NCBI RefSeq assembly: GCF_900129635.1 | Contig: NZ_FSRB01000002.1 | Coordinates: 2,894,498-2,934,497, forward strand | Origin: Singulisphaera sp. GP187 | GTDB lineage: Bacteria; Planctomycetota; Planctomycetia; Isosphaerales; Isosphaeraceae | Reading direction: 5' to 3' | Length of the DNA stretch: 40,000 nucleotides | In this document: positions 1 through 40,000 of the stretch, one piece after another | How the letters are laid out: each line of letters begins with the position of its first letter | How positions within the stretch are numbered: the first letter of the stretch is position 1 | The notes under the pieces: generated by a model | What the model was told of the DNA's origin: nothing | What the model saw: only the letters and a program-made list of their open reading frames with translations | Databases searched by the model: none | Program-made: the position numbers and the translations under genes

Positions 1-108
1 ACAGTTTATACATGACATGTCGTTCATCTGTGCAGCGAATTCGAGCAGCCGTGCGTCTGGTCTCGATGGGGCCTGACCTAGTGTGTCGCCTCCGCTCGCA
101 ACACGGCC

Positions 109-136
109 GAGCATTGCAATGCTCACAAACGTGAGC
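109..136. repeat. Palindrome cluster: perfect 16-bp palindrome GAGCATTGCAATGCTC (109-124) overlapping inverted repeat GCTCAC-aaac-GTGAGC (121-136). TTGCAATGC recurs at 173-181.
   Basis: Read directly from the sequence. Lies in a visibly AT-richer segment (about 1-250) next to the truncated end of the methyltransferase ORF. Function unknown. Confidence 0.85.
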
Positions 137-208
137 ACAATATGCATTTGTATACGCGTCATTGTATGCGCCTTGCAATGCGACGAGTTGAGGTTGGTTC
201 CCCGTAAA

Positions 209-985
209 CTATAGCCGAATGGCACTGACAGAGCCATAACCTCTTACCGGTCCGGGGCCTGTACAAGATAGGCCCTCCTCGACTTCCCGGCGGGCCTTTG
301 CCACCCAAGCGGCCAGGGCCCGACCATAGGGCGGGTTGACGAAGACGATGCCGTGCCAGGTGACCGACAGCCCGTAGCCCTCGGCCGTCAGGTGGACCCG
401 GGCTTTCACCCGGGTCCGCGACCGCCGCGACGCGCACGGGTCGAGGTCGAACCGGCCGAAAATCGAGTGTAGGGCCTCCAGCAAGGGCGCCGGCGTCTCC
501 CAGGTGTCGTCCGTCGACGAATTCCCGGCGTGGGTGAAGAACGCCCGCGCCTGGCCACGCCGGGCGAGATAGGTCCCGGCCCCGAGAACCGTGAGGACTC
601 GCTCCAGGGTCGAGAGCCGCCCCTCCCCCCGCCGCTCCAGGGCGACGACCGTCGGATGGGACACCTCGACCAGGGCCGCCAGCCCCCGCTGCGAGAGGCC
701 GCGGCGACGGCGGAGCGTCGCCACACGCACGCCGAGCGAATCCCCGGCCGGGAGGTTCCGCCCGGCCAGCTCGAGCCCCAGGGGCTCCAACGCGGTGCGC
801 CACGAGTCGAGGTTGCCCCGTCCGGCCTCCAGGGGCCGGATGGTGGGCAGGGAGAGGCCGGTCAGGCGGGCGAGCTCGGCTTGGGTAGTCCGGGACGCTT
901 TTCGATGGTCGCGGAGGTCGGGCCCGAGCCCGGAATGCCAAGGAAGTTTGAGCAAATCGGCGCCTCCCTCGGGCCGGAATGCCAA
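209..985 (-). pseudogene. Two XRE-type HTH domains fused to a phage-type (Dam/N6A family) DNA N6-adenine methyltransferase domain, apparently truncated at the C-terminus
   Basis: HTH segments: 'RTTQAELARLTGLSLPTIRPLEAGRGN' and 'RGLSQRGLAALVEVSHPTVVALERRGEG'. Methyltransferase motifs: 'WETPAPLLEALHSIFGRFDLDPCA' and 'FVNPPYGR'. Only about 40 aa follow NPPY, ending in unrelated-looking sequence 'LSCTGPGPVRGYGSVSAIRL*' where GC content drops. The start codon at 985 is TTG. Confidence 0.6.
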
Positions 986-993
986 GGAAGTTT
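930..993. repeat. 20-bp perfect direct repeat CCGGAATGCCAAGGAAGTTT at 930-949 and 974-993 (44-bp period)
   Basis: Read directly. The two copies fall in different reading frames at the 5' end of the methyltransferase ORF. The following bases are loosely similar (AATCG[G/C]CGC). Confidence 0.9.
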
Positions 994-1099
994 AATCGCC
1001 GCGTCGCGCGATTGGGAGGGTCATGCCCTTGGTTGTCCACGGTCTGGTCCCCTGCCCCACTCTCGTCAGTCACCGGGAAATCCCGAGGAGTTGCCAGCG

Positions 1100-1630
1100 C
1101 TACAGGGAATTATCCCCGGCTATCCGAGGCTGGGCCGCCCTCCACGAGTGGGGGTCGATCTCGCGGTTTATGATCGCATCAAGCCTGCCGATGGCCTCAT
1201 GAAGATCCTCCTTCTCCAAGCCAGTGTAGACGCCAAGGGTCAGGTTGATGTCGCTGTATCGAGCCAGGGCCACCTTGGACATGACTCCCGAGCGGGCCAG
1301 ATCGGTGACGAAGGTCTTCCTCAGGGCGTGAAAGTCTGCGAACCGGCCGTTGACCTCATCGGGAATTCCCGCCGCCTTCATGTCATGTTGGACCATGACA
1401 CCTCCCTCTTTGTAGAGTGACCAATTGCCTGGCCAGAGCAGGGCTGTCCTGGGTTTGCCTTCCAGCCAAGTCCTTAAGGTTAACCTCCTCCTTCCGGGAC
1501 TTCGACCGGGGATCGAACCAGTCTTGGCAGCTTCGAGAGAACCTTCGGGAGGGAGCTCCGGACCCGGCGACTCGGTTTCGAGTTCATGGGGAGAACGGTG
1601 GTTTCGGGGATTGTAGGCTTCGGGCCGCAT
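1100..1630 (-). pseudogene. Tyrosine recombinase/phage integrase, C-terminal catalytic fragment only
   Basis: Box I 'FHALRKTFVT' and box II region 'LARYSDINLTLGVYTG' (catalytic Tyr context; the usually conserved His is Tyr here). No N-terminal SAM-like or arm-binding region and no credible start. The first in-frame ATG giving homologous sequence is at 1396. Confidence 0.6.
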
Positions 1631-1690
1631 AGCTGTGCCGTCCCCTATTGTTCCCGACCACGCCGTTACTGGAACTGCTTCCTAGCAACG

Positions 1691-2440
1691 TTAGATAGGT
1701 GCCTCAGCCTCACGACTGGAACCGGTAGCGTTATTCCTCGTGCCGGCCATCGTTCTGCTTGAAGTGACCTCGGTTCCGGTCCGGACAGACTTCCGAATCT
1801 CACCTCTCTGGTTGGCCTGGAAGATTTCGCCGGAGTTGACCTCCAGGGCAGTGAGCCAGCCCACACGGGTAGGGTCCGTATCGATCATGACCAGGAAGCC
1901 GAGGTCCCGTACTTTGCCGTGGGGTAAGCGAGTATGACCGGCGACGACGGGCTTGCCCGAAACATGGGGGGCCGTCCGATCAGGTTGGATGGCATCCCAA
2001 CGTAGGCTCTGGTCCGACTGTTTAGACATCGGCTGGTCGGGGATGTAGTTGGCGTGAACGAAGATGAACCCGTCCGTCTCGTGAAATACCCGGCAGTGTT
2101 GCTTCAAGAACCGAAAATGCTCAGGATCGATCAGTTTTTGGTCGGGGTATGATCTCCGGGTGGTGACACCTCCGCAGTCCAGCCAGTAGCGAAGGTCGTC
2201 ATGGCTACGCGCGGCCTTGAAAAGCATCTCCTCGTGATTCCCCATCAAGAGGATGAGTTGGCAGCGGGCGGATAGATCGATCAGTTGCTGGACGGCCCCC
2301 CTGGTGTCGGGGCCATAGTCGATAACGTCGCCGAGGACCACGATGGTGTCGTCGGACTGGGGATTGATGGTTCCGATCAAGGTGCTCAGGGCCGTCGAAC
2401 AGCCGTGGATATCCCCGATTGCGAAGAGACGATTGGGCAT
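1691..2440 (-). CDS. Metallophosphoesterase, PPP-family Ser/Thr protein phosphatase (lambda-phosphatase/PrpA-like)
   Basis: Canonical motifs 'GDIHG', 'GDVIDYG' and 'GNHE'. ATG start at 2440. Confidence 0.9.
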   Translation of the reverse strand: MPNRLFAIGDIHGCSTALSTLIGTINPQSDDTIVVLGDVIDYGPDTRGAVQQLIDLSARCQLILLMGNHEEMLFKAARSHDDLRYWLDCGGVTTRRSYPDQKLIDPEHFRFLKQHCRVFHETDGFIFVHANYIPDQPMSKQSDQSLRWDAIQPDRTAPHVSGKPVVAGHTRLPHGKVRDLGFLVMIDTDPTRVGWLTALEVNSGEIFQANQRGEIRKSVRTGTEVTSSRTMAGTRNNATGSSREAEAPI

Positions 2441-2528
2441 GGCGTCTCTGATTCTCCAGGGGGTTGGGCCATCTGATCTTGGACTGGTCGGAGTCTGATT
2501 CGTCCCCTGACCAGGGGCGGCAACGGGA

Positions 2529-2744
2529 TCAAGCCTGCGTGACGTCCGTCACGGTGTAGCCCGGATGGGAACCTTGAGCGTTCATCCTGGCCTGAAGACT
2601 CGAAGTGGCGGAGATGAAGACGGTGAGAGGAGAGGGGCTGTGATCACCCTTGGGAGCGGAGCCGAACCGAGAGAGCCGGACACGATAATTGCGGGGCCCG
2701 TTGAGGCTGCGGTTGTCGTTTTGGCCTGCGGAGTTGTTAAACAT
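2529..2744 (-). CDS. Small hypothetical protein (71 aa)
   Basis: ORF with GAGGA about 11 nt upstream of the ATG. No recognisable motif. Lies between the (pre-IS) WYL regulator 3' end and the phosphatase gene. Confidence 0.25.
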   Translation of the reverse strand: MFNNSAGQNDNRSLNGPRNYRVRLSRFGSAPKGDHSPSPLTVFISATSSLQARMNAQGSHPGYTVTDVTQA

Positions 2745-3126
2745 CGTCGGTTTCCTCTGGGTTCAGGGGAGAAGCAATGAGAAGTCTAAAACTCCTCACG
2801 TTATGACTACCCGCCGCAACACGATCGCACTCGCAGTCGGAAGGGGCGGTGCTTACCGGCAAGTGCGTTCCCGTGTTGAATTCAGCGAGTCGAGAGGATT
2901 GTCCCTGAATCAGAAGACACCAGTGGGTCAGCCTGATTGATGCCGTCGAAAGAGGAAATTGCCGCGGTGATGGATCCGAGAAGCTACGGGGTCGGGCTCC
3001 AAGAGTTGAGGCTAGACGGGATTGATCAGCGACAATTAAAATTCCCGCCCGCATTGACTCACAGTTTCTGTCACCGAAAATAGCCTGTTGCCTCACCAGA
3101 ATGTTACCAGCCTCTGGAGGTGCAGG

Positions 3127-4716
3127 ATGGGCACCAAACTTAGCAAGCAGACCAGGCTCGAACTCCTCGAAGCGCTACGGGAACGCTATCGAAATGCATC
3201 AAAGATCGAGAAAACCCGGATTCTCGATGAATTCATCGACATCGCCGCCTTTCACCGCAAGCATGCGATCCGCCTCCTCAAGGGAATCGGTCCCCTCATG
3301 CCCGATCCACCCCGACTCGGCCGGACGATCTATTCCGAGGCAGTCCGCGAAGCCCTCGTCGTCCTCTGGGAGGCTGCGGATCGGATCTGTGGCAAACGCC
3401 TCAAAGCGATCCTCCCCAGTCTGATCTCAGCCATGGAGCGGCACGGCCATCTGACGCTCGACGCGAAGGTCCGTCAACTCCTTCTCGCAGCCAGTCCCGC
3501 GACCATCGATCGGTTGCTGGCGCCGATCCGGGGCACGGCAGGCCACCGCAGGAAGCGGAAGCCGACGACGAAATCCGGCCGGGAGATCCCCGTGCGGACG
3601 TTCGCGGATTGGAAGGAGCCGGCCCCTGGATTCCTGGAGATCGACTTCGTTGCCCACGGCGGCGACTCGATGCAGGGGACGTTTCTGTGGAGCCTGGTGG
3701 CAACCGATGTGTGTTCGGGCTGGACCGAAGCCGTCGCACTGGTGGCTCGGGAGCAGTCTTTGGTCGTCGAGGGACTCGAAGTCATCCGCCGCCACTTGCC
3801 GGTATCGGTCCTCGGGATCGACTCGGACAACGACAGCGCTTTTATCAACGAGACACTCCAGGGCTACTGTAAGGAGCAGAAGATCGAGTTCACGCGGTCG
3901 CGACCTTACCAGAAGAATGACCAGGCCTGGATCGAGCAGAAGAACGGCACGGTGATCCGACGATTCGTGGGCTACCGCCGGTTCTCCGGCCTGATCGCCG
4001 GTCAGTGCCTGGCACGTCTCTACGGAATGGTCCGCTTGTATGTGAATTATTTCCAGCCGTCGTTCAAGCTCCTCTCCAAGACGCGGGACGGGGCCAAGAT
4101 CAAGAAGCGGTATCACAAGCCGGCGACACCTTGCGAACGCCTCCTGGCTCATGCCTCGGTCTCCGACGCGGCCAGGGAAGCGCTCCGAGCGGAACTCGCC
4201 CCGCTCGATCCAGCGGCCCTCCTGCATCAGATCCGGGAGGGGCAAGCCGCTCTTGCCGCGCTCGGTTCGGGTGACCTTAGTCGCGGCCCGGAACGGCAGA
4301 GCCTGGAGGAGTTCCTCGCCCAGCTCCCGGAGTTGTGGCGTGAGGGGGAAGTCCGTCCGACTCATCGCAATGAATCCTCATCATCGCACACTTGGCGGAC
4401 CCGGAAGGACCCGTTCGAGGAGGTCTGGCCGGAGATCCTCTTGTGGCTCCAACACGATCCCGATTCGACGGCTAAGTCCTTGATGGATCGGTTGCAGCGA
4501 GTTTACCCCGGCCGGTTCCCAGACGGGCTGCTGCGGACCTTACAACGCCGCGTCCGGGAGTGGCGTCATGTGATGGCAAGATCGCTTGTTCATGGCATCC
4601 GGCATGGGAATGGAGCCGATGAGGAGCCGCTCGTCGTCGGTGAGAGTGCGTCGGATTCGACGCGGGAGAATGGCACCAAACCCGTCAAACTGAGAAGGAG
4701 CGAACCCGAATCGTGA
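3127..4716 (+). CDS. DDE-type (rve/RNase H fold) transposase with N-terminal HTH
   Basis: Catalytic core 'LEIDFVAHGG ... LGIDSDNDSAF ... AWIEQKNG' (D, D, E spacing typical of the integrase core). GGAGG lies 6 nt before the ATG at 3127; the ORF-track start at 3088 is TTG. IS family (IS481-like versus other) not resolvable by eye. Confidence 0.9.
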   Translation: MGTKLSKQTRLELLEALRERYRNASKIEKTRILDEFIDIAAFHRKHAIRLLKGIGPLMPDPPRLGRTIYSEAVREALVVLWEAADRICGKRLKAILPSLISAMERHGHLTLDAKVRQLLLAASPATIDRLLAPIRGTAGHRRKRKPTTKSGREIPVRTFADWKEPAPGFLEIDFVAHGGDSMQGTFLWSLVATDVCSGWTEAVALVAREQSLVVEGLEVIRRHLPVSVLGIDSDNDSAFINETLQGYCKEQKIEFTRSRPYQKNDQAWIEQKNGTVIRRFVGYRRFSGLIAGQCLARLYGMVRLYVNYFQPSFKLLSKTRDGAKIKKRYHKPATPCERLLAHASVSDAAREALRAELAPLDPAALLHQIREGQAALAALGSGDLSRGPERQSLEEFLAQLPELWREGEVRPTHRNESSSSHTWRTRKDPFEEVWPEILLWLQHDPDSTAKSLMDRLQRVYPGRFPDGLLRTLQRRVREWRHVMARSLVHGIRHGNGADEEPLVVGESASDSTRENGTKPVKLRRSEPES

Positions 4717-5106
4717 CAAGCCTGATCGGAGTCCAGGAGGGCTATAGTCCACGGGCGAGTCAAATCCATGTTCATTAGAATTTTTGATGAAACCGGGGTT
4801 GGGAGAGAAGGTGGTGAACGTTTGGTCCAAGGAACTGGTTTTGCCGCTTTCGTGCCAATCCCGAAGGAAAGACAGGGCGGCATCGTGCCGCCCCTCCTTC
4901 GGTCTTGGCCCCTGGGTCGGCGCTCGGGCCGTGTCGCCACGGAGCCCTATCCTCCGCCCAGGCCATCCTCCATCGTAGCGCCGTCTACCCCCTCGAGCAA
5001 CGACCTCTCGGCGATCAGACGGCAGCCTGAACTCACGCGCGGGTGGCTCTCCTCCTTTCTCACGCCGCATCCAACTTGCGGTCCCGCTCCTCGAAGATCG
5101 TTCTGG

Positions 5107-5381
5107 CAAGTGTCGGACGAAGTCGATGATGGAGTCACGGGTGTCATGGGGAACCCAGGTACTGGCCAGAGCCCACCCCTCCCACCACCAAACAAAAATT
5201 GGCATTTATGCATGTTTTGTATTAATTCGGTGATAACTTCGTTCTTGCGTTGGAGCTTGTCGCGGAGTGCGGCGATGCTGGGTCTCAAAGTCTGTCCCGG
5301 AAGGTGAATCCAGAGATCAGAGATGGGGACGCGGTCGATCAGATGACGCCTGAGAATGGCGACCTTCTCGACACGTGTATA
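5107..5381 (-). pseudogene. Degenerate IS3-family OrfA/OrfB-junction remnant inside the IS
   Basis: 'YTRVEKVAILRRHLIDRVPISDL ... IAALRDKLQRKNEVITELIQNMHK' (OrfA-like leucine-zipper region). In the next frame, 'WVPHDTRDSIIDFVRH' (OrfB N-terminus-like). No DDE domain follows. Confidence 0.45.
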
Positions 5382-5472
5382 ATCGCTCGAAGTTCTGTCA
5401 ACGCTGAGTTGAGAATGAAACGGCTCTGGACCACTGGTAGCATACTTGACTGAGGCAACACGGCAGGGAATT

Positions 5473-6507
5473 TTAATTGTCGCCAATCACGGGATCATTT
5501 CCGTTCAGGTCAAGGGCTGTTCGGAGATGCTCGAGTAGCATTCCTCGGAGTTCTGGTGGACGGACGACCCGAGCCCTCCCTGACCATCCCAGAACCCAGT
5601 GCACGACCTCGTTCAGGCCGTCGACCTGAAAACCGAGCGTGACGCTGCCGTCCTTGTGTCGGTCTATCTTCTGGGTGTGATGCCAGGTTGTCTCGGTGAC
5701 CAGGTCGGCGGCCTCTTTGGAGAACCTGACCTCGACCACGTAGCTTTGGTCTCCCCGATAGACACCCCAGGCATCGCCGAAATAGACCTTCAGATTGAAG
5801 TTGTCGGGGACCACCGAAGGGGCGTCGAGGGGTCGCAAGGTCTTGAATCGAGGGACCCGGTAGGTTTGTGGCTGGTCGGAACCTTCGGGGCGGGCGATGA
5901 GATACCAGGATTGCTTGACCAGGCAGAGTCGGTAGGGGTGGAGCTCAAGTCGCTTCGGTTTGGGCTCATACGGGGTGGCGTAGGAGCCGGTGAGCCGTTG
6001 CCTCTTGATGAGGGCCCACTGGATGGTCTTGATCGTCTCGTGGTGGCGGCTGTGGTCGGCAAGCTTGAGGTCGAAAACGGAGGTCACCCTCTCGACCTCG
6101 GCGAGCAAGGTGGCCGCTTTCTCTCGTGACGAAACCTGGAGTTTACGGGTGGTTGGTCCGGCCCCACTGGTCACGTCCAGACCCGGTGCGGAAGTGAGCG
6201 TGGCAGCCGTGGCCTGGCCGACCAGTTCGTCATCGCTGAGATTCACACTGGGGAAGTGGAAGCCCGGTCGTACCCGAAGACATTGGTCCTCCCGGTCGTG
6301 ATAATAGGGAACCCCAGCCATCTCCAAGACGGCGAGATCACGGAAGATGGTACGTTCCGAGCACTCCAACTCGAGGGCTATCTCCTTGATCGTGGATCGG
6401 CCCCGCCCCTGGATGAGTTCCAGGACTCGTAGGACCCGGGCGAAGCGAGCCGCTTGACGCAGGCGACGGTCAGAATCTGACCGTCGGGGACGGTCGTCTT
6501 TAGGCAT
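5473..6507 (-). CDS. HTH (DeoR/HTH_11-type) + WYL domain transcriptional regulator
   Basis: HTH region: 'ARVLRVLELIQGRGRSTIKEIALELECSERTIFRDLAVLEMAGVPYY'. WYL region: 'LHPYRLCLVKQSWYLIARPEGSDQPQTYRVPRFKTL'. The ATG at 6507 has AGGA upstream and matches the paralogue's N-terminus; an alternative ATG is at 6558. The last 4 codons plus the stop are supplied by the IS right IR. Confidence 0.9.
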   Translation of the reverse strand: MPKDDRPRRSDSDRRLRQAARFARVLRVLELIQGRGRSTIKEIALELECSERTIFRDLAVLEMAGVPYYHDREDQCLRVRPGFHFPSVNLSDDELVGQATAATLTSAPGLDVTSGAGPTTRKLQVSSREKAATLLAEVERVTSVFDLKLADHSRHHETIKTIQWALIKRQRLTGSYATPYEPKPKRLELHPYRLCLVKQSWYLIARPEGSDQPQTYRVPRFKTLRPLDAPSVVPDNFNLKVYFGDAWGVYRGDQSYVVEVRFSKEAADLVTETTWHHTQKIDRHKDGSVTLGFQVDGLNEVVHWVLGWSGRARVVRPPELRGMLLEHLRTALDLNGNDPVIGDN

Positions 6508-6558
6508 GAGAGAGTTCCTGAGGCTGAATCTTGTAAAGTTCTCTTCATGTTCAAGCAT

Positions 6559-6590
6559 CGTCGCCAGTGGTCCACAGGATCCTGGCGACG
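6559..6590. promoter_or_regulatory. Perfect 9-bp inverted repeat CGTCGCCAG-N14-CTGGCGACG upstream of the WYL regulator start
   Basis: Read directly. Lies between the lipoprotein stop (6650) and the WYL start (6507). No U-tract follows on the minus strand, so it is an operator or attenuator candidate rather than a classical terminator. Confidence 0.4.
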
Positions 6591-6649
6591 GTCTGGGGCA
6601 TCGCTTGGGCTTAGTTTTCCTACGATCGCGTCGACGGAAGGGAAGGTTG

Positions 6650-7267
6650 TTACTGACCCTTCTGCAGCTTGACGACCTCCTCCGTCTTGGTCCTGGCCTT
6701 GGACCAGATGAGTTCGACGGAATCGTTTGGGATCGTCTTCCATCCGTCCGATTCTGTGACAGGAAGCTGGTAATGGGTGGCGTAGTCGTCGATCCCGGTG
6801 CTTCCTTCGGGGTAGAGGTTCAGGAGAATCCCATGGATTGTTGCGATTTTGAAGTCCGTGAACTGGCCGATTGATCCCACGGAACCAGCGGCCACTTTCA
6901 TCTTGGATTGCTCCTGGGCCAGGTCGACCATGGCGGGGATTTGGAGCTTCACGTCCCAGATGGCTGCCGCGTCCTTGTAAATCTGCAAAGCCTCGGAGTA
7001 GCCCTGGATCACTCGTTGTTCCCGATCAGAATCCACCTTGTCCTTGGCCAAGGAGACCTCCGTGGCGAACTTTCCCAGAAGCTCTCCGAATCGTTGACGG
7101 TTCATCCCGACATCCTGAGCAGACTGGAGCTCCGTCGCGGTCCTGTTGACCGGCTCGAAGACCTCGGGCCGGAAGGTGGGTTTAGGGGGCTCCGACGCGG
7201 GTTTGTCGGAACAACCGGCCGAGATGACCGCTACGAGCATCAGGGGTATTATTCTAGTTGAGTTCAT
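6650..7267 (-). CDS. Putative lipoprotein, function unknown
   Basis: N-terminus 'MNSTRIIPLMLVAVISAGCSDK' is a signal peptide with lipobox (ISAG|C). ATG at 7267. Confidence 0.75.
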   Translation of the reverse strand: MNSTRIIPLMLVAVISAGCSDKPASEPPKPTFRPEVFEPVNRTATELQSAQDVGMNRQRFGELLGKFATEVSLAKDKVDSDREQRVIQGYSEALQIYKDAAAIWDVKLQIPAMVDLAQEQSKMKVAAGSVGSIGQFTDFKIATIHGILLNLYPEGSTGIDDYATHYQLPVTESDGWKTIPNDSVELIWSKARTKTEEVVKLQKGQ

Positions 7268-7279
7268 GGGTATGCCTCT

Positions 7280-7809
7280 TTAGACAAAGTTGGAGTCAGG
7301 ACTTGCGGGGGGCGTCGAGGGGGCTGTGGAAGGGGACGTCGTATCCAGATTGAGGGAGATGCCGAGGGCTAGCTGCACGGCCTGGGGATCGTCCCCCATC
7401 ATCCGTTCGTGCTCGGTGTAACACAGTGTCGGGCTGATGAGCCGAAATCGTTCCTTGACCTGTTCGAGCCAGTCGGAGACCGGTGCATCATCGCCGTGAA
7501 TGATGAGATAACCCGACTTCGGGTGAGTGATCCGGCCCCGGGAGAGTCCCGTGTGGTGATCTCGGAGTCGAGACCTGAGCACCTTGGGCTCATTGCCCCA
7601 CGTCGTCGCCAGGAAGTCGAGGACGGTCGGCCAGAACTGTCGATGAGACACCCCGTCCCAGACACCAAGGTCGTGACAAGTCACGAGATCCCAAGTGATG
7701 CCGTCGGGTCGGGGTTTGGGAAGCCAGTAGTAAGCCCCGGTGAGTGAGAGGTCCGGGAGGGGCCTTCGCGGACGGGGCTGGGCTGAATCCGAAGGGCGTG
7801 AATTCAAAA
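7280..7809 (-). CDS. Hypothetical protein
   Basis: Only the C-terminal about 175 aa of ORF 7280..8152 escapes overlap with the upstream gene. A TTG start at 7809 overlaps that gene's stop (TTTGA). The sequence 'YYWLPKPRPDGITWDLVTCHDLGVWDG...' looks protein-like. No motif recognised. Confidence 0.5.
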
Positions 7810-8664
7810 GTATCGCTCCATAAGATAATCTACGTAGGCTCCGTGGGTGTCCCCGTGCGTGAGGGCCAGGGAATGGATCAGGTCGGGGTAGGCGATGGCA
7901 CGAAACTTGACCCTGGGGCGGCAAGCATTGGTGGAGAGCTGGAATCGCCTGATCTCGTCCTCGTGGATGGCGGCATCGGGCCCGGGGGCCGGATACCAGA
8001 GGTACACCAGCTCGAAGTTCGGAGTTCCATGGAACCCGGCGTTGACACCAAGTATGTGCTTGATGAGCTGGGCGACCTTCAATCGCTGGAAGAGGATTTC
8101 GCCCTGGTGGATCTGATTGGCCAATTCCTGGAGAGGCTCGAGACCCTCCCACATCGCCGCGTTCTCGGGAGCCAGGTAGCGGTCTGCGAATGGACCTTGA
8201 TCCTGGGTGTAGAGTTCCGCAAACTTCGATTCGATCGCAATCGCCTTGGTGACCCCGGGTTCAGCTTGATCTCGGTATCTGATCACCACGTCGAGATGGG
8301 GTGGGACAGTCTGAGCTTTGGGTGAGACCGGCCAGTTGATGGGGTAACGTGCTTCAAAGCGGACGTCCTGGACCGTGAAGTTGACGAGGGCCGGACAAAT
8401 CGCCGAGATGATCGGTGCGTAGTCCTGGTAGAGCCGCCAGTAGTTGAAGACGTTGGCGACCAGGGCCGAGCTGGAATGGACGGCTTTCATGTTCCGGTTG
8501 AGTTCGTCTCCGGCCCCGGCCTGATATTCCAGGATGGCCTCTGCCGTGAGAGGCAGAAAGAGATTGTCGTTCAAGGAGGCCGCATAACCGGCTTCATCGA
8601 TCGTGATGCCGTGGCGACGGGCCCAAGAATATTGACGTTCCGCGATGTACTTGGACGGGTGCAT
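7804..8664 (-). CDS. PD-(D/E)XK (restriction-endonuclease-like) family protein
   Basis: 'HSSSALVANVFNYW' N-terminal motif, then core 'HLDVVIRY ... KAIAIESKFAELY' (D ... E-x-K). ATG at 8664. Confidence 0.7.
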   Translation of the reverse strand: MHPSKYIAERQYSWARRHGITIDEAGYAASLNDNLFLPLTAEAILEYQAGAGDELNRNMKAVHSSSALVANVFNYWRLYQDYAPIISAICPALVNFTVQDVRFEARYPINWPVSPKAQTVPPHLDVVIRYRDQAEPGVTKAIAIESKFAELYTQDQGPFADRYLAPENAAMWEGLEPLQELANQIHQGEILFQRLKVAQLIKHILGVNAGFHGTPNFELVYLWYPAPGPDAAIHEDEIRRFQLSTNACRPRVKFRAIAYPDLIHSLALTHGDTHGAYVDYLMERYF

Positions 8665-8782
8665 GAGTCTCGTCTTCCTCGTAATTTGAGGGGATTTGAC
8701 GAGATCATAGGTCTGTCTGATGACACCAGTAGGTCAGCCCTGAACCGGGATGTCCGGAGTTTTTTGGGAATCTTCCTCTCGC

Positions 8783-9217
8783 TCACCCCGAGCATGGTCC
8801 TGACATTCCATCAATGGCCTTGGAGAGACGATCCAGGGCGAGGACCACCCCCTCGGCTTCGGTCAGTAACCGTTGGGCCGCCTCTTTGGCGAGTTCCGCA
8901 ATGGACCGAGCGTCGTCGCCGGTTGAAGGGGCTTGGACTTCGTCCTTCCGTTTGGGCTGGAGGTGCGGGAAGAGTCCCTTGTAGCCTTCTCGAATCCGGT
9001 AGCTCTGGTTGAGGTCGTCGAAGTACCAGGGAACCCCAGCCGCCGACAAGGTTTGCAAGTCCCGGTAAACAGTCCGCTGGGAACATTCGAGTTCCGCGGC
9101 AATGCTCTCCGCGGTCCAGGGACCCGGACTCTGGATGAGTTGAAGGACACGAAGGACCCGTGCCAACCGATCGGTTTGGCGAACCCTCCGTTCGGCGTCT
9201 GTCCGTTTCTTGGCCAT
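8783..9217 (-). CDS. Stand-alone HTH (HTH_11-type) protein, paralogue of the N-terminus of the WYL regulator
   Basis: 'RLARVLRVLQLIQSPGPWTAESIAAELECSQRTVYRDLQTLSAAGVPWYF' aligns with residues of the 5473..6507 product. No WYL domain. The ATG at 9217 is preferred over the longer ORF. Confidence 0.8.
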   Translation of the reverse strand: MAKKRTDAERRVRQTDRLARVLRVLQLIQSPGPWTAESIAAELECSQRTVYRDLQTLSAAGVPWYFDDLNQSYRIREGYKGLFPHLQPKRKDEVQAPSTGDDARSIAELAKEAAQRLLTEAEGVVLALDRLSKAIDGMSGPCSG

Positions 9218-9302
9218 CTGATTGAGTGGTCCCCAAGGTGGCGGAAATCGGAGTTCCGCCAACTTGCAGGGGATGCTAGCCGATGGCTCTGCCAGCCCAG
9301 GG

Positions 9303-10187
9303 TCAGTTGACTGACAGGGTTTTTCGGGAGGGGTCGGGATTCCGGGCTCCGTCGAGCTCAATCGGGACCGATGGCTGGAACCCCGGAAGAGTCACGGTCG
9401 TCGCTGATGCAATCGGGTCCGGTCTCGATCTGCTGGGGAGATTGACCTGTTTGAATTCGAGGTAGTCGGTGAGATCCTCGACCACATGACGTTCAGCACG
9501 GGTCATCCATCGCGACTGTCGGCGGAGGAGGCTGATGATCTCTCTGTACCCGAGTTGGCCCACGAATGGGTTTCGGGGTAACCCGACCAGCCGGTCAAAG
9601 TGGGGGATCGCCGTTTGGAGGTGTCGAGGATCGCGGTAGCGATCCACAAGGGGATGGCCCGTTTGAGGAGAGAGAACCAGGACCACGAAGTCACGGGGGG
9701 ATTGGGCGAAGAGTTGATCGTCTGAGTCGAGGTAGCCTGCTTGATGCAGACCGACGCGGATATTACGGATCAACTGGTCACTGGGATAGCCGTTCTGACC
9801 GTCGTCACCCGAGACGTGGGTGGAGAGAGCCGCACCGTATTTCGCTTCGATGAAGACCGTGGTCGGCGGATTCTCCCAGGTCAGGACGGCATCAACCTGC
9901 GTGGAACCCTCGTCCCAGGGGAGAAGCTCCTTCGGATAGCAGGGCTGATTCTGCCAGAGCTGAATCTTGAACCGTCGAAAGACCTGGCGTCGAAACCGAG
10001 CTGTCCCGAGGGCCTCATTCAAGAAGTCGGGGAGCCACCAGCGGGCGTTCAAGTAGCTCAGGGCTTGGAAGATGTGCCCAGTGATCACGTCCTCGGACGT
10101 AGTTCGAACGATGAGGGGGCATCGGATCTCACCGGCCTTGGCGTGCGAACAGAGATTCCCTGCTTTGCCCTGAAGTTCCGTCAACAT
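9303..10187 (-). CDS. PD-(D/E)XK nuclease-fold protein
   Basis: 'SEDVITGHIFQALSYL' N-terminal motif and core 'QVDAVLTWE ... TVFIEAKY' (D ... E-x-K). A start at 10187 overlaps the upstream stop by 7 nt. Confidence 0.7.
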   Translation of the reverse strand: MLTELQGKAGNLCSHAKAGEIRCPLIVRTTSEDVITGHIFQALSYLNARWWLPDFLNEALGTARFRRQVFRRFKIQLWQNQPCYPKELLPWDEGSTQVDAVLTWENPPTTVFIEAKYGAALSTHVSGDDGQNGYPSDQLIRNIRVGLHQAGYLDSDDQLFAQSPRDFVVLVLSPQTGHPLVDRYRDPRHLQTAIPHFDRLVGLPRNPFVGQLGYREIISLLRRQSRWMTRAERHVVEDLTDYLEFKQVNLPSRSRPDPIASATTVTLPGFQPSVPIELDGARNPDPSRKTLSVN

Positions 10188-11023
10188 CCGACCACCTCCT
10201 TGACTCCAGGGTGGATGTTCACTTCTTGGCGTCTGTTTCCCGTCCATTCGCGGCAAGGGCGGTAAAAAGCACAGCCAGAGCAATTGAGAGGTGACTCCAC
10301 CGGGTAGAAAACTCCGGCTTCGACTCCCGTTTCCACGGCTCCAATCAGATCCCCGAGTCGTTGATAGTCCGTCGAAGTTCGGATGGCCTGGATCTTCTGA
10401 ACTTTCGGCGACCTGGTCTTCACCAGGACCGTGAATTCGACGGCTGGTTCTTCTCCGGTCATTTCGTAGAGGGCGTTGGCGTAGAACGTGGGCTGAAGGG
10501 ACGTGGCAACCTCGGATTCCGAGTAGGACCGACCCGAGGTCTTGAGTTCGCCAACCTGAAGCGAGTTGTCGTCCTGACGGGTGATCAGGTCCGCCACGAC
10601 CAGGATGGGTTTTTCGAGGTAGTCTCCCCGAGAATTTGCGATCGGGGCCAGCATTGGTTTCTCAATGGCCACGATGTTCGTCGGGGGCGGTTCTTTGAGG
10701 TAAACCTCCACCAAGGCCACTCCGAGACTGCGAGTGTCCTCCCGGGACTTGTCACCCGAGTGAACGACCTGCCCTCGAGCCTCCTGTTCGTCCCAGGCGG
10801 CGAGATAGGCCGCCTGGATTTGCTGAGCTTGAACGGGATCGCCGGATTGGATCGTTCGGTGATAATGGGCCAGGGCTGAGTGGAGGGCCGACCCAAGGAC
10901 CTGGGCGTCGGACAACGTCTTCCGAGGGAGTTTCTGGACCCGCTCGAAGTGATATTGGAGTGGACATTTGAGATACTGACTAACCGAGGAATAGGACCAG
11001 TGAGGCCTCGTCGTCTTGATCAT
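10181..11023 (-). CDS. Cas4/RecB-like PD-(D/E)XK exonuclease with 4-Cys cluster
   Basis: 'YLKCPLQYHF' (N-terminal Cys), 'VVADLITRQDD...LQVGELKTSG' (D...ExK), 'LQPTFYANAL' (QxxxY), 'CSGCAFYRPC' (CxxC-x5-C). GGAGG precedes the ATG at 11023. Confidence 0.85.
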   Translation of the reverse strand: MIKTTRPHWSYSSVSQYLKCPLQYHFERVQKLPRKTLSDAQVLGSALHSALAHYHRTIQSGDPVQAQQIQAAYLAAWDEQEARGQVVHSGDKSREDTRSLGVALVEVYLKEPPPTNIVAIEKPMLAPIANSRGDYLEKPILVVADLITRQDDNSLQVGELKTSGRSYSESEVATSLQPTFYANALYEMTGEEPAVEFTVLVKTRSPKVQKIQAIRTSTDYQRLGDLIGAVETGVEAGVFYPVESPLNCSGCAFYRPCREWTGNRRQEVNIHPGVKEVVGC

Positions 11024-11101
11024 GATTGCCTCCGGAAATGAGAACGGGGCGACGGGTTGGTCGTCCCCGTGCCCCTTGAGATGGAAGGGTCCGACTTCCG
11101 A

Positions 11102-11629
11102 TCAATGACGGTTGCGGTCGTTGACGGCCCCATTTCCACTGAGTTGGTCGATGATCCGTCCTGCCTCGGCCTTGGTCAGGTCGTAGGACGAGCAGCGTCG
11201 ACCGATGGCATCCTCGATGAAGAGTTCGAGCTTGGTGCCGAATAGTTTTTCCCGCTTGGCCAGGGTGGTGAGGTACTGGACCTGCTTGTTACTCGCCGGT
11301 TCCCCACGCTGGGGACTTCCGTTGCGGTGGCCGTTGGATGACGGGTTCTCGTCGGAGTCGTTCTGGTGGCGACCGTTGGACTTGCCGTTGTTCCCGTGGT
11401 CAGGCTGGGCGTCGGCATCCCGACGGGCGAAGGCGTCGATCTCCCGGGACTCGGAGATCTGGCGATCCAGGGCCTCTTCCGCCAGGTTGTAGAGCTCCTT
11501 GATCCGCTCGATCACGGACTCAGGGTCGTCGATAGTGGCATGAATCTCCCCCTCCAGGTTCAGCGTAAATCCTCGGGAGTTGTAGTCTTTGGACATCTTG
11601 CGACTGATCCCGACGTTGGCACGGAGCAT
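11102..11629 (-). CDS. Hypothetical protein with a low-complexity Asn/Gly/Ser-rich linker
   Basis: The protein-like sequence runs from 'MLRANVGISRK...' to the C-terminal 'KQVQYLTTLAKREKL...DLTKAEAGRIIDQL'. Start ambiguous (11629 or 11653). No function assignable. Confidence 0.55.
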   Translation of the reverse strand: MLRANVGISRKMSKDYNSRGFTLNLEGEIHATIDDPESVIERIKELYNLAEEALDRQISESREIDAFARRDADAQPDHGNNGKSNGRHQNDSDENPSSNGHRNGSPQRGEPASNKQVQYLTTLAKREKLFGTKLELFIEDAIGRRCSSYDLTKAEAGRIIDQLSGNGAVNDRNRH

Positions 11630-11884
11630 GGTAGGTCCTCTCTGGGTATCCATCTGAGCCAATCTCGGCGTCCTCCGTACCCACGAGGCGTGCAGCTTAC
11701 TCCGAGCCGACAGACCGGCGAAGTGGTCAACGCGAACCGGCTTCCCGTGATGGATCTTCAGGGATGCCTCGTTGTATGCCCTACCCGACGAGTGCAAGCT
11801 ATAAGGCCAAATTCTATATGGACCTTCCAAAAACGTTCTAAGCTACTAAAAGCAAAGTCTGGGCTGATACACCGGGGGACCGTC

Positions 11885-12238
11885 ATGTTCAGGTCGAAGC
11901 TGAAGGCGTTGAAGGTCAGCAAGGGTGTCTCGTGGGCTGAAATCTCTCAGAAGACGGGGATATCCCCGGGGACGTTGAGCCGTCTCTCCGCCGACAAGAG
12001 CTGGACGACCAACACGAGACACCTCGAGGCCCTCTGCCGGTATTTCCGCTGCAAGCTTGACGACCTACTGGAGTTTCACCCTAGGATCGGGAACGAGCCA
12101 TCCGTCCATATCGACGATCTCTATCCCTCCGGTCGCAGGAGGACCACCCGCCCCGTTGCCGCCCAAGTTGGGGGGACAAACGAGCGGACCCCACGGTCTA
12201 CGGCCCCTACTCGCCGACGTCGACGGCCGTCGTCCTGA
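11885..12238 (+). CDS. XRE/Cro-C1-type HTH transcriptional regulator
   Basis: 'KGVSWAEISQKTGISPGTLSRLSADK'. ATG at 11885. Divergent from the 11102..11629 gene across an AT-rich spacer (about 11800-11860). Confidence 0.85.
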   Translation: MFRSKLKALKVSKGVSWAEISQKTGISPGTLSRLSADKSWTTNTRHLEALCRYFRCKLDDLLEFHPRIGNEPSVHIDDLYPSGRRRTTRPVAAQVGGTNERTPRSTAPTRRRRRPSS

Positions 12239-12295
12239 ACGGCACATCCGGTCCCTCCAGTTGGGGTGTGAAGACAGGGAACGTAGGGCCAGATT

Positions 12296-14788
12296 ATGTG
12301 GCGACCGTTTTGCGAGGCTCGGGAGTATGTGCGGTCACTGAAGCTCCAGACCTCCGCCGAATATGGCGACTGGAGTGCGGCTGGTCATCGCCCTTCTGAT
12401 GTCCCGGCCTCTCCAAACAAGATTTACGAGGAGTGGGTCGGCTGGGCCGACTGGCTGGGTACGGGGGGGCCGCGTCCCAAGCGGTTGTCGAAGGCGACGG
12501 AACTGCTCCCGTTCGAGGAGGCCCGTGCTTTCGTCCAGGGCCTGAGCCTGTCGAGCCAGCGGGACTATTTCGAGTGGAGCAAGTCGGAGGAGCGGCCACC
12601 GAACATCCCATCCAATCCGCGGCAGGCGTACGGGGCCCAATGGACGAATTGGAAGGACTGGCTCGGGCTGCGGTTGGCTACCATCAGGCCATTCGCGGAA
12701 GCCCGGGAATTCGCTCGCTCCTTGGAACTCAGGACGCGACGCGACTGGGTCGAGTATTCCCAGCGTCCCGACTTCCCGAGGGACATCCCCGTCTATCCCG
12801 AGAGCTATTACACGCAGAAACTCTGGCAGGGATGGAGCGACTGGTTGGGCGTCTATCAGGAGTGGAACCATCTCTCGATCGCGTCGTTCCTCGATTCCTT
12901 GAAGCTCGTCGTCGAGGAATTGCAGGAGGTTGATCTGTATCTCATCCTCAGCCGCAACGGGATGTTGAAGCGGCGTTGGGACCTCAGCAACTCCCACCTC
13001 CTCCGGGGCCTCATCGGGGTACGCACGGCCGAAGAGGTCGAGAGGCTCAAGGGGAGCGTCGTCACTTCGGAGCGAAGGGGGGATGGGTCGGCCGAACAAG
13101 CCGGGGTTGGCCAAGTATCCGACGTCGTGGACGAATCAGACCTCGAGCTGGGGCGGAGAGCCCGGCTGGGCACTTTGAAGAACTTGGAGCAGCTCAGGTC
13201 TTTGGACCGGATCGCCGAGTTGCGGATCACGGACGACGCCGAGATCATCGAGTTCCTGATCGAGAATCGGGTGGCGGCTTTGTGGCAGGCCTTCTTCGAC
13301 GAGACTCCCGGCTTCACGGTCGAAGGGCTCCTCGGGGCGAAGTACGGCGATTATGCCGGTCGGGCCCGGGACCGCTTCCTGGAGGAGTATCGTTCCGTCA
13401 TCAGCTTACCCCTGCCCCCCGAGTACGCCTTCACAGTTCGGGGAGAGTGGACCGAACCCAACCTGATGCAGCGGTTAACAGCGTTGAGGCTCCTCCGTCT
13501 GCGACGGCTCGGCAATTGGTCCGGGGTGGGTGCCGGTAAGACCAATGCCGCCATCTTCGCCTCCGGCGTGATGAACGCCGGGCTGACCGTCGTGCTGGCA
13601 GCGAACGCCACGTTGGAGGGGTGGAAGACCGCCATCCTCGGGATGTTCCCAGACGCCCGAGTCCACGTGAAGGACCCCCTCTCATTTAGTCCGATGCCCG
13701 AGGGTCGCAACTTCCTGGTCCTGAACTACGAGTCGTTTCAGCAGGATTGGACCGAGAAGTTCGTCCCCAAATTGACTGATGGGCATCGGATCGATTTCCT
13801 CATTCTCGACGAGGTTCAGCTCGCCCGGCAGAGGATGGAGAGCCGGGAATCGTATCGGCGAGAAATGGTCGAGGAACTGGTCGTGAGGGCCACTACCCGG
13901 AACCCGGAAATCCGCGTCCTCGGGATGTCCGCCACTCCAGTCGTGAACAACCTGTACGAGGCGAAGAGGATGCTAGAATTGGTCCTCGGCCAGGATTTGA
14001 AGGACCTGCCGGTGTCGTCGAGTCTCGCGAATGCCATCAACGTCCACATGCTTCTGAAGCGGGTCGGGCTCCGCCACCGGCCCAATTATGAAATTCAGAC
14101 GGAGATCCAGACACCGTTCCTCGATGGTATGCACCTCCTCGACGAACTCCAACGGGTGGCAGCTGGGAACATCCTGGCCTTGGAGCAAGCGATCCTCGGC
14201 CCGAAACTTGCCTTCCTCTCGGATGTCGTGCGTCCCGGTACGATGATCTACACCCACTACGTGTCGAAGATCATTGACCGAATCGCCGAGGTCGTGGAGG
14301 GGAAGGGCCTGACCGTCGGCCGCTACACCGGCGACGACAAGACGGGATTGAGCGACTTCAAAGAACGCAAGGTCGACGTGCTGATCGGGTCGGCACCGAT
14401 TGGTACAGGAGTCGATGGTCTCCAACATGTTTGCGACCGTCTTGTCTTTATGTCACTCCCCTGGACTCATGCCGAATACGAGCAGATCATCGGCCGTATC
14501 AAGCGGAAGGGGTCGGTCTTCGACAAGATCGAGGTCCTGATCCCGATGGTCGCCCTGCGGGAGGACCACGCCGGGATCTGGTCGTGGGACGACTTGAGGA
14601 AACGCTGCATCGAATACAAGCGTACCTTGGCGGATGCCGCCCTCGATGGGACGATCCCGCTCGACAAGATCATGTCAAAGGAGGAGATGCATCGCCGTTC
14701 TATTGCGGCTCTCCACGAATGGATTGATCGAGTGAAGGGCCGCCCTCCATCCCCGGCGGAGCCCGCGAATCCGGTAGCCTCCGCCTGA
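12296..14788 (+). CDS. SF2 (SNF2/DEAD-like) helicase with three N-terminal W-rich tandem repeats
   Basis: Walker A 'GVGAGKT', motif II 'LILDEVQ', motif III 'MSATPV', motifs V/VI 'GTGVDGLQ' and 'QIIGRIKRKG'. Confidence 0.9.
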   Translation: MWRPFCEAREYVRSLKLQTSAEYGDWSAAGHRPSDVPASPNKIYEEWVGWADWLGTGGPRPKRLSKATELLPFEEARAFVQGLSLSSQRDYFEWSKSEERPPNIPSNPRQAYGAQWTNWKDWLGLRLATIRPFAEAREFARSLELRTRRDWVEYSQRPDFPRDIPVYPESYYTQKLWQGWSDWLGVYQEWNHLSIASFLDSLKLVVEELQEVDLYLILSRNGMLKRRWDLSNSHLLRGLIGVRTAEEVERLKGSVVTSERRGDGSAEQAGVGQVSDVVDESDLELGRRARLGTLKNLEQLRSLDRIAELRITDDAEIIEFLIENRVAALWQAFFDETPGFTVEGLLGAKYGDYAGRARDRFLEEYRSVISLPLPPEYAFTVRGEWTEPNLMQRLTALRLLRLRRLGNWSGVGAGKTNAAIFASGVMNAGLTVVLAANATLEGWKTAILGMFPDARVHVKDPLSFSPMPEGRNFLVLNYESFQQDWTEKFVPKLTDGHRIDFLILDEVQLARQRMESRESYRREMVEELVVRATTRNPEIRVLGMSATPVVNNLYEAKRMLELVLGQDLKDLPVSSSLANAINVHMLLKRVGLRHRPNYEIQTEIQTPFLDGMHLLDELQRVAAGNILALEQAILGPKLAFLSDVVRPGTMIYTHYVSKIIDRIAEVVEGKGLTVGRYTGDDKTGLSDFKERKVDVLIGSAPIGTGVDGLQHVCDRLVFMSLPWTHAEYEQIIGRIKRKGSVFDKIEVLIPMVALREDHAGIWSWDDLRKRCIEYKRTLADAALDGTIPLDKIMSKEEMHRRSIAALHEWIDRVKGRPPSPAEPANPVASA
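12305..12850 (+). repeat. Three tandem protein-level repeats (about 60-68 aa) each ending W-x-(G/N)-W-x-D-W-L-G
   Basis: 'PFCEAREYVRSL...EEWVGWADWLG', 'PFEEARAFVQGL...AQWTNWKDWLG', 'PFAEAREFARSL...KLWQGWSDWLG'. Confidence 0.85.
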
Positions 14789-14801
14789 GGAGGTGACAGG
14801 C

Positions 14802-15785
14802 TTAGTTGGTGGAGGCCATCTCGACGGCCAGCCCGAAGGCCCTCTCCTTGAGCCGGGCTCCGGTGCCGAACCAGGAGCTATCGAGGCGATTGGCGGCCCG
14901 GTCGAACTCCGACTTGGCACGGGTGGGGCGGTGATGGTCGACGTACTCGGTCAGTGCGTTGAACATGGCCCACGAGGTCAGCTTGATCTCGGGGATGTCC
15001 TGGCCCTTGCCGTTCTCGAACAGCCGGAACAACTCGTCCCGGACGTTCTGGGACCGGGCGGGATTGCCGTCCTCGGGGTCGGGGTAGAGGGCCTTGAAGT
15101 ATCCCGAGACCTGGGCGTAGGAAGGGTAGTGACGGGACATGAGGTCAAACTGGTTTTCCAGGTCGTCGAAGTAGCGGGCGGCGATGCCCAGGACTTCCCT
15201 TGCCTGCCTGATCTTGGAGGTCAGGTTGCCCTGATGGCGTATGGCAACCCCCTCCCCCCGCCCTTCGCGGTCCGCCATCGCCAATGTGTTGGAGCAGACG
15301 CAGCGAATGGAGGTGAAGAAGACCCGGAGGGCGGAGGAGCCGTCGTGGCTGTTGCTGAGGAGGAGGTACTTCTCGGAGACGTCGTCGGAAAACCGGATCC
15401 GCATCTGTCCGGGGAGTTTGGCCAATAGCCAGACCTTCTCACCCTTCCGGAGGGCTCCGGCGGTGTGATACCTCAAGGAACCGTCGGCCACGATGGTGTC
15501 GAGGAACGCAAAGGCTTCGCGGTTCTGGACTGGGACGTAGGTGTTTCCCACGACCCCGAGGATGTCGTCGGTGTCGGTACGCACGACCGCCCTGCGGCTG
15601 GTGACGTGGATGCCGTCGGTGGTGGTCAGGTTGGCGAGCGTGACGTCGTAGTCAAGACTGGCGGCCTGGATTGCTTCCCGTGCGGTGGCGGGGGCGTCGA
15701 GACGACAACCCAACCCATGCCACGGGACCTCGCCGACGTAGAACATCGCGGTGCGGCCGTTGACGGTGCAGAGCTCATGACCCAT
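14802..15785 (-). CDS. DUF932-family (phage/plasmid-like) protein
   Basis: 'LLLSNSHDGSSALRVFFTSIRCVCSNTL' is the signature I associate with DUF932. ATG at 15785 with GAGGA upstream. Convergent with the helicase across a 13-bp gap. Confidence 0.85.
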   Translation of the reverse strand: MGHELCTVNGRTAMFYVGEVPWHGLGCRLDAPATAREAIQAASLDYDVTLANLTTTDGIHVTSRRAVVRTDTDDILGVVGNTYVPVQNREAFAFLDTIVADGSLRYHTAGALRKGEKVWLLAKLPGQMRIRFSDDVSEKYLLLSNSHDGSSALRVFFTSIRCVCSNTLAMADREGRGEGVAIRHQGNLTSKIRQAREVLGIAARYFDDLENQFDLMSRHYPSYAQVSGYFKALYPDPEDGNPARSQNVRDELFRLFENGKGQDIPEIKLTSWAMFNALTEYVDHHRPTRAKSEFDRAANRLDSSWFGTGARLKERAFGLAVEMASTN

Positions 15786-15795
15786 AGCTGTCACT

Positions 15796-15853
15796 TCCTC
15801 TTGAGAGAATCGTGCCCCGAGGCGTGGGCCGGATCGTTCGTGCCTCAAGAGGA
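15796..15853 (-). promoter_or_regulatory. 10-bp perfect inverted repeat in the DUF932 5' leader whose 3' arm contains the Shine-Dalgarno sequence
   Basis: The minus-strand RNA would read UCCUCUUGAG-(38 nt)-CUCAAGAGGAAGUGACAGCUAUG. The arms are at 15844-15853 and 15796-15805. Confidence 0.45.
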
Positions 15854-16081
15854 CTACCCGAGCGACGAGAAGAGCACGCGGGTAACGCCAATGGGACTTC
15901 TCATGGGGAGCGAGATGGATCCGAACGTCGAGAGCTCGGATTCATTTCCGGACCCGGTCAAAGTTGTCTCGATGTTGAGCTTTTGAGATGAGGTGAATCC
16001 CGATGCGCTGATCCCACTCTGGACTCCGTTCAGGTTGTCGGGGTGGTTGGCATGGTGGGTCCGGAAGGTTTGGAGGGGCTG

Positions 16082-16945
16082 ATGATCGCGGATAACGAAG
16101 CCAATGTCGTCTATGTCGCCGACACTCTGGAGTGGAGATTCCCCTCTGTCTTTGAAGGGTTGAGAACCATTCTAGAAAAGCACGGCATCCCATTCCGGAC
16201 CATCCGGGGGACTCGTGACGTCTGGTGCCGTGATTACTTGCCGATTCAAGTAACCGAGGACCGCTTCGTCCAGTTCCGGTACTCCCCCGACTATCTGACT
16301 GGGAAATACAAACACCTTAGGGCCGACGGCGAGATCGGTCCGACGTTGCCGTTCATCAGAAACTGCGTCCGATCCGAGATCGTGCTGGATGGGGGGAATG
16401 TCGTCGGGCGGGGAGATCGGGCCATCGTGACGGACAAGGTTCTCTGCGAGAATCCTGGGCGACCGCGAAGCCAGCTCTTCCATGAATTAAAGGACGCCTT
16501 GAATCTGAGGGAGTTGATCGTCATCCCTCAGGAACCTCTTGACCCGATCGGCCACTCGGACGGGATGGTCCGATGGCTGGACGACCGAAGGGTCGTTGTG
16601 AACGACTACAGGGACATCGGCGAGCGGTTTCGGTCCAGGATGCTTCGATCCCTCGAACGCTTTCGACTCGAACCCATCGAGATTCCTTACTGCCCCCAAA
16701 ACGGCGGACGGGGGGGAATCTCGTCGGCCGTAGGCAACTGGGCGAACTTCCTCCACGTAGGTGGGCTGATCATCCTGCCCATCTTCGGATTGGAGGATGA
16801 CCAGACCGTCTTACAGAAGCTCCGGGAGCGATGCCCTCAAAATGCGATTGAGGGGGTAGTTTGTCGGGATTTGGCGGAGGAGGGAGGAGTCGTCAATTGC
16901 GTGACCTGGCAGGTGAACCGGGCTCCGGCGGGGCACGTGGGATAG
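16082..16945 (+). CDS. Agmatine deiminase/peptidyl-arginine deiminase (PAD_porph) family, guanidino-group-modifying enzyme fold
   Basis: 'VWCRDYLP', 'VLDGGNVV', 'DPIGHSDGMVRW', 'GNWANFLHVGGLIILPIFG' and the C-terminal catalytic Cys context 'EGGVVNCVTWQV'. ATG at 16082 preceded by GGAGGGG. Confidence 0.85.
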   Translation: MIADNEANVVYVADTLEWRFPSVFEGLRTILEKHGIPFRTIRGTRDVWCRDYLPIQVTEDRFVQFRYSPDYLTGKYKHLRADGEIGPTLPFIRNCVRSEIVLDGGNVVGRGDRAIVTDKVLCENPGRPRSQLFHELKDALNLRELIVIPQEPLDPIGHSDGMVRWLDDRRVVVNDYRDIGERFRSRMLRSLERFRLEPIEIPYCPQNGGRGGISSAVGNWANFLHVGGLIILPIFGLEDDQTVLQKLRERCPQNAIEGVVCRDLAEEGGVVNCVTWQVNRAPAGHVG

Positions 16946-16955
16946 GGTTCGCCCC

Positions 16956-16997
16956 GTCCATGACAGAACAGGAACCCCTGTCCTCGGACTTTTTTTT
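16956..16997 (+). terminator. Rho-independent terminator candidate (imperfect hairpin followed by T8)
   Basis: GTCC...ACAGG-aacc-CCTGT...GGAC followed by TTTTTTTT (16990-16997), 11 nt after the deiminase-like stop. Confidence 0.6.
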
Positions 16998-17257
16998 GAT
17001 CGGCCGTCGCTGAAGGGCGGGCGATTGTTCAGCCTCACCCGCCTCTGTACAATTGAGGCCTATGGACAAAAGAACCGTAAATGTTCTGGACCTCGTCAAC
17101 TCGGTGCTGAAAGGATCGTGATGCGTGTCCCGAAAACGCTTACCCAAGGCCCAAGCGATTGTCGATGAGATTCTTATTACCTGATTGCCGGCCGTCGACT
17201 TGTGAGACTTGAAGGCCGTCGGATCGCCGCGGAGACCCGGATAAGAGAGGAACATCC

Positions 17258-17971
17258 ATGGGCCACAAAAGACCGGCCGTTGTCCTCCTCAGCGGCGGAC
17301 TGGACTCGACGACGACATTGGCTCTCGCCCATCGGGACGGTTTCGACCTCTTCGCCCTGAGCTTCCGTTACGGGCAGCGTCATCTTGCCGAGCTCGAGGC
17401 TGCCCGTCGGGTGGCTGAGAGGCTCGGCGTCGTGAAACACATCATCGCGGACATCGACCTGCGTCAGTTCGGAGGCTCCGCCCTGACCTCGGATCTCGAC
17501 GTTCCCAAGGGACGGACACCAAACGAGATGGGTGCTGGGATACCCGTCACGTATGTCCCGGCCAGGAACACGGTCTTCCTTTCCTTCGCCTTGGCCTGGG
17601 CCGAGGTCCTGGGATCGACCGACATCTTCATCGGGGTTAACGCTCTTGATTACAGCGGTTATCCCGACTGCCGTCCGGAATTCATCGCGGCTTTCGAGTC
17701 AATGGCGAACCTAGCCACGAAAATGGGCGTCGAGGGATCGCGGCCTCTCACCATCCACACCCCCCTGATCGCCCTGACCAAGGCCGAGATCATCAGGACG
17801 GGGATCGAGTTGGGTGTGGACTATGCGATGACGGTGACTTGTTACGATCCCTCTCCCGGCGGCGAAGCCTGTGGAGCCTGTGACGCGTGCCTCTTGCGTC
17901 GAAAGGGATTCGAGGAGAACGGTCTGAGCGACCCGGCTCGTTACGTTTCGGAAACCGCGGTGGTCCCATGA
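17258..17971 (+). CDS. queC: 7-cyano-7-deazaguanine (preQ0) synthase
   Basis: PP-loop '[12 protein letters not shown]' and C-terminal Zn-Cys cluster '[20 protein letters not shown]'. ATG at 17258 preceded by AGAGAGG. Confidence 0.95.
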
Positions 17972-18606
17972 GCTACGCAGTCAAGTCCATCTTCTACACG
18001 CTCCAAGGTGAGGGGGCGAACACCGGCCGACCGGCTGTCTTCTGCCGGTTTGCGGGGTGCAACCTCTGGTCAGGACGTGAGGAAGACCGGCTCACCGCGA
18101 AGTGCTCGTTCTGCGACACCGATTTCGTGGGGACGGACGGACCTGGGGGTGGGCGGTTCCACTCGGCCGGGGAGCTGGCACAGGCGGTCCTGGGTTACTG
18201 GCCTAGCCCGCCGGCCGTTGGGCGGCCATTCGTCGTCTGCACGGGCGGTGAACCGCTCTTGCAACTAGACGAAGCCCTCGTCGTGGCCCTGCACGACCAC
18301 GGTTTCGAGATCGCCGTCGAGACCAACGGCACCGTCCGACCGCCCCGCGGACTGGACTGGATCACGGTCAGCCCGAAAGCCGGGTCGGACTTGGTCATTC
18401 AGGCCGGTCAAGAGTTGAAGCTGGTTTTCCCTCAGGCAGGGCTACGGCCGGAGCCCTTCGAGGGGCTGGATTTCCGCCACTTCTTCCTCCAGCCCATGGA
18501 TGGGACGGAGGCCGAGGTTAACACCCGGCTCGCCGTGCGGTACTGCCTTGAGCACCCGTGTTGGAGGTTGAGCCTCCAGACCCACAAGATGCTGGGGATC
18601 CCCTGA
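17968..18606 (+). CDS. queE: 7-carboxy-7-deazaguanine synthase (radical SAM)
   Basis: '[27 protein letters not shown]...(14 aa between Cys)...CSFCDT' is the C-x14-C-x2-C cluster variant. The ATG at 17968 overlaps the queC stop (ATGA). Confidence 0.93.
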
Positions 18607-19448
18607 TGCTTGACCTGACGGGTGGTGTGAATGACACGCGGGGAACGGAGCCGCTGGTCGACGTCCAGAACCACGCCGACGATCGATGCGTCCCCATCGA
18701 CCAGGTCGGGGTGAGCAATCTGCGTTACCCGATCGTGGTGCTTGACCGTGCCAACCAGAAGCAACCGACCGTGGCGAGCCTGTCGATGTCGGTCAACCTG
18801 CCCCACCACTTCAAGGGGACGCACATGAGCCGCTTCGTCGAGGTGCTGAACGAGCACCGCGGTGAGGTGACCATGTTCACGCTTCCCGCGATCCTTGACG
18901 GGCTGAGGTCGCGGCTTCAAGCCGAGAGTGCCCGCATCGAGGTCCGGTTCCCTTACTTCCTGGAACGCGTGGCCCCGGTTAGTGGGGCTCGAGCCCTGAT
19001 GGGTTACGATTGCTCATTCATCGGCGAAGCGAGCGAGGCTGGGGAGGACTTTGTGCTGGGCGTACGGATACCCGTGACCAGCCTCTGCCCGTGCAGCAAG
19101 GCGATCAGCGATTACGGGGCCCACAACCAGCGGGGGCACGTGACGATCGAGGTGCGTGGGGGACAAAACGGTGGGACGGGTCCCGAACTCATCTGGATCG
19201 AGGAACTGGTCGAGGTAGCGGAGCGGTCCGCGTCAGCCCCGGTGTTCGCCCTGCTGAAGCGGGAGGACGAGCGGTTCGTGACGATGCAGGCCTACGACAA
19301 CCCGGCGTTCGTCGAGGACATCGTGCGGAATGCGGCCCTCATCCTCCGCGTGGATGAACGAATCACCTGGTTCCGGGTCCACGCGGAGAATCAGGAAAGC
19401 ATCCATAACCACGATGCGTTCGCCCAGGTCGAGTGGGCCCGAATCTGA
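18606..19448 (+). CDS. folE2: GTP cyclohydrolase FolE2/MptA type (GCYH-IB)
   Basis: 'GTHMSRF' and 'CPCSKAISDYGAHNQRG'. The ATG at 18606 overlaps the queE stop (TGATG). Confidence 0.9.
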   Translation: MLDLTGGVNDTRGTEPLVDVQNHADDRCVPIDQVGVSNLRYPIVVLDRANQKQPTVASLSMSVNLPHHFKGTHMSRFVEVLNEHRGEVTMFTLPAILDGLRSRLQAESARIEVRFPYFLERVAPVSGARALMGYDCSFIGEASEAGEDFVLGVRIPVTSLCPCSKAISDYGAHNQRGHVTIEVRGGQNGGTGPELIWIEELVEVAERSASAPVFALLKREDERFVTMQAYDNPAFVEDIVRNAALILRVDERITWFRVHAENQESIHNHDAFAQVEWARI

Positions 19449-19616
19449 CCGGAATACCCGGGTCTATCGACGGGCAGCGGGAATTGTTCGAAGGAATTCG
19501 TCCATCACGCGGCTTCGCATGGGTAGCAACTCGGAGTTTTTCCAGCATTAATGATGCGAGAACTAGATGCTCCTTGCGACTTCCCGGCCCGATATCGCCT
19601 GGATTGAGCTATCGAG

Positions 19617-19862
19617 ATGACTACGATCAGAGAATCCATGGAGGCCATCGGTTTCGGGATGCCTGCGGTTGTTGCACTCTCCCCTGACCTGAGGCGTGCT
19701 TATCAGCACTTCGCCGAATGGAAGCTGGATACTCATTGCGGGTCCGAGTGCCAGAAGCTGTTAGACCTGGCAACCCCTCTGCTGGAAGCCGCTGACCCGG
19801 CGGCCCGTCCTGAACTTTGGCGAGGAATCGTTTCCGCCATGGCGATCATTTGCGTAGGCTAG
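19617..19862 (+). CDS. Small hypothetical protein (81 aa)
   Basis: ORF with GC3-biased codons ending 15 nt before the TGT-fusion gene. No recognisable motif and no QueD-type His motifs. Confidence 0.4.
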   Translation: MTTIRESMEAIGFGMPAVVALSPDLRRAYQHFAEWKLDTHCGSECQKLLDLATPLLEAADPAARPELWRGIVSAMAIICVG

Positions 19863-19877
19863 GTTTCGAGGAACTGC

Positions 19878-21941
19878 ATGACGCGGATTCTAGTGGTCAC
19901 TTCCTGCACGGGCGAGAAGCTCGTCGAGACCAATGGTGCTCTGACCCTCGATGACTTCCAACAAGGCGGGGACCATCTTGCTCAACGTGAACGGAGCCTT
20001 TGCGAGTTCATGACCCCGGCTGAGACCCTGTACACCGGCCAGCAGCATGTCCGGCTCATGCGAGGAGTTCGGGCCTTTCGAGACAACTCCCGAGAAGTAA
20101 GTCGGAAGGATAACCTAGAACTTTGGGTCATCTCGGCCGGTTACGGCTTGATCCCTGGCGATCGCAAAATTGCCCCGTATGAATGCACGTTCCAGGGGAT
20201 GAGAACCAAGGCCCTTCGGTCGTGGGCAGATCAGCTCGGGGTGCCGGCGGCTATCCGAAAGCTCCTCGCACGGCCCTTCGACCTGGCCTTGATCAACCTG
20301 GGAGATGCCTATCTCGAGGCATGCCACTTGGGCCCGGACGTGACGCTCGGAGGGCCAACCATCTTGTTCTGCGGGACGACGGCGGCCAAACGCTTGCCCC
20401 GCCTGGATCAACTTCGCGTCGTGACGCTCTCCAACCCGCAAGCCAAGCGGTTCTCGTGCGGCTTGGTGGGGCTGAAGGGGGAGGTCTCGGGACGGATCCT
20501 TGAGCGGATGGCCCAGGAACCCGAGGCCATGCTGCGGCAATCCGTCGACCCAATGATCGACGTCCTCGACATTCTGGATGGTTCGGCGTCCCCTGTGAAG
20601 GCCACAAGGGCGAAGGCTAGGGTCAATCCGGTCGTCGATCGGGTGATCACAATCCCCGTTCCGTGGCGGCAGAAGCCACACCGTGATCGGCTCCGCTACT
20701 TCATCCCCGAGTGGGACGACCTGGTTGATCCCGAGTACGATTTCGAAACCGATACCCATTCGGGAGGCTCTGGCGACTGGTCGAATCAGGTCTACGCACA
20801 CCAGATGTATCCCGAGCCCAACTATGACGGGATCCTCGTCTCCAAGGTCGTCGCGGAGAAGAGTAAGAAGAAGAAAGAGCGGATCAACGCCCTCGGCGTC
20901 CATCGGTTTCTCAGAGTCCCGCCCGATTTCCCGGTCATGGGGGACTGCGGGGCTTTCGGGTACATCCAGCAGGAACATCCGCCTTACTCGACCGAGGAGA
21001 TTCTCGATTACTATACCCGCCTTGGCTTCGATTATGGGGTCTCCGTCGACCACCTCATCGTGACTGCGACGACAGCTCAGAAGCAGCATCGTTACGAGTT
21101 GACGATCCATAACGCTGAGGAGTTTCTCAAGGAGCACCGGAAACGACGATTGCCGTGGGAGCCGATCGGTGCCGTTCAGGGCTGGGACGCCAAGAGCTAT
21201 ACCGAAGCAGCCCGCAAGGTCGTCAAGATGGGGTATAATTACATCGCACTAGGCGGTTTGGTCAGGACATCCACATCCGACATCCTGACGATCCTCGAAG
21301 ACGTCCATCACGTCGTGCCGGATGGCGTACAGGTCCACCTCTTCGGGCTCGCCCGGCTAAACGCAATATCCAATTTTGCCAGGCTGGGCGTGAATTCGGT
21401 CGATAGTGCCTCCTACCTCCGCCAGGCATGGATGCGGATCGGCCAGAGCTATCTTTCAGAGCACGGTGCATATGCCGCTCTGAGGATACCCGAGGCTGGC
21501 AAAAGCTTCCGTGCAAAGCAAATGACGGGTCACGCCGAGCTCAGTGAAACCCGCATCCAGAGCCTCGAGCAATCCGCGATTGGGAGCGTCCGAGCCCTTG
21601 CCCGGGAGAAATGCTCGGTCGAGACCTGCCTGGATCATCTGCTCGAATACGATCGCTTCGTCACGAGCGACCGGGTCAATATGACAGATTTGTATCGCCG
21701 AACGCTCACGGACCGCCCCTGGGAACGGTGCCCCTGCAACATCTGTCGCCGATGGGGCGTCGAGGTTATCATCTTCCGGGGCAACAACCGCAACCGACGG
21801 CGGGGCTTCCACAACACCTACGTGTTTTACGATCTGCTTCAGAAAGCCCTGCGAGGGGACTCGGTTGATCTCCAAGACACGACGGCGGAAGAGGCGGAGG
21901 AACTTCCTCTCTTTGCGTCGATCCCGGGGCAAGCAATTTGA
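19878..21941 (+). CDS. Fusion protein: uncharacterised N-terminal domain (about 1-230) + TGT-family (DpdA-like) transglycosylase with Zn-binding subdomain
   Basis: N-terminus: 'ILVVTSCTGEK...LYTGQQHVRL...WVISAGYGLIPGDRKIAPYECTF'. TGT part: 'GDCGAFGYI', 'IALGGLVR', 'VHLFGLARL', 'VNSVDSASY', and Zn motif 'CPCNIC...(21 aa)...H'. ATG at 19878 preceded by GAGGAA. Confidence 0.85.
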   Translation: MTRILVVTSCTGEKLVETNGALTLDDFQQGGDHLAQRERSLCEFMTPAETLYTGQQHVRLMRGVRAFRDNSREVSRKDNLELWVISAGYGLIPGDRKIAPYECTFQGMRTKALRSWADQLGVPAAIRKLLARPFDLALINLGDAYLEACHLGPDVTLGGPTILFCGTTAAKRLPRLDQLRVVTLSNPQAKRFSCGLVGLKGEVSGRILERMAQEPEAMLRQSVDPMIDVLDILDGSASPVKATRAKARVNPVVDRVITIPVPWRQKPHRDRLRYFIPEWDDLVDPEYDFETDTHSGGSGDWSNQVYAHQMYPEPNYDGILVSKVVAEKSKKKKERINALGVHRFLRVPPDFPVMGDCGAFGYIQQEHPPYSTEEILDYYTRLGFDYGVSVDHLIVTATTAQKQHRYELTIHNAEEFLKEHRKRRLPWEPIGAVQGWDAKSYTEAARKVVKMGYNYIALGGLVRTSTSDILTILEDVHHVVPDGVQVHLFGLARLNAISNFARLGVNSVDSASYLRQAWMRIGQSYLSEHGAYAALRIPEAGKSFRAKQMTGHAELSETRIQSLEQSAIGSVRALAREKCSVETCLDHLLEYDRFVTSDRVNMTDLYRRTLTDRPWERCPCNICRRWGVEVIIFRGNNRNRRRGFHNTYVFYDLLQKALRGDSVDLQDTTAEEAEELPLFASIPGQAI

Positions 21942-23158
21942 GATTCGACCTTCACCTTCGAGCCGGCATCAAGCAACAGATCGACGACCTCGCGGAAGAG
22001 ATGTGTCGGTGGGAGGAAACACCCCGCATCGCCGAGGCCGAGGGCCGGAAGATCCGGAATGCCGTAAGTTCGTTTTCGCACTGTACGCAGGTAGGCGACC
22101 TCAGGATCGGCGGCGTCGACGGCTCGGGCGACTATCCGTCGGTCGTCTACGCCGACTCGTTCATCTACGTCACGGTTGCACACGGTACGATTTACGAGTC
22201 CGAATTAACTTGTGGATTGCGAGAGTGCTCTCCTGGCTTCGACCCTGTCATTGACTTCACCTGGCTCCCGGGAGCGGAACTTGCTTGGAGATCAGCCCTG
22301 GACACTGCGTTCGAACGGCTCGCAGGTCGTTCGATTGACGATGTCCTTCAGGACTCGGATTATAGAAAGCTCAAGTCGGATGCGACCGGGCGGGCCCAGC
22401 CGGTCAAGGTTCTGAAGGAGGCTTTGGTCCGGCCTCATGCGTCCGACGCCGGCAACATCGGCATCCAGCTCCGATCGCTGGGCGAGCTGGGGGCGGCCTT
22501 GCGGTTGATCAAGTGCCCGCACCGGCTCGACTACGTCTTGATGGATGGGACGCTCTCGCTACCCTTCGTGACGCGGACCGATCTTAGCCTCTTCCAGGAG
22601 CATCTCAAGCGGCTATGCTGCGTCGAGGCCCGCAGCCGTGGTGTGGGCTTCTTCGCCCTGAGCAAGTCGCACGGGCTCCCCTCGATGGAGCTGATCGAAG
22701 AATTGGCCAGGGAGCACCAGGGGCTAGATCGCGGGAAACCCGCCGAGCACTGGTTCCTCCGGATTCCCACAATTGAACTCGACGGTTGGGAATCGCAACT
22801 CGTTGAAGGTCGCAGGATTCCGCCTCAGGGGGCGATTTCTTATCTGGTCCGGTTCCATCGAACGACGCCAGTACTCCGCCTCGACATGGATCGCGATTAC
22901 TGGATTCGATGCGTGCGTGGAGAAGTGGGTGAGCAGACCCTTGCAAACGAGCAAAGGATCTTCGAGAATCTCGACTATTCCGGCCACGATCAGCGGTGTT
23001 TCGGGTATCCCTACCCTATCAAGGCCGGACATGATCGGGCCTCTTTGACTAAAGCAGAGCGTGTCGCTCTCCGCAAGCAGATCATCGACGCGGCGGTCCG
23101 GGCTGGGATGAAGCGGTCCCTGTTCCGCGACGCTTCTCAGGCGACGGGACACGAATAG
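21938..23158 (+). CDS. NurA-like nuclease domain protein
   Basis: 'IGGVDGSGDY', 'YVLMDGTLSLPF', 'FFALSKSHG', 'YLVRFHRTTPVLRLDM' match my memory of the NurA motif order. The TTG start at 21938 overlaps the upstream stop (TTTGA). Confidence 0.65.
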   Translation: MRFDLHLRAGIKQQIDDLAEEMCRWEETPRIAEAEGRKIRNAVSSFSHCTQVGDLRIGGVDGSGDYPSVVYADSFIYVTVAHGTIYESELTCGLRECSPGFDPVIDFTWLPGAELAWRSALDTAFERLAGRSIDDVLQDSDYRKLKSDATGRAQPVKVLKEALVRPHASDAGNIGIQLRSLGELGAALRLIKCPHRLDYVLMDGTLSLPFVTRTDLSLFQEHLKRLCCVEARSRGVGFFALSKSHGLPSMELIEELAREHQGLDRGKPAEHWFLRIPTIELDGWESQLVEGRRIPPQGAISYLVRFHRTTPVLRLDMDRDYWIRCVRGEVGEQTLANEQRIFENLDYSGHDQRCFGYPYPIKAGHDRASLTKAERVALRKQIIDAAVRAGMKRSLFRDASQATGHE

Positions 23159-23166
23159 GCGGTCCG

Positions 23167-24960
23167 ATGGCAACCCTGGATGAGCTCATCGGATGTCTGG
23201 GCGTGCCGTTCGGCGTCTTGGCCGAGAGTAACACGAATCAATTGACTGTCATCGCCCGCGACACGGACGTTGCCGTGGGCGACCTGTTCCTCCTTCCGTG
23301 CCGCCGCGGCCCTGACCGAATTTACATCTTCCGGACCAACCAGTATGCGAACGTGCTCAATCGCACGATCGAGCTGGACGACGTGGCCCGGAACAAGTTG
23401 ACGATGCCGGACTCGTACCTATCGGAGGATCTCGCCGACGAGAAGCTGATCGAGCTCGTCGGAATGGTGATGGGCTACGCGGAGTGGAACCCGGGGGAGG
23501 ACGACTGGGATTTTCACCGTCCCCGCCGGCTTCCCCAGCACCTCTCGGACGTCTACCTGGTCGATCACGCGAACCCGCAGATCGGTCAGGTCATCCGAAC
23601 GCTACTCCGCAGCCAGCTCGGCGAGTCCGGGATCTACGTAGGCGACCTCCTCGCGGGCGAGCGACCCCTGGCTGGCGTGCCGGTCTACTTGCCCCCGTTC
23701 GCCTTTTCCCACCACCTCGGCATCTTCGGTCGGACCGGCAGCGGCAAGAGCAACCTCATGATGGTCCTGCTCCGCTCGGTGCTGGAGCATAACCGAGGGG
23801 TGGCCTTCGGCACCACCCCCGGCCCTCGCGTCTCGATACTCGCCATCGACCCGCACGACGAGTTCCGCACCTGGCATGCGGCGATCGGCGGTGCCGATGG
23901 GATCCGAGGGATCGTCGAAGGGTATGGTCAGGGCGAGAGGTCCGAGCTAATCGAGCCGTTCTATTACCTGACAGCGAGGGATGCTGGCGGGGCCCTCGAA
24001 CGGCGAGTGCGGCTCTCGCGGGCCGACCTGGTCCCCGACGACCTGGCCAGCGTGATGGAGTTCAGCGAGCAGCAGGTTGCCTTTGCGAACCAGCACTACG
24101 CGACCTTCGGCGAACAGTGGGTGGGCCGGCTGCTGCTAGGCGACCACGGAGAGGCCGCCGGGGGGCATGGTGGGGAGGTGGGGGCGGCCTTCCTGCCGGG
24201 CACGGTGTCCGCCGTCCAGCGGAGGCTCGCTTTCCTCCGTCATGGGCACACGCGGGTCTTCACCCGGTTCGACCCGGAAGCCGGCCTGCCCTACCTCTCC
24301 GACTTGCCAGACATTGTCTGTGCCCTGGAGCGGGGCCGCGTGATCGTCGTCGACACGACTCTGATGTCGGAGATGGAACAGTTCCTGATGACGACGGTCG
24401 TCGCCAGGGTCGTGTTTGGGCTCCGGAGAGCAATCCGATCGGCTGAGACGGTCGAAGACCTGCGGCGAGAGATTCGGCACGCCTTCGACAACGATCCGGA
24501 AGAAGGCCATCTGGGCCAGCAGAGCTTGGCCGACCGGCTGGTCGAGCAACTGGACGGAGGCGATCTGCCGTACTTGGATGGGGCGACCGTCAGGTCTTCG
24601 GAGCACCTCCCGTTCATTAACGTGGTGATCGAGGAGGCCCCCAGCGTCCTGAACCCAGATCGGCTCAGATTTGGAAGCATCTTCCGTGACATCAGCCGGC
24701 AGGGCCGGAAGTTCGGTATCGGGCTGACGGTCGTGAGCCAGCAGGTCAGCGTGATCGACCATGGGGTTCTGACGCAGCTCAACACGGAGCTTACCATGTC
24801 TCTCGGCAACGACCTCGAACGCCGGGAGGCCACACGCAATGCTTCTTCCGACCTGTCCGGGTTCGAGCGAGAGTTGCAGGTGATAGGCAAAGGCCAGGTC
24901 GTAGTTACCGGATCGTACCGGGACATGCCGCTTCCGATCCAGATTCCCAGATTCGAGTGA
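23167..24960 (+). CDS. HerA/FtsK-like (DUF87) ATPase with N-terminal HAS-barrel-like region
   Basis: Walker A 'GIFGRTGSGKSN', Walker B 'INVVIEEAPSVL', 'SRQGRKFGIGLTVVSQQVSVIDHGVLTQLNTELTMSLGN'. Confidence 0.85.
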   Translation: MATLDELIGCLGVPFGVLAESNTNQLTVIARDTDVAVGDLFLLPCRRGPDRIYIFRTNQYANVLNRTIELDDVARNKLTMPDSYLSEDLADEKLIELVGMVMGYAEWNPGEDDWDFHRPRRLPQHLSDVYLVDHANPQIGQVIRTLLRSQLGESGIYVGDLLAGERPLAGVPVYLPPFAFSHHLGIFGRTGSGKSNLMMVLLRSVLEHNRGVAFGTTPGPRVSILAIDPHDEFRTWHAAIGGADGIRGIVEGYGQGERSELIEPFYYLTARDAGGALERRVRLSRADLVPDDLASVMEFSEQQVAFANQHYATFGEQWVGRLLLGDHGEAAGGHGGEVGAAFLPGTVSAVQRRLAFLRHGHTRVFTRFDPEAGLPYLSDLPDIVCALERGRVIVVDTTLMSEMEQFLMTTVVARVVFGLRRAIRSAETVEDLRREIRHAFDNDPEEGHLGQQSLADRLVEQLDGGDLPYLDGATVRSSEHLPFINVVIEEAPSVLNPDRLRFGSIFRDISRQGRKFGIGLTVVSQQVSVIDHGVLTQLNTELTMSLGNDLERREATRNASSDLSGFERELQVIGKGQVVVTGSYRDMPLPIQIPRFE

Positions 24961-25027
24961 ACGGGGTCATGACGGCAACAGAAATGAACGTGTTTCGGGA
25001 TTTCTGAAACCACGAAATGGTGCATCA

Positions 25028-26860
25028 ATGGCTGGCGAAGCTCAAGGCAAGTTCTACGAGGCACTTACGTACGTTCTGATTGCTGATTCGAAGATTCTCG
25101 GCGGGTCTCAATTGTATTGGGACAAGCCAGTTGCCGGACTGTCAAAGCGGCCTGATTTGGTCATCGGGGCCTCTCTGGATCATATCGATGCAGTTATCAT
25201 GGTGACGCATAGCGGCTCAGCCAAAGAGTCAGAGAAGAAATATTGGAGGAATGCATGTGAATATGTTGAATCAAAGTTGTTTCTTGGAGGCAATCCATTT
25301 GTTCTTAACCTGGTTTACAATGCGGCAATGAAGCCCAACATTAAGGTGGTTTCGAAGTACTCGTTCGACGCGTCTATTATCGTCGAGGACGAAGCATTTG
25401 GCCCAACGCTTCTGACTTGGGCGGGGACTGCAATGGATAGCATTCCTCATGATGGCGACACCATTCAGTACGTTAGGGATCGCTTGCAATGCGATCTTGG
25501 TGCAAATCCCAAGCTGGCTACTGCGGTATCCGATCTTCGGCAGATGCTTATCGATGCGTTGCGAAACGCGAAGTCACTGAAGGCTCCGCTGATTAGTACA
25601 AGAACGCGAAAGGCCTTATCCGCAGATAAGGAGGCCCGCAAGACCGCATTGCGACGAGGCATCGCGAAAGCGATTTTGGTCGGAGATATCGACGCGATTT
25701 GGCAGCCTGCCAATACACAGAGCACATTTGCTGCACCGGATTACTGCAAAACGTTAAATTTTCACAAACCCTCGATCCTTGGAGACGTCGTTTGCGATCA
25801 GGACCTCATGTGGCTTCGGGAGAATCTGAGCCGAGAGTCCGTAAAGGAGATTATAAGCAATTGCCCAATCAAACAGATGCAGGTCTGGGTCGAACCTCTC
25901 AAAAACTTGGCGATCCTCGACCAATCGCAAGCATATGCTGCACAGCACTGGGATGAGTTGACAACTCCCGAGGGTCTCTATCATCATTTGGTAAAAACAA
26001 GTTCACGTGAATACATCAAATCTCATTTCGAGAACCGTTTCATTCCCCCAGGGTGGCTCTTCGACTATCTGCGAGAATTGTACAAGTCACATAAGAAGAG
26101 AAAGACGGCTTGGGGGTGGGCCGCCTTGGTGAAGGATTTGAAATTGGTCGATAAAGACTCCGCCTACCGCAGCTTTGTCTCTGAAGTTACTGGCATTCCA
26201 ATTGAGGAGCTGAGCAATGATTGGAGTGGATTTCGCACCGTCACTTACGCATTGCCAGAGTGGATCATGGGGGATTCCAGGGCCAATTTTAAACTGAGGC
26301 CGACAGATCTGCCTCGGCTAGCTTACACATTCGCACCCAGGCTGGCCTCGGTACCCAAAGCGGCCCTGGAGGAACTTAAGCAGAGGATTCTGGGCTTCTA
26401 CATCGCAAACTACCTGGAGGCAAAGCTGATTCAATACAGGAACTTCGATCCATTACGCATTCTGATCGAGCTCGAGTTGTCTAAAGCCGGCCTGCCGTAC
26501 GAGTTCGTTGAGCGGTTCCCTTCAGCATTTGTTGAGAAGGCCACGGCAGCAGGTGAACGGTTTAACGTTCGAACCGGAGCAACTTCTGTATTGCGTTGCA
26601 ACGACATGCTGATTTGTTGGAGGAGCGTGACCGGTCTCGGCAGAGACCACAAACAGAAAGAGTTGATCGCGAGAGCATTCGCTATCGGGCACACGTGGGG
26701 TGACGGTGGGTTCCGAGCGAGATCGAAGGTCAAGCGGTTGATTCTTGTCTTGGATGGTGATGTCGATGAACCAGACATTAAGGCTCTCTCTCGAGGGGGA
26801 TGGGATGAAATCTTCTACCCCAACGAGCTGGACTCCCTCCCAATATCGATCAACATGTGA
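25028..26860 (+). CDS. Orphan 610-aa protein in a low-GC segment, function unknown
   Basis: Long uninterrupted ORF with ATG start. The first 60 nt are 50% GC by hand count, against 63% for the first 60 nt of the herA-like gene, and A/T-ending codons are frequent. N-terminus 'KRPDLVIG...DAVIMVTHSGSAKESEKK' is only weakly nuclease-like. Confidence 0.75.
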   Translation: MAGEAQGKFYEALTYVLIADSKILGGSQLYWDKPVAGLSKRPDLVIGASLDHIDAVIMVTHSGSAKESEKKYWRNACEYVESKLFLGGNPFVLNLVYNAAMKPNIKVVSKYSFDASIIVEDEAFGPTLLTWAGTAMDSIPHDGDTIQYVRDRLQCDLGANPKLATAVSDLRQMLIDALRNAKSLKAPLISTRTRKALSADKEARKTALRRGIAKAILVGDIDAIWQPANTQSTFAAPDYCKTLNFHKPSILGDVVCDQDLMWLRENLSRESVKEIISNCPIKQMQVWVEPLKNLAILDQSQAYAAQHWDELTTPEGLYHHLVKTSSREYIKSHFENRFIPPGWLFDYLRELYKSHKKRKTAWGWAALVKDLKLVDKDSAYRSFVSEVTGIPIEELSNDWSGFRTVTYALPEWIMGDSRANFKLRPTDLPRLAYTFAPRLASVPKAALEELKQRILGFYIANYLEAKLIQYRNFDPLRILIELELSKAGLPYEFVERFPSAFVEKATAAGERFNVRTGATSVLRCNDMLICWRSVTGLGRDHKQKELIARAFAIGHTWGDGGFRARSKVKRLILVLDGDVDEPDIKALSRGGWDEIFYPNELDSLPISINM

Positions 26861-26993
26861 TGCAATCAAATGAGCCGCAATTTAATTATTATAACGTTTT
26901 AAACGTATAATTACATTTGGTGTGGTCGGCTAAGTCTGGGGTTGAACTAAAGAAGCGGCGGAGTTTGTAGGAACTACCGTCCGGGGGCGACTC

Positions 26994-29318
26994 ATGATCT
27001 CGTCGGCGTTGTTTCTGCAAGCCCTCAAGAACGGTACGGGTCGTACCCCGAACGCCGGCCAGAAGCAGGCCGTCGAGGCCCCCGGCGGAGCCGCCCTCTT
27101 CGTAGTCGCCGGGCCCGGAACCGGCAAGACCGCCACACTGACAATGCGGATGCTCAAGTTGATCTTCGTGGACGGGGTCGCCCCGCGAGGGATCCTTGCG
27201 ACCACGTTCACCCGGAAGGCCGCCCAGGAGATCCGATCGAGATTGCTGACCTGGGGGTATGCGGTCCAGGAGGAACTCGTCTCGAACGGCAAACTCAGCA
27301 AGATGGACCGGCTTTGGCTCGAGCGGGTCGACATCAACCAGGTGCGGACGGGCACGATCGACGGCGTCTGCGAGGAGCTTCTTCGCGATTTCCGCGATCC
27401 CGGCACCGACCCGCCGATCCTCGCTGACAAATTCGTCTCGGACACACTGCTCCTACGCCAAGGCCTCTTCCAGTCGGACCGCTACAAGGACGACGACCTC
27501 GACACCTTCCTCTGCAATGTCCGAGGGACGGGCCGCTTCGGCTGGAACATCGGGGCCAAGAACAGCCTCGTCCGCACGATCTGGGACCGACGCCACCACG
27601 ATCAGATGGACTGGGTGAAGTTCGCGGGTTCCGGAACCAGCCAGGAAGAGAAGCAAGCGATCACGCTGCTGGACTCCGCCCTGACCGATTACGCCAAGGA
27701 ACTCGGCGATCGACTCATGGTCGACTTCGCCCAGCTGGAGCAGACCGTGCTCGCTCGCCTGGCGGCGGGCGGCCTCACGGAGTTCGCCGAGGAGTTGAAG
27801 GTCGTCCTCGTGGACGAATACCAGGACACCAACCTGCTCCAGGAGCGACTGTATTTCCAACTGGCCCAGCGTTGCGGCGGTGCCCTGACCGTGGTGGGGG
27901 ATGACGATCAGAGCCTCTACCGGTTCCGCGGTGCGACGGTGGACCTCTTCAGCAACTTCGAGAAGCGGTTCACCTCGACGCTCGGTACGAAGCCGACGAA
28001 AATCTTCCTCAACGAGAATTACCGTTCCTCATCGGTCATCATCGATTTTGTGAACGATTACGCGAGCCTCGATGCCGGCTACCAGGGCGTTCGAGTGGCC
28101 GGGAAGCCCCGACTCGTGAACCCGAAACCGCGTGACGCCGAGATGCCCGTGCTCGGGATGTTCCGGAATTCTATTGAGGACCTCGCGGGCGATCTCGCAC
28201 GTTTCATCCACGCTGTTACTCGCGGAGACGGCTTCGAGGTGAGAGGGCAATGGATCAGGGTTGATCGGGAGGCCTCGGGCGACGTCGGGGACTGTGCCCT
28301 CCTCTGCAGTTCCCCCCAGGAATACGGCAGCGGGACCCCCCTCAAGGAGAGGCTGCCGCTCCTCCTGAGGCGGGAGCTGGGGCAGCTGAACCCGCCCATC
28401 CCCGTGTTCAACCCGCGGGGGCAAGACCTCGCCGTGATTCCTTCAGTCGAGCGGCTCGGGGGGTTGTTGCTCGAGTGCCTCGATCCGGGAGGCCCAATCC
28501 AGTCTGTGATGCGAGGCCTCTCGAACGAGATCCAGGCGACTTTCAACACGTGGCGAGCCAGGACGCTCGCCTGGCTTGACGGGGACAGTAAGCTAGAGCC
28601 GCTCCGTGATTACGCGGTGAACTGGGCCAGCCGAGACGCGGATCGCCCTGGATATGCTTGGCCCAAGAGCACGCCCTGCATCGAGCTGCTCTACGCCCTC
28701 ATCCACTGGATGCCCGAGCTTCACGACGACCCCGAAGGGCAGGTCTACTTGGAGGTCTTCACGAGGCAGCTCGGGGCGGCGGAACAGGTCAGCGGATTCA
28801 AGGCTCGAGTCGTCACCGATCCCGATAAGCCGGATCTAACGCGGACTTCCGTCGGTCATCTACTCCTGTACTTCCTCGCCCCGATCGCCTCCGGTGCGGC
28901 CGGGGTCGACGAGGAGTTGATCGAGAGCTTCCCTCGTGACCGGCTGAACATGCTGTCGATCCACCAGAGCAAGGGACTCGAGTTCCCGTTAGTCATCGTG
29001 GACGTCGGTTCCGACTTCAAGGGTAGATACCCCGCCCAGGCTTTCAAGCGGTTCCCCCGGAATCCCGGCCCGCCGCACAATCTCGAGGACTTGCTGCGGC
29101 CTCACAGCCCCCTGGCGACCCTGAGGCGGAGCGGTCTCGATCGTGCCTTCGACGACCTCTATCGCCAGTATTTTGTGGCATTCAGCCGACCACAGGACGT
29201 GTTGCTCCTGGTCGGCCTGAACGCCACGCGACCCGGTGGTAACGTCGAGAATGTTGCCACCGGACGGGATAGGACCGGCGTGAATCGCTGGTCGCCCCCG
29301 CCGTTTCTGGAGATCTGA
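26994..29318 (+). CDS. UvrD/Rep/PcrA-family SF1 helicase
   Basis: 'AGPGTGKT', 'ATTFTRKAA', 'VDEYQDTN', 'VGDDDQSLYRFRGA', 'NYRSS', 'SIHQSKGLEFPLV'. Confidence 0.95.
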   Translation: MISSALFLQALKNGTGRTPNAGQKQAVEAPGGAALFVVAGPGTGKTATLTMRMLKLIFVDGVAPRGILATTFTRKAAQEIRSRLLTWGYAVQEELVSNGKLSKMDRLWLERVDINQVRTGTIDGVCEELLRDFRDPGTDPPILADKFVSDTLLLRQGLFQSDRYKDDDLDTFLCNVRGTGRFGWNIGAKNSLVRTIWDRRHHDQMDWVKFAGSGTSQEEKQAITLLDSALTDYAKELGDRLMVDFAQLEQTVLARLAAGGLTEFAEELKVVLVDEYQDTNLLQERLYFQLAQRCGGALTVVGDDDQSLYRFRGATVDLFSNFEKRFTSTLGTKPTKIFLNENYRSSSVIIDFVNDYASLDAGYQGVRVAGKPRLVNPKPRDAEMPVLGMFRNSIEDLAGDLARFIHAVTRGDGFEVRGQWIRVDREASGDVGDCALLCSSPQEYGSGTPLKERLPLLLRRELGQLNPPIPVFNPRGQDLAVIPSVERLGGLLLECLDPGGPIQSVMRGLSNEIQATFNTWRARTLAWLDGDSKLEPLRDYAVNWASRDADRPGYAWPKSTPCIELLYALIHWMPELHDDPEGQVYLEVFTRQLGAAEQVSGFKARVVTDPDKPDLTRTSVGHLLLYFLAPIASGAAGVDEELIESFPRDRLNMLSIHQSKGLEFPLVIVDVGSDFKGRYPAQAFKRFPRNPGPPHNLEDLLRPHSPLATLRRSGLDRAFDDLYRQYFVAFSRPQDVLLLVGLNATRPGGNVENVATGRDRTGVNRWSPPPFLEI

Positions 29319-29321
29319 TCG

Positions 29322-30149
29322 ATGCCGCTCTCCGTCCGCCCGCCGATCAACACGCTCCCCTCGTACAGCCTGACCGGCGACCTACTCGGCTTCCTCCGAT
29401 GCGGCCTCCAGTACCGCTACTCCCGGGTGGGCAATCTCCCCCCCTCACACCCCGTGCAGCTCTGGTTCGGCCAGTTCATCCACGCCGTGCTCGAAGAGTC
29501 ATATCGCCAGGTCAAGGAGGCCAAGTGCGAGATGCCGCCCTGGCCGCAAGACAAGCTCGACGGGATCATGGACCGGATCGACCGGCGGTTGGCTGCACGG
29601 AACATCCGCTGCTGGGATGACGCGTCGGAACACCTGGGGCGGCGGCGGGCTACGGCCGCCGTGAACGAGCTGGGTCCGCTCCTCTTCCCGCTGATCAACC
29701 AGGCGGAGGTCCGCGTCCGGGGGGCGAGGAAGCTGCCGGCCGGGCTGGAGGGAGTTGTCGCCAGGGACATCGAGCGTTACGAGATGCTCGGCGTCATCGA
29801 CGTCGTGACCCAGGTCGAACTCTTCAACCCCAAGTTCCGGGGCAACAAGCTCCTGGAGCTGGTCGTCGAGGAGCTCCCCAGCACGCCGCCTCAGGAATTC
29901 GAGGTGATCGTCGACTATAAGGGTATGAAGCGGCCCGATCAGTCGGAGGCAGGGGCCGGACTCTGGGAGATCTACGAGTGGCAGATCCACACCTATGCCC
30001 ACTTGCGGTCGCTGCTCACGACGAAGCCGATCATCGCCGGAGTGCTGGTGTATCTGAATGAATTGGTGCCAACGAAGACCGACTTCTTCGCCCTACGAAG
30101 AGCTCTTAAGCGTACTGTCACACAAACCCTGTTGGAATCCGTCACCTAA
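29322..30149 (+). pseudogene. Cas4/RecB-like PD-(D/E)XK nuclease, 5' portion, interrupted by IS630-family insertion after nt 30108
   Basis: 'FLRCGLQYRY', 'GQFIHAVLEE', 'GVIDVVTQVE', 'EVIVDYKGMK', 'WQIHTYAHL' (QxxxY). Native sequence ends at 30108; the last 13 codons plus the stop are IS-derived. Confidence 0.85.
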
Positions 30150-31305
30150 TTCTTGTGGGTATGGCTTCGGGGCCCTTCGAGATAGGAGATTCGAATGAAC
30201 CGGTCAGAACGACGGTTTCGTGCTTGCAAATGGCTGCTGATCCGCCTTTTGGTCGCCTGTTGATCTGGGTCGTTGGTCGTGTCCAGGACATTCTGTTGGA
30301 TGTCGCTGAAGATCGTTTCACACGGATTGTCGTCCGGGCTTCGCTTTGGCAGGCTGGTCCATTGCAGCCCCAATCGTCGCATCATCGCACGGGTCGCTCG
30401 GGCCTTGATCGGGTGGGCCGGATCCCGATCCAGGGCCAACCGCAGGAGGCGTCCGGGATACCATCGCCGGATTCGCCGCAGGAATTGGCAGACGTACTTC
30501 GCCCCCTTGCCCGGGTAGAAGGCCCAATGGACACGGCCGTGGTTCACGTCATAGAGCAAAAACAGGTAGAACCGACCGCGGATCTTTTGGTTGCGCTGCA
30601 AGACCAGGCGCTTGGCCGTGGTGTAACATCGTCCGCCGTACGCCTTGACGGTGATCGGCTGGACGTCGAAGAACGCCAAGACGGCCCGACGGGGTCGGTG
30701 TTGCCACCACACTCTCAACCGATGCAAAATCACACGCCGATTCGGGTCGGTGCTGAAGAGTTTGCGGCGGATGCGGCGAAATGTATACCCCCCTTTTTGA
30801 GCACCCGACGAAGGTGCTCACGGCTGATCGACTTGACGATTTTCTCTCGGATCAGGACGTCACGCAACTTGGCCAGGGTCCAGCGGCCGAACGGCAACCC
30901 GAGGGTCGTGGGCGATTGGCCGGCCAGGCGCCAAACGGCCGCGATTTGCTCTTGGGACAGGTGTGGAGGAGCGCCGACGGTGCGCGGTCGGCTCAGAGAG
31001 GACAGGCCGTGCTGCGCGAAGTCGCGGAGATCGGCATATACGGTGTTGACATGGACATGGAGCAACCGGGCGATCGCGGTGGCGGAAAGATCGGCGGAGC
31101 GAAGCAAGAGCACCTCCGCGCGACGACGCTGCCAAGGTCGTAGAGGCTTCTCAAGCCATTGATGGACCCGGCGGAGTTCGGCCGGGGTCGGTTTCCGTGC
31201 TGTCAGAGGACGTGACATGGTGGAACCTCCGCTCTGGGTGGACCACCAACCATTCTAACAAAACAGGCGACAAGAATTCCGACAGGGATTCTGTGACGCT
31301 ACGCT
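30109..31305 (-). mobile_element. IS630/Tc1-mariner-family insertion sequence (1197 bp) with TA target duplication
   Basis: TA at 30107-30108 and 31306-31307. Terminal IRs AGCGTACTGTCACACAAACCCTGTTGGAAT versus reverse complement AGCGTAGCGTCACAGAATCCCTGTCGGAAT (25/30 identical). Contains an HTH + DDE_3-type transposase. Confidence 0.88.
30146..31218 (-). CDS. IS630-family transposase in two overlapping frames (HTH part 30730..31218; DDE part 30146..about 30790), joined by a -1 shift
   Basis: N-terminus 'ELRRVHQWLE...LSATAIARLLHVHVNTVYADL'. Catalytic part '...LAFFDVQPITV...LALDRDPAHP...SPDDNPCETIFSDIQ'. The second frame stays open upstream through 'FRRIRRKLFSTDPNRRV' to the CAAAAAGGGGGG run. 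Confidence 0.85.
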
Positions 31306-31307
31306 TA

Positions 31308-31678
31308 AGGCCCGGAACGAGAATGTCATCCTCCCCGACCCGGGCAGCGAGGACGAGAAGATCCTCCGGGAATGGGCCGGGAAAGGAAGGGACGAACAAC
31401 CCCCTCTGCTGTCACTCGGGTTTCGTCTCAAGCGAGCCATCCGGGTGATCCCCATCTCCGAGGAATCCGAGGCGGAGTCGCTCAGGGCGTTCGACGACAC
31501 GGTCGCAAGGATCGAGAAATGCGTCGCGGAAGAGGCCAGGACGGGCCGTGTCATCGCCTCGTGGGAGAAAAATCCCCATAACGAGCCAACCTGCGTGGCG
31601 TGTGACTCGAAGACTTACTGCCCAGATCACAAGAAGGATACTTCCCCTCGACTTCCTGGTGTCAAGGTAACGCCTTGA
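31308..31678 (+). pseudogene. 3' portion of the interrupted Cas4/RecB-like nuclease gene
   Basis: In frame with 29322..30108 once 30109..31307 is removed. Carries the terminal Cys cluster 'PTCVACDSKTYCP'. Confidence 0.8.
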
Positions 31679-31699
31679 GGGGCTGAGTCAATCAGCCCC
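31679..31699. terminator. Perfect 8-bp stem hairpin GGGGCTGA-gtcaa-TCAGCCCC between convergent genes
   Basis: Read directly. There is no flanking U-tract on either strand, so the terminator role is tentative. Confidence 0.4.
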
Positions 31700-31738
31700 G
31701 GCCGCTTCACTTGACCCCAGAGTGACAACCTATGACCC

Positions 31739-32659
31739 TCAGCCATCCAGGGACTTTTCGATTGACTGAGTGGTGTACATCAGCCTGTGAGTTGAGAAGG
31801 GTAGTGCCGTCTGGCACGCCGCGGCCAGGTTGCAGAGTGCCAGATGGAGACGATCCGCCGGCGAAGGATCGGCGATTGCGATGTCCGGGCGTCCCCAGAG
31901 CCTGCCATCGACGGCGAGCTTGACGTAGGAGCTCGAATCGACCGAGTCGACCCCGTGCCGGAAGAGCTCGGCGACGATATCCGGCTTGCCCAAGCCGAAC
32001 ACGTGCAAGGGCCGGTCACCGATCTCGCCGCGGACCGCATCGACGATCTCCAGGACCGCCTTCAAGTCTCGGGCCCGTGGGACCAGGCCTCCGATTGCCA
32101 CTCCGTCGAATGGGCTCCCGGCGTACTCCCTGGCACAGGTCCGGGCCTTCTTCGCGTCCCAGGCCTGCACGCAGGCGTACAACCTCAGATCTGACCGCCG
32201 TCGGTTCGCGAGGGCCCAATGGGCGTTCGCGATCGTCAGGGATTGGCGGACTTTCGCGTCGGCCGGCTTCGTCCCCGGCGGGATCGGGAAGTCGAGCGTG
32301 AAGGCGACGTCCGCGATCTGCTCCTGCAACTCCAGGGCATCCAGCGGGGTCAAGAGTTGGCTCGTCCCATCGACCATTCGTTCAATGCACCCGAGCCCAT
32401 TCCTCTTCCGAACCTGGGAATCCTTGAACAGGGCGGAGAAGCCGCCCGAATCGACGAGGAGTGGCAAGTTCGGCCGATCGTTCAGGTCCCGGTTCTTGGC
32501 GTAGTGATAGCTGACCATCATCGCCGGGGCCAGGCGAGGGAGATACGGCCTGACGAGATCGTCCAGGGGGTACTCCTCCCCGAACGTGGTGACGGGGACG
32601 TAGGCGGGGAAGCGGATGATGCCGCTTCGGGTCTTCAAATTTCGTGCGGTCGGTTCCAC
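31739..32659 (-). CDS. Stand-alone TGT-family transglycosylase (DpdA-like)
   Basis: 'IIRFPAYVPVTTFG', canonical 'LLVDSGGFSALF', 'GVAIGGLVPR', 'LHVFGLGKP', 'GVDSVDSSSY'. No CxCxxC Zn motif. The GTG start at 32659 overlaps the 3' end of the upstream helicase by 25 nt. Confidence 0.85.
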   Translation of the reverse strand: MEPTARNLKTRSGIIRFPAYVPVTTFGEEYPLDDLVRPYLPRLAPAMMVSYHYAKNRDLNDRPNLPLLVDSGGFSALFKDSQVRKRNGLGCIERMVDGTSQLLTPLDALELQEQIADVAFTLDFPIPPGTKPADAKVRQSLTIANAHWALANRRRSDLRLYACVQAWDAKKARTCAREYAGSPFDGVAIGGLVPRARDLKAVLEIVDAVRGEIGDRPLHVFGLGKPDIVAELFRHGVDSVDSSSYVKLAVDGRLWGRPDIAIADPSPADRLHLALCNLAAACQTALPFSTHRLMYTTQSIEKSLDG

Positions 32660-35151
32660 GGTTCTTGCGATCTCCCGCCCGGGGACGGGGCTTCGAACCA
32701 GAGGTCCCGCAGGTTGATCGGGCCTGACGACCGGTCGTTCTCGGTCGTGTTCACTGCCGCGTAGAGTGATCGATCACCCCGGGCGAGGCGGACGGCCAGG
32801 ACATGCTTGCACGTCTGGCCTTTCCTAGCGTCCGGGCAATCGCAAACCCAGTCCGATCCCTGCTGCCTCACCACGTGCGGTTCGAGCCCTCCCCAGACGT
32901 GATACGTACCCTCGCCGGCGGGTCGGAGCTTGAGGTCCAGGGAACGGCGGAGTCGATAGGGATCGATCCCGTGACTCTTCCATTCCGGGGCTTCCGGAAA
33001 TGTCGGTGCCGACGCACGGGATTCACGGTACCAGTAGGCGGATCGCGTCCGGACGAGATCGACGGCGGCTTCCGTCCATTTCCGGGCACGACGCAAGGAC
33101 ATCCCCGGCATCGCGGCCAGGGTTTCCGGTTCCGCCTGGGCGAGAGATTCCAGATCGGTGATCTCCGCCAACTTGAGCCGGCGGGCCCAGGCGGGTCCCA
33201 GGCCCGGGATCAGGGTCAGCGTGATGACCTCCTCGTCGAGACCGGCCTGCACCATCCGTTGAAGAGCGTGAATCTTCTCCGCCAAGCTCACCTCCTGTTC
33301 GATCGACGGGGAGTTCTGGTCGTCCTCCGTCTTCTCAATCCGCTGGATGTCGGCCATCGCGGTGAGTAGGCGTTCGAGAGACTCCTTCAGACGGAGTATC
33401 TCGAACGGGTAACAACCGGAGAGTTCCGCCACCTGTTCCGCGTCCCCGGTGCGTGTCCAGGCTCGGCCCACGCTCGCCATCTTCAAAGCCGCCAGGAGCC
33501 GTTTCCCCCTAACCCCGAGGCGTTGTTCCAGATCGGATCGGGCCTTGCCCAAGAATTGCGAGTTCTCACGAGCGAGGGCGTCCGCCAAGTCGTCGAGCTC
33601 CTCGAAATCGACCGGCAGCACCGGCTCGCAGTCGGAACTCGATGCGGCGATGAGCAAGAGGTCCAGGAAGGATGCCGCGGGTTCGTCCTCCAGGGCGGCC
33701 TGGAAGAGCTGGACGGTCGCCGGTTCCAGGAGGTGGCGTGCCGCGATCCGTCCCAGTCGCGTGGGAAGGAGCCGGATCTCCCCGGAACCCGGCTCGCGAT
33801 CCGTGTCGTCGCGAACCAGATCCGCCTCTTGCATCTGCCAGAGGAGTTTGTTGAGGTCGGGCAATCGGTCCTGGTGGGCCGCGAGCGATTGCCCGAAGGT
33901 GCGGCTCAATTGTCCGGCGGTCCGGGAGAGCCCGCTACTGAGCTCCGCCAAGATCTGCTCCGCGAGGTACCGTGGTTGGCACAGGCCCGAACGGACCGGC
34001 TCGAAGATTCCCCGAGAGTAGCCGTCCGCCGCCCGGTCCCACGTGGGCGTCAAGAGGACCGCCTCGCCAGACGGGTCAAGGCCGGGCCTGCCCGCACGGC
34101 CGACCCTCTGCCAGACCTGGTTGGTGGGGAGCGGCCGGAACTCGCCGCCATCGAAGAACTGCACGTCGTAGAGCACGACCTGTCGGACCGGCAGATTCAA
34201 CCCCATCTCGAGGGTGGATGTCGCCACGAGCACGTCTAACGTCCCACGTCGGAATCCGTCCTCGATCTCCTTCCGAGAGGCATGGTTCAGGCCGGCGTGA
34301 TGGTGTCGGGCTCGAAGACCCTTTTCTGCCAAGAACCGACTCAACCCTTCGGCCCGCCGCCGGCTCTGGACGAAGACCAGGCTCTTGCCACCCTGTTCCA
34401 CGCACCGGCATACCTCGGCCCAGAGTAGCTCCGGCTTCTCGTCGGCCTTGCGGAAGCGGACGATCCGCCAGTCGATCGGGATTGGCCGCCAGTCGGAGGT
34501 AAACTCCACGCCCTGGAGCCACGATGCCAGCTCCACCCGGTTACCCAGGGTCGCGGAAAGTCCCAAGACCTGGACGAACGGGTTGAGACGCTGGAATCGC
34601 GAGATGGCCCCCTCCAGGCGGGCACCACGTTGCCGATCGCCCAGGAGGTGAATCTCGTCCACGACCAGCAGGTCCACCTCCGGAATCCAGCCCCAGTGGG
34701 ACCGCCAGGATCGCGTGCAGGCATCCAGTCGCTCCGGGGTCATGACCAGCAACCGAGCGTCGTAGTAGCTGACTGGGTAGGGCCGTTTGGAAGTCCCGTA
34801 CTCACCCGTGAAGACGCCCACCGGTGAAGGGTCGAATCGATCCCGCCAGCGATCCATCAATTCGGTGGCCAGGGCCCGCAAAGGCGTGAGGTAAATCGCC
34901 CTCCTGCCCCGCCCCAGCACCTGGGCGATGGATTGTTCGGCCAGCCAGGTCTTCCCGCTTCCGGTCGGCATCTGGAGGACGCAGCTGAACCCCGAATCGA
35001 TCAGCCCGCGTTCCAAGATGGCGGCTTGGGGTGGAGTCAGTGACAAGAATAATCCTCCAGGCCTTGAGGTAGCCGAATGAGTTCCGAAGGCGTCTTGATG
35101 CGGGGCCGAACGTTGGGGGCCGATGAAAGCATAACCGCCGAAATCGGTCAA
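32635..35151 (-). CDS. Ski2/Hel308-like DEAD/DEAH-box SF2 helicase with HhH region and C-terminal SWIM zinc finger
   Basis: 'QMPTGSGKTW', 'LTPLRALA', 'VVDEIHLLG', 'GLSATLGN', 'QRVGRAGRPG'. SWIM finger 'WVCDCPDARKGQTCKHVLAV'. There is no in-frame ATG before motif I. The likely start is TTG at 35046 (GGAGGA 6 nt upstream), not the TTG at 35151. Confidence 0.9.
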   Translation of the reverse strand: MTDFGGYAFIGPQRSAPHQDAFGTHSATSRPGGLFLSLTPPQAAILERGLIDSGFSCVLQMPTGSGKTWLAEQSIAQVLGRGRRAIYLTPLRALATELMDRWRDRFDPSPVGVFTGEYGTSKRPYPVSYYDARLLVMTPERLDACTRSWRSHWGWIPEVDLLVVDEIHLLGDRQRGARLEGAISRFQRLNPFVQVLGLSATLGNRVELASWLQGVEFTSDWRPIPIDWRIVRFRKADEKPELLWAEVCRCVEQGGKSLVFVQSRRRAEGLSRFLAEKGLRARHHHAGLNHASRKEIEDGFRRGTLDVLVATSTLEMGLNLPVRQVVLYDVQFFDGGEFRPLPTNQVWQRVGRAGRPGLDPSGEAVLLTPTWDRAADGYSRGIFEPVRSGLCQPRYLAEQILAELSSGLSRTAGQLSRTFGQSLAAHQDRLPDLNKLLWQMQEADLVRDDTDREPGSGEIRLLPTRLGRIAARHLLEPATVQLFQAALEDEPAASFLDLLLIAASSSDCEPVLPVDFEELDDLADALARENSQFLGKARSDLEQRLGVRGKRLLAALKMASVGRAWTRTGDAEQVAELSGCYPFEILRLKESLERLLTAMADIQRIEKTEDDQNSPSIEQEVSLAEKIHALQRMVQAGLDEEVITLTLIPGLGPAWARRLKLAEITDLESLAQAEPETLAAMPGMSLRRARKWTEAAVDLVRTRSAYWYRESRASAPTFPEAPEWKSHGIDPYRLRRSLDLKLRPAGEGTYHVWGGLEPHVVRQQGSDWVCDCPDARKGQTCKHVLAVRLARGDRSLYAAVNTTENDRSSGPINLRDLWFEAPSPGGRSQEPWNRPHEI

Positions 35152-35164
35152 TCAGAGTAGGCGT

Positions 35165-35194
35165 TTGGTATTCCGAACGCCGACAGATTATAAT
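35165..35194 (+). promoter_or_regulatory. Sigma70-like promoter candidate: TTGGTA (35165-35170), 18-nt spacer, TATAAT (35189-35194)
   Basis: Read directly. The spacer and -35 region include the inverted repeat GGCGTT-N10-AACGCC. It lies 22 nt upstream of the GTG/GGAGG start of the HTH gene, in the divergent intergenic region. Confidence 0.4.
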
Positions 35195-35215
35195 GATCGA
35201 TGTGCGGAGGTATCC

Positions 35216-35785
35216 GTGGACGCGAACGATCGGGCTGCCGAGAATCTCCGGTACTTGCTCTTTACTCGCGGGGAGCCTCGCGCGCTCTGGGCGGATCGAG
35301 TGACGGAGTGGGCTGGCTGCGACCGTCGCCGTGCCATGCGACTCCTCCGTTCTGGCCGGTTCACACCGAGCGAGCAAGACCGGATCACCAGGGTTTGCGA
35401 AGTCTCGACCGAGGAGTTGCGGTTCGGACGACTCGTCCCCGACCGGCCGGATTTGATTCTCCAAGAGAACCTTCGCTATTTGCTGGACATCCTGGAACAC
35501 GGCGAGCAGAAGCGTCTGGCGGGACTGCTTGAGATGGAGACGGGTACGGTCTCTCGGTGGCGGGGGGGCAAGCAACTCCCCGAGCGGAAGACACAGGCAG
35601 CATTGGCCCGCTACTTCGGTCTCCCCCCAGGGACGGACCTCCAGGCCGACCCGGTCTTCCTGTCCTACCCGCCGGCCGACGAACGTCAGAGACGACATTG
35701 GCTCCGGGAGCGGATCGAGTCCATCTCGCCGGACCTACTTGGGGAACTCTTCCCCGCCCTGGAACGACTCCTCGAGGACGAATGA
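35216..35785 (+). CDS. Tandem-HTH (two XRE-like units) putative regulator
   Basis: Internal duplication 'ENLRYLLFTRGEPRALWADRVTEWAG...' and 'ENLRYLLDILEHGEQKRLAGLLEMETGTVSRWRGG'. GTG at 35216 with GGAGG 5 nt upstream; the ORF-track start at 35165 is TTG inside the putative -35 box. Confidence 0.7.
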   Translation: MDANDRAAENLRYLLFTRGEPRALWADRVTEWAGCDRRRAMRLLRSGRFTPSEQDRITRVCEVSTEELRFGRLVPDRPDLILQENLRYLLDILEHGEQKRLAGLLEMETGTVSRWRGGKQLPERKTQAALARYFGLPPGTDLQADPVFLSYPPADERQRRHWLRERIESISPDLLGELFPALERLLEDE

Positions 35786-38148
35786 GAAGGCTTGACTGCG
35801 GCACAACAGGGACCACTGGACGGCAAACCCCTCCAGACTGGTCGGCATTCGGGCTGCTCCCTCCCTGGGATCAGGTCGTAGAACTCCTTGCCCCAGCGAC
35901 CCGCCCCCGATCAATCCAGGTCAAGGCTCTCGGCGAATTACGGGTGTTGGACGGGCGACGGAACTTGATCGTGGCGGCCCCAACCAACGGAGGGAAGAGC
36001 CTCGTCGGCCTGCTGATGCTCCTGGAGGCAGTGCGGCGAGGCCGACGTGCCATCCTGCTCGAGCCCCTGCGGGCAATCGCCCGGGAGAAGTATGACGAAT
36101 TATCACCGCTCGTCCCCGGGCTCGGGCGTTTGCTGGGCCGTCCGGTCGAGGTCCGCCTGACCACCGGCGACTATCGCCTGGACGACGAGTTCTTCTCGCA
36201 GGCCCCTCCAAGGTCGGGTGAGCTGATCATCGCGACTCCCGAGCGGCTGGACGCGATCCTCCGTAACGCGGCCCACGAGGATTGGGTCGCCACGATCGGG
36301 GCAGTCTGCCTGGACGAGGCTCACCTGATCGGTTCGACGCACCGTGGGCCGGTCCAGGAATTCCTTCTCACCTCGCTCCTCTGCCGCCCCGAACCCCCGC
36401 GGCTGATCTTGCTGTCGGCCACAATCGGGCAGCCGGACCGGATTCAAGCCTGGCTCGCTCCCTGCGACGTGGTGCACGAGGGCGATCGGAACCCGCCCCT
36501 GCACAAGGAAGTGCTGGCCCTGGATCCGGGCGAGGATCCCTCCCAAGCATCGGTCGATTGGGCCCGGAGAGTACTGGACGATCCCGGTGCCTCCGCCCTC
36601 ATCTTCGTCTACCAGACGAGGTCGGCCGAGAAGTTGGCCCGACAGATCCACGAATCGATCGACGGGGCGGCGGGGCCGGTGGGTCCGCTGGCTTACCACG
36701 CCCAACTCAGCATGCAACGCCGCCGTGAGGTCCGAGAGGCTTACGCCTTGGGTGATTGCCGCTGCGTGGTGACGACCACGGCGTTGGCCTTGGGGGTCAA
36801 CCTGCCGGCAACCCACGTCCTGGTCCGCGACAGTACGTTTCCGGGTGTCGGTCCCCTACCGACGGCGGAGTTGCTCCAGATCCTGGGTAGGGCCGGTCGG
36901 CAGGATCGGGCCGGTCGGGGGTCGGTCCTGCTCCGCCCCGAAGACGCCTGGCAGCCGTCCGAACTGTCCTCCGCCCTGAGAGACGAGACGGTCCTTCCGC
37001 TGACGTCTTCCTTTGATAGATCCATGGCTCGGTTCTCGCGAACTCGGCCTCCCAATATCGCTGAACTCGAGCCGCTTGCCACCGCCATCGCAGGCCTCCT
37101 GGCCCGGTCGCCCGAGGAAGGATGTCGCCTCGAAGACCTGGAAGTCTTCATGCGACGGAGCCTCGGAGGAAGTGGTCTCGTGGGGCTACTCGGCCCAGGG
37201 CTCTCGTGGCTGTGCGATCCGTCCCGTCGGCTCGCCTTTCGGGATGAGCTGGGCCGATATCGCCTGACGGTGCTCGGCCGGAATGCGACCAAAGCCGTCC
37301 TGCCACTGCCGGTCGCGGCTGGCGTGGGGCAGTTGTTTCGGGACCTGCTGAGCCTCGATCCCGAAGACGACATCCTAGCCGGCTGGGGCCCCTTGGACCA
37401 TCTCATCGCCCTGGACCTGCTGTCGGGCCGGTCCCCCCGGCTCCGGAGTTTCAGTCAGCGATTGGGTGAGCAACTGGAGGGCTGGATGGAGGCCCACCCG
37501 GATTCCCCCTCAGTGCTATATCGCCGCTGGATTGTTGGCCAGTCCGGCTTCTCGCGGGCCGAAGAGGTTTTCGGTTCCCTCGGACTGGTCCCCGAGGCAA
37601 ACGGTAAGGTGGACGGGGTCGAGGCGGCACGCCGCATGGCCTATCTGTCCGTTTTCCGGTCGGTGGTGCTCTTAGAAAGGGGCCGGGGACAGGTCATAGC
37701 CGATCTGGAGCGACGGTGGTCCGTGACGGGTCTCGAGGGGGTCGAGGAACGCTGGCGGGACGACGTAATCTGGCTCGCGACGTCATTGGCCCGCACCCTA
37801 GAACTGAGGTGTTTCTATCATCATCTAGTCGAGTCTTGCGGGGCTAACGAAGGGCGAATCCGGAGGGTGCGAGGCATCCTGAGGCAATTACGTCAGCAAC
37901 TCTACGAATTGCAGGACCATCTGAAATATTGCTCACCGTTGGGTCCGGTGCTCCGTGGGCTCCGCCGGGTCATCAATCCCGGCCAGGGGAACCTTGCGGG
38001 GGTGCAGACGATCCGGCGGCTGGAGGAGTCCGGGATCCGGACCCTGGCCGATCTGGCGAAGTCGACGGAGGAGGATCTGGTCCGCCTGGGGATCCAGCGG
38101 CGATTCGCGGCCCAGATCCTGACGTACGTGCGACGTCGGCTCCAATAA
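35782..38148 (+). CDS. Ski2-like DEAD/DEAH-box SF2 helicase with C-terminal HhH
   Basis: 'APTNGGKS', 'LEPLRAIA', 'CLDEAHLIG', 'LLSATIG', 'QILGRAGRQD'. C-terminal HhH: 'IRRLEESGIRTLADLAKSTEEDLVRLGI'. The ATG at 35782 overlaps the HTH gene stop (ATGA). Confidence 0.9.
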   Translation: MRRLDCGTTGTTGRQTPPDWSAFGLLPPWDQVVELLAPATRPRSIQVKALGELRVLDGRRNLIVAAPTNGGKSLVGLLMLLEAVRRGRRAILLEPLRAIAREKYDELSPLVPGLGRLLGRPVEVRLTTGDYRLDDEFFSQAPPRSGELIIATPERLDAILRNAAHEDWVATIGAVCLDEAHLIGSTHRGPVQEFLLTSLLCRPEPPRLILLSATIGQPDRIQAWLAPCDVVHEGDRNPPLHKEVLALDPGEDPSQASVDWARRVLDDPGASALIFVYQTRSAEKLARQIHESIDGAAGPVGPLAYHAQLSMQRRREVREAYALGDCRCVVTTTALALGVNLPATHVLVRDSTFPGVGPLPTAELLQILGRAGRQDRAGRGSVLLRPEDAWQPSELSSALRDETVLPLTSSFDRSMARFSRTRPPNIAELEPLATAIAGLLARSPEEGCRLEDLEVFMRRSLGGSGLVGLLGPGLSWLCDPSRRLAFRDELGRYRLTVLGRNATKAVLPLPVAAGVGQLFRDLLSLDPEDDILAGWGPLDHLIALDLLSGRSPRLRSFSQRLGEQLEGWMEAHPDSPSVLYRRWIVGQSGFSRAEEVFGSLGLVPEANGKVDGVEAARRMAYLSVFRSVVLLERGRGQVIADLERRWSVTGLEGVEERWRDDVIWLATSLARTLELRCFYHHLVESCGANEGRIRRVRGILRQLRQQLYELQDHLKYCSPLGPVLRGLRRVINPGQGNLAGVQTIRRLEESGIRTLADLAKSTEEDLVRLGIQRRFAAQILTYVRRRLQ

Positions 38149-38163
38149 CCCCGCGGGATGAAC

Positions 38164-38190
38164 CCGGGCGAAGGTGGTGGGTTCGCCCGG
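38164..38190. terminator. Perfect 9-bp stem hairpin CCGGGCGAA-N9-TTCGCCCGG between convergent genes
   Basis: Read directly. No U-tract. Confidence 0.4.
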
Positions 38191-38231
38191 AGAGAACGCG
38201 AAACAGCTCACGCCCATCTCGTCGGATGAAT

Positions 38232-39332
38232 TCAGTCATCCAGCCAGGTCCGGAGTCGGGCGTGGCGGAGTCGACCCGATTTGGCCGCTTCGTCCTGGCC
38301 TGTGATCAGAGCACGACGACCCAGGTAGCCCGGGTTCAGGTGTGGGGTGTCCGGCCGATAGGTTTGGGTCATAGCCCGTCTCTCCGTGTCGCTCCATGAG
38401 GAGACCCAGGCGACGGTCCGAACAGACCCATCCGATTGACGGGTGCCGAATTCTAGGGCTCCGACCAACTTCTCGTGACCGTGGCCCGGGGTACCCGGCT
38501 TGGATCCGGTGACGAAGGCTTCGACCGTGGTCTCCCGTTTGCGTTTGAGCCAGTGACCGACCCGACGGCCCGGCTCGTAGGGTTCGTCCAGTTGTTTCCA
38601 GACCGTCCCCTCCCCGCCGGCATCGAGGATACGGTCGTGGATGCTGGGTCGGCCGATGGTGAAGGTCGGGACGGGCTCCAGGTGGGGATTATCTGCCTCG
38701 GCGAGAGCTTGGGTCAGGATGTCGAGTCGGTCCCGGAGTGGCTCCCGGGTGACGTCGGTGCCCCTGAAATTCAGGATGTCGAACGCGTGGAACCGGAGGC
38801 GGTTTTCGGGTTGAGTCTGCATCTGACGGGCCTGCTCGGGGCTGGTGGACAGGATCGCCGTTGCGGCCTGGAGTGGGTGTTGGGCGATGGTCCGGCCGGT
38901 GTCGAGAGATGAGGCCGGAAAGACCAACTCACCGTCCAGGATGCTGCCGTCGAGCCGGGAGAGCCCGGTCGTGAGGTGAAGCAGGTTGGCTTGAAACTCG
39001 CCCAGGCGGTAGGTGACCTCGCTGACGCAACGGCTGGTGATGCGGACCTGGGGACCCTCTACGTGCAGCAGAGCTCTTACCCCGTCGAGCTTGGGGGAGA
39101 CGACCCAGCCAGGTCCGTGTTCGATCCGACGGGCGTCTTCTGGGATGAGATCGGACCAGTTGCCCAGGAGCATGGGCTGGACCTGAGGCGGGAGCGGCCT
39201 GCCTGGGTGGTTCTTGAGCCAATGGTAATTCCGCAAGGCGGCGATGTAGGGTTCTTTGCTCGGTCGACCGTGAGAGGCCACCTCTATCCTGAGGGTGGCA
39301 CATTCCCGTTGCAGTTCGGATAGCGACTTCAT
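38232..39332 (-). CDS. ATP-dependent DNA ligase (adenylation + OB domains)
   Basis: Motif I 'SPKLDGVR', motif III 'LDGELVF', motif IIIa 'FHAFDIL', motif IV 'EGTVWK', motif V 'HWLKRK'. ATG at 39332. Confidence 0.9.
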   Translation of the reverse strand: MKSLSELQRECATLRIEVASHGRPSKEPYIAALRNYHWLKNHPGRPLPPQVQPMLLGNWSDLIPEDARRIEHGPGWVVSPKLDGVRALLHVEGPQVRITSRCVSEVTYRLGEFQANLLHLTTGLSRLDGSILDGELVFPASSLDTGRTIAQHPLQAATAILSTSPEQARQMQTQPENRLRFHAFDILNFRGTDVTREPLRDRLDILTQALAEADNPHLEPVPTFTIGRPSIHDRILDAGGEGTVWKQLDEPYEPGRRVGHWLKRKRETTVEAFVTGSKPGTPGHGHEKLVGALEFGTRQSDGSVRTVAWVSSWSDTERRAMTQTYRPDTPHLNPGYLGRRALITGQDEAAKSGRLRHARLRTWLDD

Positions 39333-39430
39333 GTGTCCTCCGTTCGGTTCTCGTCCCTCCCGCGTACCCCGCCTGAACGCCGCATACTTTGCTGAGGATG
39401 CTTATCCTTCGGGACTGGGGGAGGCGATCT

Positions 39431-40000
39431 TCAGCGGTGGCAGAGACGGCAGCTGGTGCAGGTCATGTCGGGTCGACGCGGGGCGGCGATCTCGGTCGGG
39501 CAAACGACCGAGTGGAGAAGGCGGGAGGTTGGATGGCCCCGAAGGGGGCGAATCCGGAAGACCAGGTCTCCGGTCGGCTGCTCGTCGCGTTCGGTCTGCA
39601 GGTAGGCGACACGCACCCCTGATGGAATGTCGGTGGGAAGCCCGGTCTCGGCGTCGTACGAATACCACAACCGAACGTTCGGCAGGCGGACCAACTCGTC
39701 TAGAGTCTGGGCAATGCGAGGAATCCGCCAGGATCGGGTGTAGGCGTAGAACGTCGTCCGGGGACAGCGGCGTGCGATGGCGGCCCACGAGTCGACGTAA
39801 TCGGCATCGTAGAAGTCGCCGCTGACGTGGATTCGGAGGGTATGCACGCCCCGTCTATGAACCTCGGCGGCTATGCGGACAACGAAGTCCTCGGACTGGG
39901 CGGCAGACAAGTTCCCGGAGAGGCGGGCCTGCATGGCTCGAGTCCTGAACCGCCCCGAGCGGGCGTAGCAGACGCGAGTACAGAGGTCGGATCGGCCGGG
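39431..40000 (-). CDS. Cys-rich hypothetical protein, 5'-partial at the window edge (possibly phage GP88-like)
   Basis: The frame stays open to nt 40000 ('...SDLCTRVCYARSG...'). Contains 'LRIHVSGDFYDADYV', 'YAYTRSW' and the C-terminal 'CTSCRLCH'. The family assignment is from memory only. Confidence 0.55.
   Translation of the reverse strand, partial: PGRSDLCTRVCYARSGRFRTRAMQARLSGNLSAAQSEDFVVRIAAEVHRRGVHTLRIHVSGDFYDADYVDSWAAIARRCPRTTFYAYTRSWRIPRIAQTLDELVRLPNVRLWYSYDAETGLPTDIPSGVRVAYLQTERDEQPTGDLVFRIRPLRGHPTSRLLHSVVCPTEIAAPRRPDMTCTSCRLCHR

What the first reader, a model, noticed from the sequence alone, without database searches (positions are those of the whole stretch)
17258..39332. Non-canonical 7-deazaguanine (Dpd-like) DNA modification/restriction island
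What the sequence shows:
- A complete-looking queC-queE-folE2 operon with overlapping start and stop codons lies 430 bp upstream of, and on the same strand as, a TGT-family paralogue (19878..21941).
- A second TGT paralogue sits at 31739..32659.
- Around them are four DNA motor proteins (a HerA-like ATPase, a UvrD-family helicase and two Ski2-like helicases).
- Three nuclease or ligase functions are also present: NurA-like, Cas4/RecB-like and an ATP-dependent ligase.
- There are two HTH regulators.

Established knowledge: in the Dpd system described in Salmonella enterica serovar Montevideo, a TGT paralogue (DpdA) inserts preQ0 into DNA with the help of the ATPase DpdB. DpdC converts the inserted base to the 7-amido derivative, and a helicase-rich DpdD-K module restricts unmodified DNA.

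Inference: this island has the same logic (preQ0 supply + DNA transglycosylase + helicase/nuclease module) but different parts. I see no ParB-like DpdB, no obvious DpdC and no queD. It does carry HerA/NurA, UvrD/Cas4-like, a ligase and two TGT paralogues. As far as I know this architecture has not been described.
Basis: partly seen in the sequence, partly recalled or inferred. Interest (0 to 1): 0.9.

Follow-up and report, generated by a model that had tools for sequence, protein, structure and literature searches.

The report
Variant 7-deazaguanine DNA modification-restriction island
This stretch of a Singulisphaera (Planctomycetota) chromosome carries a widespread but apparently undescribed version of the bacterial Dpd system, which marks the cell's own DNA with 7-deazaguanine, here joined to DNA-cutting and DNA-unwinding modules different from those of the known system.

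Summary

**What holds**
- The 687-aa "TGT paralogue" is a true bacterial DpdA. It scores 445 bits on the NCBIfam equivalog (cutoff 200) and E 1e-80 to the Salmonella DpdA crystal structure.
- There is no DpdB, no DpdD-K and no queD.

**Corrections**
- The DpdA is fused to a DUF6884/DpdC-like domain, so a DpdC-like part is present.
- The Cas4/RecB-like nuclease gene is split by an IS630-type element.
- One of the two "HTH regulators" is that element's transposase.
- The ligase is not a conserved neighbour.

**Conservation**
The layout recurs across at least eight phyla: preQ0 genes, DpdC::DpdA, NurA-like, HerA-like, a variable ~600-aa protein, UvrD and PD-(D/E)XK, then convergently a small zinc-less TGT paralogue with a Hel308-SWIM helicase, and an HTH with a second Hel308. 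In other genomes the same fusion pairs with canonical DpdE-H. This suggests the new modules take the restriction role.

**Status**
I found no paper describing this. The function is inferred, not shown. I rate it a new variant of a known kind, of moderately high interest. The helicase-coupled second TGT is the strangest part.

The parts
17258..17971 (+). queC (preQ0 synthase)
   Evidence: Pfam QueC 252 bits. Overlaps the queE start by ATGA.
17968..18606 (+). queE (CDG synthase, radical SAM), assigned by position and orthology
   Evidence: Radical_SAM match is sub-threshold at 26.2 bits against a cutoff of 29.5. It is 58-70% identical to the gene between queC and queD/folE2 in L008, L009 and L012.
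18606..19448 (+). folE2 (GTP cyclohydrolase IB)
   Evidence: Pfam GCHY-1 312 bits. The TGATG junction with queE leaves no room for queD.
19617..19862 (+). small 81-aa ORF in the folE2-dpdA gap; lineage-specific, role unknown
   Evidence: 69% identical to an 81-aa gene at the same position in L166 only.
19878..21941 (+). DUF6884/DpdC-like domain (aa 1 to ~210) fused to bDpdA DNA-guanine transglycosylase (aa ~253-659)
   Evidence: NCBIfam DpdA equivalog 444.7 bits, cutoff 200. PDB 7UI4 at E 1e-80. PADLOC DpdC and Pfam DUF6884 hit the N-terminus. C10/K14, S86-G90, D356, D509 and the zinc ligands C618/C620/C623/H645 are invariant.
21938..23158 (+). NurA-like nuclease (RNase H/PIWI-like fold); its TTG start overlaps the dpdA stop
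   Evidence: AF2 model pLDDT 89. Foldseek top hits are NurA 2YGK at E 2e-8, TdpAB 8WFD and HerA-NurA complexes. In 5 of 5 independent look-ups it sits between the fusion and HerA. Overlap shown.
23167..24960 (+). HerA-like hexameric ATPase/translocase
   Evidence: Pfam DUF87 57 bits. PADLOC HerA models. Nearest solved structures are T. kodakarensis and S. solfataricus HerA. The translation shows GRTGSGKS, which I read as a Walker A motif.
25028..26860 (+). fast-evolving 610-aa protein of unknown function; low G+C (~0.50); possibly restriction-endonuclease-like end domains
   Evidence: No Pfam, PADLOC, NCBIfam or PHROG hit. 548 relatives among 50%-identity representatives. AF2 pLDDT 92 but only weak PD-(D/E)XK/REase-like fold hits. 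It occupies a variable slot between HerA and UvrD. G+C.
26994..29318 (+). UvrD/PcrA-family SF1 helicase
   Evidence: Pfam UvrD-helicase 158 bits. PADLOC GajB-like.
29322..30134 (+). PD-(D/E)XK (Cas4/AddB-like) nuclease gene, 5' part (aa 1-274 of about 385)
   Evidence: Pfam PDDEXK_1. tblastn with intact homologues from L002, L012, L021 and L009.
30105..31309 (-). IS630-like insertion sequence (transposase ORFs 30730-31218 and 30146-30733) disrupting the nuclease gene; an intruder, not a part of the system
   Evidence: DDE_3 and HTH_32/HTH_23 domains. 34-nt terminal inverted repeats, 85% complementary.
31328..31678 (+). PD-(D/E)XK nuclease gene, 3' part (aa ~273-384, containing a Cys cluster)
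   Evidence: tblastn with intact homologues, 57% identity to L002. Sequence read.
31739..32659 (-). TGT2: a 306-aa TGT-superfamily paralogue that keeps the catalytic Asp pair and base pocket but lacks the zinc subdomain
   Evidence: Pfam TGT 84 bits. tgt_general 77.6 bits, but below the cutoffs for Tgt (56.8 vs 306.75), TgtA (55 vs 350) and DpdA (46.8 vs 200). Alignment to Z. mobilis TGT. Conserved residues. Directly downstream of Hel308-SWIM in 30 of 32 loci.
32635..35151 (-). Hel308/Ski2-like helicase with HhH and C-terminal SWIM zinc finger; its 3' end overlaps the TGT2 start
   Evidence: DEAD, Helicase_C, HHH_5 and SWIM domains. Archaeal Hel308 2P6R at E 1e-64. Overlap read.
35165..35785 (+). 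HTH protein (XRE-like), conserved partner of the helicase pair
   Evidence: HTH_31 match is sub-threshold (26.2 bits vs 27). Conserved in 26 of 32 TGT2-side loci.
35782..38148 (+). second Hel308/Ski2-like helicase; its ATG overlaps the HTH stop (ATGA)
   Evidence: DEAD and Helicase_C domains. Present in 27 of 32 TGT2-side loci. Overlap read.
38232..39332 (-). ATP-dependent DNA ligase: adjacent, but not a conserved member of the system
   Evidence: DNA_ligase_A_M 87 bits and phrog_114. No homologue beside the fusion in 80 genome loci. Seen only in the close relative L084.

Best explanation
This is a non-canonical member of the Dpd type of 7-deazaguanine DNA modification-restriction systems. It is horizontally mobile and is built from swappable modules.

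**Modification arm**
- FolE2, QueE and QueC make preQ0 from GTP. QueD must be supplied from elsewhere in the genome.
- The bDpdA domain of the 687-aa protein exchanges guanine in DNA for preQ0.
- The fused DUF6884/DpdC-like domain has an invariant Cys in its CxxxK motif. It either hydrates the nitrile to give dADG, as DpdC does, or helps bind and flip the target base.
- There is no DpdB. The ATP-dependent DNA opening that DpdA needs in Salmonella is therefore either dispensable for this fusion clade or supplied by a neighbouring motor. HerA is the most likely candidate, because its partner gene is translationally coupled to dpdA.

**Restriction arm**
The following take the place that DpdD-K occupy in the canonical system and attack DNA lacking the mark:
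- the NurA-HerA translocase-nuclease;
- the variable ~600-aa protein with UvrD and the PD-(D/E)XK nuclease;
- the TGT2/Hel308-SWIM/HTH/Hel308 set.

**What is shown and what is inferred**
- Shown here: protein family identities, conserved catalytic residues, gene overlaps, cross-phylum synteny, and interchangeability with DpdE-H.
- Inferred: that the DNA is modified, which product is made, which module restricts, and who supplies the ATPase.
- In this genome the helicase-nuclease module is probably disabled by an IS630 insertion.
For: **The DpdA is genuine.**
- NF041059 scores 444.7 bits against a cutoff of 200.
- PDB 7UI4 'DNA-guanine transglycosylase' matches at E 1e-80 over the full domain.
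- The catalytic Asp residues and the zinc ligands are invariant in 18 homologues.

**The N-terminal domain is DpdC-like.**
- All 23 fusion N-termini tested hit PADLOC DpdC models, over the first ~104 of ~300-319 positions.
- They hit Pfam DUF6884 and carry its CxxxK and SAGYG motifs.
- DpdC is annotated as DUF6884/DUF328 in the literature.
- DpdB is required for DpdA in vitro in the canonical system.

**The fusion is widespread.** Relatives occur in 244 species genomes. The best 80 loci are all full-length fusions.

**The modules recur.**
- NurA and HerA lie directly adjacent in about 20 of the 80 loci.
- UvrD and PD-(D/E)XK occur in 14-21 loci.
- The variable protein occurs in 12 loci.
- The TGT2/Hel308 set occurs in about 12 loci.
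- One Anaeromyxobacter locus (L012) holds every module in a single compact cluster.

**Reverse tests agree.**
- All 5 NurA-like homologues looked up lie between the fusion and HerA.
- Of 32 TGT2-side metagenome loci of at least 9 kb, 30 have Hel308-SWIM and 21 have further modules in the same order as the window.

**The modules are interchangeable with canonical ones.** In other genomes the same fusion sits next to canonical DpdE/F/G/H (PADLOC E down to 1e-233) or next to a DndB-family protein plus a DpdJ-like helicase.

**NurA and HerA are genuine.**
- The NurA fold is confirmed, including similarity to TdpAB.
- HerA is closest to the archaeal HerA that partners NurA.

**Other points.**
- Start/stop overlaps link dpdA to nurA, Hel308-SWIM to TGT2, and HTH to Hel308b.
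- The system sits in an island with transposases and other nuclease and helicase genes.
- Fusions are 60-65% identical between phyla, which indicates horizontal transfer.
Against: - No chemistry or phenotype is available. 7-Deazaguanine in DNA and restriction are both untested.
- queD is missing from the island, so preQ0 supply depends on an unseen gene. However, L166 has the same queD-less operon.
- The DpdC similarity covers only the first third of DpdC. The N-terminal profile finds no solved structure.
- The modules occur in many different combinations. They may therefore be semi-independent rather than one machine.
- Hel308-SWIM/TGT2 pairs occur without a DpdA within 10 kb in a few loci: L094, L104, L131 and L161.
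- The 610-aa protein has no significant fold match.
- HerA-NurA, UvrD and Hel308 are classical repair proteins, so a repair role is not excluded.
Confidence: 0.65

Rival explanations
1. This is a mosaic defence island. On this view the DpdC::DpdA plus preQ0 genes, NurA-HerA, UvrD-nuclease and Hel308/TGT2 are three or four independent systems. They sit together only because defence genes cluster.
For: - The modules occur in many combinations and can be absent one by one.
- Hel308-SWIM/TGT2 occurs beside Hachiman, a C5-methylase and a GHKL ATPase with no DpdA within 10 kb in L094.
- The window is rich in other nuclease, helicase and transposase genes.
Against: - The same gene order and orientation recurs in Planctomycetota, Chloroflexota, Verrucomicrobiota, Myxococcota, Acidobacteriota, Bacteroidota, Pseudomonadota and Bacillota.
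- The NurA-like family was found only beside the fusion: 18 of 18 and 5 of 5 cases.
- The nurA start codon overlaps the dpdA stop codon.
Confidence: 0.15
2. The motors and nucleases are a dedicated repair or processing crew for the modification reaction, not a restriction arm. On this view they open duplex DNA for DpdA and TGT2 and then clear abasic sites, nicks or covalent enzyme-DNA intermediates that base exchange creates. The island is then an epigenetic marking system without self/non-self killing.
For: - HerA-NurA, UvrD and Hel308 are canonical repair and resection factors.
- DpdA needs an ATPase partner in the known system, and none of the DpdB type is present here.
- A DNA ligase is adjacent in this genome and in the close relative L084.
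Against: - In other genomes the same fusion pairs with the canonical restriction genes DpdE-H at the equivalent position.
- The set includes a PD-(D/E)XK nuclease and a fast-evolving ~600-aa protein. This protein has possible restriction-endonuclease-like domains and tandem paralogues, which is typical of specificity or effector parts of defence systems.
- The ligase is not conserved.
- The distribution is sporadic and horizontally transferred.
Confidence: 0.13
3. These are housekeeping genes: queuosine/tRNA modification genes plus ordinary DNA-repair genes that happen to be neighbours.
For: - queC, queE and folE2 are also used for tRNA queuosine synthesis.
- TGT2's best sequence matches in the PDB are bacterial tRNA TGTs, at E 1e-11.
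Against: - The large TGT is a DpdA equivalog, not a Tgt. It scores 27.7 bits on Tgt against a cutoff of 306.75.
- TGT2 scores 56.8 against 306.75, lacks the zinc site, and is always operonic with a helicase.
- The context is island-like, with an IS element, and identity between phyla is high.
Confidence: 0.02

Closest known systems
Dpd system of Salmonella enterica serovar Montevideo (DpdA-K; Thiaville 2016, Yuan 2018, Gedara 2023)
   Same: - It has an orthologous bDpdA transglycosylase, ~45% identical to the crystallised protein.
- It has a DpdC-type DUF6884 domain.
- preQ0 biosynthesis genes lie in the cluster.
- It sits in a mobile-island context.
- It has a helicase-rich neighbourhood in the position of the restriction operon.
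- Relatives of the same fusion do sit next to canonical DpdE/F/G/H.
   Different: - No DpdB (ParB/DndB-like ATPase) is present.
- The DpdC-like part is fused to DpdA and matches only the first third of DpdC.
- No DpdD-K is present. Only generic helicase-core similarity is seen, for example 26.7 bits on NF041063 DpdF against a cutoff of 550.
- In their place stand NurA-HerA, a variable ~600-aa protein, UvrD with PD-(D/E)XK, and a second TGT paralogue with two Hel308 helicases.
- Searches that require dpdA plus dpdB, such as GATOR-GC, would miss it.
HerA-NurA translocase-nuclease complexes: archaeal and Deinococcus end resection, and the TdpAB pair of the phosphorothioate-based Tdp system
   Same: - The genes are adjacent, with a HerA-family ATPase carrying what I read as a Walker A motif.
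- NurA has an RNase H/PIWI-like fold.
- From my own knowledge, plus the PDB title of 8WFD: TdpAB is a HerA/NurA-type pair that serves as the restriction arm of a DNA-modification system. That is the role proposed here.
   Different: - Sequence identity to any solved NurA is only 10-14%.
- The family is annotated everywhere as 'hypothetical'.
- It is linked to dpdA, not to mre11/rad50 or to a phosphorothioation gene.
- No biochemical data exist.
BREX-related capture (BRC) systems with HerA/FtsK, TGT and GNAT (PMC12839542)
   Same: It is another proposed defence system that combines a HerA-type translocase with a TGT homologue and lacks DpdB and DpdC.
   Different: - BRC has PglZ, a BrxC-like ATPase, a STAND NTPase and DUF4007, and no NurA.
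- None of those components is present here.
- This system has a true bDpdA, which BRC is not described as having.
tRNA-guanine transglycosylases (bacterial Tgt, archaeal TgtA) and phage DpdA1-4, as comparators for TGT2
   Same: - TGT2 has the TIM-barrel TGT domain.
- Both catalytic aspartates are kept. I map D70 and D241 to Asp102 and Asp280 of Z. mobilis TGT by combining the alignment with my own knowledge of that enzyme's numbering.
- The base-pocket residues D123, Q165 and G190-G191 are also conserved.
   Different: - TGT2 is only about 306 aa and has no CxCxxC...H zinc subdomain.
- It scores below every equivalog cutoff.
- It shows only faint PHROG matches.
- It is encoded immediately after, and overlapping, a Hel308-SWIM helicase gene.
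AddAB/AdnAB-like helicase-nucleases and Gabija GajB (UvrD) modules
   Same: A UvrD-family SF1 helicase is followed by a PD-(D/E)XK nuclease with a C-terminal Cys cluster. The helicase hits PADLOC GajB models at E 8e-36.
   Different: - No GajA-like OLD nuclease is present.
- The pair is preceded by an unrelated variable ~600-aa protein.
- It is linked to dpdA.

Membership tests
Dpd system (canonical, DpdA-K) | DpdA: a TGT-family DNA-guanine transglycosylase of the bacterial (bDpdA) clade | tested here: met
   NF041059 scores 444.7 bits against a cutoff of 200. PADLOC DpdA at E 3e-122. PDB 7UI4 at E 1e-80. The catalytic Asp residues and zinc ligands are invariant.
Dpd system (canonical, DpdA-K) | DpdB: a ParB/DndB-like ATPase required for preQ0 insertion | tested here: not met
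   No Pfam, PADLOC or NCBIfam hit among the window proteins scanned. A DndB HMM built from 11 loci finds nothing in the six-frame ORFs of at least 80 aa of the window, or in any NurA/HerA-type locus.
Dpd system (canonical, DpdA-K) | DpdC: a DUF328/DUF6884 protein that converts dPreQ0 to dADG | tested here: inconclusive
   The N-terminal domain of the fusion hits PADLOC DpdC models (E 2e-13) and Pfam DUF6884, and carries the CxxxK and SAGYG motifs. All 23 fusions tested do so. The match covers only positions 1-104 of ~300-319. There is no NCBIfam DpdC hit. Activity is unknown.
Dpd system (canonical, DpdA-K) | DpdD-K restriction genes (SNF2 DpdE, DEAD DpdF, DpdG, DpdH, DpdJ, PLD DpdK and others) | tested here: not met
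   Only helicase-core similarity is seen. DpdF scores 26.7 and 25.3 bits against a cutoff of 550, and DpdE 25.4 against 500. By contrast, true DpdE/F/G/H were recognised at E 1e-233 to 1e-17 next to the same fusion in other genomes.
Dpd system (canonical, DpdA-K) | A source of preQ0 (FolE, QueD, QueE, QueC) | tested here: inconclusive
   queC, queE and folE2 are present. queD is absent from the window, although it is present in 31 of 80 related loci. The rest of the genome was not available.
Dpd system (canonical, DpdA-K) | dPreQ0 or dADG present in genomic DNA, and restriction of unmodified DNA | not testable with these tools
   This needs LC-MS/MS of DNA and transformation or phage assays.
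HerA-NurA complex | A HerA/FtsK-family ATPase with Walker motifs | tested here: met
   Pfam DUF87 scores 57 bits. PADLOC HerA at E 8e-22. PDB HerA 9X1L at E 5e-14 and 4D2I at E 2e-12. GRTGSGKS is present in the translation, which I read as a Walker A motif.
HerA-NurA complex | A NurA nuclease with an RNase H/PIWI-like fold and acidic/His active-site residues, encoded next to HerA | tested here: met
   The AF2 model has pLDDT 89. Foldseek gives NurA 2YGK at E 2e-8, probability 1.00, followed by 8WFD, 9X1M, 3TAZ and 7F6D. D61, E96, D203 and H350/D351 are invariant. I infer, without a structural superposition, that these correspond to PfNurA D51/E105/D126/H411. The gene is adjacent to HerA in all loci.
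tRNA-guanine transglycosylase (Tgt/TgtA), for TGT2 | Score above the equivalog cutoff, and a CxCxxC...H zinc subdomain | tested here: not met
   TIGR00430 scores 56.8 against 306.75, and TIGR00432 scores 55 against 350. There is no zinc motif in TGT2 or its 11 orthologues.
DpdA (any described subfamily), for TGT2 | A match to bDpdA or phage DpdA profiles | tested here: not met
   NF041059 scores 46.8 against 200. PADLOC DpdA matches only a 120-residue core. PHROG TGT families match at E 8e-6 and 2e-5 with no significant stretch. A full phylogeny was not run.
IS630 family insertion sequence | A DDE_3 transposase with N-terminal HTH, flanked by terminal inverted repeats | tested here: met
   DDE_3 and HTH_32/HTH_23 domains lie on two adjacent minus-strand ORFs. 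The 34-nt inverted repeats are 85% complementary. The host gene continues on both sides of the element.

The most novel reading that the evidence does not exclude
The Hel308-SWIM/TGT2 pair is a new kind of helicase-coupled DNA transglycosylase, working on the restriction side of the system rather than the writing side.

- The helicase would expose bases.
- The zinc-less TGT enzyme would then probe guanines.
- At unmarked sites it would excise or exchange the base, leaving abasic sites or covalent adducts that the NurA-HerA and UvrD-nuclease modules process.
- 7-Deazaguanine at self sites would block the reaction. For bacterial tRNA TGT, from my own knowledge, guanine exchange is reversible but 7-deazaguanine insertion is not.

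This would be self/non-self discrimination read out by a base-exchange enzyme. It would also be a second, DpdB-independent solution to opening duplex DNA for a TGT fold.
Probability: 0.25. Interest if true: 0.85.

Novelty: new variant of a known kind. Interest (0 to 1): 0.68.

Why it matters
**An open question made more tractable.** Dpd is described as the largest and most complex restriction-modification system known, and how its restriction arm works is unsolved. This variant keeps the DpdA writer but replaces everything else with modules whose relatives are structurally understood: HerA-NurA, UvrD with a PD-(D/E)XK nuclease, and Hel308. That gives a simpler route to asking how 7-deazaguanine marks are read.

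**DpdB appears dispensable.** The variant shows that DpdB is not a fixed requirement of bacterial DpdA.

**A DpdC::DpdA fusion clade.** It occurs in at least 244 species.

**A fourth kind of TGT enzyme.** It is small, lacks the zinc site, is coupled to a helicase, and has unknown chemistry.

**A gap in current annotation.** Defence-system and genome-mining rules that require dpdA plus dpdB miss these loci, so 7-deazaguanine DNA modification is probably under-counted in environmental bacteria.

Tried and rejected
**Searches that found nothing useful**
- Profile searches of the NurA-like family, the 610-aa family and the DUF6884 N-terminal domain against PDB sequences found nothing significant.
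- The 610-aa model gave no significant match in the PDB or BFVD.
- Viral contigs hold no NurA-like relative and only 2 fusion relatives, so a phage origin was rejected.
- There are no tRNA genes in the window that might mark an integration site.
- The promoter and terminator scan was no better than shuffled sequence.
- The ligase and the GP88-like gene were tested as possible members and rejected, because they are not conserved.
- The 81-aa ORF is conserved only in the closest relative.

**Tools or papers that were unavailable**
- The 2016 PNAS and 2018 Mol Microbiol Dpd papers are not held. No paper on TdpAB could be read. Statements about TdpAB function therefore rest on my own knowledge plus the PDB title.

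**Literature searches**
Searches for DpdA with HerA or NurA, for DUF6884, and for recent DpdA papers found no description of this architecture.

**Housekeeping reading**
A housekeeping queuosine/repair reading was considered and rejected on family scores.

Full report
**Source and layout**

The window comes from Singulisphaera sp. GP187 (Planctomycetota, Isosphaeraceae). The 687-aa protein is 100% identical to an NCBI record from a 2.97-Mb contig of that strain. G+C is about 0.60-0.65 throughout, except for one gene at 25028-26860, which is near 0.50. ORF listing and four profile libraries give the map below.

| Coordinates | Strand | Gene |
|---|---|---|
| 17258-17971 | + | queC |
| 17968-18606 | + | queE |
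| 18606-19448 | + | folE2 |
| 19617-19862 | + | 81-aa ORF |
| 19878-21941 | + | 687-aa TGT-family protein |
| 21938-23158 | + | 406-aa NurA-like protein |
| 23167-24960 | + | HerA-like ATPase |
| 25028-26860 | + | 610-aa protein with no family hit |
| 26994-29318 | + | UvrD helicase |
| from 29322 | + | PD-(D/E)XK nuclease |
| 30146-31218 | - | two transposase ORFs |
| 31739-32659 | - | 306-aa TGT-family protein (TGT2) |
| 32635-35151 | - | Hel308-like helicase with HhH and SWIM |
| 35165-35785 | + | HTH protein |
| 35782-38148 | + | second Hel308-like helicase |
| 38232-39332 | - | ATP-dependent ligase |
| 39431-39934 | - | phage GP88-like gene |

Several start and stop codons overlap:
- queC/queE share ATGA.
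- queE/folE2 share TGATG.
- The dpdA stop overlaps the nurA TTG start.
- The HTH stop and the Hel308b start share ATGA.
- The TGT2 start lies inside the 3' end of the Hel308-SWIM gene.

**Corrections to the observation**

1. The PD-(D/E)XK gene is broken. Intact homologues of 384-429 aa align to 29322-30134 for residues 1-274, and to 31328-31669 for residues about 273-384.
2. Between those two pieces lies an IS630-like element. It has 34-nt terminal inverted repeats at 30105-30138 and 31276-31309. Its transposase carries HTH and DDE_3 domains.
4. The ligase and the GP88-like gene have no counterpart beside the system in 80 related genome loci. They appear only in the nearest relative, L084.

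**The large TGT protein is DpdC-like::DpdA**

*DpdA domain.* Residues about 253-659 score 444.7 bits on the NCBIfam DpdA equivalog, against a cutoff of 200. They align end to end with the crystallised Salmonella Montevideo DpdA (PDB 7UI4) at E 1e-80. By contrast they score only 27.7 bits on bacterial Tgt and 51.7 bits on archaeal TgtA. The GDCGAF aspartate (D356), the VDSAS aspartate (D509) and the zinc ligands C618/C620/C623/H645 are invariant in 18 diverse homologues.

*N-terminal domain.* Residues 1 to about 210 match Pfam DUF6884 and four PADLOC DpdC models. They carry the CxxxK (C10...K14) and SAGYG motifs that Pfam describes for DUF6884, a YaaA-like 'cantaloupe' fold suspected of flipping bases.

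*Link to DpdC.* The literature equates DpdC with DUF328/DUF6884. All 23 fusion N-termini tested hit DpdC models, but only over the first ~104 of ~300-319 profile positions. Whether the domain has DpdC activity remains open.

**What is absent**

- No DndB/ParB-like DpdB is encoded in the window. The Pfam, PADLOC and NCBIfam scans of the ORFs tested found none. An HMM built from DndB-family neighbours of other fusions finds nothing in the window's six-frame ORFs of at least 80 aa.
- None of DpdD-K is present. The two Hel308-like proteins touch the DpdF, DpdE and DpdJ models only through the generic helicase core, far below cutoff.
- queD is absent. There is no room for it, because queE and folE2 abut.
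- The related locus L166 has the same queD-less operon. This is therefore not a private defect of this genome.

**Conservation, searched from the fusion**

The 687-aa architecture is common. More than 120 near-full-length proteins at about 60% identity were listed. Relatives occur in 244 species genomes. These span Chloroflexota, Verrucomicrobiota, Pseudomonadota, Myxococcota, Acidobacteriota, Bacteroidota, Cyanobacteriota, Bacillota and Deinococcota.

tblastn and ORF clustering of the best 80 loci show several alternative partner sets.

| Type | Partners of the fusion | Where |
|---|---|---|
| I | NurA-like and HerA-like directly adjacent. Often also the 610-aa family (12 loci), UvrD (21), PD-(D/E)XK (14) and TGT2/Hel308-SWIM/HTH/Hel308b (about 12). 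| About 20 loci |
| II | An unknown 279-aa protein plus canonical DpdE/F/G/H | Mainly Cyanobacteriota |
| III | The 279-aa protein, a DndB-family protein, UvrD/PD-(D/E)XK and a DpdJ-like helicase | Mainly Cyanobacteriota |
| IV | Other unknown proteins, DpdE and a YhhQ-type transporter | Paenibacillus and relatives |
| V | TGT2/Hel308 set without NurA-HerA | Cyanobacteriota |

For types II-IV, the PADLOC matches reach E 1e-233 for DpdE, 1e-220 for DpdF and 1e-123 for DpdH. The DndB-family protein scores 288 bits on Pfam DndB.

One Anaeromyxobacter contig (L012) has UvrD, the nuclease, queC-E-D, folE2, NurA, HerA, the fusion, a distant 610-family relative, TGT2, Hel308-SWIM, HTH and Hel308b in one compact cluster.

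**Conservation, reverse tests**

*From the NurA side.* The NurA-like family has 586 members, all annotated 'hypothetical'. All 5 members looked up lie between a DUF6884+TGT fusion and a DUF87/HerA gene.

*From the TGT2 side.* A metagenome scan found 129 relatives. Among the 32 loci of at least 9 kb:
- 30 have Hel308-SWIM immediately upstream;
- 27 have the second Hel308;
- 26 have the HTH;
- 21 continue into PD-(D/E)XK, UvrD, the 610-aa family, HerA, NurA and the fusion, in the same order and orientation as the window.

*Exceptions.* Loci L094, L104, L131 and L161 carry TGT2 with no DpdA within 10 kb; three of them also have Hel308-SWIM, which is missing or truncated in L104. In L094 the pair sits beside a GHKL ATPase, Hachiman genes and a C5-methylase.

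*Phage origin.* The system is essentially absent from viral contigs.

**Individual parts**

*NurA-like protein.*
- Sequence evidence is weak (Pfam E 0.004).
- An AlphaFold2 model (pLDDT 89, pTM 0.88) finds NurA structures as its top PDB matches. These are S. solfataricus 2YGK at E 2e-8, the TdpAB complex 8WFD, and the T. kodakarensis and D. radiodurans HerA-NurA complexes, followed by Argonaute PIWI domains.
- Invariant D61 (GVDGSG), E96, D203 and H350/D351 fit the D/E/D/H active site of P. furiosus NurA. That correspondence is my inference, not a structural superposition.

*HerA-like protein.* It is closest to the archaeal HerA that partners NurA.

*The 610-aa protein.*
- It belongs to a large, very divergent family, with 548 representatives at 50% clustering.
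- It models confidently (pLDDT 92). It has only weak matches, below significance, to PD-(D/E)XK and restriction-endonuclease domains.
- The slot between HerA and UvrD is variable. It holds tandem paralogues in L081 and L164, a split copy in L083, a distant relative in L012 (hhalign probability 89%), and proteins with no tblastn similarity to it in L165 and L166.
- With its deviant G+C, this suggests an exchangeable specificity or effector cassette. That is an inference.

*TGT2.*
- It keeps the DSGG aspartate (D70), the substrate aspartate (D123), Q165, the GG pair (G190-G191) and the nucleophile-position aspartate (D241) of TGT enzymes. It has no CxCxxC...H zinc subdomain.
- It is below every equivalog cutoff.
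- Paenibacillus-type loci carry a different small TGT paralogue that does have the zinc motif.

**Most likely mechanism**

*Modification.* GTP is converted to preQ0 by FolE2, an off-island QueD, QueE and QueC. The DpdA domain swaps G for preQ0 in DNA. The fused domain either hydrates the nitrile to dADG or assists base flipping.

*The ATPase requirement.* Canonical DpdA needs ATP hydrolysis by DpdB. This fusion clade often has no DndB-family neighbour. Either the fusion is DpdB-independent, or a neighbouring motor supplies DNA opening. HerA is the best-placed candidate, given the dpdA-nurA-herA coupling.

*Restriction.* The same fusion pairs with DpdE-H in other genomes. The NurA-HerA, 610-aa/UvrD/nuclease and TGT2/Hel308 modules are therefore best read as alternative restriction arms. 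There is a precedent for a HerA/NurA-type pair acting as the modification-sensitive arm of a DNA-modification system: TdpAB. That statement rests on my own knowledge; the PDB entry appears.

*Caveat.* All functional steps are inferred.

*State in GP187.* The UvrD-nuclease arm is probably inactive because of the IS insertion.

**Rivals**

- *Chance mosaic of independent defence systems.* It is weakened by the cross-phylum synteny, the exclusive NurA-dpdA linkage and the gene overlaps.
- *Repair or processing role for the motors.* It remains possible.
- *Housekeeping reading.* It is excluded by the family scores.

**Novelty**

Searches of the held literature found no description of this architecture.
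- The nearest published system is a different HerA+TGT+GNAT BREX-related system.
- A recent dpd survey required dpdA plus dpdB and so would not retrieve these loci.
- Known DpdA subfamilies are bDpdA and DpdA1-4. TGT2 fits none of those tested here.
A brief earlier mention of the fusion or of variant clusters therefore cannot be excluded.

I rate this a new variant of a known kind. Interest is moderately high, and the helicase-coupled, zinc-less TGT paralogue is the most surprising element.

Noticed in passing
window 30105-31309 (with 29322-30134 and 31328-31678): An IS630-like element with 34-nt terminal inverted repeats splits the PD-(D/E)XK nuclease gene. The transposase is read as two adjacent ORFs. 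The helicase-nuclease module of this copy is probably inactive.
   Followed up: yes
window 25028-26860; L081, L083, L164-L166, L012: The 610-aa gene has G+C of about 0.50, against about 0.62 around it. It occupies a variable slot between herA and uvrD. That slot holds tandem paralogues, a split copy, or proteins with no detectable similarity of about 600 aa in other loci. This behaviour resembles an exchangeable specificity cassette.
   Followed up: partly
window 1-17258: The upstream half of the window is also island-like. It contains a Metallophos gene, an rve integrase/transposase (3088-4716), a WYL/WCX HTH regulator (5473-6558), a REase-ARP nuclease (7804-8664) and a Cas4-like PD-(D/E)XK (10181-11023). 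It also has an 830-aa Helicase_C protein (12296-14788), DUF932 (14802-15848) and a PAD_porph deiminase (16043-16945). DUF932 also lies upstream of the related cluster in L083.
   Followed up: partly
window 19617-19862: A small 81-aa ORF lies in the folE2-dpdA gap. It is 69% identical to an ORF at the same position in L166 and is found nowhere else among 166 loci.
   Followed up: yes
window 38232-39934; L084 1730-2104: An ATP-dependent DNA ligase (phrog_114) and a phage GP88-like gene flank the system. The ligase is also adjacent in the closest relative, L084 (93% identity), but in no other locus.
   Followed up: partly
L046, L049, L053, L056, L058, L063, L065, L067, L069, L074, L080 (for example L046 12903-13913): Paenibacillus- and Bacillus-type Dpd loci with the same fusion carry a different second small TGT paralogue of about 300 aa. 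It retains a CxCPxC...H zinc motif. It sits between two unknown proteins and a STAND-like or weakly DpdH-like ATPase.
   Followed up: partly
L032-L077, cyanobacterial loci (for example L050 12035-12874): A conserved 279-aa protein with no Pfam or PADLOC hit lies directly downstream of the fusion in 20 loci. There it occupies the position that NurA has in the window.
   Followed up: partly
L094 5651-20323; L104: A Hel308-SWIM/TGT2 pair occurs without any DpdA within 10 kb. It is flanked by a LON substrate-binding protein and a GHKL (HATPase_c_3) ATPase, and lies next to Hachiman (HamA plus a helicase) and a C5 DNA methylase. It may be an autonomous TGT2-based system.
   Followed up: partly
L081 and L082, 7096-7950: In one metagenomic relative, a gene with a weak Adenine_glyco (Tag-like DNA glycosylase) hit is inserted between folE2 and the fusion. 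PLD-like and SNF2 genes lie upstream.
   Followed up: no

Follow-up and report, generated by a model that had tools for sequence, protein, structure and literature searches.

The window analyzed here, a stretch of 40,000 nt from Singulisphaera sp. GP187, raises the question of which nucleic acid is modified by a TGT-family transglycosylase that carries an additional N-terminal domain, and what that domain contributes to the reaction. A first-pass annotation had described the N-terminal domain as uncharacterised and the active-site motif as a variant. We addressed both points through homology, domain boundaries, catalytic-residue conservation, and synteny, with the features collected in Table 1. 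We consider it probable that this one protein unites two enzymes already known from the bacterial Dpd system, joined by the fusion of two adjacent dpd genes into a bifunctional DNA-modifying enzyme. Literature searches on DUF6884, DpdC, DpdA-HerA, and NurA returned no description of the fusion or of its NurA-HerA context, though an earlier description is possible.

Table 1. Features of the fusion gene and its surroundings, numbered from the first nucleotide of the window.
Feature	Position	Strand	Basis
PAD_porph-type hydrolase	16043-16945		family hit
QueC	17258-17971	+	Pfam QueC 252 bits
QueE-like radical SAM protein	17887-18606	+	Pfam Radical_SAM 25.8 bits, below the 29.5-bit cut-off
FolE2	18558-19448	+	Pfam GCHY-1 312 bits
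DpdC-DpdA fusion, whole ORF, 687 aa	19878..21941	+	uninterrupted reading frame
DpdC-like domain (DUF6884, YaaA-like fold), residues 1-235	19878..20582	+	Pfam, PADLOC, hhalign, AF2
CxxxK motif C10-T-G-E-K14, putative DpdC active site	19905..19919	+	conservation, DpdC alignment
SAGYG motif S86-G90, LSAxxG signature of DUF6884/DpdC	20133..20147	+	conservation, DpdC alignment
Inter-domain linker, residues 236-271	20583..20690	+	conservation, pLDDT, DpdA HMM start
DpdA DNA-guanine transglycosylase domain, residues 272-656	20691..21845	+	NF041059, PADLOC, 7UI4
DCGAF motif, D356-F360	20943..20957	+	alignment to 7UI4
D391, Asp130 equivalent (base recognition)	21048..21050	+	alignment to 7UI4
D509, Asp256 equivalent (covalent nucleophile)	21402..21404	+	SVDSAS vs SIDSTT of 7UI4
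Zn site C618, C620, C623, H645	21729..21812	+	aligned to CECNIC...H of 7UI4
NurA-fold nuclease, 406 aa	21938..23158	+	AF2 pLDDT 90, Foldseek
HerA/FtsK-type ATPase, 597 aa	23167..24960	+	Pfam DUF87 57 bits; PADLOC HerA models
Conserved unknown protein, 610 aa	25028-26860	+	conserved gene order
UvrD helicase	26994-29318	+	family hit
PD-(D/E)XK nuclease	29322-30149	+	family hit
Unknown 335-aa protein	30155-31162	+	conserved gene order
TGT2 (second TGT paralogue), 306 aa, Zn site absent	31739..32659	-	TIGR00449 77.6 bits
Hel308-like helicase, HHH and SWIM domains	32635-35151	-	family hits; 25-nt overlap with TGT2
Second Hel308-like helicase	35557-38148	+	family hits

Misassembly or a frameshift does not explain the fusion: all 120 listed clusters of homologues are full length, and precomputed annotation gives 117 of them both Pfam domains (PF21818 and PF01702). 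In total, full-length homologues form at least 120 clusters at 90% identity, spanning 664-710 residues and 59-100% identity to the fusion, and DpdC-DpdA fusions are found in at least eight phyla, on plasmids too. The ORF is 100% identical to the NCBI entry 'tRNA-guanine family transglycosylase [Singulisphaera sp. GP187]' and is preceded by a GAGGA-like site 8 nt 5′ of its ATG. The strings that the first-pass annotation quoted from the N-terminal region are indeed present, with ILVVTSCTGEK at residues 4-14, LYTGQQHVRL at 51-60, and WVISAGYGLIPGDRKIAPYECTF at 83-105. Residues 201-240 are poorly conserved (0.30-0.35), and conservation climbs again toward the DpdA domain. The linker has an AF2 pLDDT of 61-77, and the DpdA HMM match begins just after it, at residue 272.

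The C-terminal domain is matched by the NCBIfam DpdA model NF041059 with 444.7 bits (cut-off 200) over residues 272-656, which cover model positions 1-405 of 406, and by the PADLOC DpdA model with a score of 406 bits. A Pfam search places the TGT match (PF01702) at residues 337-625, and together with PF21818 at the N-terminus bears out the earlier description of a TGT-family enzyme with a DUF6884-type domain fused to it. Among solved structures, Salmonella Montevideo DpdA (PDB 7UI4) matches residues 267-659 with an E of 1e-80. In Salmonella DpdA, the general acid/base is Asp95, shown by experiment to be essential; the base is stacked against Phe99, Asp130 takes part in its recognition, and Asp256 is the covalent nucleophile (PMC10164549). 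By alignment to 7UI4, D356 and F360 of the fusion are the equivalents of Asp95 and Phe99, so that D356, D391, and D509 together account for the three aspartates. These residues and the Zn ligands C618, C620, C623, and H645 are invariant in all 120 listed homologues. The catalytic aspartates and Zn site of the fusion are therefore intact as judged from this alignment, in keeping with the earlier reading that the TGT core keeps its Zn site, with CPCNIC at 618-623 followed by H645.

The DCGAF motif had been read as a variant of DSGGF, which the second paralogue in the window has (residues 70-74 of that protein). Both motifs are present as described. DSGGF is the form found in tRNA-TGT enzymes. 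The designation as a variant does not hold for DpdA, as the MGDCGAF of the fusion is identical in 7UI4 and invariant in 120 of 120 listed homologues, and DCGAF or DCGGF is the norm among 45 aligned DpdA sequences, found in almost all of the intact DpdAs examined, whether or not DpdB is present. A second candidate peculiarity, Gln434 at the position of Salmonella His181, was considered as a marker of DpdB independence and rejected, because DpdAs that have a DpdB partner, in Agrobacterium and Solirubrobacterales, carry Gln too.

The N-terminal domain is, by homology, a short DpdC, related to the enzyme that converts preQ0 to ADG in DNA, and this activity is predicted for the fusion. The first-pass annotation had noted a resemblance to DUF6884, and this is correct: residues 66-130 match PF21818 at 30.5 bits (E 4.4e-7), marginal against the gathering score of 30, and close homologues score higher at 45.3 and 42.6 bits. 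DpdC is itself a DUF6884 member (10.1101/2025.02.24.639861). The PADLOC DpdC model PDLC02818 is matched with an E of 1e-12, only the first ~105-112 residues being covered; Enterobacter DpdC itself reaches 470 bits on PADLOC DpdC. A scan of the N-terminal domain alone against NCBIfam, at E up to 10, gave no family match. Alignment with hhalign to the canonical DpdCs of Enterobacter pPOL9A and an Agrobacterium vitis plasmid, by comparison, gives probabilities of 96.6% and 95.8%; the aligned region spans about 160-190 columns and brings CxxxK and SAGxG into register in both. The CxxxK of the fusion aligns with ACTMRK of the Agrobacterium protein and its SAGYG with SAGLGL of both canonical DpdCs. 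These alignments end at DpdC residues 202-220 of 283-308, where the linker and DpdA stand in the fusion, and the ~90-residue C-terminal extension of canonical DpdC (about 300-320 aa) is absent.

Both motifs belong to the family definition, in which CxxxK is named as a DUF6884 motif alongside LSAxxG (PMC11701544), and both are strongly conserved in the fusion clade. Of the 120 listed fusion homologues, 117 are ungapped at C10 and K14, and every one of these has both residues. S86, A87, G88, and G90 are invariant in 120 of 120, Y89 is found in 118 of 120, and all five SAGYG residues are invariant in 84 sequences of the N-terminal domain, most of them standalone. Position 85 is Ile in the fusion (I85-S-A-G-Y-G90), where the usual family residue is Leu. 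Structure prediction and fold searching, as suggested by the first-pass annotation, point to a YaaA-like α/β 'cantaloupe' fold for the AF2 model (pLDDT 92), whose sole significant PDB fold match is YaaA (5CAJ) and whose viral structure matches are DUF6884/YaaA proteins. The same fold, the CxxxK/LSAxxG motifs, and a predicted DNA-binding cleft are found in other DUF6884/YaaA (DUF328) proteins such as B. subtilis YfjM, but YfjM and YaaA are standalone and, unlike the fusion domain, are not linked to 7-deazaguanine genes. The label 'uncharacterised' thus holds insofar as Pfam calls the domain a DUF, but not for its Dpd member, as DpdC has a reconstituted activity, turning dPreQ0-DNA into dADG-DNA without the need for DpdA or DpdB (PMC10164549). 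Of the roles suggested earlier for this domain, that of a second enzyme acting on the inserted base fits a DpdC homologue best.

Gene order in other genomes bears on how the fusion arose. At 17 loci from Solirubrobacterales and other Actinomycetota, the N-terminal domain has a standalone orthologue, sharing about 34-50% identity with it, in the order QueC-QueE-FolE2-[DpdC-like]-DpdA-DpdB. This dpdC-dpdA-dpdB order implies that the fusion joins two consecutive pathway steps. Thirteen split operons from Solirubrobacterales have, like the fusion, QueC-QueE-FolE2 upstream and a DpdC of this short subfamily with DpdA directly behind it, the DpdC being about 36-50% identical to the N-terminal domain of the fusion, but their genes are separate and DpdB is present. 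The ancestor of the fusion probably had a layout similar to these split operons. In many loci the QueC/QueE/FolE2 trio lies directly 5′ of either the fusion or the split dpdC.

The fused and split loci also differ in their association with DpdB, a ParB/DndB-like ATPase that Salmonella DpdA requires in vitro (PMC10164549) and that is reported in the literature in 92% of dpdA genomes. Among species-representative genomes, a DpdB gene was present within 10 kb at 17 of 19 split loci but at just 1 of 19 fused ones. PADLOC scans of the window's main ORFs detected no DpdB in the 40 kb, nor did phmmer searches of all six frames with three DpdB sequences. Relative to the Salmonella Montevideo DpdA/DpdB/DpdC module, the fusion has the same DpdA core, an identical MGDCGAF, three aligned aspartates, an aligned Zn site, a DpdC with the same CxxxK and SAGxG motifs, and, as there, preQ0 genes linked to the locus. 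It differs in that DpdC and DpdA form a single polypeptide, the DpdC extension is missing, the DpdB ATPase is not nearby, dpdD-K are replaced, and Gln434 stands for His181, a substitution also seen in DpdAs with a DpdB partner. Phage DpdA1-4 are DNA transglycosylases that work without DpdB (PMC10516641); the fusion domain, in contrast, is a bacterial-type DpdA that keeps DpdA-specific insertions.

These observations suggest a mechanism in which the fusion acts twice on the same base. The C-terminal DpdA domain would swap guanine for preQ0 in double-stranded DNA, with Asp509 as the nucleophile and Asp356 as the general acid/base, and preQ0 would be supplied by the FolE2, QueE, and QueC genes directly upstream; QueD was not found in the window by phmmer. 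The N-terminal DpdC-type domain would next hydrate the nitrile of the inserted dPreQ0 to the amide, giving dADG, and the tether would place base exchange and nitrile hydration at the same site. Attack of a Cys on a nitrile is seen in QueF and nitrilases, and we infer that the invariant Cys10 of CxxxK may attack the nitrile in this way, assisted by Lys14, Glu13, and Glu102. In a Dpd-type restriction-modification island, the fusion would then provide the self-marking half.

An alternative is that the N-terminal domain mainly stands in for DpdB, as a tethered YaaA-like module that binds DNA or flips bases and brings DpdA to its substrate without an ATPase, in which case the final mark may stay dPreQ0. 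The coincidence of fusion with DpdB absence described above would fit this idea, as would the positively charged DNA-binding cleft and predicted nucleotide flipping of DUF6884/YaaA proteins (PMC11701544). We nevertheless regard it as unlikely: the CxxxK and SAGYG motifs, which catalytically active DpdC also has, do not vary across the fusion clade, which argues for retained catalysis, and the short DpdC form coexists with DpdB in Solirubrobacterales, so that it is no DpdB replacement there. Moreover, a DpdB-replacing role and a catalytic role are compatible with each other.

It is considerably less probable that the domain leaves a mark other than dADG, either through a different reaction on the 7-deazaguanine that DpdA inserts or through action on some other base or lesion in DNA. 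The conversion of dPreQ0 to dADG is known only for Salmonella DpdC (PMC10164549), and DUF6884 is functionally heterogeneous, with members outside Dpd loci, such as YfjM, probably performing other chemistry (PMC11701544). The subfamily is divergent and short, lacking an NCBIfam match and matching PADLOC DpdC only in part; one related locus adds QueF, a thymidylate-synthase-like gene, and a radical SAM gene as extra tailoring, and the window itself holds a PAD_porph-type hydrolase. Against this, profile-profile matches and the place of the standalone orthologues in dpdC-dpdA-dpdB operons point to orthology with DpdC, and the motif residues are the same. A tRNA-modifying TGT with an accessory domain is the reading we find hardest to credit, being suggested only by the RefSeq name 'tRNA-guanine transglycosylase' and by PF01702 superfamily membership. 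The tRNA models fall far below their cut-offs (Tgt TIGR00430, 27.7 bits against 306.75; TgtA TIGR00432, 51.7 against 350), the nearest solved structure is the DNA-guanine transglycosylase 7UI4, and the context is one of DNA helicases and nucleases, with canonical Dpd restriction genes in relatives. The bifunctional DpdC-DpdA enzyme thus remains our preferred interpretation.

If the fusion marks DNA, its neighbours may supply the restriction half of the island. The window does not have the layout of a canonical Dpd island, in which dpdD-K lie beside the modification genes: phmmer searches of the window did not find DpdD, DpdJ, or DpdK, and DpdE/DpdF-like hits are weak, of the kind any helicase gives. 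The unusual set of neighbouring nuclease genes is, with the missing DpdB, a notable feature of the locus. The TTG start of the NurA-fold gene overlaps the TGA stop of the fusion in a TTGA junction, and the gene is kept directly 3′ of the fusion in 12 loci, with the HerA gene adjoining it as a conserved neighbour. The NurA assignment needed structure prediction because a PDB profile search with the protein sequence gave nothing significant; Foldseek on the predicted model retrieved NurA (2YGK, E 3e-9) and, second-best, TdpAB (8WFD chain G, E 2e-8). The gene order at 25028..31162 recurs in Chthoniobacteraceae, Shewanella, and metagenome loci, and includes the 610-aa protein, for which family scans and a PDB profile search returned no significant match. 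In this locus, the restriction half would consist not of DpdD-K but of the NurA-HerA pair, translationally coupled to the fusion, together with the UvrD helicase, the PD-(D/E)XK nuclease, and the two unknown proteins. Fusions from other lineages have canonical DpdE, DpdF, and DpdG (764, 737, and 80 bits) behind them or occur alongside DpdJ and DpdK.

The second paralogue, TGT2, scores 77.6 bits on the superfamily model TIGR00449 and only 46.8 bits, below cut-off, on the DpdA model. Both paralogues were aligned to characterized enzymes, as had been proposed, and the catalytic aspartates mapped in each. In TGT2, DSGGF, the D of LDF, GG, and VDSVDS align with D102, D156, G229-G230, and D280 of Z. 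mobilis TGT, such that the catalytic residues are kept, and a CxCxxC motif was not found in its sequence. Phage relatives are weak (25-27% identity), and the helicase-TGT2-helicase arrangement recurs on the Nostoc plasmid pNOS3756_2. TGT2 is co-conserved with the fusion in four loci, and a further locus holds only an N-terminal-domain fragment. Because the two proteins are co-conserved, and TGT2 is without the Zn site and operonic with helicases, different jobs for the fusion and TGT2 are plausible from sequence.

More tentatively, and with somewhat more doubt than belief on our part, the fusion clade may represent a bacterial DpdA made independent of DpdB by its tethered DpdC domain, whose DNA binding and base flipping would take over the ATP-driven step, possibly with help from TGT2; this would be a DpdA whose mark is read by a previously undescribed NurA-HerA/UvrD/PD-(D/E)XK module, which together would form a new subtype of 7-deazaguanine immunity. 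If so, that module would be analogous to TdpAB of phosphorothioate systems. TdpABC, with the cryo-EM structure 8WFD of TdpAB, is described by An et al. 2025 as referenced in PMC12914056. The pairing is the same in both cases, with a single modification enzyme, a HerA-type ATPase, and a NurA-fold nuclease as the restriction component, but the TdpABC mark is a backbone phosphorothioate rather than a 7-deazaguanine, and sequence-level homology to TdpC is absent.

The fusion touches two puzzles of the Dpd system, namely what DpdA requires the DpdB ATPase for and by what mechanism DpdC acts. To our knowledge, Dpd is the only bacterial restriction-modification system that marks DNA by a base swap, and we know of no solved structure or established mechanism for DpdC. 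A widespread fusion clade without DpdB, set against split sister operons that contain it, provides a natural comparison for the role of DpdB, and the invariant Cys10, Lys14, and SAGYG are candidate catalytic residues of DpdC. For annotation, fusion proteins of this clade are best predicted to be DNA-modifying rather than tRNA-modifying enzymes, in which DCGAF would be no defect. Finally, the occurrence of the same modification enzyme with DpdE/F/G, with DpdJ/K, or with NurA-HerA and UvrD indicates that 7-deazaguanine marking is a modular self-label, like phosphorothioation and methylation.

The fusion gene is read as one open frame of 687 codons without interruption, and its ATG lies 8 nt downstream of a GAGGA-like site. 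Its product is 100% identical to the NCBI entry of Singulisphaera sp. GP187, a planctomycete, and the strings quoted from it in the first-pass annotation were all found at their places in the window. The best 120 clusters listed at 90% identity are all full length (664-710 aa, 59-100% identity to the window protein), with PF01702 and PF21818 occurring together in 117, indicating that the fusion is real and not an assembly or frameshift artefact. The architecture is already visible in databases, where both Pfam domains are precomputed and some members are named DpdA by RefSeq, and both halves are members of known families. A full HMMER search of 1.84 billion representatives returned 777 sequences related to the N-terminal domain, 179 of them with E values no higher than 1e-30; among the best 150, approximately 22 are at least 500 aa in length and are long multidomain proteins, most of them fusion-like in appearance.

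Positions of the fusion, its neighbours and the compared loci (locus-internal numbering for L004 to L021)
Locus	Feature	Position	Strand	Remark
Window	rve-type integrase	3088-4716		
Window	WYL/WCX regulator	5473-6558		
Window	Cas4-like PD-(D/E)XK nuclease	10181-11023		
Window	HTH protein	11366-12238		
Window	830-aa helicase	12296-14788		
Window	PAD_porph/agmatine-deiminase-type gene	16043-16945	+	Pfam 98.6 bits
Window	QueC, QueE-like radical SAM, FolE2	17258-19448	+	upstream of fusion; QueE-like below Pfam cut-off
Window	DpdC-DpdA fusion	19878-21941	+	687 aa
Window	NurA-fold protein and HerA ATPase	21938-24960	+	directly downstream of fusion
Window	610-aa protein	25028-26860	+	after HerA
Window	UvrD helicase			after 610-aa protein
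Window	PD-(D/E)XK nuclease			after UvrD
Window	335-aa protein	30155-31162	+	after the nuclease
Window	TGT2	31739-32659	-	306 aa
Window	Hel308-type helicase with HHH and SWIM domains	32635-35151	-	
Window	ATP-dependent DNA ligase	38232-39332		
L004	genes upstream of fusion	3704-9990		Candidatus Competibacter MAG
L005	split DpdC-like/DpdA pair	2290-3905		Shewanella sp. 10N.286.51.B8
L020	DpdC-like domain	1344-2702		
L021	DpdC-like domain	8558-9376		

The C-terminal half of the protein belongs to DpdA. Residues 272-656 score 444.7 bits against the NCBIfam equivalog NF041059 (DpdA; cut-off 200), and the window protein falls far below the cut-offs of the tRNA enzyme models Tgt and TgtA. Among solved structures, the best match to this domain is the Salmonella Montevideo DNA-guanine transglycosylase (PDB 7UI4, E 1e-80). 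The first-pass annotation had regarded DCGAF as a variant active-site motif, a view that our comparison does not uphold. MGDCGAF of the window protein aligns with an identical MGDCGAF in 7UI4, and every intact copy among the 45 DpdA sequences of the fetched loci, canonical DpdB-adjoining ones included, reads DCGAF or DCGGF. DSGGF is the tRNA-TGT form of the motif, and DCGAF is therefore the signature of the DpdA family. After correction of the 7UI4 numbering for a 20-residue tag, the motif Asp and Phe are Asp95 and Phe99. In Salmonella DpdA, Asp95 acts as general acid/base and Asp256 as nucleophile, with Ala at either position abolishing activity, and the base is read by Asp130 (PMC10164549). 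The corresponding D356, D509 and D391 of the window protein are invariant in 120 homologues, as are the zinc ligands C618, C620, C623 and H645. The single departure noted is Gln434 in place of His181 of the Salmonella enzyme, which is also seen in DpdB-associated DpdAs.

The N-terminal half is a short DpdC. Pfam assigns residues 66-130 to DUF6884, the family suggested in the first-pass annotation, with a score just above threshold (30.5 bits versus 30), and the DpdC models of PADLOC cover residues 1-106 (E 1e-12). A preprint places DpdC in DUF6884 (10.1101/2025.02.24.639861), and older papers filed it under the related DUF328/YaaA family; the Pfam 2024 paper (PMC11701544) bases its definition of DUF6884 on a YaaA-like DNA-binding fold together with the motifs CxxxK and LSAxxG. 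Two canonical DpdCs from annotated plasmids served as references: that of Enterobacter pPOL9A, which scores 470 bits on PADLOC DpdC, and that of Agrobacterium vitis, which adjoins dpdB-dpdA-dpdB and is homologous to the former over its full length. A profile of 84 sequences (the window's and 83 mostly standalone homologues) matched the Enterobacter and Agrobacterium proteins with 96.6% and 95.8% probability over 156 and 187 columns, in register, with TSCTGEK on TACTMRK and SAGYGLIP...PYECTF on SAGLGLVP...SYNLTV. Canonical DpdC extends about 90 residues further at the C-terminus, and this part is missing from the fusion. Residues 1-270 gave a confident AF2 model (pLDDT 92); its sole significant match in the PDB is YaaA (5CAJ), and among viral structures it matches DUF6884/YaaA proteins. 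Every fusion homologue without a gap at these positions (117/120) retains C10 and K14, while S86, A87, G88 and G90 are invariant and Y89 is present in 118/120.

Gene order provides a further link to DpdC. A scan of one genome per species, annotated by phmmer against reference proteins, recovered 43 loci, which is a minimum, as the scan relied on one peptide pattern. The fused arrangement accounts for 19 loci, in Chloroflexota, Verrucomicrobiota, Acidobacteriota, Bacteroidota, Gammaproteobacteria, Cyanobacteria, Planctomycetota and Acetobacteraceae, and the fusion is also carried on plasmids of Nostoc and Paenibacillus. Another 19 loci are split, with a standalone domain of about 220-230 aa immediately upstream of dpdA; 17 of these, all from Solirubrobacterales or other Actinomycetota, read QueC-QueE-FolE2-[DpdC-like]-DpdA-DpdB, the classical dpdC-dpdA-dpdB module. 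This synteny supports orthology with DpdC and shows how the fused gene probably came about. In the split Shewanella locus (L005), the standalone gene (233 aa) overlaps a compact DpdA-type TGT of 305 aa with WDCGAW and CECKAC motifs. Two other loci (L020 and L021) carry the DpdC-like domain with no DpdA detectable in the fetched flanking DNA; in L020, where QueC and QueE lie downstream, it is part of an open frame of 453 aa.

The best-supported reading of the system has three parts, in which the DpdA domain would exchange G for preQ0, the tethered DpdC domain would hydrate the nitrile to give dADG, and the mark would shield the cell's own DNA from the nuclease and translocase encoded next to the fusion. 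Both enzymatic activities are predicted by homology to the reconstituted Salmonella enzymes, and by analogy with QueF and nitrilases we infer that the DpdC domain may use Cys10-based chemistry. Salmonella DpdA requires DpdB (PMC10164549), and DpdB lies within 10 kb in just one of the 19 fused loci (L023). As fusion and loss of DpdB are correlated, the tethered DNA-binding domain, or a neighbouring ATPase or helicase, may have taken over the DpdB role.

The preQ0 gene set of the window is incomplete, comprising FolE2, QueE-like and QueC genes, and no QueD (PTPS) was detectable anywhere in the 40-kb window. Just upstream of this set, the PAD_porph-type gene has the fold of a guanidino-group-modifying hydrolase, and its product could in principle be an amidine hydrolase acting on a 7-deazaguanine side chain, for example from archaeosine to ADG; no other locus had such a gene beside the fusion. 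In the Competibacter locus (L004), the stretch upstream of the fusion contains QueF, QueC and a double-length QueD, together with two radical SAM genes, one of which occupies the QueE position, a thymidylate-synthase-like gene, MazG and a Vut_1 (YhhQ-type) transporter. This gene set is a hint that the DNA mark of some members may derive from preQ1 or be tailored in another way.

Downstream, the TTG start of the NurA-like gene overlaps the TGA stop of the fusion (TTGA). The AF2 model of its product has a NurA fold (pLDDT 90), with best matches to S. solfataricus NurA (E 3e-9), 8WFD chain G (E 2e-8) and HerA-NurA complexes, and is structurally close to TdpB of the phosphorothioate-sensing TdpAB complex (8WFD). 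Nearly all of its 120 listed relatives are nameless or 'hypothetical protein', and only a minority match Pfam NurA. The 610-aa and 335-aa proteins had no Pfam, NCBIfam, PADLOC or PDB sequence match; the former is conserved in at least six other loci. The block from NurA to the 335-aa protein also directly follows the fusion in Chthoniobacteraceae, Competibacter, Terriglobia, Spirosoma, Anaerolineaceae and others, and in Shewanella a NurA-HerA-X-UvrD block as in the window comes after the split pair rather than a fusion. Other genomes form a second group in which canonical DpdE, DpdF and DpdG come after the fusion (764, 737 and 80 bits in Amazonocrinis; the trio is also in Ca. Uabimicrobium), and DpdJ and DpdK occur in other loci (Paenibacillus pART37, L023 and L034). 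The fusion is therefore a genuine Dpd modification module joined with different restriction modules. The NurA-HerA pairing of the window parallels the Tdp phosphorothioate system, where TdpAB (PDB 8WFD) is the partner of one single modification enzyme (An et al. 2025, cited in PMC12914056). With an integrase, a regulator, a Cas4-like nuclease, an HTH protein, a further helicase and a ligase, the surroundings resemble a mobile defence island.

The second TGT paralogue (TGT2) is present and reads DSGGF, as the first-pass annotation had noted. It belongs to the TGT superfamily, and the NCBIfam cut-off does not class it as DpdA. Equivalents of Z. mobilis TGT D102, D156, G229-G230 and D280 are present, and all catalytic Asp residues are kept; the zinc site CxCxxC...H is absent from its sequence. 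TGT2 overlaps the end of the Hel308-type helicase by 25 nt, and several loci and phyla conserve the helicase-TGT2(-helicase) unit together with the fusion, among them Nostoc plasmid pNOS3756_2, whose copy scores 403 bits against that of the window. TGT2 looks catalytically competent and helicase-coupled, and it may act as a partner subunit, as a reader, or as a second inserter that serves a different sequence context or strand.

In the searchable literature, whose coverage is incomplete, so that earlier descriptions are possible, we saw no account of DpdC being fused to DpdA, of a link between this fusion and loss of DpdB, or of its NurA-HerA/UvrD context. The motif itself is ordinary, and it is the DpdB-less fusion clade and its alternative restriction module that provide useful, testable leads.

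Follow-up and report, generated by a model that had tools for sequence, protein, structure and literature searches.

Genes of the cluster

The window, that is, the whole 40,000-nucleotide stretch of Singulisphaera sp. GP187 that was analysed, carries preQ0 genes followed by a 687-aa fusion ORF, a NurA-like gene, a HerA-like gene and a further set of helicase, nuclease and transglycosylase genes (Table 1). The fusion ends in TGA at 21939-21941 and the NurA-like ORF opens with TTG at 21938-21940, giving a 4-nt overlap (TTGA); the NurA-like gene stops with TAG at 23156-23158, 8 nt before the herA ATG at 23167. The overlap and the 8-nt spacing had been reported in an earlier note made from the sequence alone, and both coordinates are exact. 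Judged from its homologs, TTG 21938 is the true NurA start: all 120 of the 120 best ones are about 406 aa long with 100% query coverage, and the aligned start position in other loci is ATG or GTG. In most genome loci with adjacent genes, the gap is -11 to +16 nt between fusion and NurA and -4 to +19 nt between NurA and HerA, and this tight spacing, being conserved across loci, is therefore not due to chance. Such gene geometry suggests that the three genes may be co-translated.

Table 1. Cluster genes, with a nearby ligase gene, and their positions in the window
Feature	Position	Strand	Basis
QueC (preQ0 synthase)	17258..17971	+	Pfam QueC, E 3.9e-75
Radical-SAM protein, probable QueE	17887..18606	+	Pfam Radical_SAM, sub-threshold
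FolE2 (GTP cyclohydrolase I type 2)	18558..19448	+	Pfam GCHY-1, E 3.9e-93
DpdC-like (DUF6884, ~residues 1-270)::DpdA DNA-guanine transglycosylase (residues 272-658)	19878..21941	+	Profiles, motifs
Predicted divergent NurA-family nuclease, 406 aa	21938..23158	+	Fold, family profiles, relatives' operons
HerA-family hexameric ATPase/translocase, 597 aa	23167..24960	+	Pfam DUF87, PADLOC, PDB
X610, unknown 610-aa protein	25028..26860	+	Position conserved, fast-evolving
UvrD-family helicase	26994..29318	+	Pfam UvrD-helicase 5e-46
PD-(D/E)XK nuclease, UvrD partner	29322..30149	+	Pfam PDDEXK_1 1.9e-10
TGT2, second short TGT-like protein, 306 aa	31739..32659	-	Pfam TGT 9.8e-24
DEAD/DEAH helicase with HHH and SWIM	32635..35151	-	Pfam DEAD 5.7e-27, Helicase_C, HHH_5, SWIM
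DEAD2, second DEAD/DEAH helicase	35557..38148	+	Pfam DEAD 1.4e-21, Helicase_C
ATP-dependent DNA ligase	38232..39332		

The C-terminal domain of the fusion matched DpdA profiles strongly (NCBIfam NF041059, 445 bits vs cut-off 200; PADLOC DpdA, 2.7e-122), and the protein aligned with Salmonella DpdA (7UI4) at E 1.2e-80. This domain carries D356, D391, D509 and the Zn motif CPCNIC...H, with Gln434 at the position of Salmonella DpdA His181. Residues 1-106 matched PADLOC DpdC (1.1e-12) and include two DUF6884 motifs, CxxxK (residues 10-14) and ISAGYG (85-90). By these profiles and motifs, the gene is a DpdC-like (DUF6884) domain joined to a bona fide DpdA; the earlier label of "TGT fusion" holds for the transglycosylase part but overlooked the DpdC-like N-terminal half. 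Upstream, FolE2 keeps its position directly before the fusion in many loci, and QueC homologs likewise lie upstream in many. The probable QueE scored below the Radical_SAM cut-off (E 1.4e-5, 25.8 bits vs 29.5), and its homologs, at 61-69% identity, adjoin QueC and the fusion in other loci.

For the 406-aa protein, the direct match to Pfam NurA was sub-threshold (E 0.004, 17 bits, cut-off 21), and 30 of 42 family members matched the same profile (best 1e-7). Its AF2 model (pLDDT 90.4) retrieved in Foldseek a PDB top 14 consisting entirely of NurA or of the NurA-position chain of HerA-NurA-type complexes (2ygk, 8.6e-9; TdpAB 8wfd_G, 3e-8), and its distant relatives sit within archaeal nurA-herA-mre11-rad50 operons (NurA E 2e-39). 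By motif position, D61, D203, K243 and Y357 correspond to SsoNurA D58, D133, K202 and Y298, and all four are invariant or nearly so across the family, so that residues at the catalytic positions are kept. E96 is also invariant within the family, has no alignment in the archaeal relatives and is a candidate for the catalytic Glu rather than a confident assignment. The model further places a helical insertion of ~80 residues between the E96- and D203-bearing strands. On fold, profile and operon evidence taken together, the protein is a real but divergent NurA, as the earlier note had proposed.

The HerA-like assignment of the next gene was borne out by Pfam DUF87, the HerA central domain (4e-15, 57 bits vs cut-off 23.2), and by PADLOC HerA (8e-22), with archaeal HerA as the best PDB sequence matches (9x1l, 5e-14; 4d2i). 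Full-length identity is 40% with the HerA from an archaeal-type nurA-herA-mre11-rad50 contig, and the protein contains both Walker motifs previously read from the sequence, GRTGSGKSN (residues 188-196) and VVIEEA (486-491), as well as an arginine-finger-like RQGRKFG (511-517). Against the NCBIfam HerA equivalog it scored 55 bits, far under the cut-off of 970. Both proteins thus have relatives in the pair of nurA-herA-mre11-rad50 operons, which points to the capture, as a unit, of an end-resection module of archaeal type.

Downstream, X610 had no matches in Pfam, NCBIfam, PADLOC or PHROGs, and its AF2 model (pLDDT 86) had no significant match among PDB folds (best LmuA nuclease, E 0.014). In many loci a counterpart with only 23-32% identity comes after HerA, and the GC content of X610 is 0.505 vs 0.59-0.66 for its neighbours. 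UvrD occurs in most loci as two divergent types (28-30% or 43-68% identity), always with the PD-(D/E)XK nuclease immediately after it. TGT2 exceeded the NCBIfam tgt_general cut-off (77.6 vs 47.6 bits), lacks the Zn subdomain, and in alignment with Z. mobilis TGT keeps the three active-site Asp (VDSGGF, TLDF, DSVDS). The first 25 nt of its gene are shared with the 3' end of the DEAD/SWIM helicase gene, and the two form a pair conserved in at least 14 loci; this helicase gave generic HamB/BrxHI/DpdF-like matches in PADLOC, and DEAD2 adjoins the TGT2 block in many loci. An rve integrase, WYL regulators and a Cas4-like nuclease lie nearby. The triad singled out in the earlier note stands, but the wider system of 9-10 genes and the second TGT-like gene had been overlooked.

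Conservation and distribution

We compared two independently found locus sets, 33 NurA-anchored loci (L001-L033) and 62 fusion-anchored metagenome loci. Of the 33 loci in the first set, 30 had HerA after NurA and 22 had the fusion within the same cluster; NurA was directly 3' of the fusion in 51 of the 62 fusion-anchored loci. Beyond the triad, the conserved set comprises the preQ0 genes, X610, UvrD with PD-(D/E)XK, TGT2 and two DEAD helicases. The hosts span at least nine phyla (Proteobacteria, Myxococcota, Cyanobacteria, Verrucomicrobiota, Acidobacteriota, Chloroflexota, Bacillota, Planctomycetota and Deinococcota). Thus, the product does match NurA and the triad does recur across phyla, the opposite of the two outcomes that the earlier note had set against its own proposal, namely a protein unrelated to NurA and a chance juxtaposition peculiar to this genome.

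The carriers include a conjugative Nostoc plasmid and a Picosynechococcus plasmid, where toxin-antitoxin genes and an LlaJI restriction system are inserted among the system's genes; this is a mobile and defence context for the system. Gene order is broken on these cyanobacterial plasmids and in L004, L026 and L085. On the plasmids, the dpdA fusion occupies the distal end of the cluster, 14-20 kb off and on the opposite strand, where it adjoins the DEAD-TGT2-DEAD block. The fusion was also found with no NurA-HerA nearby in L094 (preQ0 genes only) and in L100, L105 and L115 (other partner genes). Such loci are few, and a partner ATPase could be encoded elsewhere in these cases. Viral contigs lacked the system, and none of the bacterial loci contained Mre11-Rad50 genes.

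A probable DpdB-less system and the possible role of NurA-HerA

As the earlier note had stated, DpdB is missing from the cluster: it was not found by PADLOC among 18 cluster proteins, by NCBIfam among 10 of these, or in the Pfam lists of L001 and L002. We lean, with somewhat better than even confidence, towards reading genes 17258-38148 as a single system of Dpd-like 7-deazaguanine restriction-modification (defence), horizontally mobile and working without DpdB. Starting from the gene identities, motifs and gene-set conservation established directly here, we infer how it modifies DNA, assembles into complexes and tells self from non-self, and that it acts in defence, as follows. FolE2, QueE and QueC, with QueD encoded elsewhere, would make preQ0, which the DpdA domain would exchange for guanine in host DNA; the DpdC-like domain probably turns preQ0 into the amide (dADG) or handles DNA. 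A NurA dimer would probably assemble on a HerA hexamer for ATP-driven threading and degradation of dsDNA, with DNA lacking the deazaguanine mark as the presumed target, as for phosphorothioate in TdpAB. UvrD/PD-(D/E)XK, X610, and TGT2 with the DEAD helicases may supply sensing, entry or back-up roles, and the dpdA/nurA overlap and short gap to herA would keep modification and restriction expressed jointly. Of the two roles previously offered for NurA, restriction effector or degenerate scaffold, the first is favoured, whereas the conserved catalytic residues speak against the second. Because PD-(D/E)XK and possibly X610 are other nuclease candidates, the main effector may be one other than NurA. 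A point against the defence reading is that HerA-NurA ordinarily depends on DNA ends.

The earlier note had instead cast HerA as the replacement for DpdB, so that HerA, with or without NurA, would enable DpdA exchange by ATP-driven opening or translocation of DNA and NurA would be a scaffold or secondary effector. The closest characterised enzyme, Salmonella DpdA, to which the DpdA domain is an orthologue-level match, requires the DpdB ATPase in vitro (PMC10164549), so some ATPase of the window system may be needed for modification. HerA is the ATPase most tightly linked to dpdA, and in most loci no other genes of the system lie as close together as dpdA, nurA and herA. However, a scaffold would not require the catalytic residues that NurA has kept, a nuclease is superfluous for base exchange, and the fusion also occurs without NurA-HerA in the four loci named above, which together disfavour the substitution. 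Moreover, dpdA is remote from nurA-herA and beside the DEAD-TGT2-DEAD block on the cyanobacterial plasmids, as candidate ATPases UvrD and the two DEAD helicases are no less conserved or available, and HerA-type ring translocases have a known role as end-processing motors (PMC3326311). We therefore regard the substitution as rather unlikely and favour NurA-HerA as the putative restriction motor and nuclease.

Both roles would be true if DpdC::DpdA, NurA and HerA formed a single putative complex analogous to type I R-M enzymes, in which threading by HerA feeds DpdA, so that hemimodified or self DNA is modified and unmodified DNA is passed to NurA. The start/stop overlap and the conserved order suggest that the proteins are made together in stoichiometric amounts, DpdB is absent, and from locus to locus the identities to the window proteins rise and fall together (r ~0.58-0.63), although shared phylogeny alone would yield such a correlation. 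Given also the loci with broken gene order, such a machine seems distinctly unlikely. A role outside defence, as self-modification (anti-restriction) by a plasmid or island or as a DNA-repair cassette in which NurA-HerA, UvrD/PD-(D/E)XK and the nearby ligase mend or process DNA nicked in base exchange, is very improbable. Both NurA-HerA and the UvrD-type nuclease pairs belong to the classical repair modules, an ATP-dependent DNA ligase is present, and the system is plasmid-borne and once beside ArdA; however, conservation of the ligase does not extend to other loci, Mre11-Rad50 is absent, and the patchy multi-phylum spread, toxin-antitoxin/restriction insertions, fast-evolving X610 and absence from viral contigs fit defence islands better. 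That a housekeeping NurA-HerA pair merely landed beside a DpdA gene, for which nothing speaks except that bacterial NurA-HerA repair pairs exist (7f6d), is scarcely credible and was ruled out by the neighbourhood statistics (51/62 and 22/33 loci in nine phyla), together with a small, context-specific NurA family of 123 representatives among 1.84 billion proteins.

Comparison with known systems

No description of a DpdA-NurA-HerA operon was found in the searchable literature, in agreement with the earlier note. The sole published architecture found there that combines a HerA/FtsK ATPase with a TGT is the BREX-related BRC (PglZ, DUF6079, STAND NTPase, DUF4007, HerA/FtsK, GNAT and TGT), for which a 7-deazaguanine self-mark without DpdB was proposed (PMC12839542). 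BRC lacks NurA, the DpdC fusion, and the UvrD or DEAD set, and PglZ, BrxC-like, STAND, DUF4007 and GNAT were not detected in the window by Pfam or PADLOC. Sir2-HerA and DUF4297-HerA also pair a HerA-family ATPase with an effector in a defence context, and the PADLOC HerA models match the window HerA; however, those systems consist of two genes, act by abortive infection through NADase or other effectors and carry no DNA-modification gene, and the window HerA is nearer to archaeal repair HerA. The window pair shares with the archaeal/bacterial NurA-HerA end-resection complex its fold, catalytic-position residues, nurA-then-herA order, short gap and direct sequence relatedness to nurA-herA-mre11-rad50 pairs. 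It differs in lacking Mre11/Rad50, in lying in a DNA-modification cluster on mobile elements, in the helical insertion and sub-threshold Pfam score of its NurA, and in the low NCBIfam score of its HerA.

The Dpd system (dpdA-K; Salmonella Montevideo and other bacteria) has in common with the window cluster a DpdA orthologue, a DpdC-type DUF6884 domain, linked preQ0 genes, a helicase-rich multi-gene layout and a presumed modify-self, restrict-foreign logic. In contrast, the window cluster lacks DpdB, fuses DpdC to DpdA, has no DpdD-K as such beyond generic helicase similarity to DpdE, DpdF and DpdJ, and would use as effectors NurA-HerA, UvrD/PD-(D/E)XK, X610, and TGT2 with two DEAD helicases. 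A DpdB-less type would necessarily have escaped the GATOR-GC survey of dpd islands, in which both dpdA and dpdB were mandatory.

TdpABC likewise encodes a HerA-like/NurA-like pair beside a DNA-modification gene, and TdpAB reportedly restricts unmodified DNA. TdpAB (8wfd_G; E 3e-8, TMq 0.47, TMt 0.51) has the highest query-normalised TM-score among the best structural matches of the window NurA, and by analogy it offers a precedent for such a pair as the restriction half of a modification-based system. In the phosphorothioate system, modification needs tdpC only (PMC12914056). No sequence-level match of TdpA or TdpB to the window pair was seen, the latter being nearer in sequence to archaeal repair HerA/NurA, and TdpABC is a three-gene system of thermophiles marking DNA with backbone sulfur rather than a 9-10-gene system based on base exchange. 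Overall, the window cluster looks like an undescribed variant of known defences that modify self DNA and destroy foreign DNA.

The nurA-herA gene pair and its products

The 406-aa NurA-like ORF (SAMN05444166_7299 of the planctomycete Singulisphaera sp. GP187, 100% identity) lies within a closely spaced run of plus-strand genes spanning 12.3-31.2 kb of the window (see the table). We confirmed the start and stop geometry read earlier from the sequence, in which the NurA-like ORF starts at a TTG (21938) overlapping the stop codon of the upstream fusion gene (TGA, 21939-21941) by 4 nt as TTGA, and the ATG of the HerA ORF (23167) follows 8 nt after the NurA-like stop (TAG, 23156-23158). The TTG at 21938 is the genuine start, as homologs have an initiation codon at the corresponding place; the best 120 NurA-like homologs are all of about 406 aa, with 100% coverage. 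A promoter and terminator scan of 16.9-32 kb returned nothing above chance.

Features of the window, in order of position
Feature	Position	Strand	Remark
rve-family integrase	3088-4716		window flank
WYL/WCX-HTH regulator	5473-6558		window flank
Second HTH protein, HTH_11/PafC type	8783-9361		window flank
Cas4-like PD-(D/E)XK nuclease	10181-11023		window flank
Helicase-like protein (830 aa), two unknowns (211 and 173 aa), PAD_porph/agmatine-deiminase-like protein (300 aa)	12296-16945	+	start of the run; co-directional, upstream of QueC
QueC, radical-SAM protein (probable QueE), FolE2		+	in the run, before the fusion
DpdC::DpdA fusion (687 aa)	19878-21941	+	mid run
NurA-like protein (406 aa)	21938-23158	+	mid run
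HerA ATPase (597 aa)	23167-24960	+	mid run
X610 (610 aa)	25028-26860	+	mid run
UvrD, PD-(D/E)XK nuclease, unknown (335 aa)		+	end of the run
TGT2, short second TGT-like protein (306 aa)	31739-32659	-	after the run; overlaps the next gene
DEAD/HHH/SWIM helicase	32635-35151	-	after the run
Second DEAD helicase		+	beyond the TGT2/helicase pair
ATP-dependent DNA ligase	38232-39332		window flank

We then asked how well the 406-aa product fits the NurA family. The Pfam NurA profile (PF09376) scored the window protein at 17 bits (E = 0.0042), below its gathering score of 21; of 42 close family members, 30 matched NurA with E <= 0.01, the best of them at 1e-7. No match came from PADLOC, NCBIfam or PHROGs, one homolog is labelled "DNA double-strand break repair nuclease NurA" in RefSeq, and only 123 relatives were recovered when 1.84 billion representatives were searched with a profile. 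Because the family profile found no solved NurA among PDB sequences, a fold comparison was needed. The AF2 model (pLDDT 90.4, pTM 0.89) placed NurA, or the chain that takes the NurA position in a HerA-NurA-type complex, at all of Foldseek PDB ranks 1-14 (including 2ygk, 9x1n_G, 8wfd_G, 3tal, 1zup and 7f6d_G; probability 1.00, E = 8.6e-9 to 2.9e-5), at modest TM-scores of 0.35-0.55, and Argonaute PIWI domains ranked next. The protein is thus predicted to have the RNase H-like NurA fold, and the NurA-like assignment of the earlier note was borne out both by these 14 best fold matches and by the 30 relatives matching Pfam NurA.

The result for catalytic residues was more mixed, with Asp, Lys and Tyr retained and Glu placed tentatively. 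D61 (GVDGSG), D203 (DGTLS), K243 (SKSH) and Y357 (GYPYP) show no or almost no variation and recur in the archaeal relatives; they correspond to D58, D133, K202 and Y298 of SsoNurA, as placed by motif and secondary structure rather than by superposition, and E96 is only a tentative counterpart of SsoNurA E116. The pattern of conservation indicates that the NurA nuclease residues are under purifying selection. For two distant full-length relatives, P0157 (29% identity, E = 2e-39) and P0178, the surrounding operon encodes DUF87, Metallophos (Mre11-like) and Rad50 zinc-hook proteins, and the contig carries archaeal markers. No relative was found in viral contigs, and a phage-borne origin was therefore dropped.

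The Walker motifs noted earlier were located at residues 188-196 (GRTGSGKSN) and 486-491 (VVIEEA) of the ATPase, which also carries an arginine-finger-like RQGRKFG (511-517) and whose central domain matched PF01935 (DUF87) at 57 bits (cut-off 23.2). The NCBIfam HerA equivalogs for double-strand break repair and anti-phage defence were both missed (NF040819, 55 vs. 970 bits; NF042944, 36 vs. 850 bits). Judged by sequence, the window ATPase is a HerA family member outside both named equivalog subgroups. Its best PDB sequence matches are archaeal HerA, and with the HerA of one archaeal-type nurA-herA-mre11-rad50 operon it shares 40% identity from end to end. Since NurA and HerA both relate to counterparts in such operons, the pair looks like an archaeal-type module captured whole.

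The DpdC::DpdA fusion and its neighbouring genes

The upstream protein had been described previously as a TGT fusion. Its transglycosylase part stood: the C-terminal 390 residues matched the DpdA model NF041059 at 444.7 bits (cut-off 200), and alignment with the Salmonella DpdA structure (7UI4, E = 1.2e-80) brought the catalytic Asp and the Zn motif into register. What had gone unrecognised is the DpdC-like N-terminal half, which matched PADLOC DpdC (1.1e-12, covering only model positions 1-104 of 319) and Pfam DUF6884 (30.5 bits vs. a threshold of 30) and keeps the CxxxK and xSAxxG motifs of DUF6884. In Dpd systems, DpdC turns dPreQ0 into dADG. The C-terminus is predicted to be an orthologue-level DpdA DNA-guanine transglycosylase and, given the N-terminal matches and motifs, we read the protein as a DpdC::DpdA fusion. 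Asp95, Asp130 and Asp256 of Salmonella DpdA, shown or proposed to be catalytic by Gedara et al., align with D356, D391 and D509 of the fusion, and His181 aligns with Gln434, which may bear on base specificity. In alignments, Gln also occupies this position in TGT2 and in the Z. mobilis TGT.

The three active-site Asp known from tRNA-guanine transglycosylases are retained in TGT2, which is devoid of the Zn subdomain at the C-terminus; the first 25 nt of its gene overlap the end of the DEAD/HHH/SWIM helicase gene, and the two genes are paired throughout the system. Possible roles for TGT2 are those of a reader, of one partner in a heterodimer, or of an enzyme that excises bases. X610 holds a conserved position after HerA, is fast-evolving (23-32% identity between loci) and has an outlying GC content in the window (0.505 vs. 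a background of 0.61). It gave no family or fold match, and nothing from PADLOC, NCBIfam or PHROGs. A restriction-endonuclease-like domain is hinted at by an E...PD...SxK pattern near the N-terminus and by a weak Foldseek match of LmuA/Cap4 type. X610 may serve as a specificity or sensor subunit that is exchanged rapidly.

Upstream, no recognisable QueD (PTPS) was detected in the window's preQ0 set or in the 430-nt gap at 19449-19877, where the sole ORF (19617-19862, 81 aa) shows no motif that could be recognised; in locus L001, QueD sits between QueC and FolE2. The four genes at the start of the run were found in none of the related loci. The first encodes the 830-aa helicase-like protein, with weak DrmD/DpdE similarity. 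An enzyme acting on guanidino or amidino groups and encoded next to QueC might change the side chain of the deazaguanine. The flanking integrase, regulators, Cas4-like nuclease and ligase are likewise not conserved with the system elsewhere, and together suggest a mobile or defence-island setting.

Conservation and turnover of the neighbourhood

We screened for the neighbourhood by two independent routes. With NurA as the anchor we recovered 33 loci from nine or more phyla; HerA came after NurA in 30, and the cluster included the fusion in 22, usually just upstream and spaced from NurA by -11 to +16 nt. With the fusion as the anchor we recovered 80 metagenome loci, 62 of them with at least 600 nt downstream, and NurA lay directly 3' of the fusion in 51 of these 62. 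The co-occurrence of fusion, NurA and HerA (HerA after NurA in 30/33, NurA after the fusion in 51/62) is hence not the chance juxtaposition that the earlier note had allowed for. A wider set is shared, comprising X610, UvrD with PD-(D/E)XK (two divergent types), TGT2 beside the DEAD/SWIM helicase, and the second DEAD helicase. The whole set occurs on two complete cyanobacterial plasmids, where dpdCA (the fusion gene) stands at the far end on the opposite strand; the idea that cyanobacterial loci lack the DpdA fusion was dropped, as both plasmids carry it there. Taken as a whole, we see in the cluster a Dpd-like system that is conserved and mobile, lacks DpdB and includes a NurA-HerA module.

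Several loci carry insertions. On the Nostoc plasmid (L039, 21351-24677), a LlaJI-type restriction pair is inserted between nurA and herA, and on the Picosynechococcus plasmid (L040, 17107-22084) the stretch from herA through X610 to uvrD is interrupted by toxin-antitoxin genes of the PIN/RHH and AbiE kinds. Unexplained insertions of 0.2-1.2 kb separate nurA and herA in L008 (11221-12458), L005, L018, L003 and L006. In three unrelated loci the system is immediately preceded by a MazG-type nucleotide pyrophosphohydrolase gene, which adjoins the fusion in L002 (7430-7897) and nurA in L039 (19569-19886) and L040 (13714-13938); the window has none.

Decayed loci include a nurA-herA deletion fusion (L028, 1865-3472), a truncated nurA (L031, 899-1569) and a split uvrD (L007, 8874-9921). 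The protein P0186 was considered as a DpdA-NurA Rosetta-stone fusion and rejected, being a dpdCA-nurA deletion derivative. These four cases show turnover typical of defence genes.

The fusion also occurs in other company. In L094 (9983-14176), an apparent orphan cassette with QueE and QueC only lies among metabolic genes on a 300-kb contig, and in L100, L105 and L115 the fusion has different partners, with NurA-HerA absent nearby. In the L100-type cluster it is accompanied by an ATPase-like protein of 829 aa, a second TGT-like gene (7636-8535 in L100) and several unknowns. L094 and the L100-type clusters are possibly further undescribed DpdB-less architectures.

Favoured function and relation to known systems

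In Dpd biochemistry, preQ0 is made and DpdA then puts it into DNA (PMC10164549). The favoured function of the cluster is a Dpd-like modification half joined to NurA-HerA restriction: preQ0 would be synthesised and inserted into DNA by DpdA, and the DpdC-like domain may convert the inserted base. The earlier note had instead proposed that HerA replaces DpdB. The DpdA of the dpdA-K system requires the DpdB ATPase (PMC10164549). As this is the closest DpdA to have been characterised, and as no ATPase is linked more tightly to the window DpdA than HerA, that proposal keeps some weight. However, our analysis favours a restriction role since the NurA nuclease residues appear to be under purifying selection, the fusion also exists without NurA-HerA (L094, L100, L105 and L115), the tight dpdA-nurA coupling is lost on the cyanobacterial plasmids, other conserved ATPases could equally serve DpdA, and TdpAB (8wfd), a top structural match, is a precedent for a HerA/NurA-like pair beside a single modification gene. 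On these five grounds, we consider HerA an unlikely substitute for DpdB. Less probable again, and given weight by the same ATPase requirement and linkage, is a single translocating restriction-modification machine of DpdC::DpdA, NurA and HerA, in which HerA threading would give a DpdB-type DNA distortion, so that the exchange of guanine for 7-deazaguanine in self DNA is coupled to cleavage by NurA where DNA is unmarked, with TGT2 and its DEAD helicase maybe a second transglycosylase-type reader or base-excision restriction activity; if true, it would be the first ring-translocase-driven, transglycosylase-based restriction-modification enzyme.

With Dpd-like modification and NurA-HerA restriction as the favoured reading, the cluster would represent a second, widespread deazaguanine architecture, found on plasmids and in nine or more phyla, with DpdB absent and DpdC::DpdA fused. 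Its effector set would be built round a captured archaeal-type NurA-HerA motor-nuclease. The cluster offers a natural test of DpdA's minimal needs for DNA modification, and X610 together with the Zn-less TGT paralogue paired with a helicase could reveal base-modification sensing.

To our knowledge, dpdA-K is the sole bacterial 7-deazaguanine DNA-modification architecture studied experimentally, and its restriction half is poorly understood. The window cluster shares DpdA with it. As the earlier note had claimed, DpdB is missing: no DpdB, DndB or ParB was found in 18 proteins between 9.3 and 39.3 kb (PADLOC, and for some also Pfam and NCBIfam), nor did the Pfam annotations of loci L001 and L002 show any DpdB/ParB-like protein. 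DpdD, G, H, I and K were absent from the scanned window proteins, and DpdE, DpdF and DpdJ gave weak generic helicase matches scoring below the HamB and BrxH models. The cluster falls outside the canonical Dpd definition because it has neither DpdB nor DpdD-K, and it is missed by defence annotators (PADLOC 2.0; surveys requiring dpdAB). With the BREX-related BRC it has only HerA and TGT in common, as PglZ, BrxC-like DUF6079, STAND NTPase, DUF4007 and GNAT were not detected in the window proteins. The full-text literature searched contained no description of a DpdA/TGT operon with NurA/HerA, in line with the earlier note, and a mention in older papers is possible. TdpABC is analogous in architecture, with a HerA-like and NurA-like pair beside a modification gene, and 8wfd_G is a top structural match of the window NurA; the window cluster has no TdpC-type gene, and the resemblance is one of logic only. 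After TdpAB, the cluster would be a second example of HerA-NurA recruited to read DNA modification.

Follow-up and report, generated by a model that had tools for sequence, protein, structure and literature searches.

In the Dpd system of Salmonella Montevideo a TGT-fold enzyme and a separate ATP-hydrolysing partner exchange guanine for preQ0 in DNA; DpdA requires the DpdB ATPase, for which a helicase-like role has been proposed (Gedara et al. 2023, PMC10164549). BRIGADE and related Dpd-like variants, where a deazaguanine gene cluster is accompanied by alternative sets of helicases and nucleases, form a second described group; the defining helicases of BRIGADE belong to the YprA family (DUF1998), it has been detected exclusively in halophilic archaea, and the word "transglycosylase" appears 0 times in the study describing it (10.1101/2025.09.15.676423). 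A third defence-associated case is Cap10 of type IV CBASS, a TGT-fold protein with an intact nucleophile, which holds a protein-linked 7-amido-7-deazaguanine (10.1101/2025.04.06.647259).

In this work, we are presenting an analysis of a window of 40,000 nucleotides (the whole stretch of DNA studied) from Singulisphaera sp. GP187, holding a Dpd-like island of about 20 kb without DpdB. In addition to a DpdC-DpdA fusion, the island encodes a second, minimal TGT-fold protein, here called TGT2, whose gene overlaps that of a Hel308-like helicase. No description of such a helicase-TGT2 module was found in the literature searched. The features of the island are as follows (coordinates, strand, assignment and its basis):

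17258..19448, +, preQ0 genes: QueC (252.4 bits), QueE-like radical SAM protein (Radical_SAM, 25.8 bits), FolE2 (GCHY-1, 312.2 bits)
19878..21941, +, DpdC-like domain (DUF6884) fused to bDpdA (NF041059, PADLOC, PDB)
21938..23158, +, NurA-like protein, 406 aa (weak Pfam NurA match, 17 bits; cut-off 21)
23167..24960, +, HerA-type ATPase (DUF87, 57 bits; PADLOC HerA, 75.5 bits)
25028..26860, +, variable low-GC protein, 610 aa (invariant residues)
26994..29318, +, UvrD-family helicase, paired with the PD-(D/E)XK nuclease (UvrD-helicase, 157.9 bits)
29322..30134, +, N-terminal part of a PD-(D/E)XK (Cas4/AddB-like) nuclease gene (PDDEXK_1)
30146..31218, -, IS630-family transposase inside the nuclease gene, two ORFs (DDE_3, HTH; Pfam)
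31268..31678, +, C-terminal remainder of the nuclease gene, tail rich in Cys (homologue alignment)
31739..32659, -, TGT2, minimal TGT-fold enzyme, 306 aa (Pfam TGT, NCBIfam, AF2, Foldseek)
32635..35046, -, Hel308/Ski2-like SF2 helicase with C-terminal HhH and SWIM, longest ORF to 35151 (Pfam, PDB)
35047..35215, no strand, divergent intergenic region, putatively controlling (promoter-like element, inverted repeat)
35216..35785, +, Xre-type HTH protein, 189 aa, transcribed away from helicase and TGT2 (HTH_31)
35782..38148, +, second Hel308-like helicase (helicase 2), 788 aa, without SWIM (Pfam)

The island and its DpdC-DpdA fusion

The order of genes is preQ0 genes, DpdC-DpdA fusion, NurA-like protein, HerA, variable protein of about 600 aa, UvrD, PD-(D/E)XK nuclease, TGT2, helicase, HTH protein and helicase 2. 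Like the Salmonella system, the island combines preQ0 genes, several helicases and nucleases with a true DpdA, here fused to a DpdC-like domain. It differs in its motors and nucleases (HerA/NurA-like, UvrD/PD-(D/E)XK and the novel 610-aa protein), in having two catalytic TGTs, and in the absence from the window island of DpdB and DpdD-K. Judged by its matches, the fusion is the island's canonical DNA-guanine transglycosylase: it reached 444.7 bits with the NF041059 DpdA model (cut-off 200), 406.5 bits with DpdA of PADLOC and 270.9 bits with Salmonella DpdA 7ui4, its residues 1-106 matched DpdC of PADLOC (45.9 bits), and the motif CPCNIC stands at residue 618.

A Picosynechococcus homologue of the NurA-like protein, 54% identical, is annotated as NurA by NCBI. 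The 610-aa protein gave no match in family searches (models of the Pfam/PADLOC/NCBIfam type), and a fold search with its AF2 model (pLDDT 85.8) yielded no significant match; homologues share 24-37% identity among loci, with P42, D43, E78 and K83 invariant, and the protein is possibly a PD-ExK nuclease or a specificity subunit. The UvrD gene is syntenic in 14 of the 23 loci having enough downstream sequence. Alignment with nuclease homologues (384-388 aa) shows that their residues 1-272 correspond to 29322..30134 and residues 268/271-384/387 to 31268-31669; the C-terminal part converges on the TGT2 stop.

TGT2, a minimal TGT-fold enzyme

TGT2 matched Pfam TGT with 84.5 bits and passed the NCBIfam tgt_general model, while the equivalog models failed: Tgt (TIGR00430) gave 56.8 bits against 306.75, TgtA 55 against 350 and DpdA 46.8 against 200. 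Its AF2 model (pLDDT 89.3) found the Z. mobilis TGT as the best Foldseek match (E 9e-17, TMq 0.68). The catalytic Asp pair consists of D70, in the DSGGF motif (residues 70-74, DNA 32438-32452), and D241 (VDSSS), and the base pocket comprises D123, Q165 and G190-G191-L-V-P. All catalytic and base-binding residues are invariant in 22 members from several phyla and are also retained in the fusion proteins described below. The C.C..C Zn motif is absent from the whole 306 aa, cysteines occurring only at positions 91, 163, 175, 276 and 282, as are PUA, C-terminal and tRNA-binding domains; the protein is about 70 C-terminal residues shorter than bTGT.

The best solved structure matched by the TGT2 family profile is the preQ0-inserting archaeosine TGT of P. 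horikoshii (PDB 1iq8, 65.7 bits), with which active-site motifs are shared: LDFP, VQ, GGLVP, HVFG and DSSSY correspond to LDIP, IQ, GGVVP, HLFG and DSASY of the archaeosine enzyme. Unlike the latter, TGT2 has neither the C1-C3/PUA tRNA-binding domains nor the Zn site and is found among DNA enzymes. Since the Tgt and TgtA equivalogs fail, the Zn motif and the PUA and C-terminal domains are missing and all neighbours are DNA enzymes, TGT2 does not appear to be a tRNA enzyme, and by these sequence criteria it is no bDpdA either. The first-pass annotation had correctly described a stand-alone, non-housekeeping paralogue with DSGGF and without CxCxxC. Its label "DpdA-like" is loose: TGT2 fails the DpdA model and lies closer to archaeosine and bacterial tRNA-TGT cores than to Salmonella DpdA.

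As had been proposed, the gene probably starts at GTG 32659, 25 nt within the helicase ORF (stop 32635-32637); this start is favoured because a 78%-identical orthologue likewise begins ME-P and shares 13 nt with the helicase gene beside it. An alternative start at TTG 32638 may be considered, which would create a TTGA overlap of 4 nt.

The helicase and the divergent control region

The helicase matched Pfam DEAD (94.9 bits), Helicase_C (73.5 bits) and HHH_5 (38.8 bits, residues 644-696), which bears out the HhH region noted before. The SWIM finger (CDC...CKH, residues 750-787, 21.1 bits; cut-off 19.6) is likewise present, with CxC..CKH invariant among 21 homologues; it is not terminal as had been stated, since the protein continues for about 50 residues that include a conserved DLWF motif. 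In coordinates checked by translation, the RecA core lies at about 34081-35037, HhH at 33064-33222 and SWIM at 32791-32904. The start is probably TTG 35046, giving 803 aa, and not that of the 838-aa longest ORF: GGAGG lies 7 nt upstream, and homologues align only from about residue 36 of the longer frame.

The protein shares with Hel308, ASCC3 and Brr2 the RecA1-RecA2, WH-ratchet and HhH arrangement (Hel308 2p6r/9b15, about 220 bits; ASCC3, 257 bits), and its residues 3-648 align with Hel308 9b15. It differs in the added SWIM and DLWF tail, in its transglycosylase partner, and in failing both Hel308 equivalogs (216.6 bits against 1200 and 329.8 against 887). The top PADLOC match is another defence-associated Ski2/Hel308-like helicase, Hachiman HamB (142.9 bits), but it covers the RecA1 region only, a HamA (DUF1837) partner is lacking, and HamB 8vx9 gave merely 75.4 bits against about 220 for Hel308.

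The HTH gene diverges from this operon at GTG 35216, as annotated earlier, with GGAGG and a promoter-like element, TTGGTA-18-TATAAT (35165-35194, +), ahead of it. An inverted repeat at 35157-35184 covers the -35 hexamer and is possibly an operator; the spacer is 82% identical with the orthologous spacer of locus L036. Of the tandem HTH claimed before, one HTH_31 match stands, just below the cut-off (26.6 bits against 27), the repeat being only the heptapeptide ENLRYLL. Of 24 loci whose upstream sequence is long enough, 19 conserve the gene. For helicase 2, which matched DEAD (77.4 bits), Helicase_C (39.7 bits) and, weakly, HHH_5, the likeliest start is ATG 35782; it overlaps the stop codon of the HTH gene as ATGA.

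Distribution of the pair and its alternation with DpdB

Databases hold more than 1000 TGT2 homologues, labelled "tRNA-guanine transglycosylase", and synteny around TGT2 is kept in 33 loci, so the observation is not due to chance. Of 29 loci, drawn from about 10 phyla, 27 have the helicase directly upstream of TGT2, with a 4-nt overlap in at least 10 loci. Deinococcus megaplasmids have the reversed gene order, also with a 4-nt overlap. In other lineages the two are fused: one protein (P0139) is a helicase-HhH-SWIM-TGT2 fusion, and six proteins have the opposite order. Thus the association suspected from a single genome holds: the overlap is conserved, and helicase and TGT2 form a conserved, functionally tied unit. 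TGT2 is the best-conserved protein of the island (53-64% identity), patchily distributed on islands and plasmids. Helicase 2 is kept beside the module in nearly all loci; in cyanobacteria its gene comes after that of TGT2 in the same orientation, and their ORFs overlap.

Islands found from TGT2 hold the DpdC-DpdA fusion and preQ0 genes, a linkage spanning about 10 phyla and also archaea; in L037 a full-length QueC gene adjoins the module, and two of two DpdC-DpdA fusions chosen blind to TGT2 lie in two-TGT islands with TGT2 and helicase. Two TGT modules, previously regarded as unusual, are therefore the signature of a widespread DpdB-less island type. Haloarchaeal plasmids with Dpd-like islands likewise have a DpdA-DpdC fusion and, next to it, a second TGT resembling TGT2, and in Paenibacillus and Halomicrobium islands without annotated DpdB a second TGT of about 300 aa is followed by an NTPase. 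The window resembles BRIGADE in its deazaguanine cluster. It differs in having Hel308-like helicases, which do not match DUF1998, and in the hosts, which here are bacterial.

Related DpdC-DpdA islands with DpdB are devoid of TGT2: on Scytonema and Allocoleopsis plasmids the fusion is accompanied by a DGQHR/DndB protein and TGT2 is absent; conversely, TGT2 and helicases occur without DpdB in Nostoc NIES-3756, on a whole 38-kb Picosynechococcus plasmid, in L005, L040 and L041, and in the window. Both versions retain UvrD/PD-(D/E)XK. This complementarity, seen in a small number of plasmids and loci, leans towards a place of TGT2 on the modification side.

Discussion

Our leading reading, to which we give an even chance, is that TGT2 and the helicase constitute an ATP-driven, helicase-assisted exchanger of guanine for 7-deazaguanine in DNA, acting in modification. 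The two-gene cassette would work as one machine, perhaps a physical complex, in which a Hel308-like 3'-5' DNA helicase is translationally coupled to TGT2. Using ATP, the helicase would open up or remodel the DNA duplex and make a target guanine accessible; in the proposed ASCC3-ALKBH3 coupling, a helicase likewise exposes a base for a base-modifying enzyme. TGT2 would excise guanine through a covalent Asp241-C1' intermediate and resolve it with a 7-deazaguanine base made by the island QueC/QueE/FolE2, presumably of preQ0 type because the GGxVP pocket is archaeosine-TGT-like. In this way the cassette would contribute the ATP-dependent step for which DpdA of Salmonella relies on the ParB-like DGQHR protein DpdB, with a Hel308-like SF2 helicase bearing SWIM in its stead, and would act beside, or jointly with, the DpdC-DpdA fusion, the HTH protein regulating the divergent promoters.

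Several observations count against modification. Should the fusion have a catalytically intact DpdA domain, as CPCNIC suggests, a second catalytic TGT, as opposed to an ATPase alone, would be left unexplained. TGT2 also stands in a separate operon, together with helicases and a regulator, that runs towards the nuclease genes, a layout reminiscent of the restriction half of Dpd. Phages commonly carry writer DpdAs, yet no TGT2 relatives were found among 2.9 million viral contigs; this absence, as well as some helicase-TGT2 pairs with neither DpdA nor a preQ0 gene inside 10 kb (L003, L016, L033, Deinococcus), weighs in the same direction.

The same facts, apart from the unaccompanied pairs, speak for a restriction-side reader or effector, which we hold to be rather unlikely. 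The two Hel308-like helicases would scan DNA and TGT2 would flip guanine at sites that DpdC-DpdA should have marked. Insertion of 7-deazaguanine by TGT enzymes is irreversible; self DNA would be spared as its 7-deazaguanine resists TGT-type excision, whereas unmodified G would be excised, and the abasic site or covalent enzyme-DNA adduct would recruit or license the UvrD/PD-(D/E)XK, HerA/NurA-like and 610-aa nucleases. A bona fide writer is already in the island, its preQ0-DpdCA operon is separate from that of TGT2, cyanobacterial minimal versions (L010, L012, L046) consist of DpdCA, HTH and helicase-TGT2-helicase with nucleases farther off or not seen, and the adjacent nuclease gene is IS-disrupted, as happens with toxic restriction genes. 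However, there are plasmids on which the pair or a lone TGT2 lies by replication genes and DpdA is missing within 10 kb (L015, L033, Deinococcus); an enzyme attacking unmodified G would be self-toxic there. Moreover, TGT2 alternates with the modification factor DpdB and not with a restriction component, and its conservation is unlike that of diversifying sensors.

Improbable, in our view, is a glycosylase-helicase pair for DNA repair or maintenance, removing for example damaged guanine at stalled forks, and merely co-located with a Dpd-like island. Hel308-family helicases do work at stalled forks, the Deinococcus pairs neighbour genes of DnaN, RepA, UvrD and ribonucleotide reductase, and an ATP-dependent DNA ligase gene follows helicase 2 in the window and in L036. 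Nevertheless, linkage to DpdC-DpdA and preQ0 genes across phyla and in archaea, full conservation of the covalent nucleophile and base-exchange pocket, and a patchy distribution typical of defence or mobile genes rather than housekeeping repair all disagree with it.

Very improbable is a Cap10-like activity, with TGT2 binding or transferring a 7-deazaguanine that is attached to another protein, for instance one of the helicases. Cap10 (about 330 aa) similarly retains the nucleophile Asp and base-reading residues, and QueC genes lie within or beside islands. The partners of Cap10, CD-NTase and the small Cap9-type QueC homologue, are absent from the window; QueC is full-length and accompanied by QueE and FolE2, helicase N-termini are unconserved and lack the M(G/S)G(G/S)GG motif, and PADLOC does not assign TGT2 beyond DpdA. 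A housekeeping tRNA-guanine transglycosylase of the queuosine pathway, suggested by the general TGT matches and database names, is effectively refuted by the Tgt score, the missing Zn site and C-terminal residues, the patchy island- and plasmid-borne distribution and the fusions to DNA helicases.

Helicase-assisted base exchange stays our preferred function; in many bacterial phyla, the helicase-TGT2 pair is found in a variant Dpd defence island, where it occupies the place of DpdB.

TGT2 represents a distinct family of predicted transglycosylases

TGT2, the 306-aa protein encoded at 31739-32659 (-), belongs to the TGT superfamily by profile as well as by its TIM-barrel fold. The Pfam TGT model PF01702 matched residues 61-255 with 84.5 bits (cut-off 26.3) and TIGR00449 (tgt_general) gave 77.6 bits (cut-off 47.6), while a confident AlphaFold2 model built from 22 homologues (pLDDT 89.3, pTM 0.88) retrieved in Foldseek the Z. 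mobilis TGT structures as the best PDB matches (E 9e-17, TMq 0.68). In 22 sequences the residues D70, D123, Q165, G190-G191 and D241 are invariant, and they align with the catalytic Asp pair (Zm D102, D280) and with the base-binding Asp, Gln and Gly-Gly of bTGT and ArcTGT; further invariant columns include the rest of the D70-S-G-G-F and D241-S-S strings, H219, G222, G224, S239 and Y245. The first-pass annotation had described TGT2 as having DSGGF and lacking CxCxxC, and both observations hold: the former occupies residues 70-74, and a search of the protein for the C.C..C zinc motif was empty. The other TGT of the window, a fusion of a DpdC-like protein with bDpdA (DpdC-DpdA) which is the canonical DNA-guanine transglycosylase of this island, does carry such a motif, CPCNIC.

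TGT2 failed the curated equivalog models for Tgt (TIGR00430, 56.8 bits, cut-off 306.75) and TgtA (TIGR00432, 55 bits, cut-off 350), and Pfam detected no additional C-terminal tRNA-binding domain in its 306 residues. These cut-offs, the lack of a Zn site and the genes around TGT2 rule out the housekeeping tRNA enzyme, the identity that had been put forward as a counter-reading at the outset. The bDpdA equivalog NF041059 gave 46.8 bits, over residues 131-249 only (cut-off 200), against 444.7 bits for the neighbouring fusion, and no match to PF23859 was obtained in the Pfam scan; bDpdA and, in pairwise comparisons, phage DpdA1-DpdA4 were thus rejected by score and lack of similarity. When the family profile was aligned to PDB entries, ArcTGT was the best (65.7 bits) and Salmonella DpdA reached 46.7 bits; unlike TGT2, the DpdA domain of the fusion scored 270.9 bits to Salmonella DpdA. 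The motifs nearest to those of TGT2 are also of archaeosine TGT (LDFP/LDIP, GGLVP/GGVVP, HVFG/HLFG and DSSSY/DSASY, TGT2 given first). In Nostoc MS1 a second DpdA-like (PF23859) gene lies beside TGT2, an arrangement not found in other stand-alone loci.

A word-index search with TGT2 returned 1004 homologues. The best 120 measure about 300 aa and share 60-83% identity with TGT2, and they include named members of Cyanobacteria, Chloroflexi and Acidobacteria; an exhaustive search of 50%-identity representatives gave 1676 related proteins (E <= 1e-3). Among 50,697 phage records (INPHARED) tblastn detected 11 weak matches, all at <=27.4% identity, and a phage origin was rejected, as the IMG/VR scan found no relative. 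Judged by these profiles and conserved residues, TGT2 belongs to a large and distinct family that is predicted to be catalytically intact and numbers over 1000 proteins from about 10 phyla.

Helicase 1 and TGT2 are coupled

The minus strand of 31739-35151 holds two overlapping ORFs, TGT2 being preceded by a SWIM helicase (helicase 1). The latter contains DEAD, Helicase_C, HHH_5 (38.8 bits, residues 644-696) and SWIM (PF04434, 21.1 bits, cut-off 19.6, residues 750-787, with the CxCxnCxH pattern), and 21 homologues keep without exception the CxC...CKH of the SWIM finger and, in the C-terminal tail, a DLWF motif. Its nearest solved relatives are Hel308 (~220 bits) and the ASCC3/Brr2 cassettes; residues 3-648 align with 9b15 over the whole Hel308 architecture (RecA1/2, WH, ratchet and HhH), and the Hel308 equivalogs were failed (NF040935, 216.6 bits vs 1200; PRK02362, 329.8 bits vs 887). 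The most likely start is TTG 35046, which yields 803 aa and is supported by GGAGG located 7 nt upstream and by homologues aligning from residue ~36. For TGT2 we favour GTG 32659, which lies 25 nt inside the 3' end of the helicase gene as originally annotated, because the nearest orthologue also begins with ME-P and overlaps its own helicase by 13 nt; the alternative is a TTGA start/stop overlap at 32635-32638.

To the adjacency search proposed at first reading we submitted 33 non-redundant loci of about 10 phyla, including Spirosoma, Noviherbaspirillum, Akkermansia, Geobacter, Chloroflexia, Myxococcota, Acidobacteriota and cyanobacteria. Of the 29 loci that offered enough sequence, 27 have the SWIM helicase as the gene immediately upstream of TGT2. 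The two genes overlap by 4 nt in at least 10 loci, and most of the others have a short gap. Moreover, Rosetta-stone fusions occur in both orders, as DEAD-Helicase_C-HHH_5-SWIM-TGT (P0139) and as TGT-DEAD-Helicase_C-HHH_5(-SWIM) in six proteins of 943-1025 aa, all of them retaining the catalytic TGT residues, and on Deinococcus megaplasmids the gene order itself is reversed, again with a 4-nt overlap. Gene order and fusions together indicate that helicase 1 and TGT2 form one unit.

Control region and the divergent operon

The spacer between helicase 1 and the divergent HTH gene has 169 bp and shares 82% identity with its counterpart in the closest orthologous locus (L036). GTG 35216 is the start of the HTH gene and follows GGAGG and a promoter-like TTGGTA-18-TATAAT, the sole such site in the region. 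An inverted repeat GTAGGCGTTTGG/CCGAACGCCGAC (35157-35184) just upstream of this gene covers the -35 hexamer, which makes it a candidate operator; repeat and promoter-like site together span 35157-35194. The regulator had been called a tandem-HTH protein; one HTH is indeed detectable, the tandem is not, the only self-repeat found by BLAST being ENLRYLL. For helicase 2, a second Hel308-like helicase devoid of SWIM, the probable start is ATG 35782, which overlaps the stop of the HTH gene. Helicase 2 is followed by an ATP-dependent DNA ligase gene (-) and a GP88-family gene (38232-39934); the ligase adjoins helicase 2 also in L036 (93% identity), not in other islands.

Organization of the island

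Features of the island and its upstream flank
3088-4716, rve integrase, upstream of the island
5473-6558, WYL/WCX/HTH regulator, upstream of the island
10181-11023, full-length Cas4-like PD-(D/E)XK gene, upstream of the island
17258-19878, preQ0 genes: QueC, QueE-like radical SAM, FolE2
19878-21941 (+), DpdC-DpdA fusion
25028-26860, gene of a 610-aa protein, after HerA
29322-30134, PD-(D/E)XK nuclease, N-terminal part
30146-31218 (-), IS630-family transposase ORFs
about 31268-31678, PD-(D/E)XK nuclease, C-terminal part with Cys-rich tail
31739-32659 (-), TGT2
35216-35785 (+), HTH gene
35782-38148 (+), helicase 2

In loci collected with TGT2 a layout recurs in which helicase 2 and the HTH gene occupy one strand, helicase 1 and TGT2 are divergent on the other, and an operon converging on TGT2 encodes preQ0 genes, DpdC-DpdA, a NurA-like protein, HerA, a variable ~600-aa protein, UvrD and PD-(D/E)XK. 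The window follows exactly this order at 17258-38148. Two DpdC-DpdA fusions picked irrespective of TGT2 (P0300 and P0291) were likewise located in this island, whose far end holds TGT2 and its helicase; two TGTs per island, initially regarded as unusual, are therefore the rule in this island type. Cyanobacterial islands run DpdC-DpdA, HTH (reverse strand), helicase 1, TGT2 and helicase 2, with overlapping ORFs, and in Picosynechococcus sp. PCC 73109 the whole system resides on one 38-kb plasmid (NZ_CP014001). The genus Picosynechococcus is known as genetically tractable, and this cultured strain with a complete system should offer a tractable host.

We found no QueD (PTPS) in 17258-19878; FolE2 and DpdC-DpdA are separated by two small ORFs, which were considered for this function and have no Pfam match. 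QueD is present in related islands (L040, the Allocoleopsis and Paenibacillus plasmids). Directly upstream of QueC lies a PAD_porph/agmatine-deiminase-like gene (16043-16945, 98.6 bits), not seen in other islands examined; an amidine/guanidine hydrolase near 7-deazaguanine genes could tailor the base, e.g. G+ to ADG. Ahead of the deazaguanine genes there is also an 830-aa protein with a Helicase_C match only (12296-14788), and 1-12000, which besides the listed genes has several ORFs without a family, could form a further module, defensive or mobile. In L040 a Tag-like Adenine_glyco gene stands just ahead of DpdC-DpdA. Three metagenomic loci that are not related to each other (L037, 10884-15590; L040, 1855-6639; L041, 4679-8125) encode giant SACS/NOV_C (sacsin-like) proteins, 1148-1594 aa in length, within the island or at its edge; the window has none.

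The 610-aa gene (GC 0.49-0.50 vs ~0.62 around it) is the fastest-evolving component, its products being 24-37% identical between islands against 50-68% for other island proteins. The protein has no family match, and its confident AF2 model (pLDDT 85.8) gave nothing significant in Foldseek against PDB (the best was LmuA nuclease, E 0.024); from its invariant PD...E..K residues it may be a PD-ExK nuclease or a specificity subunit. The PD-(D/E)XK (Cas4/AddB-like) gene beside TGT2 (29322-31678) is split by the IS630-family insertion, so in this genome the nuclease arm is probably not functional. A 99-aa ORF at 31255-31554 (-), examined as a possible small conserved gene downstream of TGT2, turned out to be an antisense artefact of the C-terminal nuclease fragment.

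A second TGT where DpdB is missing in the islands compared

DpdA and DpdC are present in the window as the 19878-21941 fusion. DpdB, the ParB-like (DGQHR) ATPase partner of Salmonella DpdA, gave no PADLOC match among the 20 window ORFs scanned, nor was it found in three Pfam-annotated islands (L005, L040, L041) or on the whole Picosynechococcus plasmid. As to DpdD-K, the window shows sub-threshold likeness to DpdF (26.7 bits vs 550), DpdE and DpdJ, due to the shared helicase core only, and no PLD DpdK.

We compared five plasmids with a DpdC-DpdA fusion 44-50% identical to the DpdA domain of the window. Those of Nostoc NIES-3756 and Picosynechococcus carry the TGT2 module without DpdB, those of Scytonema NIES-4073 (where UvrD and PD-(D/E)XK are still kept) and Allocoleopsis PCC 7113 have a DGQHR/DndB protein and no TGT2, and Paenibacillus pART37 encodes a divergent 307-aa TGT, then a P-loop NTPase, as well as DpdJ and DpdK. 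PMC5699537 depicts for Microcoleus PCC 7113 a cluster of the DpdB type, in which TGT2 is lacking. In haloarchaea, too, the islands contain two TGTs each: the Halomicrobium plasmid encodes a DpdA-DpdC fusion (reverse order), a UvrD-PD-(D/E)XK fusion and a TGT2-like protein (hhalign probability 99%), whose gene diverges from a wHTH gene and precedes that of a BrxC-like ATPase. A second minimal TGT with an NTPase is thus seen where DpdB is missing, and beside DpdC-DpdA the two appear to be mutually exclusive in this small sample.

Plasmids compared
AP018264.1 (L044)
NC_019762.1 (L043)
NZ_AP017297.1 (L046)
NZ_CP014001.1 (L034/L047)
NZ_CP043762.1 (L045)
NZ_CP084465.1 (L042)

Possible function of the module

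Salmonella DpdA does not exchange guanine without the ATPase DpdB, for which a helicase-like role in base exposure was raised by the authors (PMC10164549). The TGT2 family, its coupling, the island and the complementarity with DpdB are most simply read together as an ATP-driven DNA base-exchange machine, serving the modification side of a Dpd-like system devoid of DpdB, and we give this reading about an even chance. Helicase 1 would open the DNA, TGT2 would form an Asp241-C1' intermediate, and the latter would be resolved by a preQ0-type base from the island's own pathway.

The module might instead be a reader or effector of restriction, the main alternative, which we hold to be rather unlikely. 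Its own regulated operon with two helicases, its convergence on nuclease genes, the bona fide writer (DpdC-DpdA) already in the island and the absence of the family from viruses in IMG/VR all agree with it; however, stand-alone helicase-TGT2 pairs exist on plasmids without a nearby DpdA, and the swap partner is DpdB, not a restriction gene. Still more doubtful is a restriction arm in which TGT2 and the two Hel308-like helicases would act as a "restriction transglycosylase" attacking unmodified guanine at the very positions that its paralogue DpdA marks, self DNA being immune since 7-deazaguanine is not removable by TGT chemistry. If true, this would be the first restriction-modification system with writer and killer both paralogues of one base-exchange enzyme, and restriction would begin by base excision or covalent trapping, not strand cleavage. 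Less likely are a repair role of the pair, a housekeeping tRNA role of TGT2, at odds with its equivalog scores, and a Cap10-like protein-directed role, the type IV CBASS partners CD-NTase and Cap9 being found neither in the window nor in related loci.

Significance

The helicase-TGT2 module is not recognised by PADLOC and NCBIfam, and in the literature searched there is no description of the Hel308-SWIM-TGT cassette or of the DpdB/second-TGT alternation, although the neighbourhood may have been drawn earlier. The BRC system (PMC12839542) and BRIGADE are different assemblies. Present Dpd models demand DpdB and DpdD-K, and a recent survey that looked for dpd islands made dpdAB obligatory, which makes this island type invisible to such searches. 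The apparent alternation of the TGT2 module with DpdB next to DpdC-DpdA is a natural swap that opens gene-swap experiments. Dpd has been called the largest restriction-modification system and the least understood one, with the access of DpdA to a base inside duplex DNA and the need for an ATPase as open questions (PMC10164549); a naturally helicase-fused TGT offers a direct handle on both.
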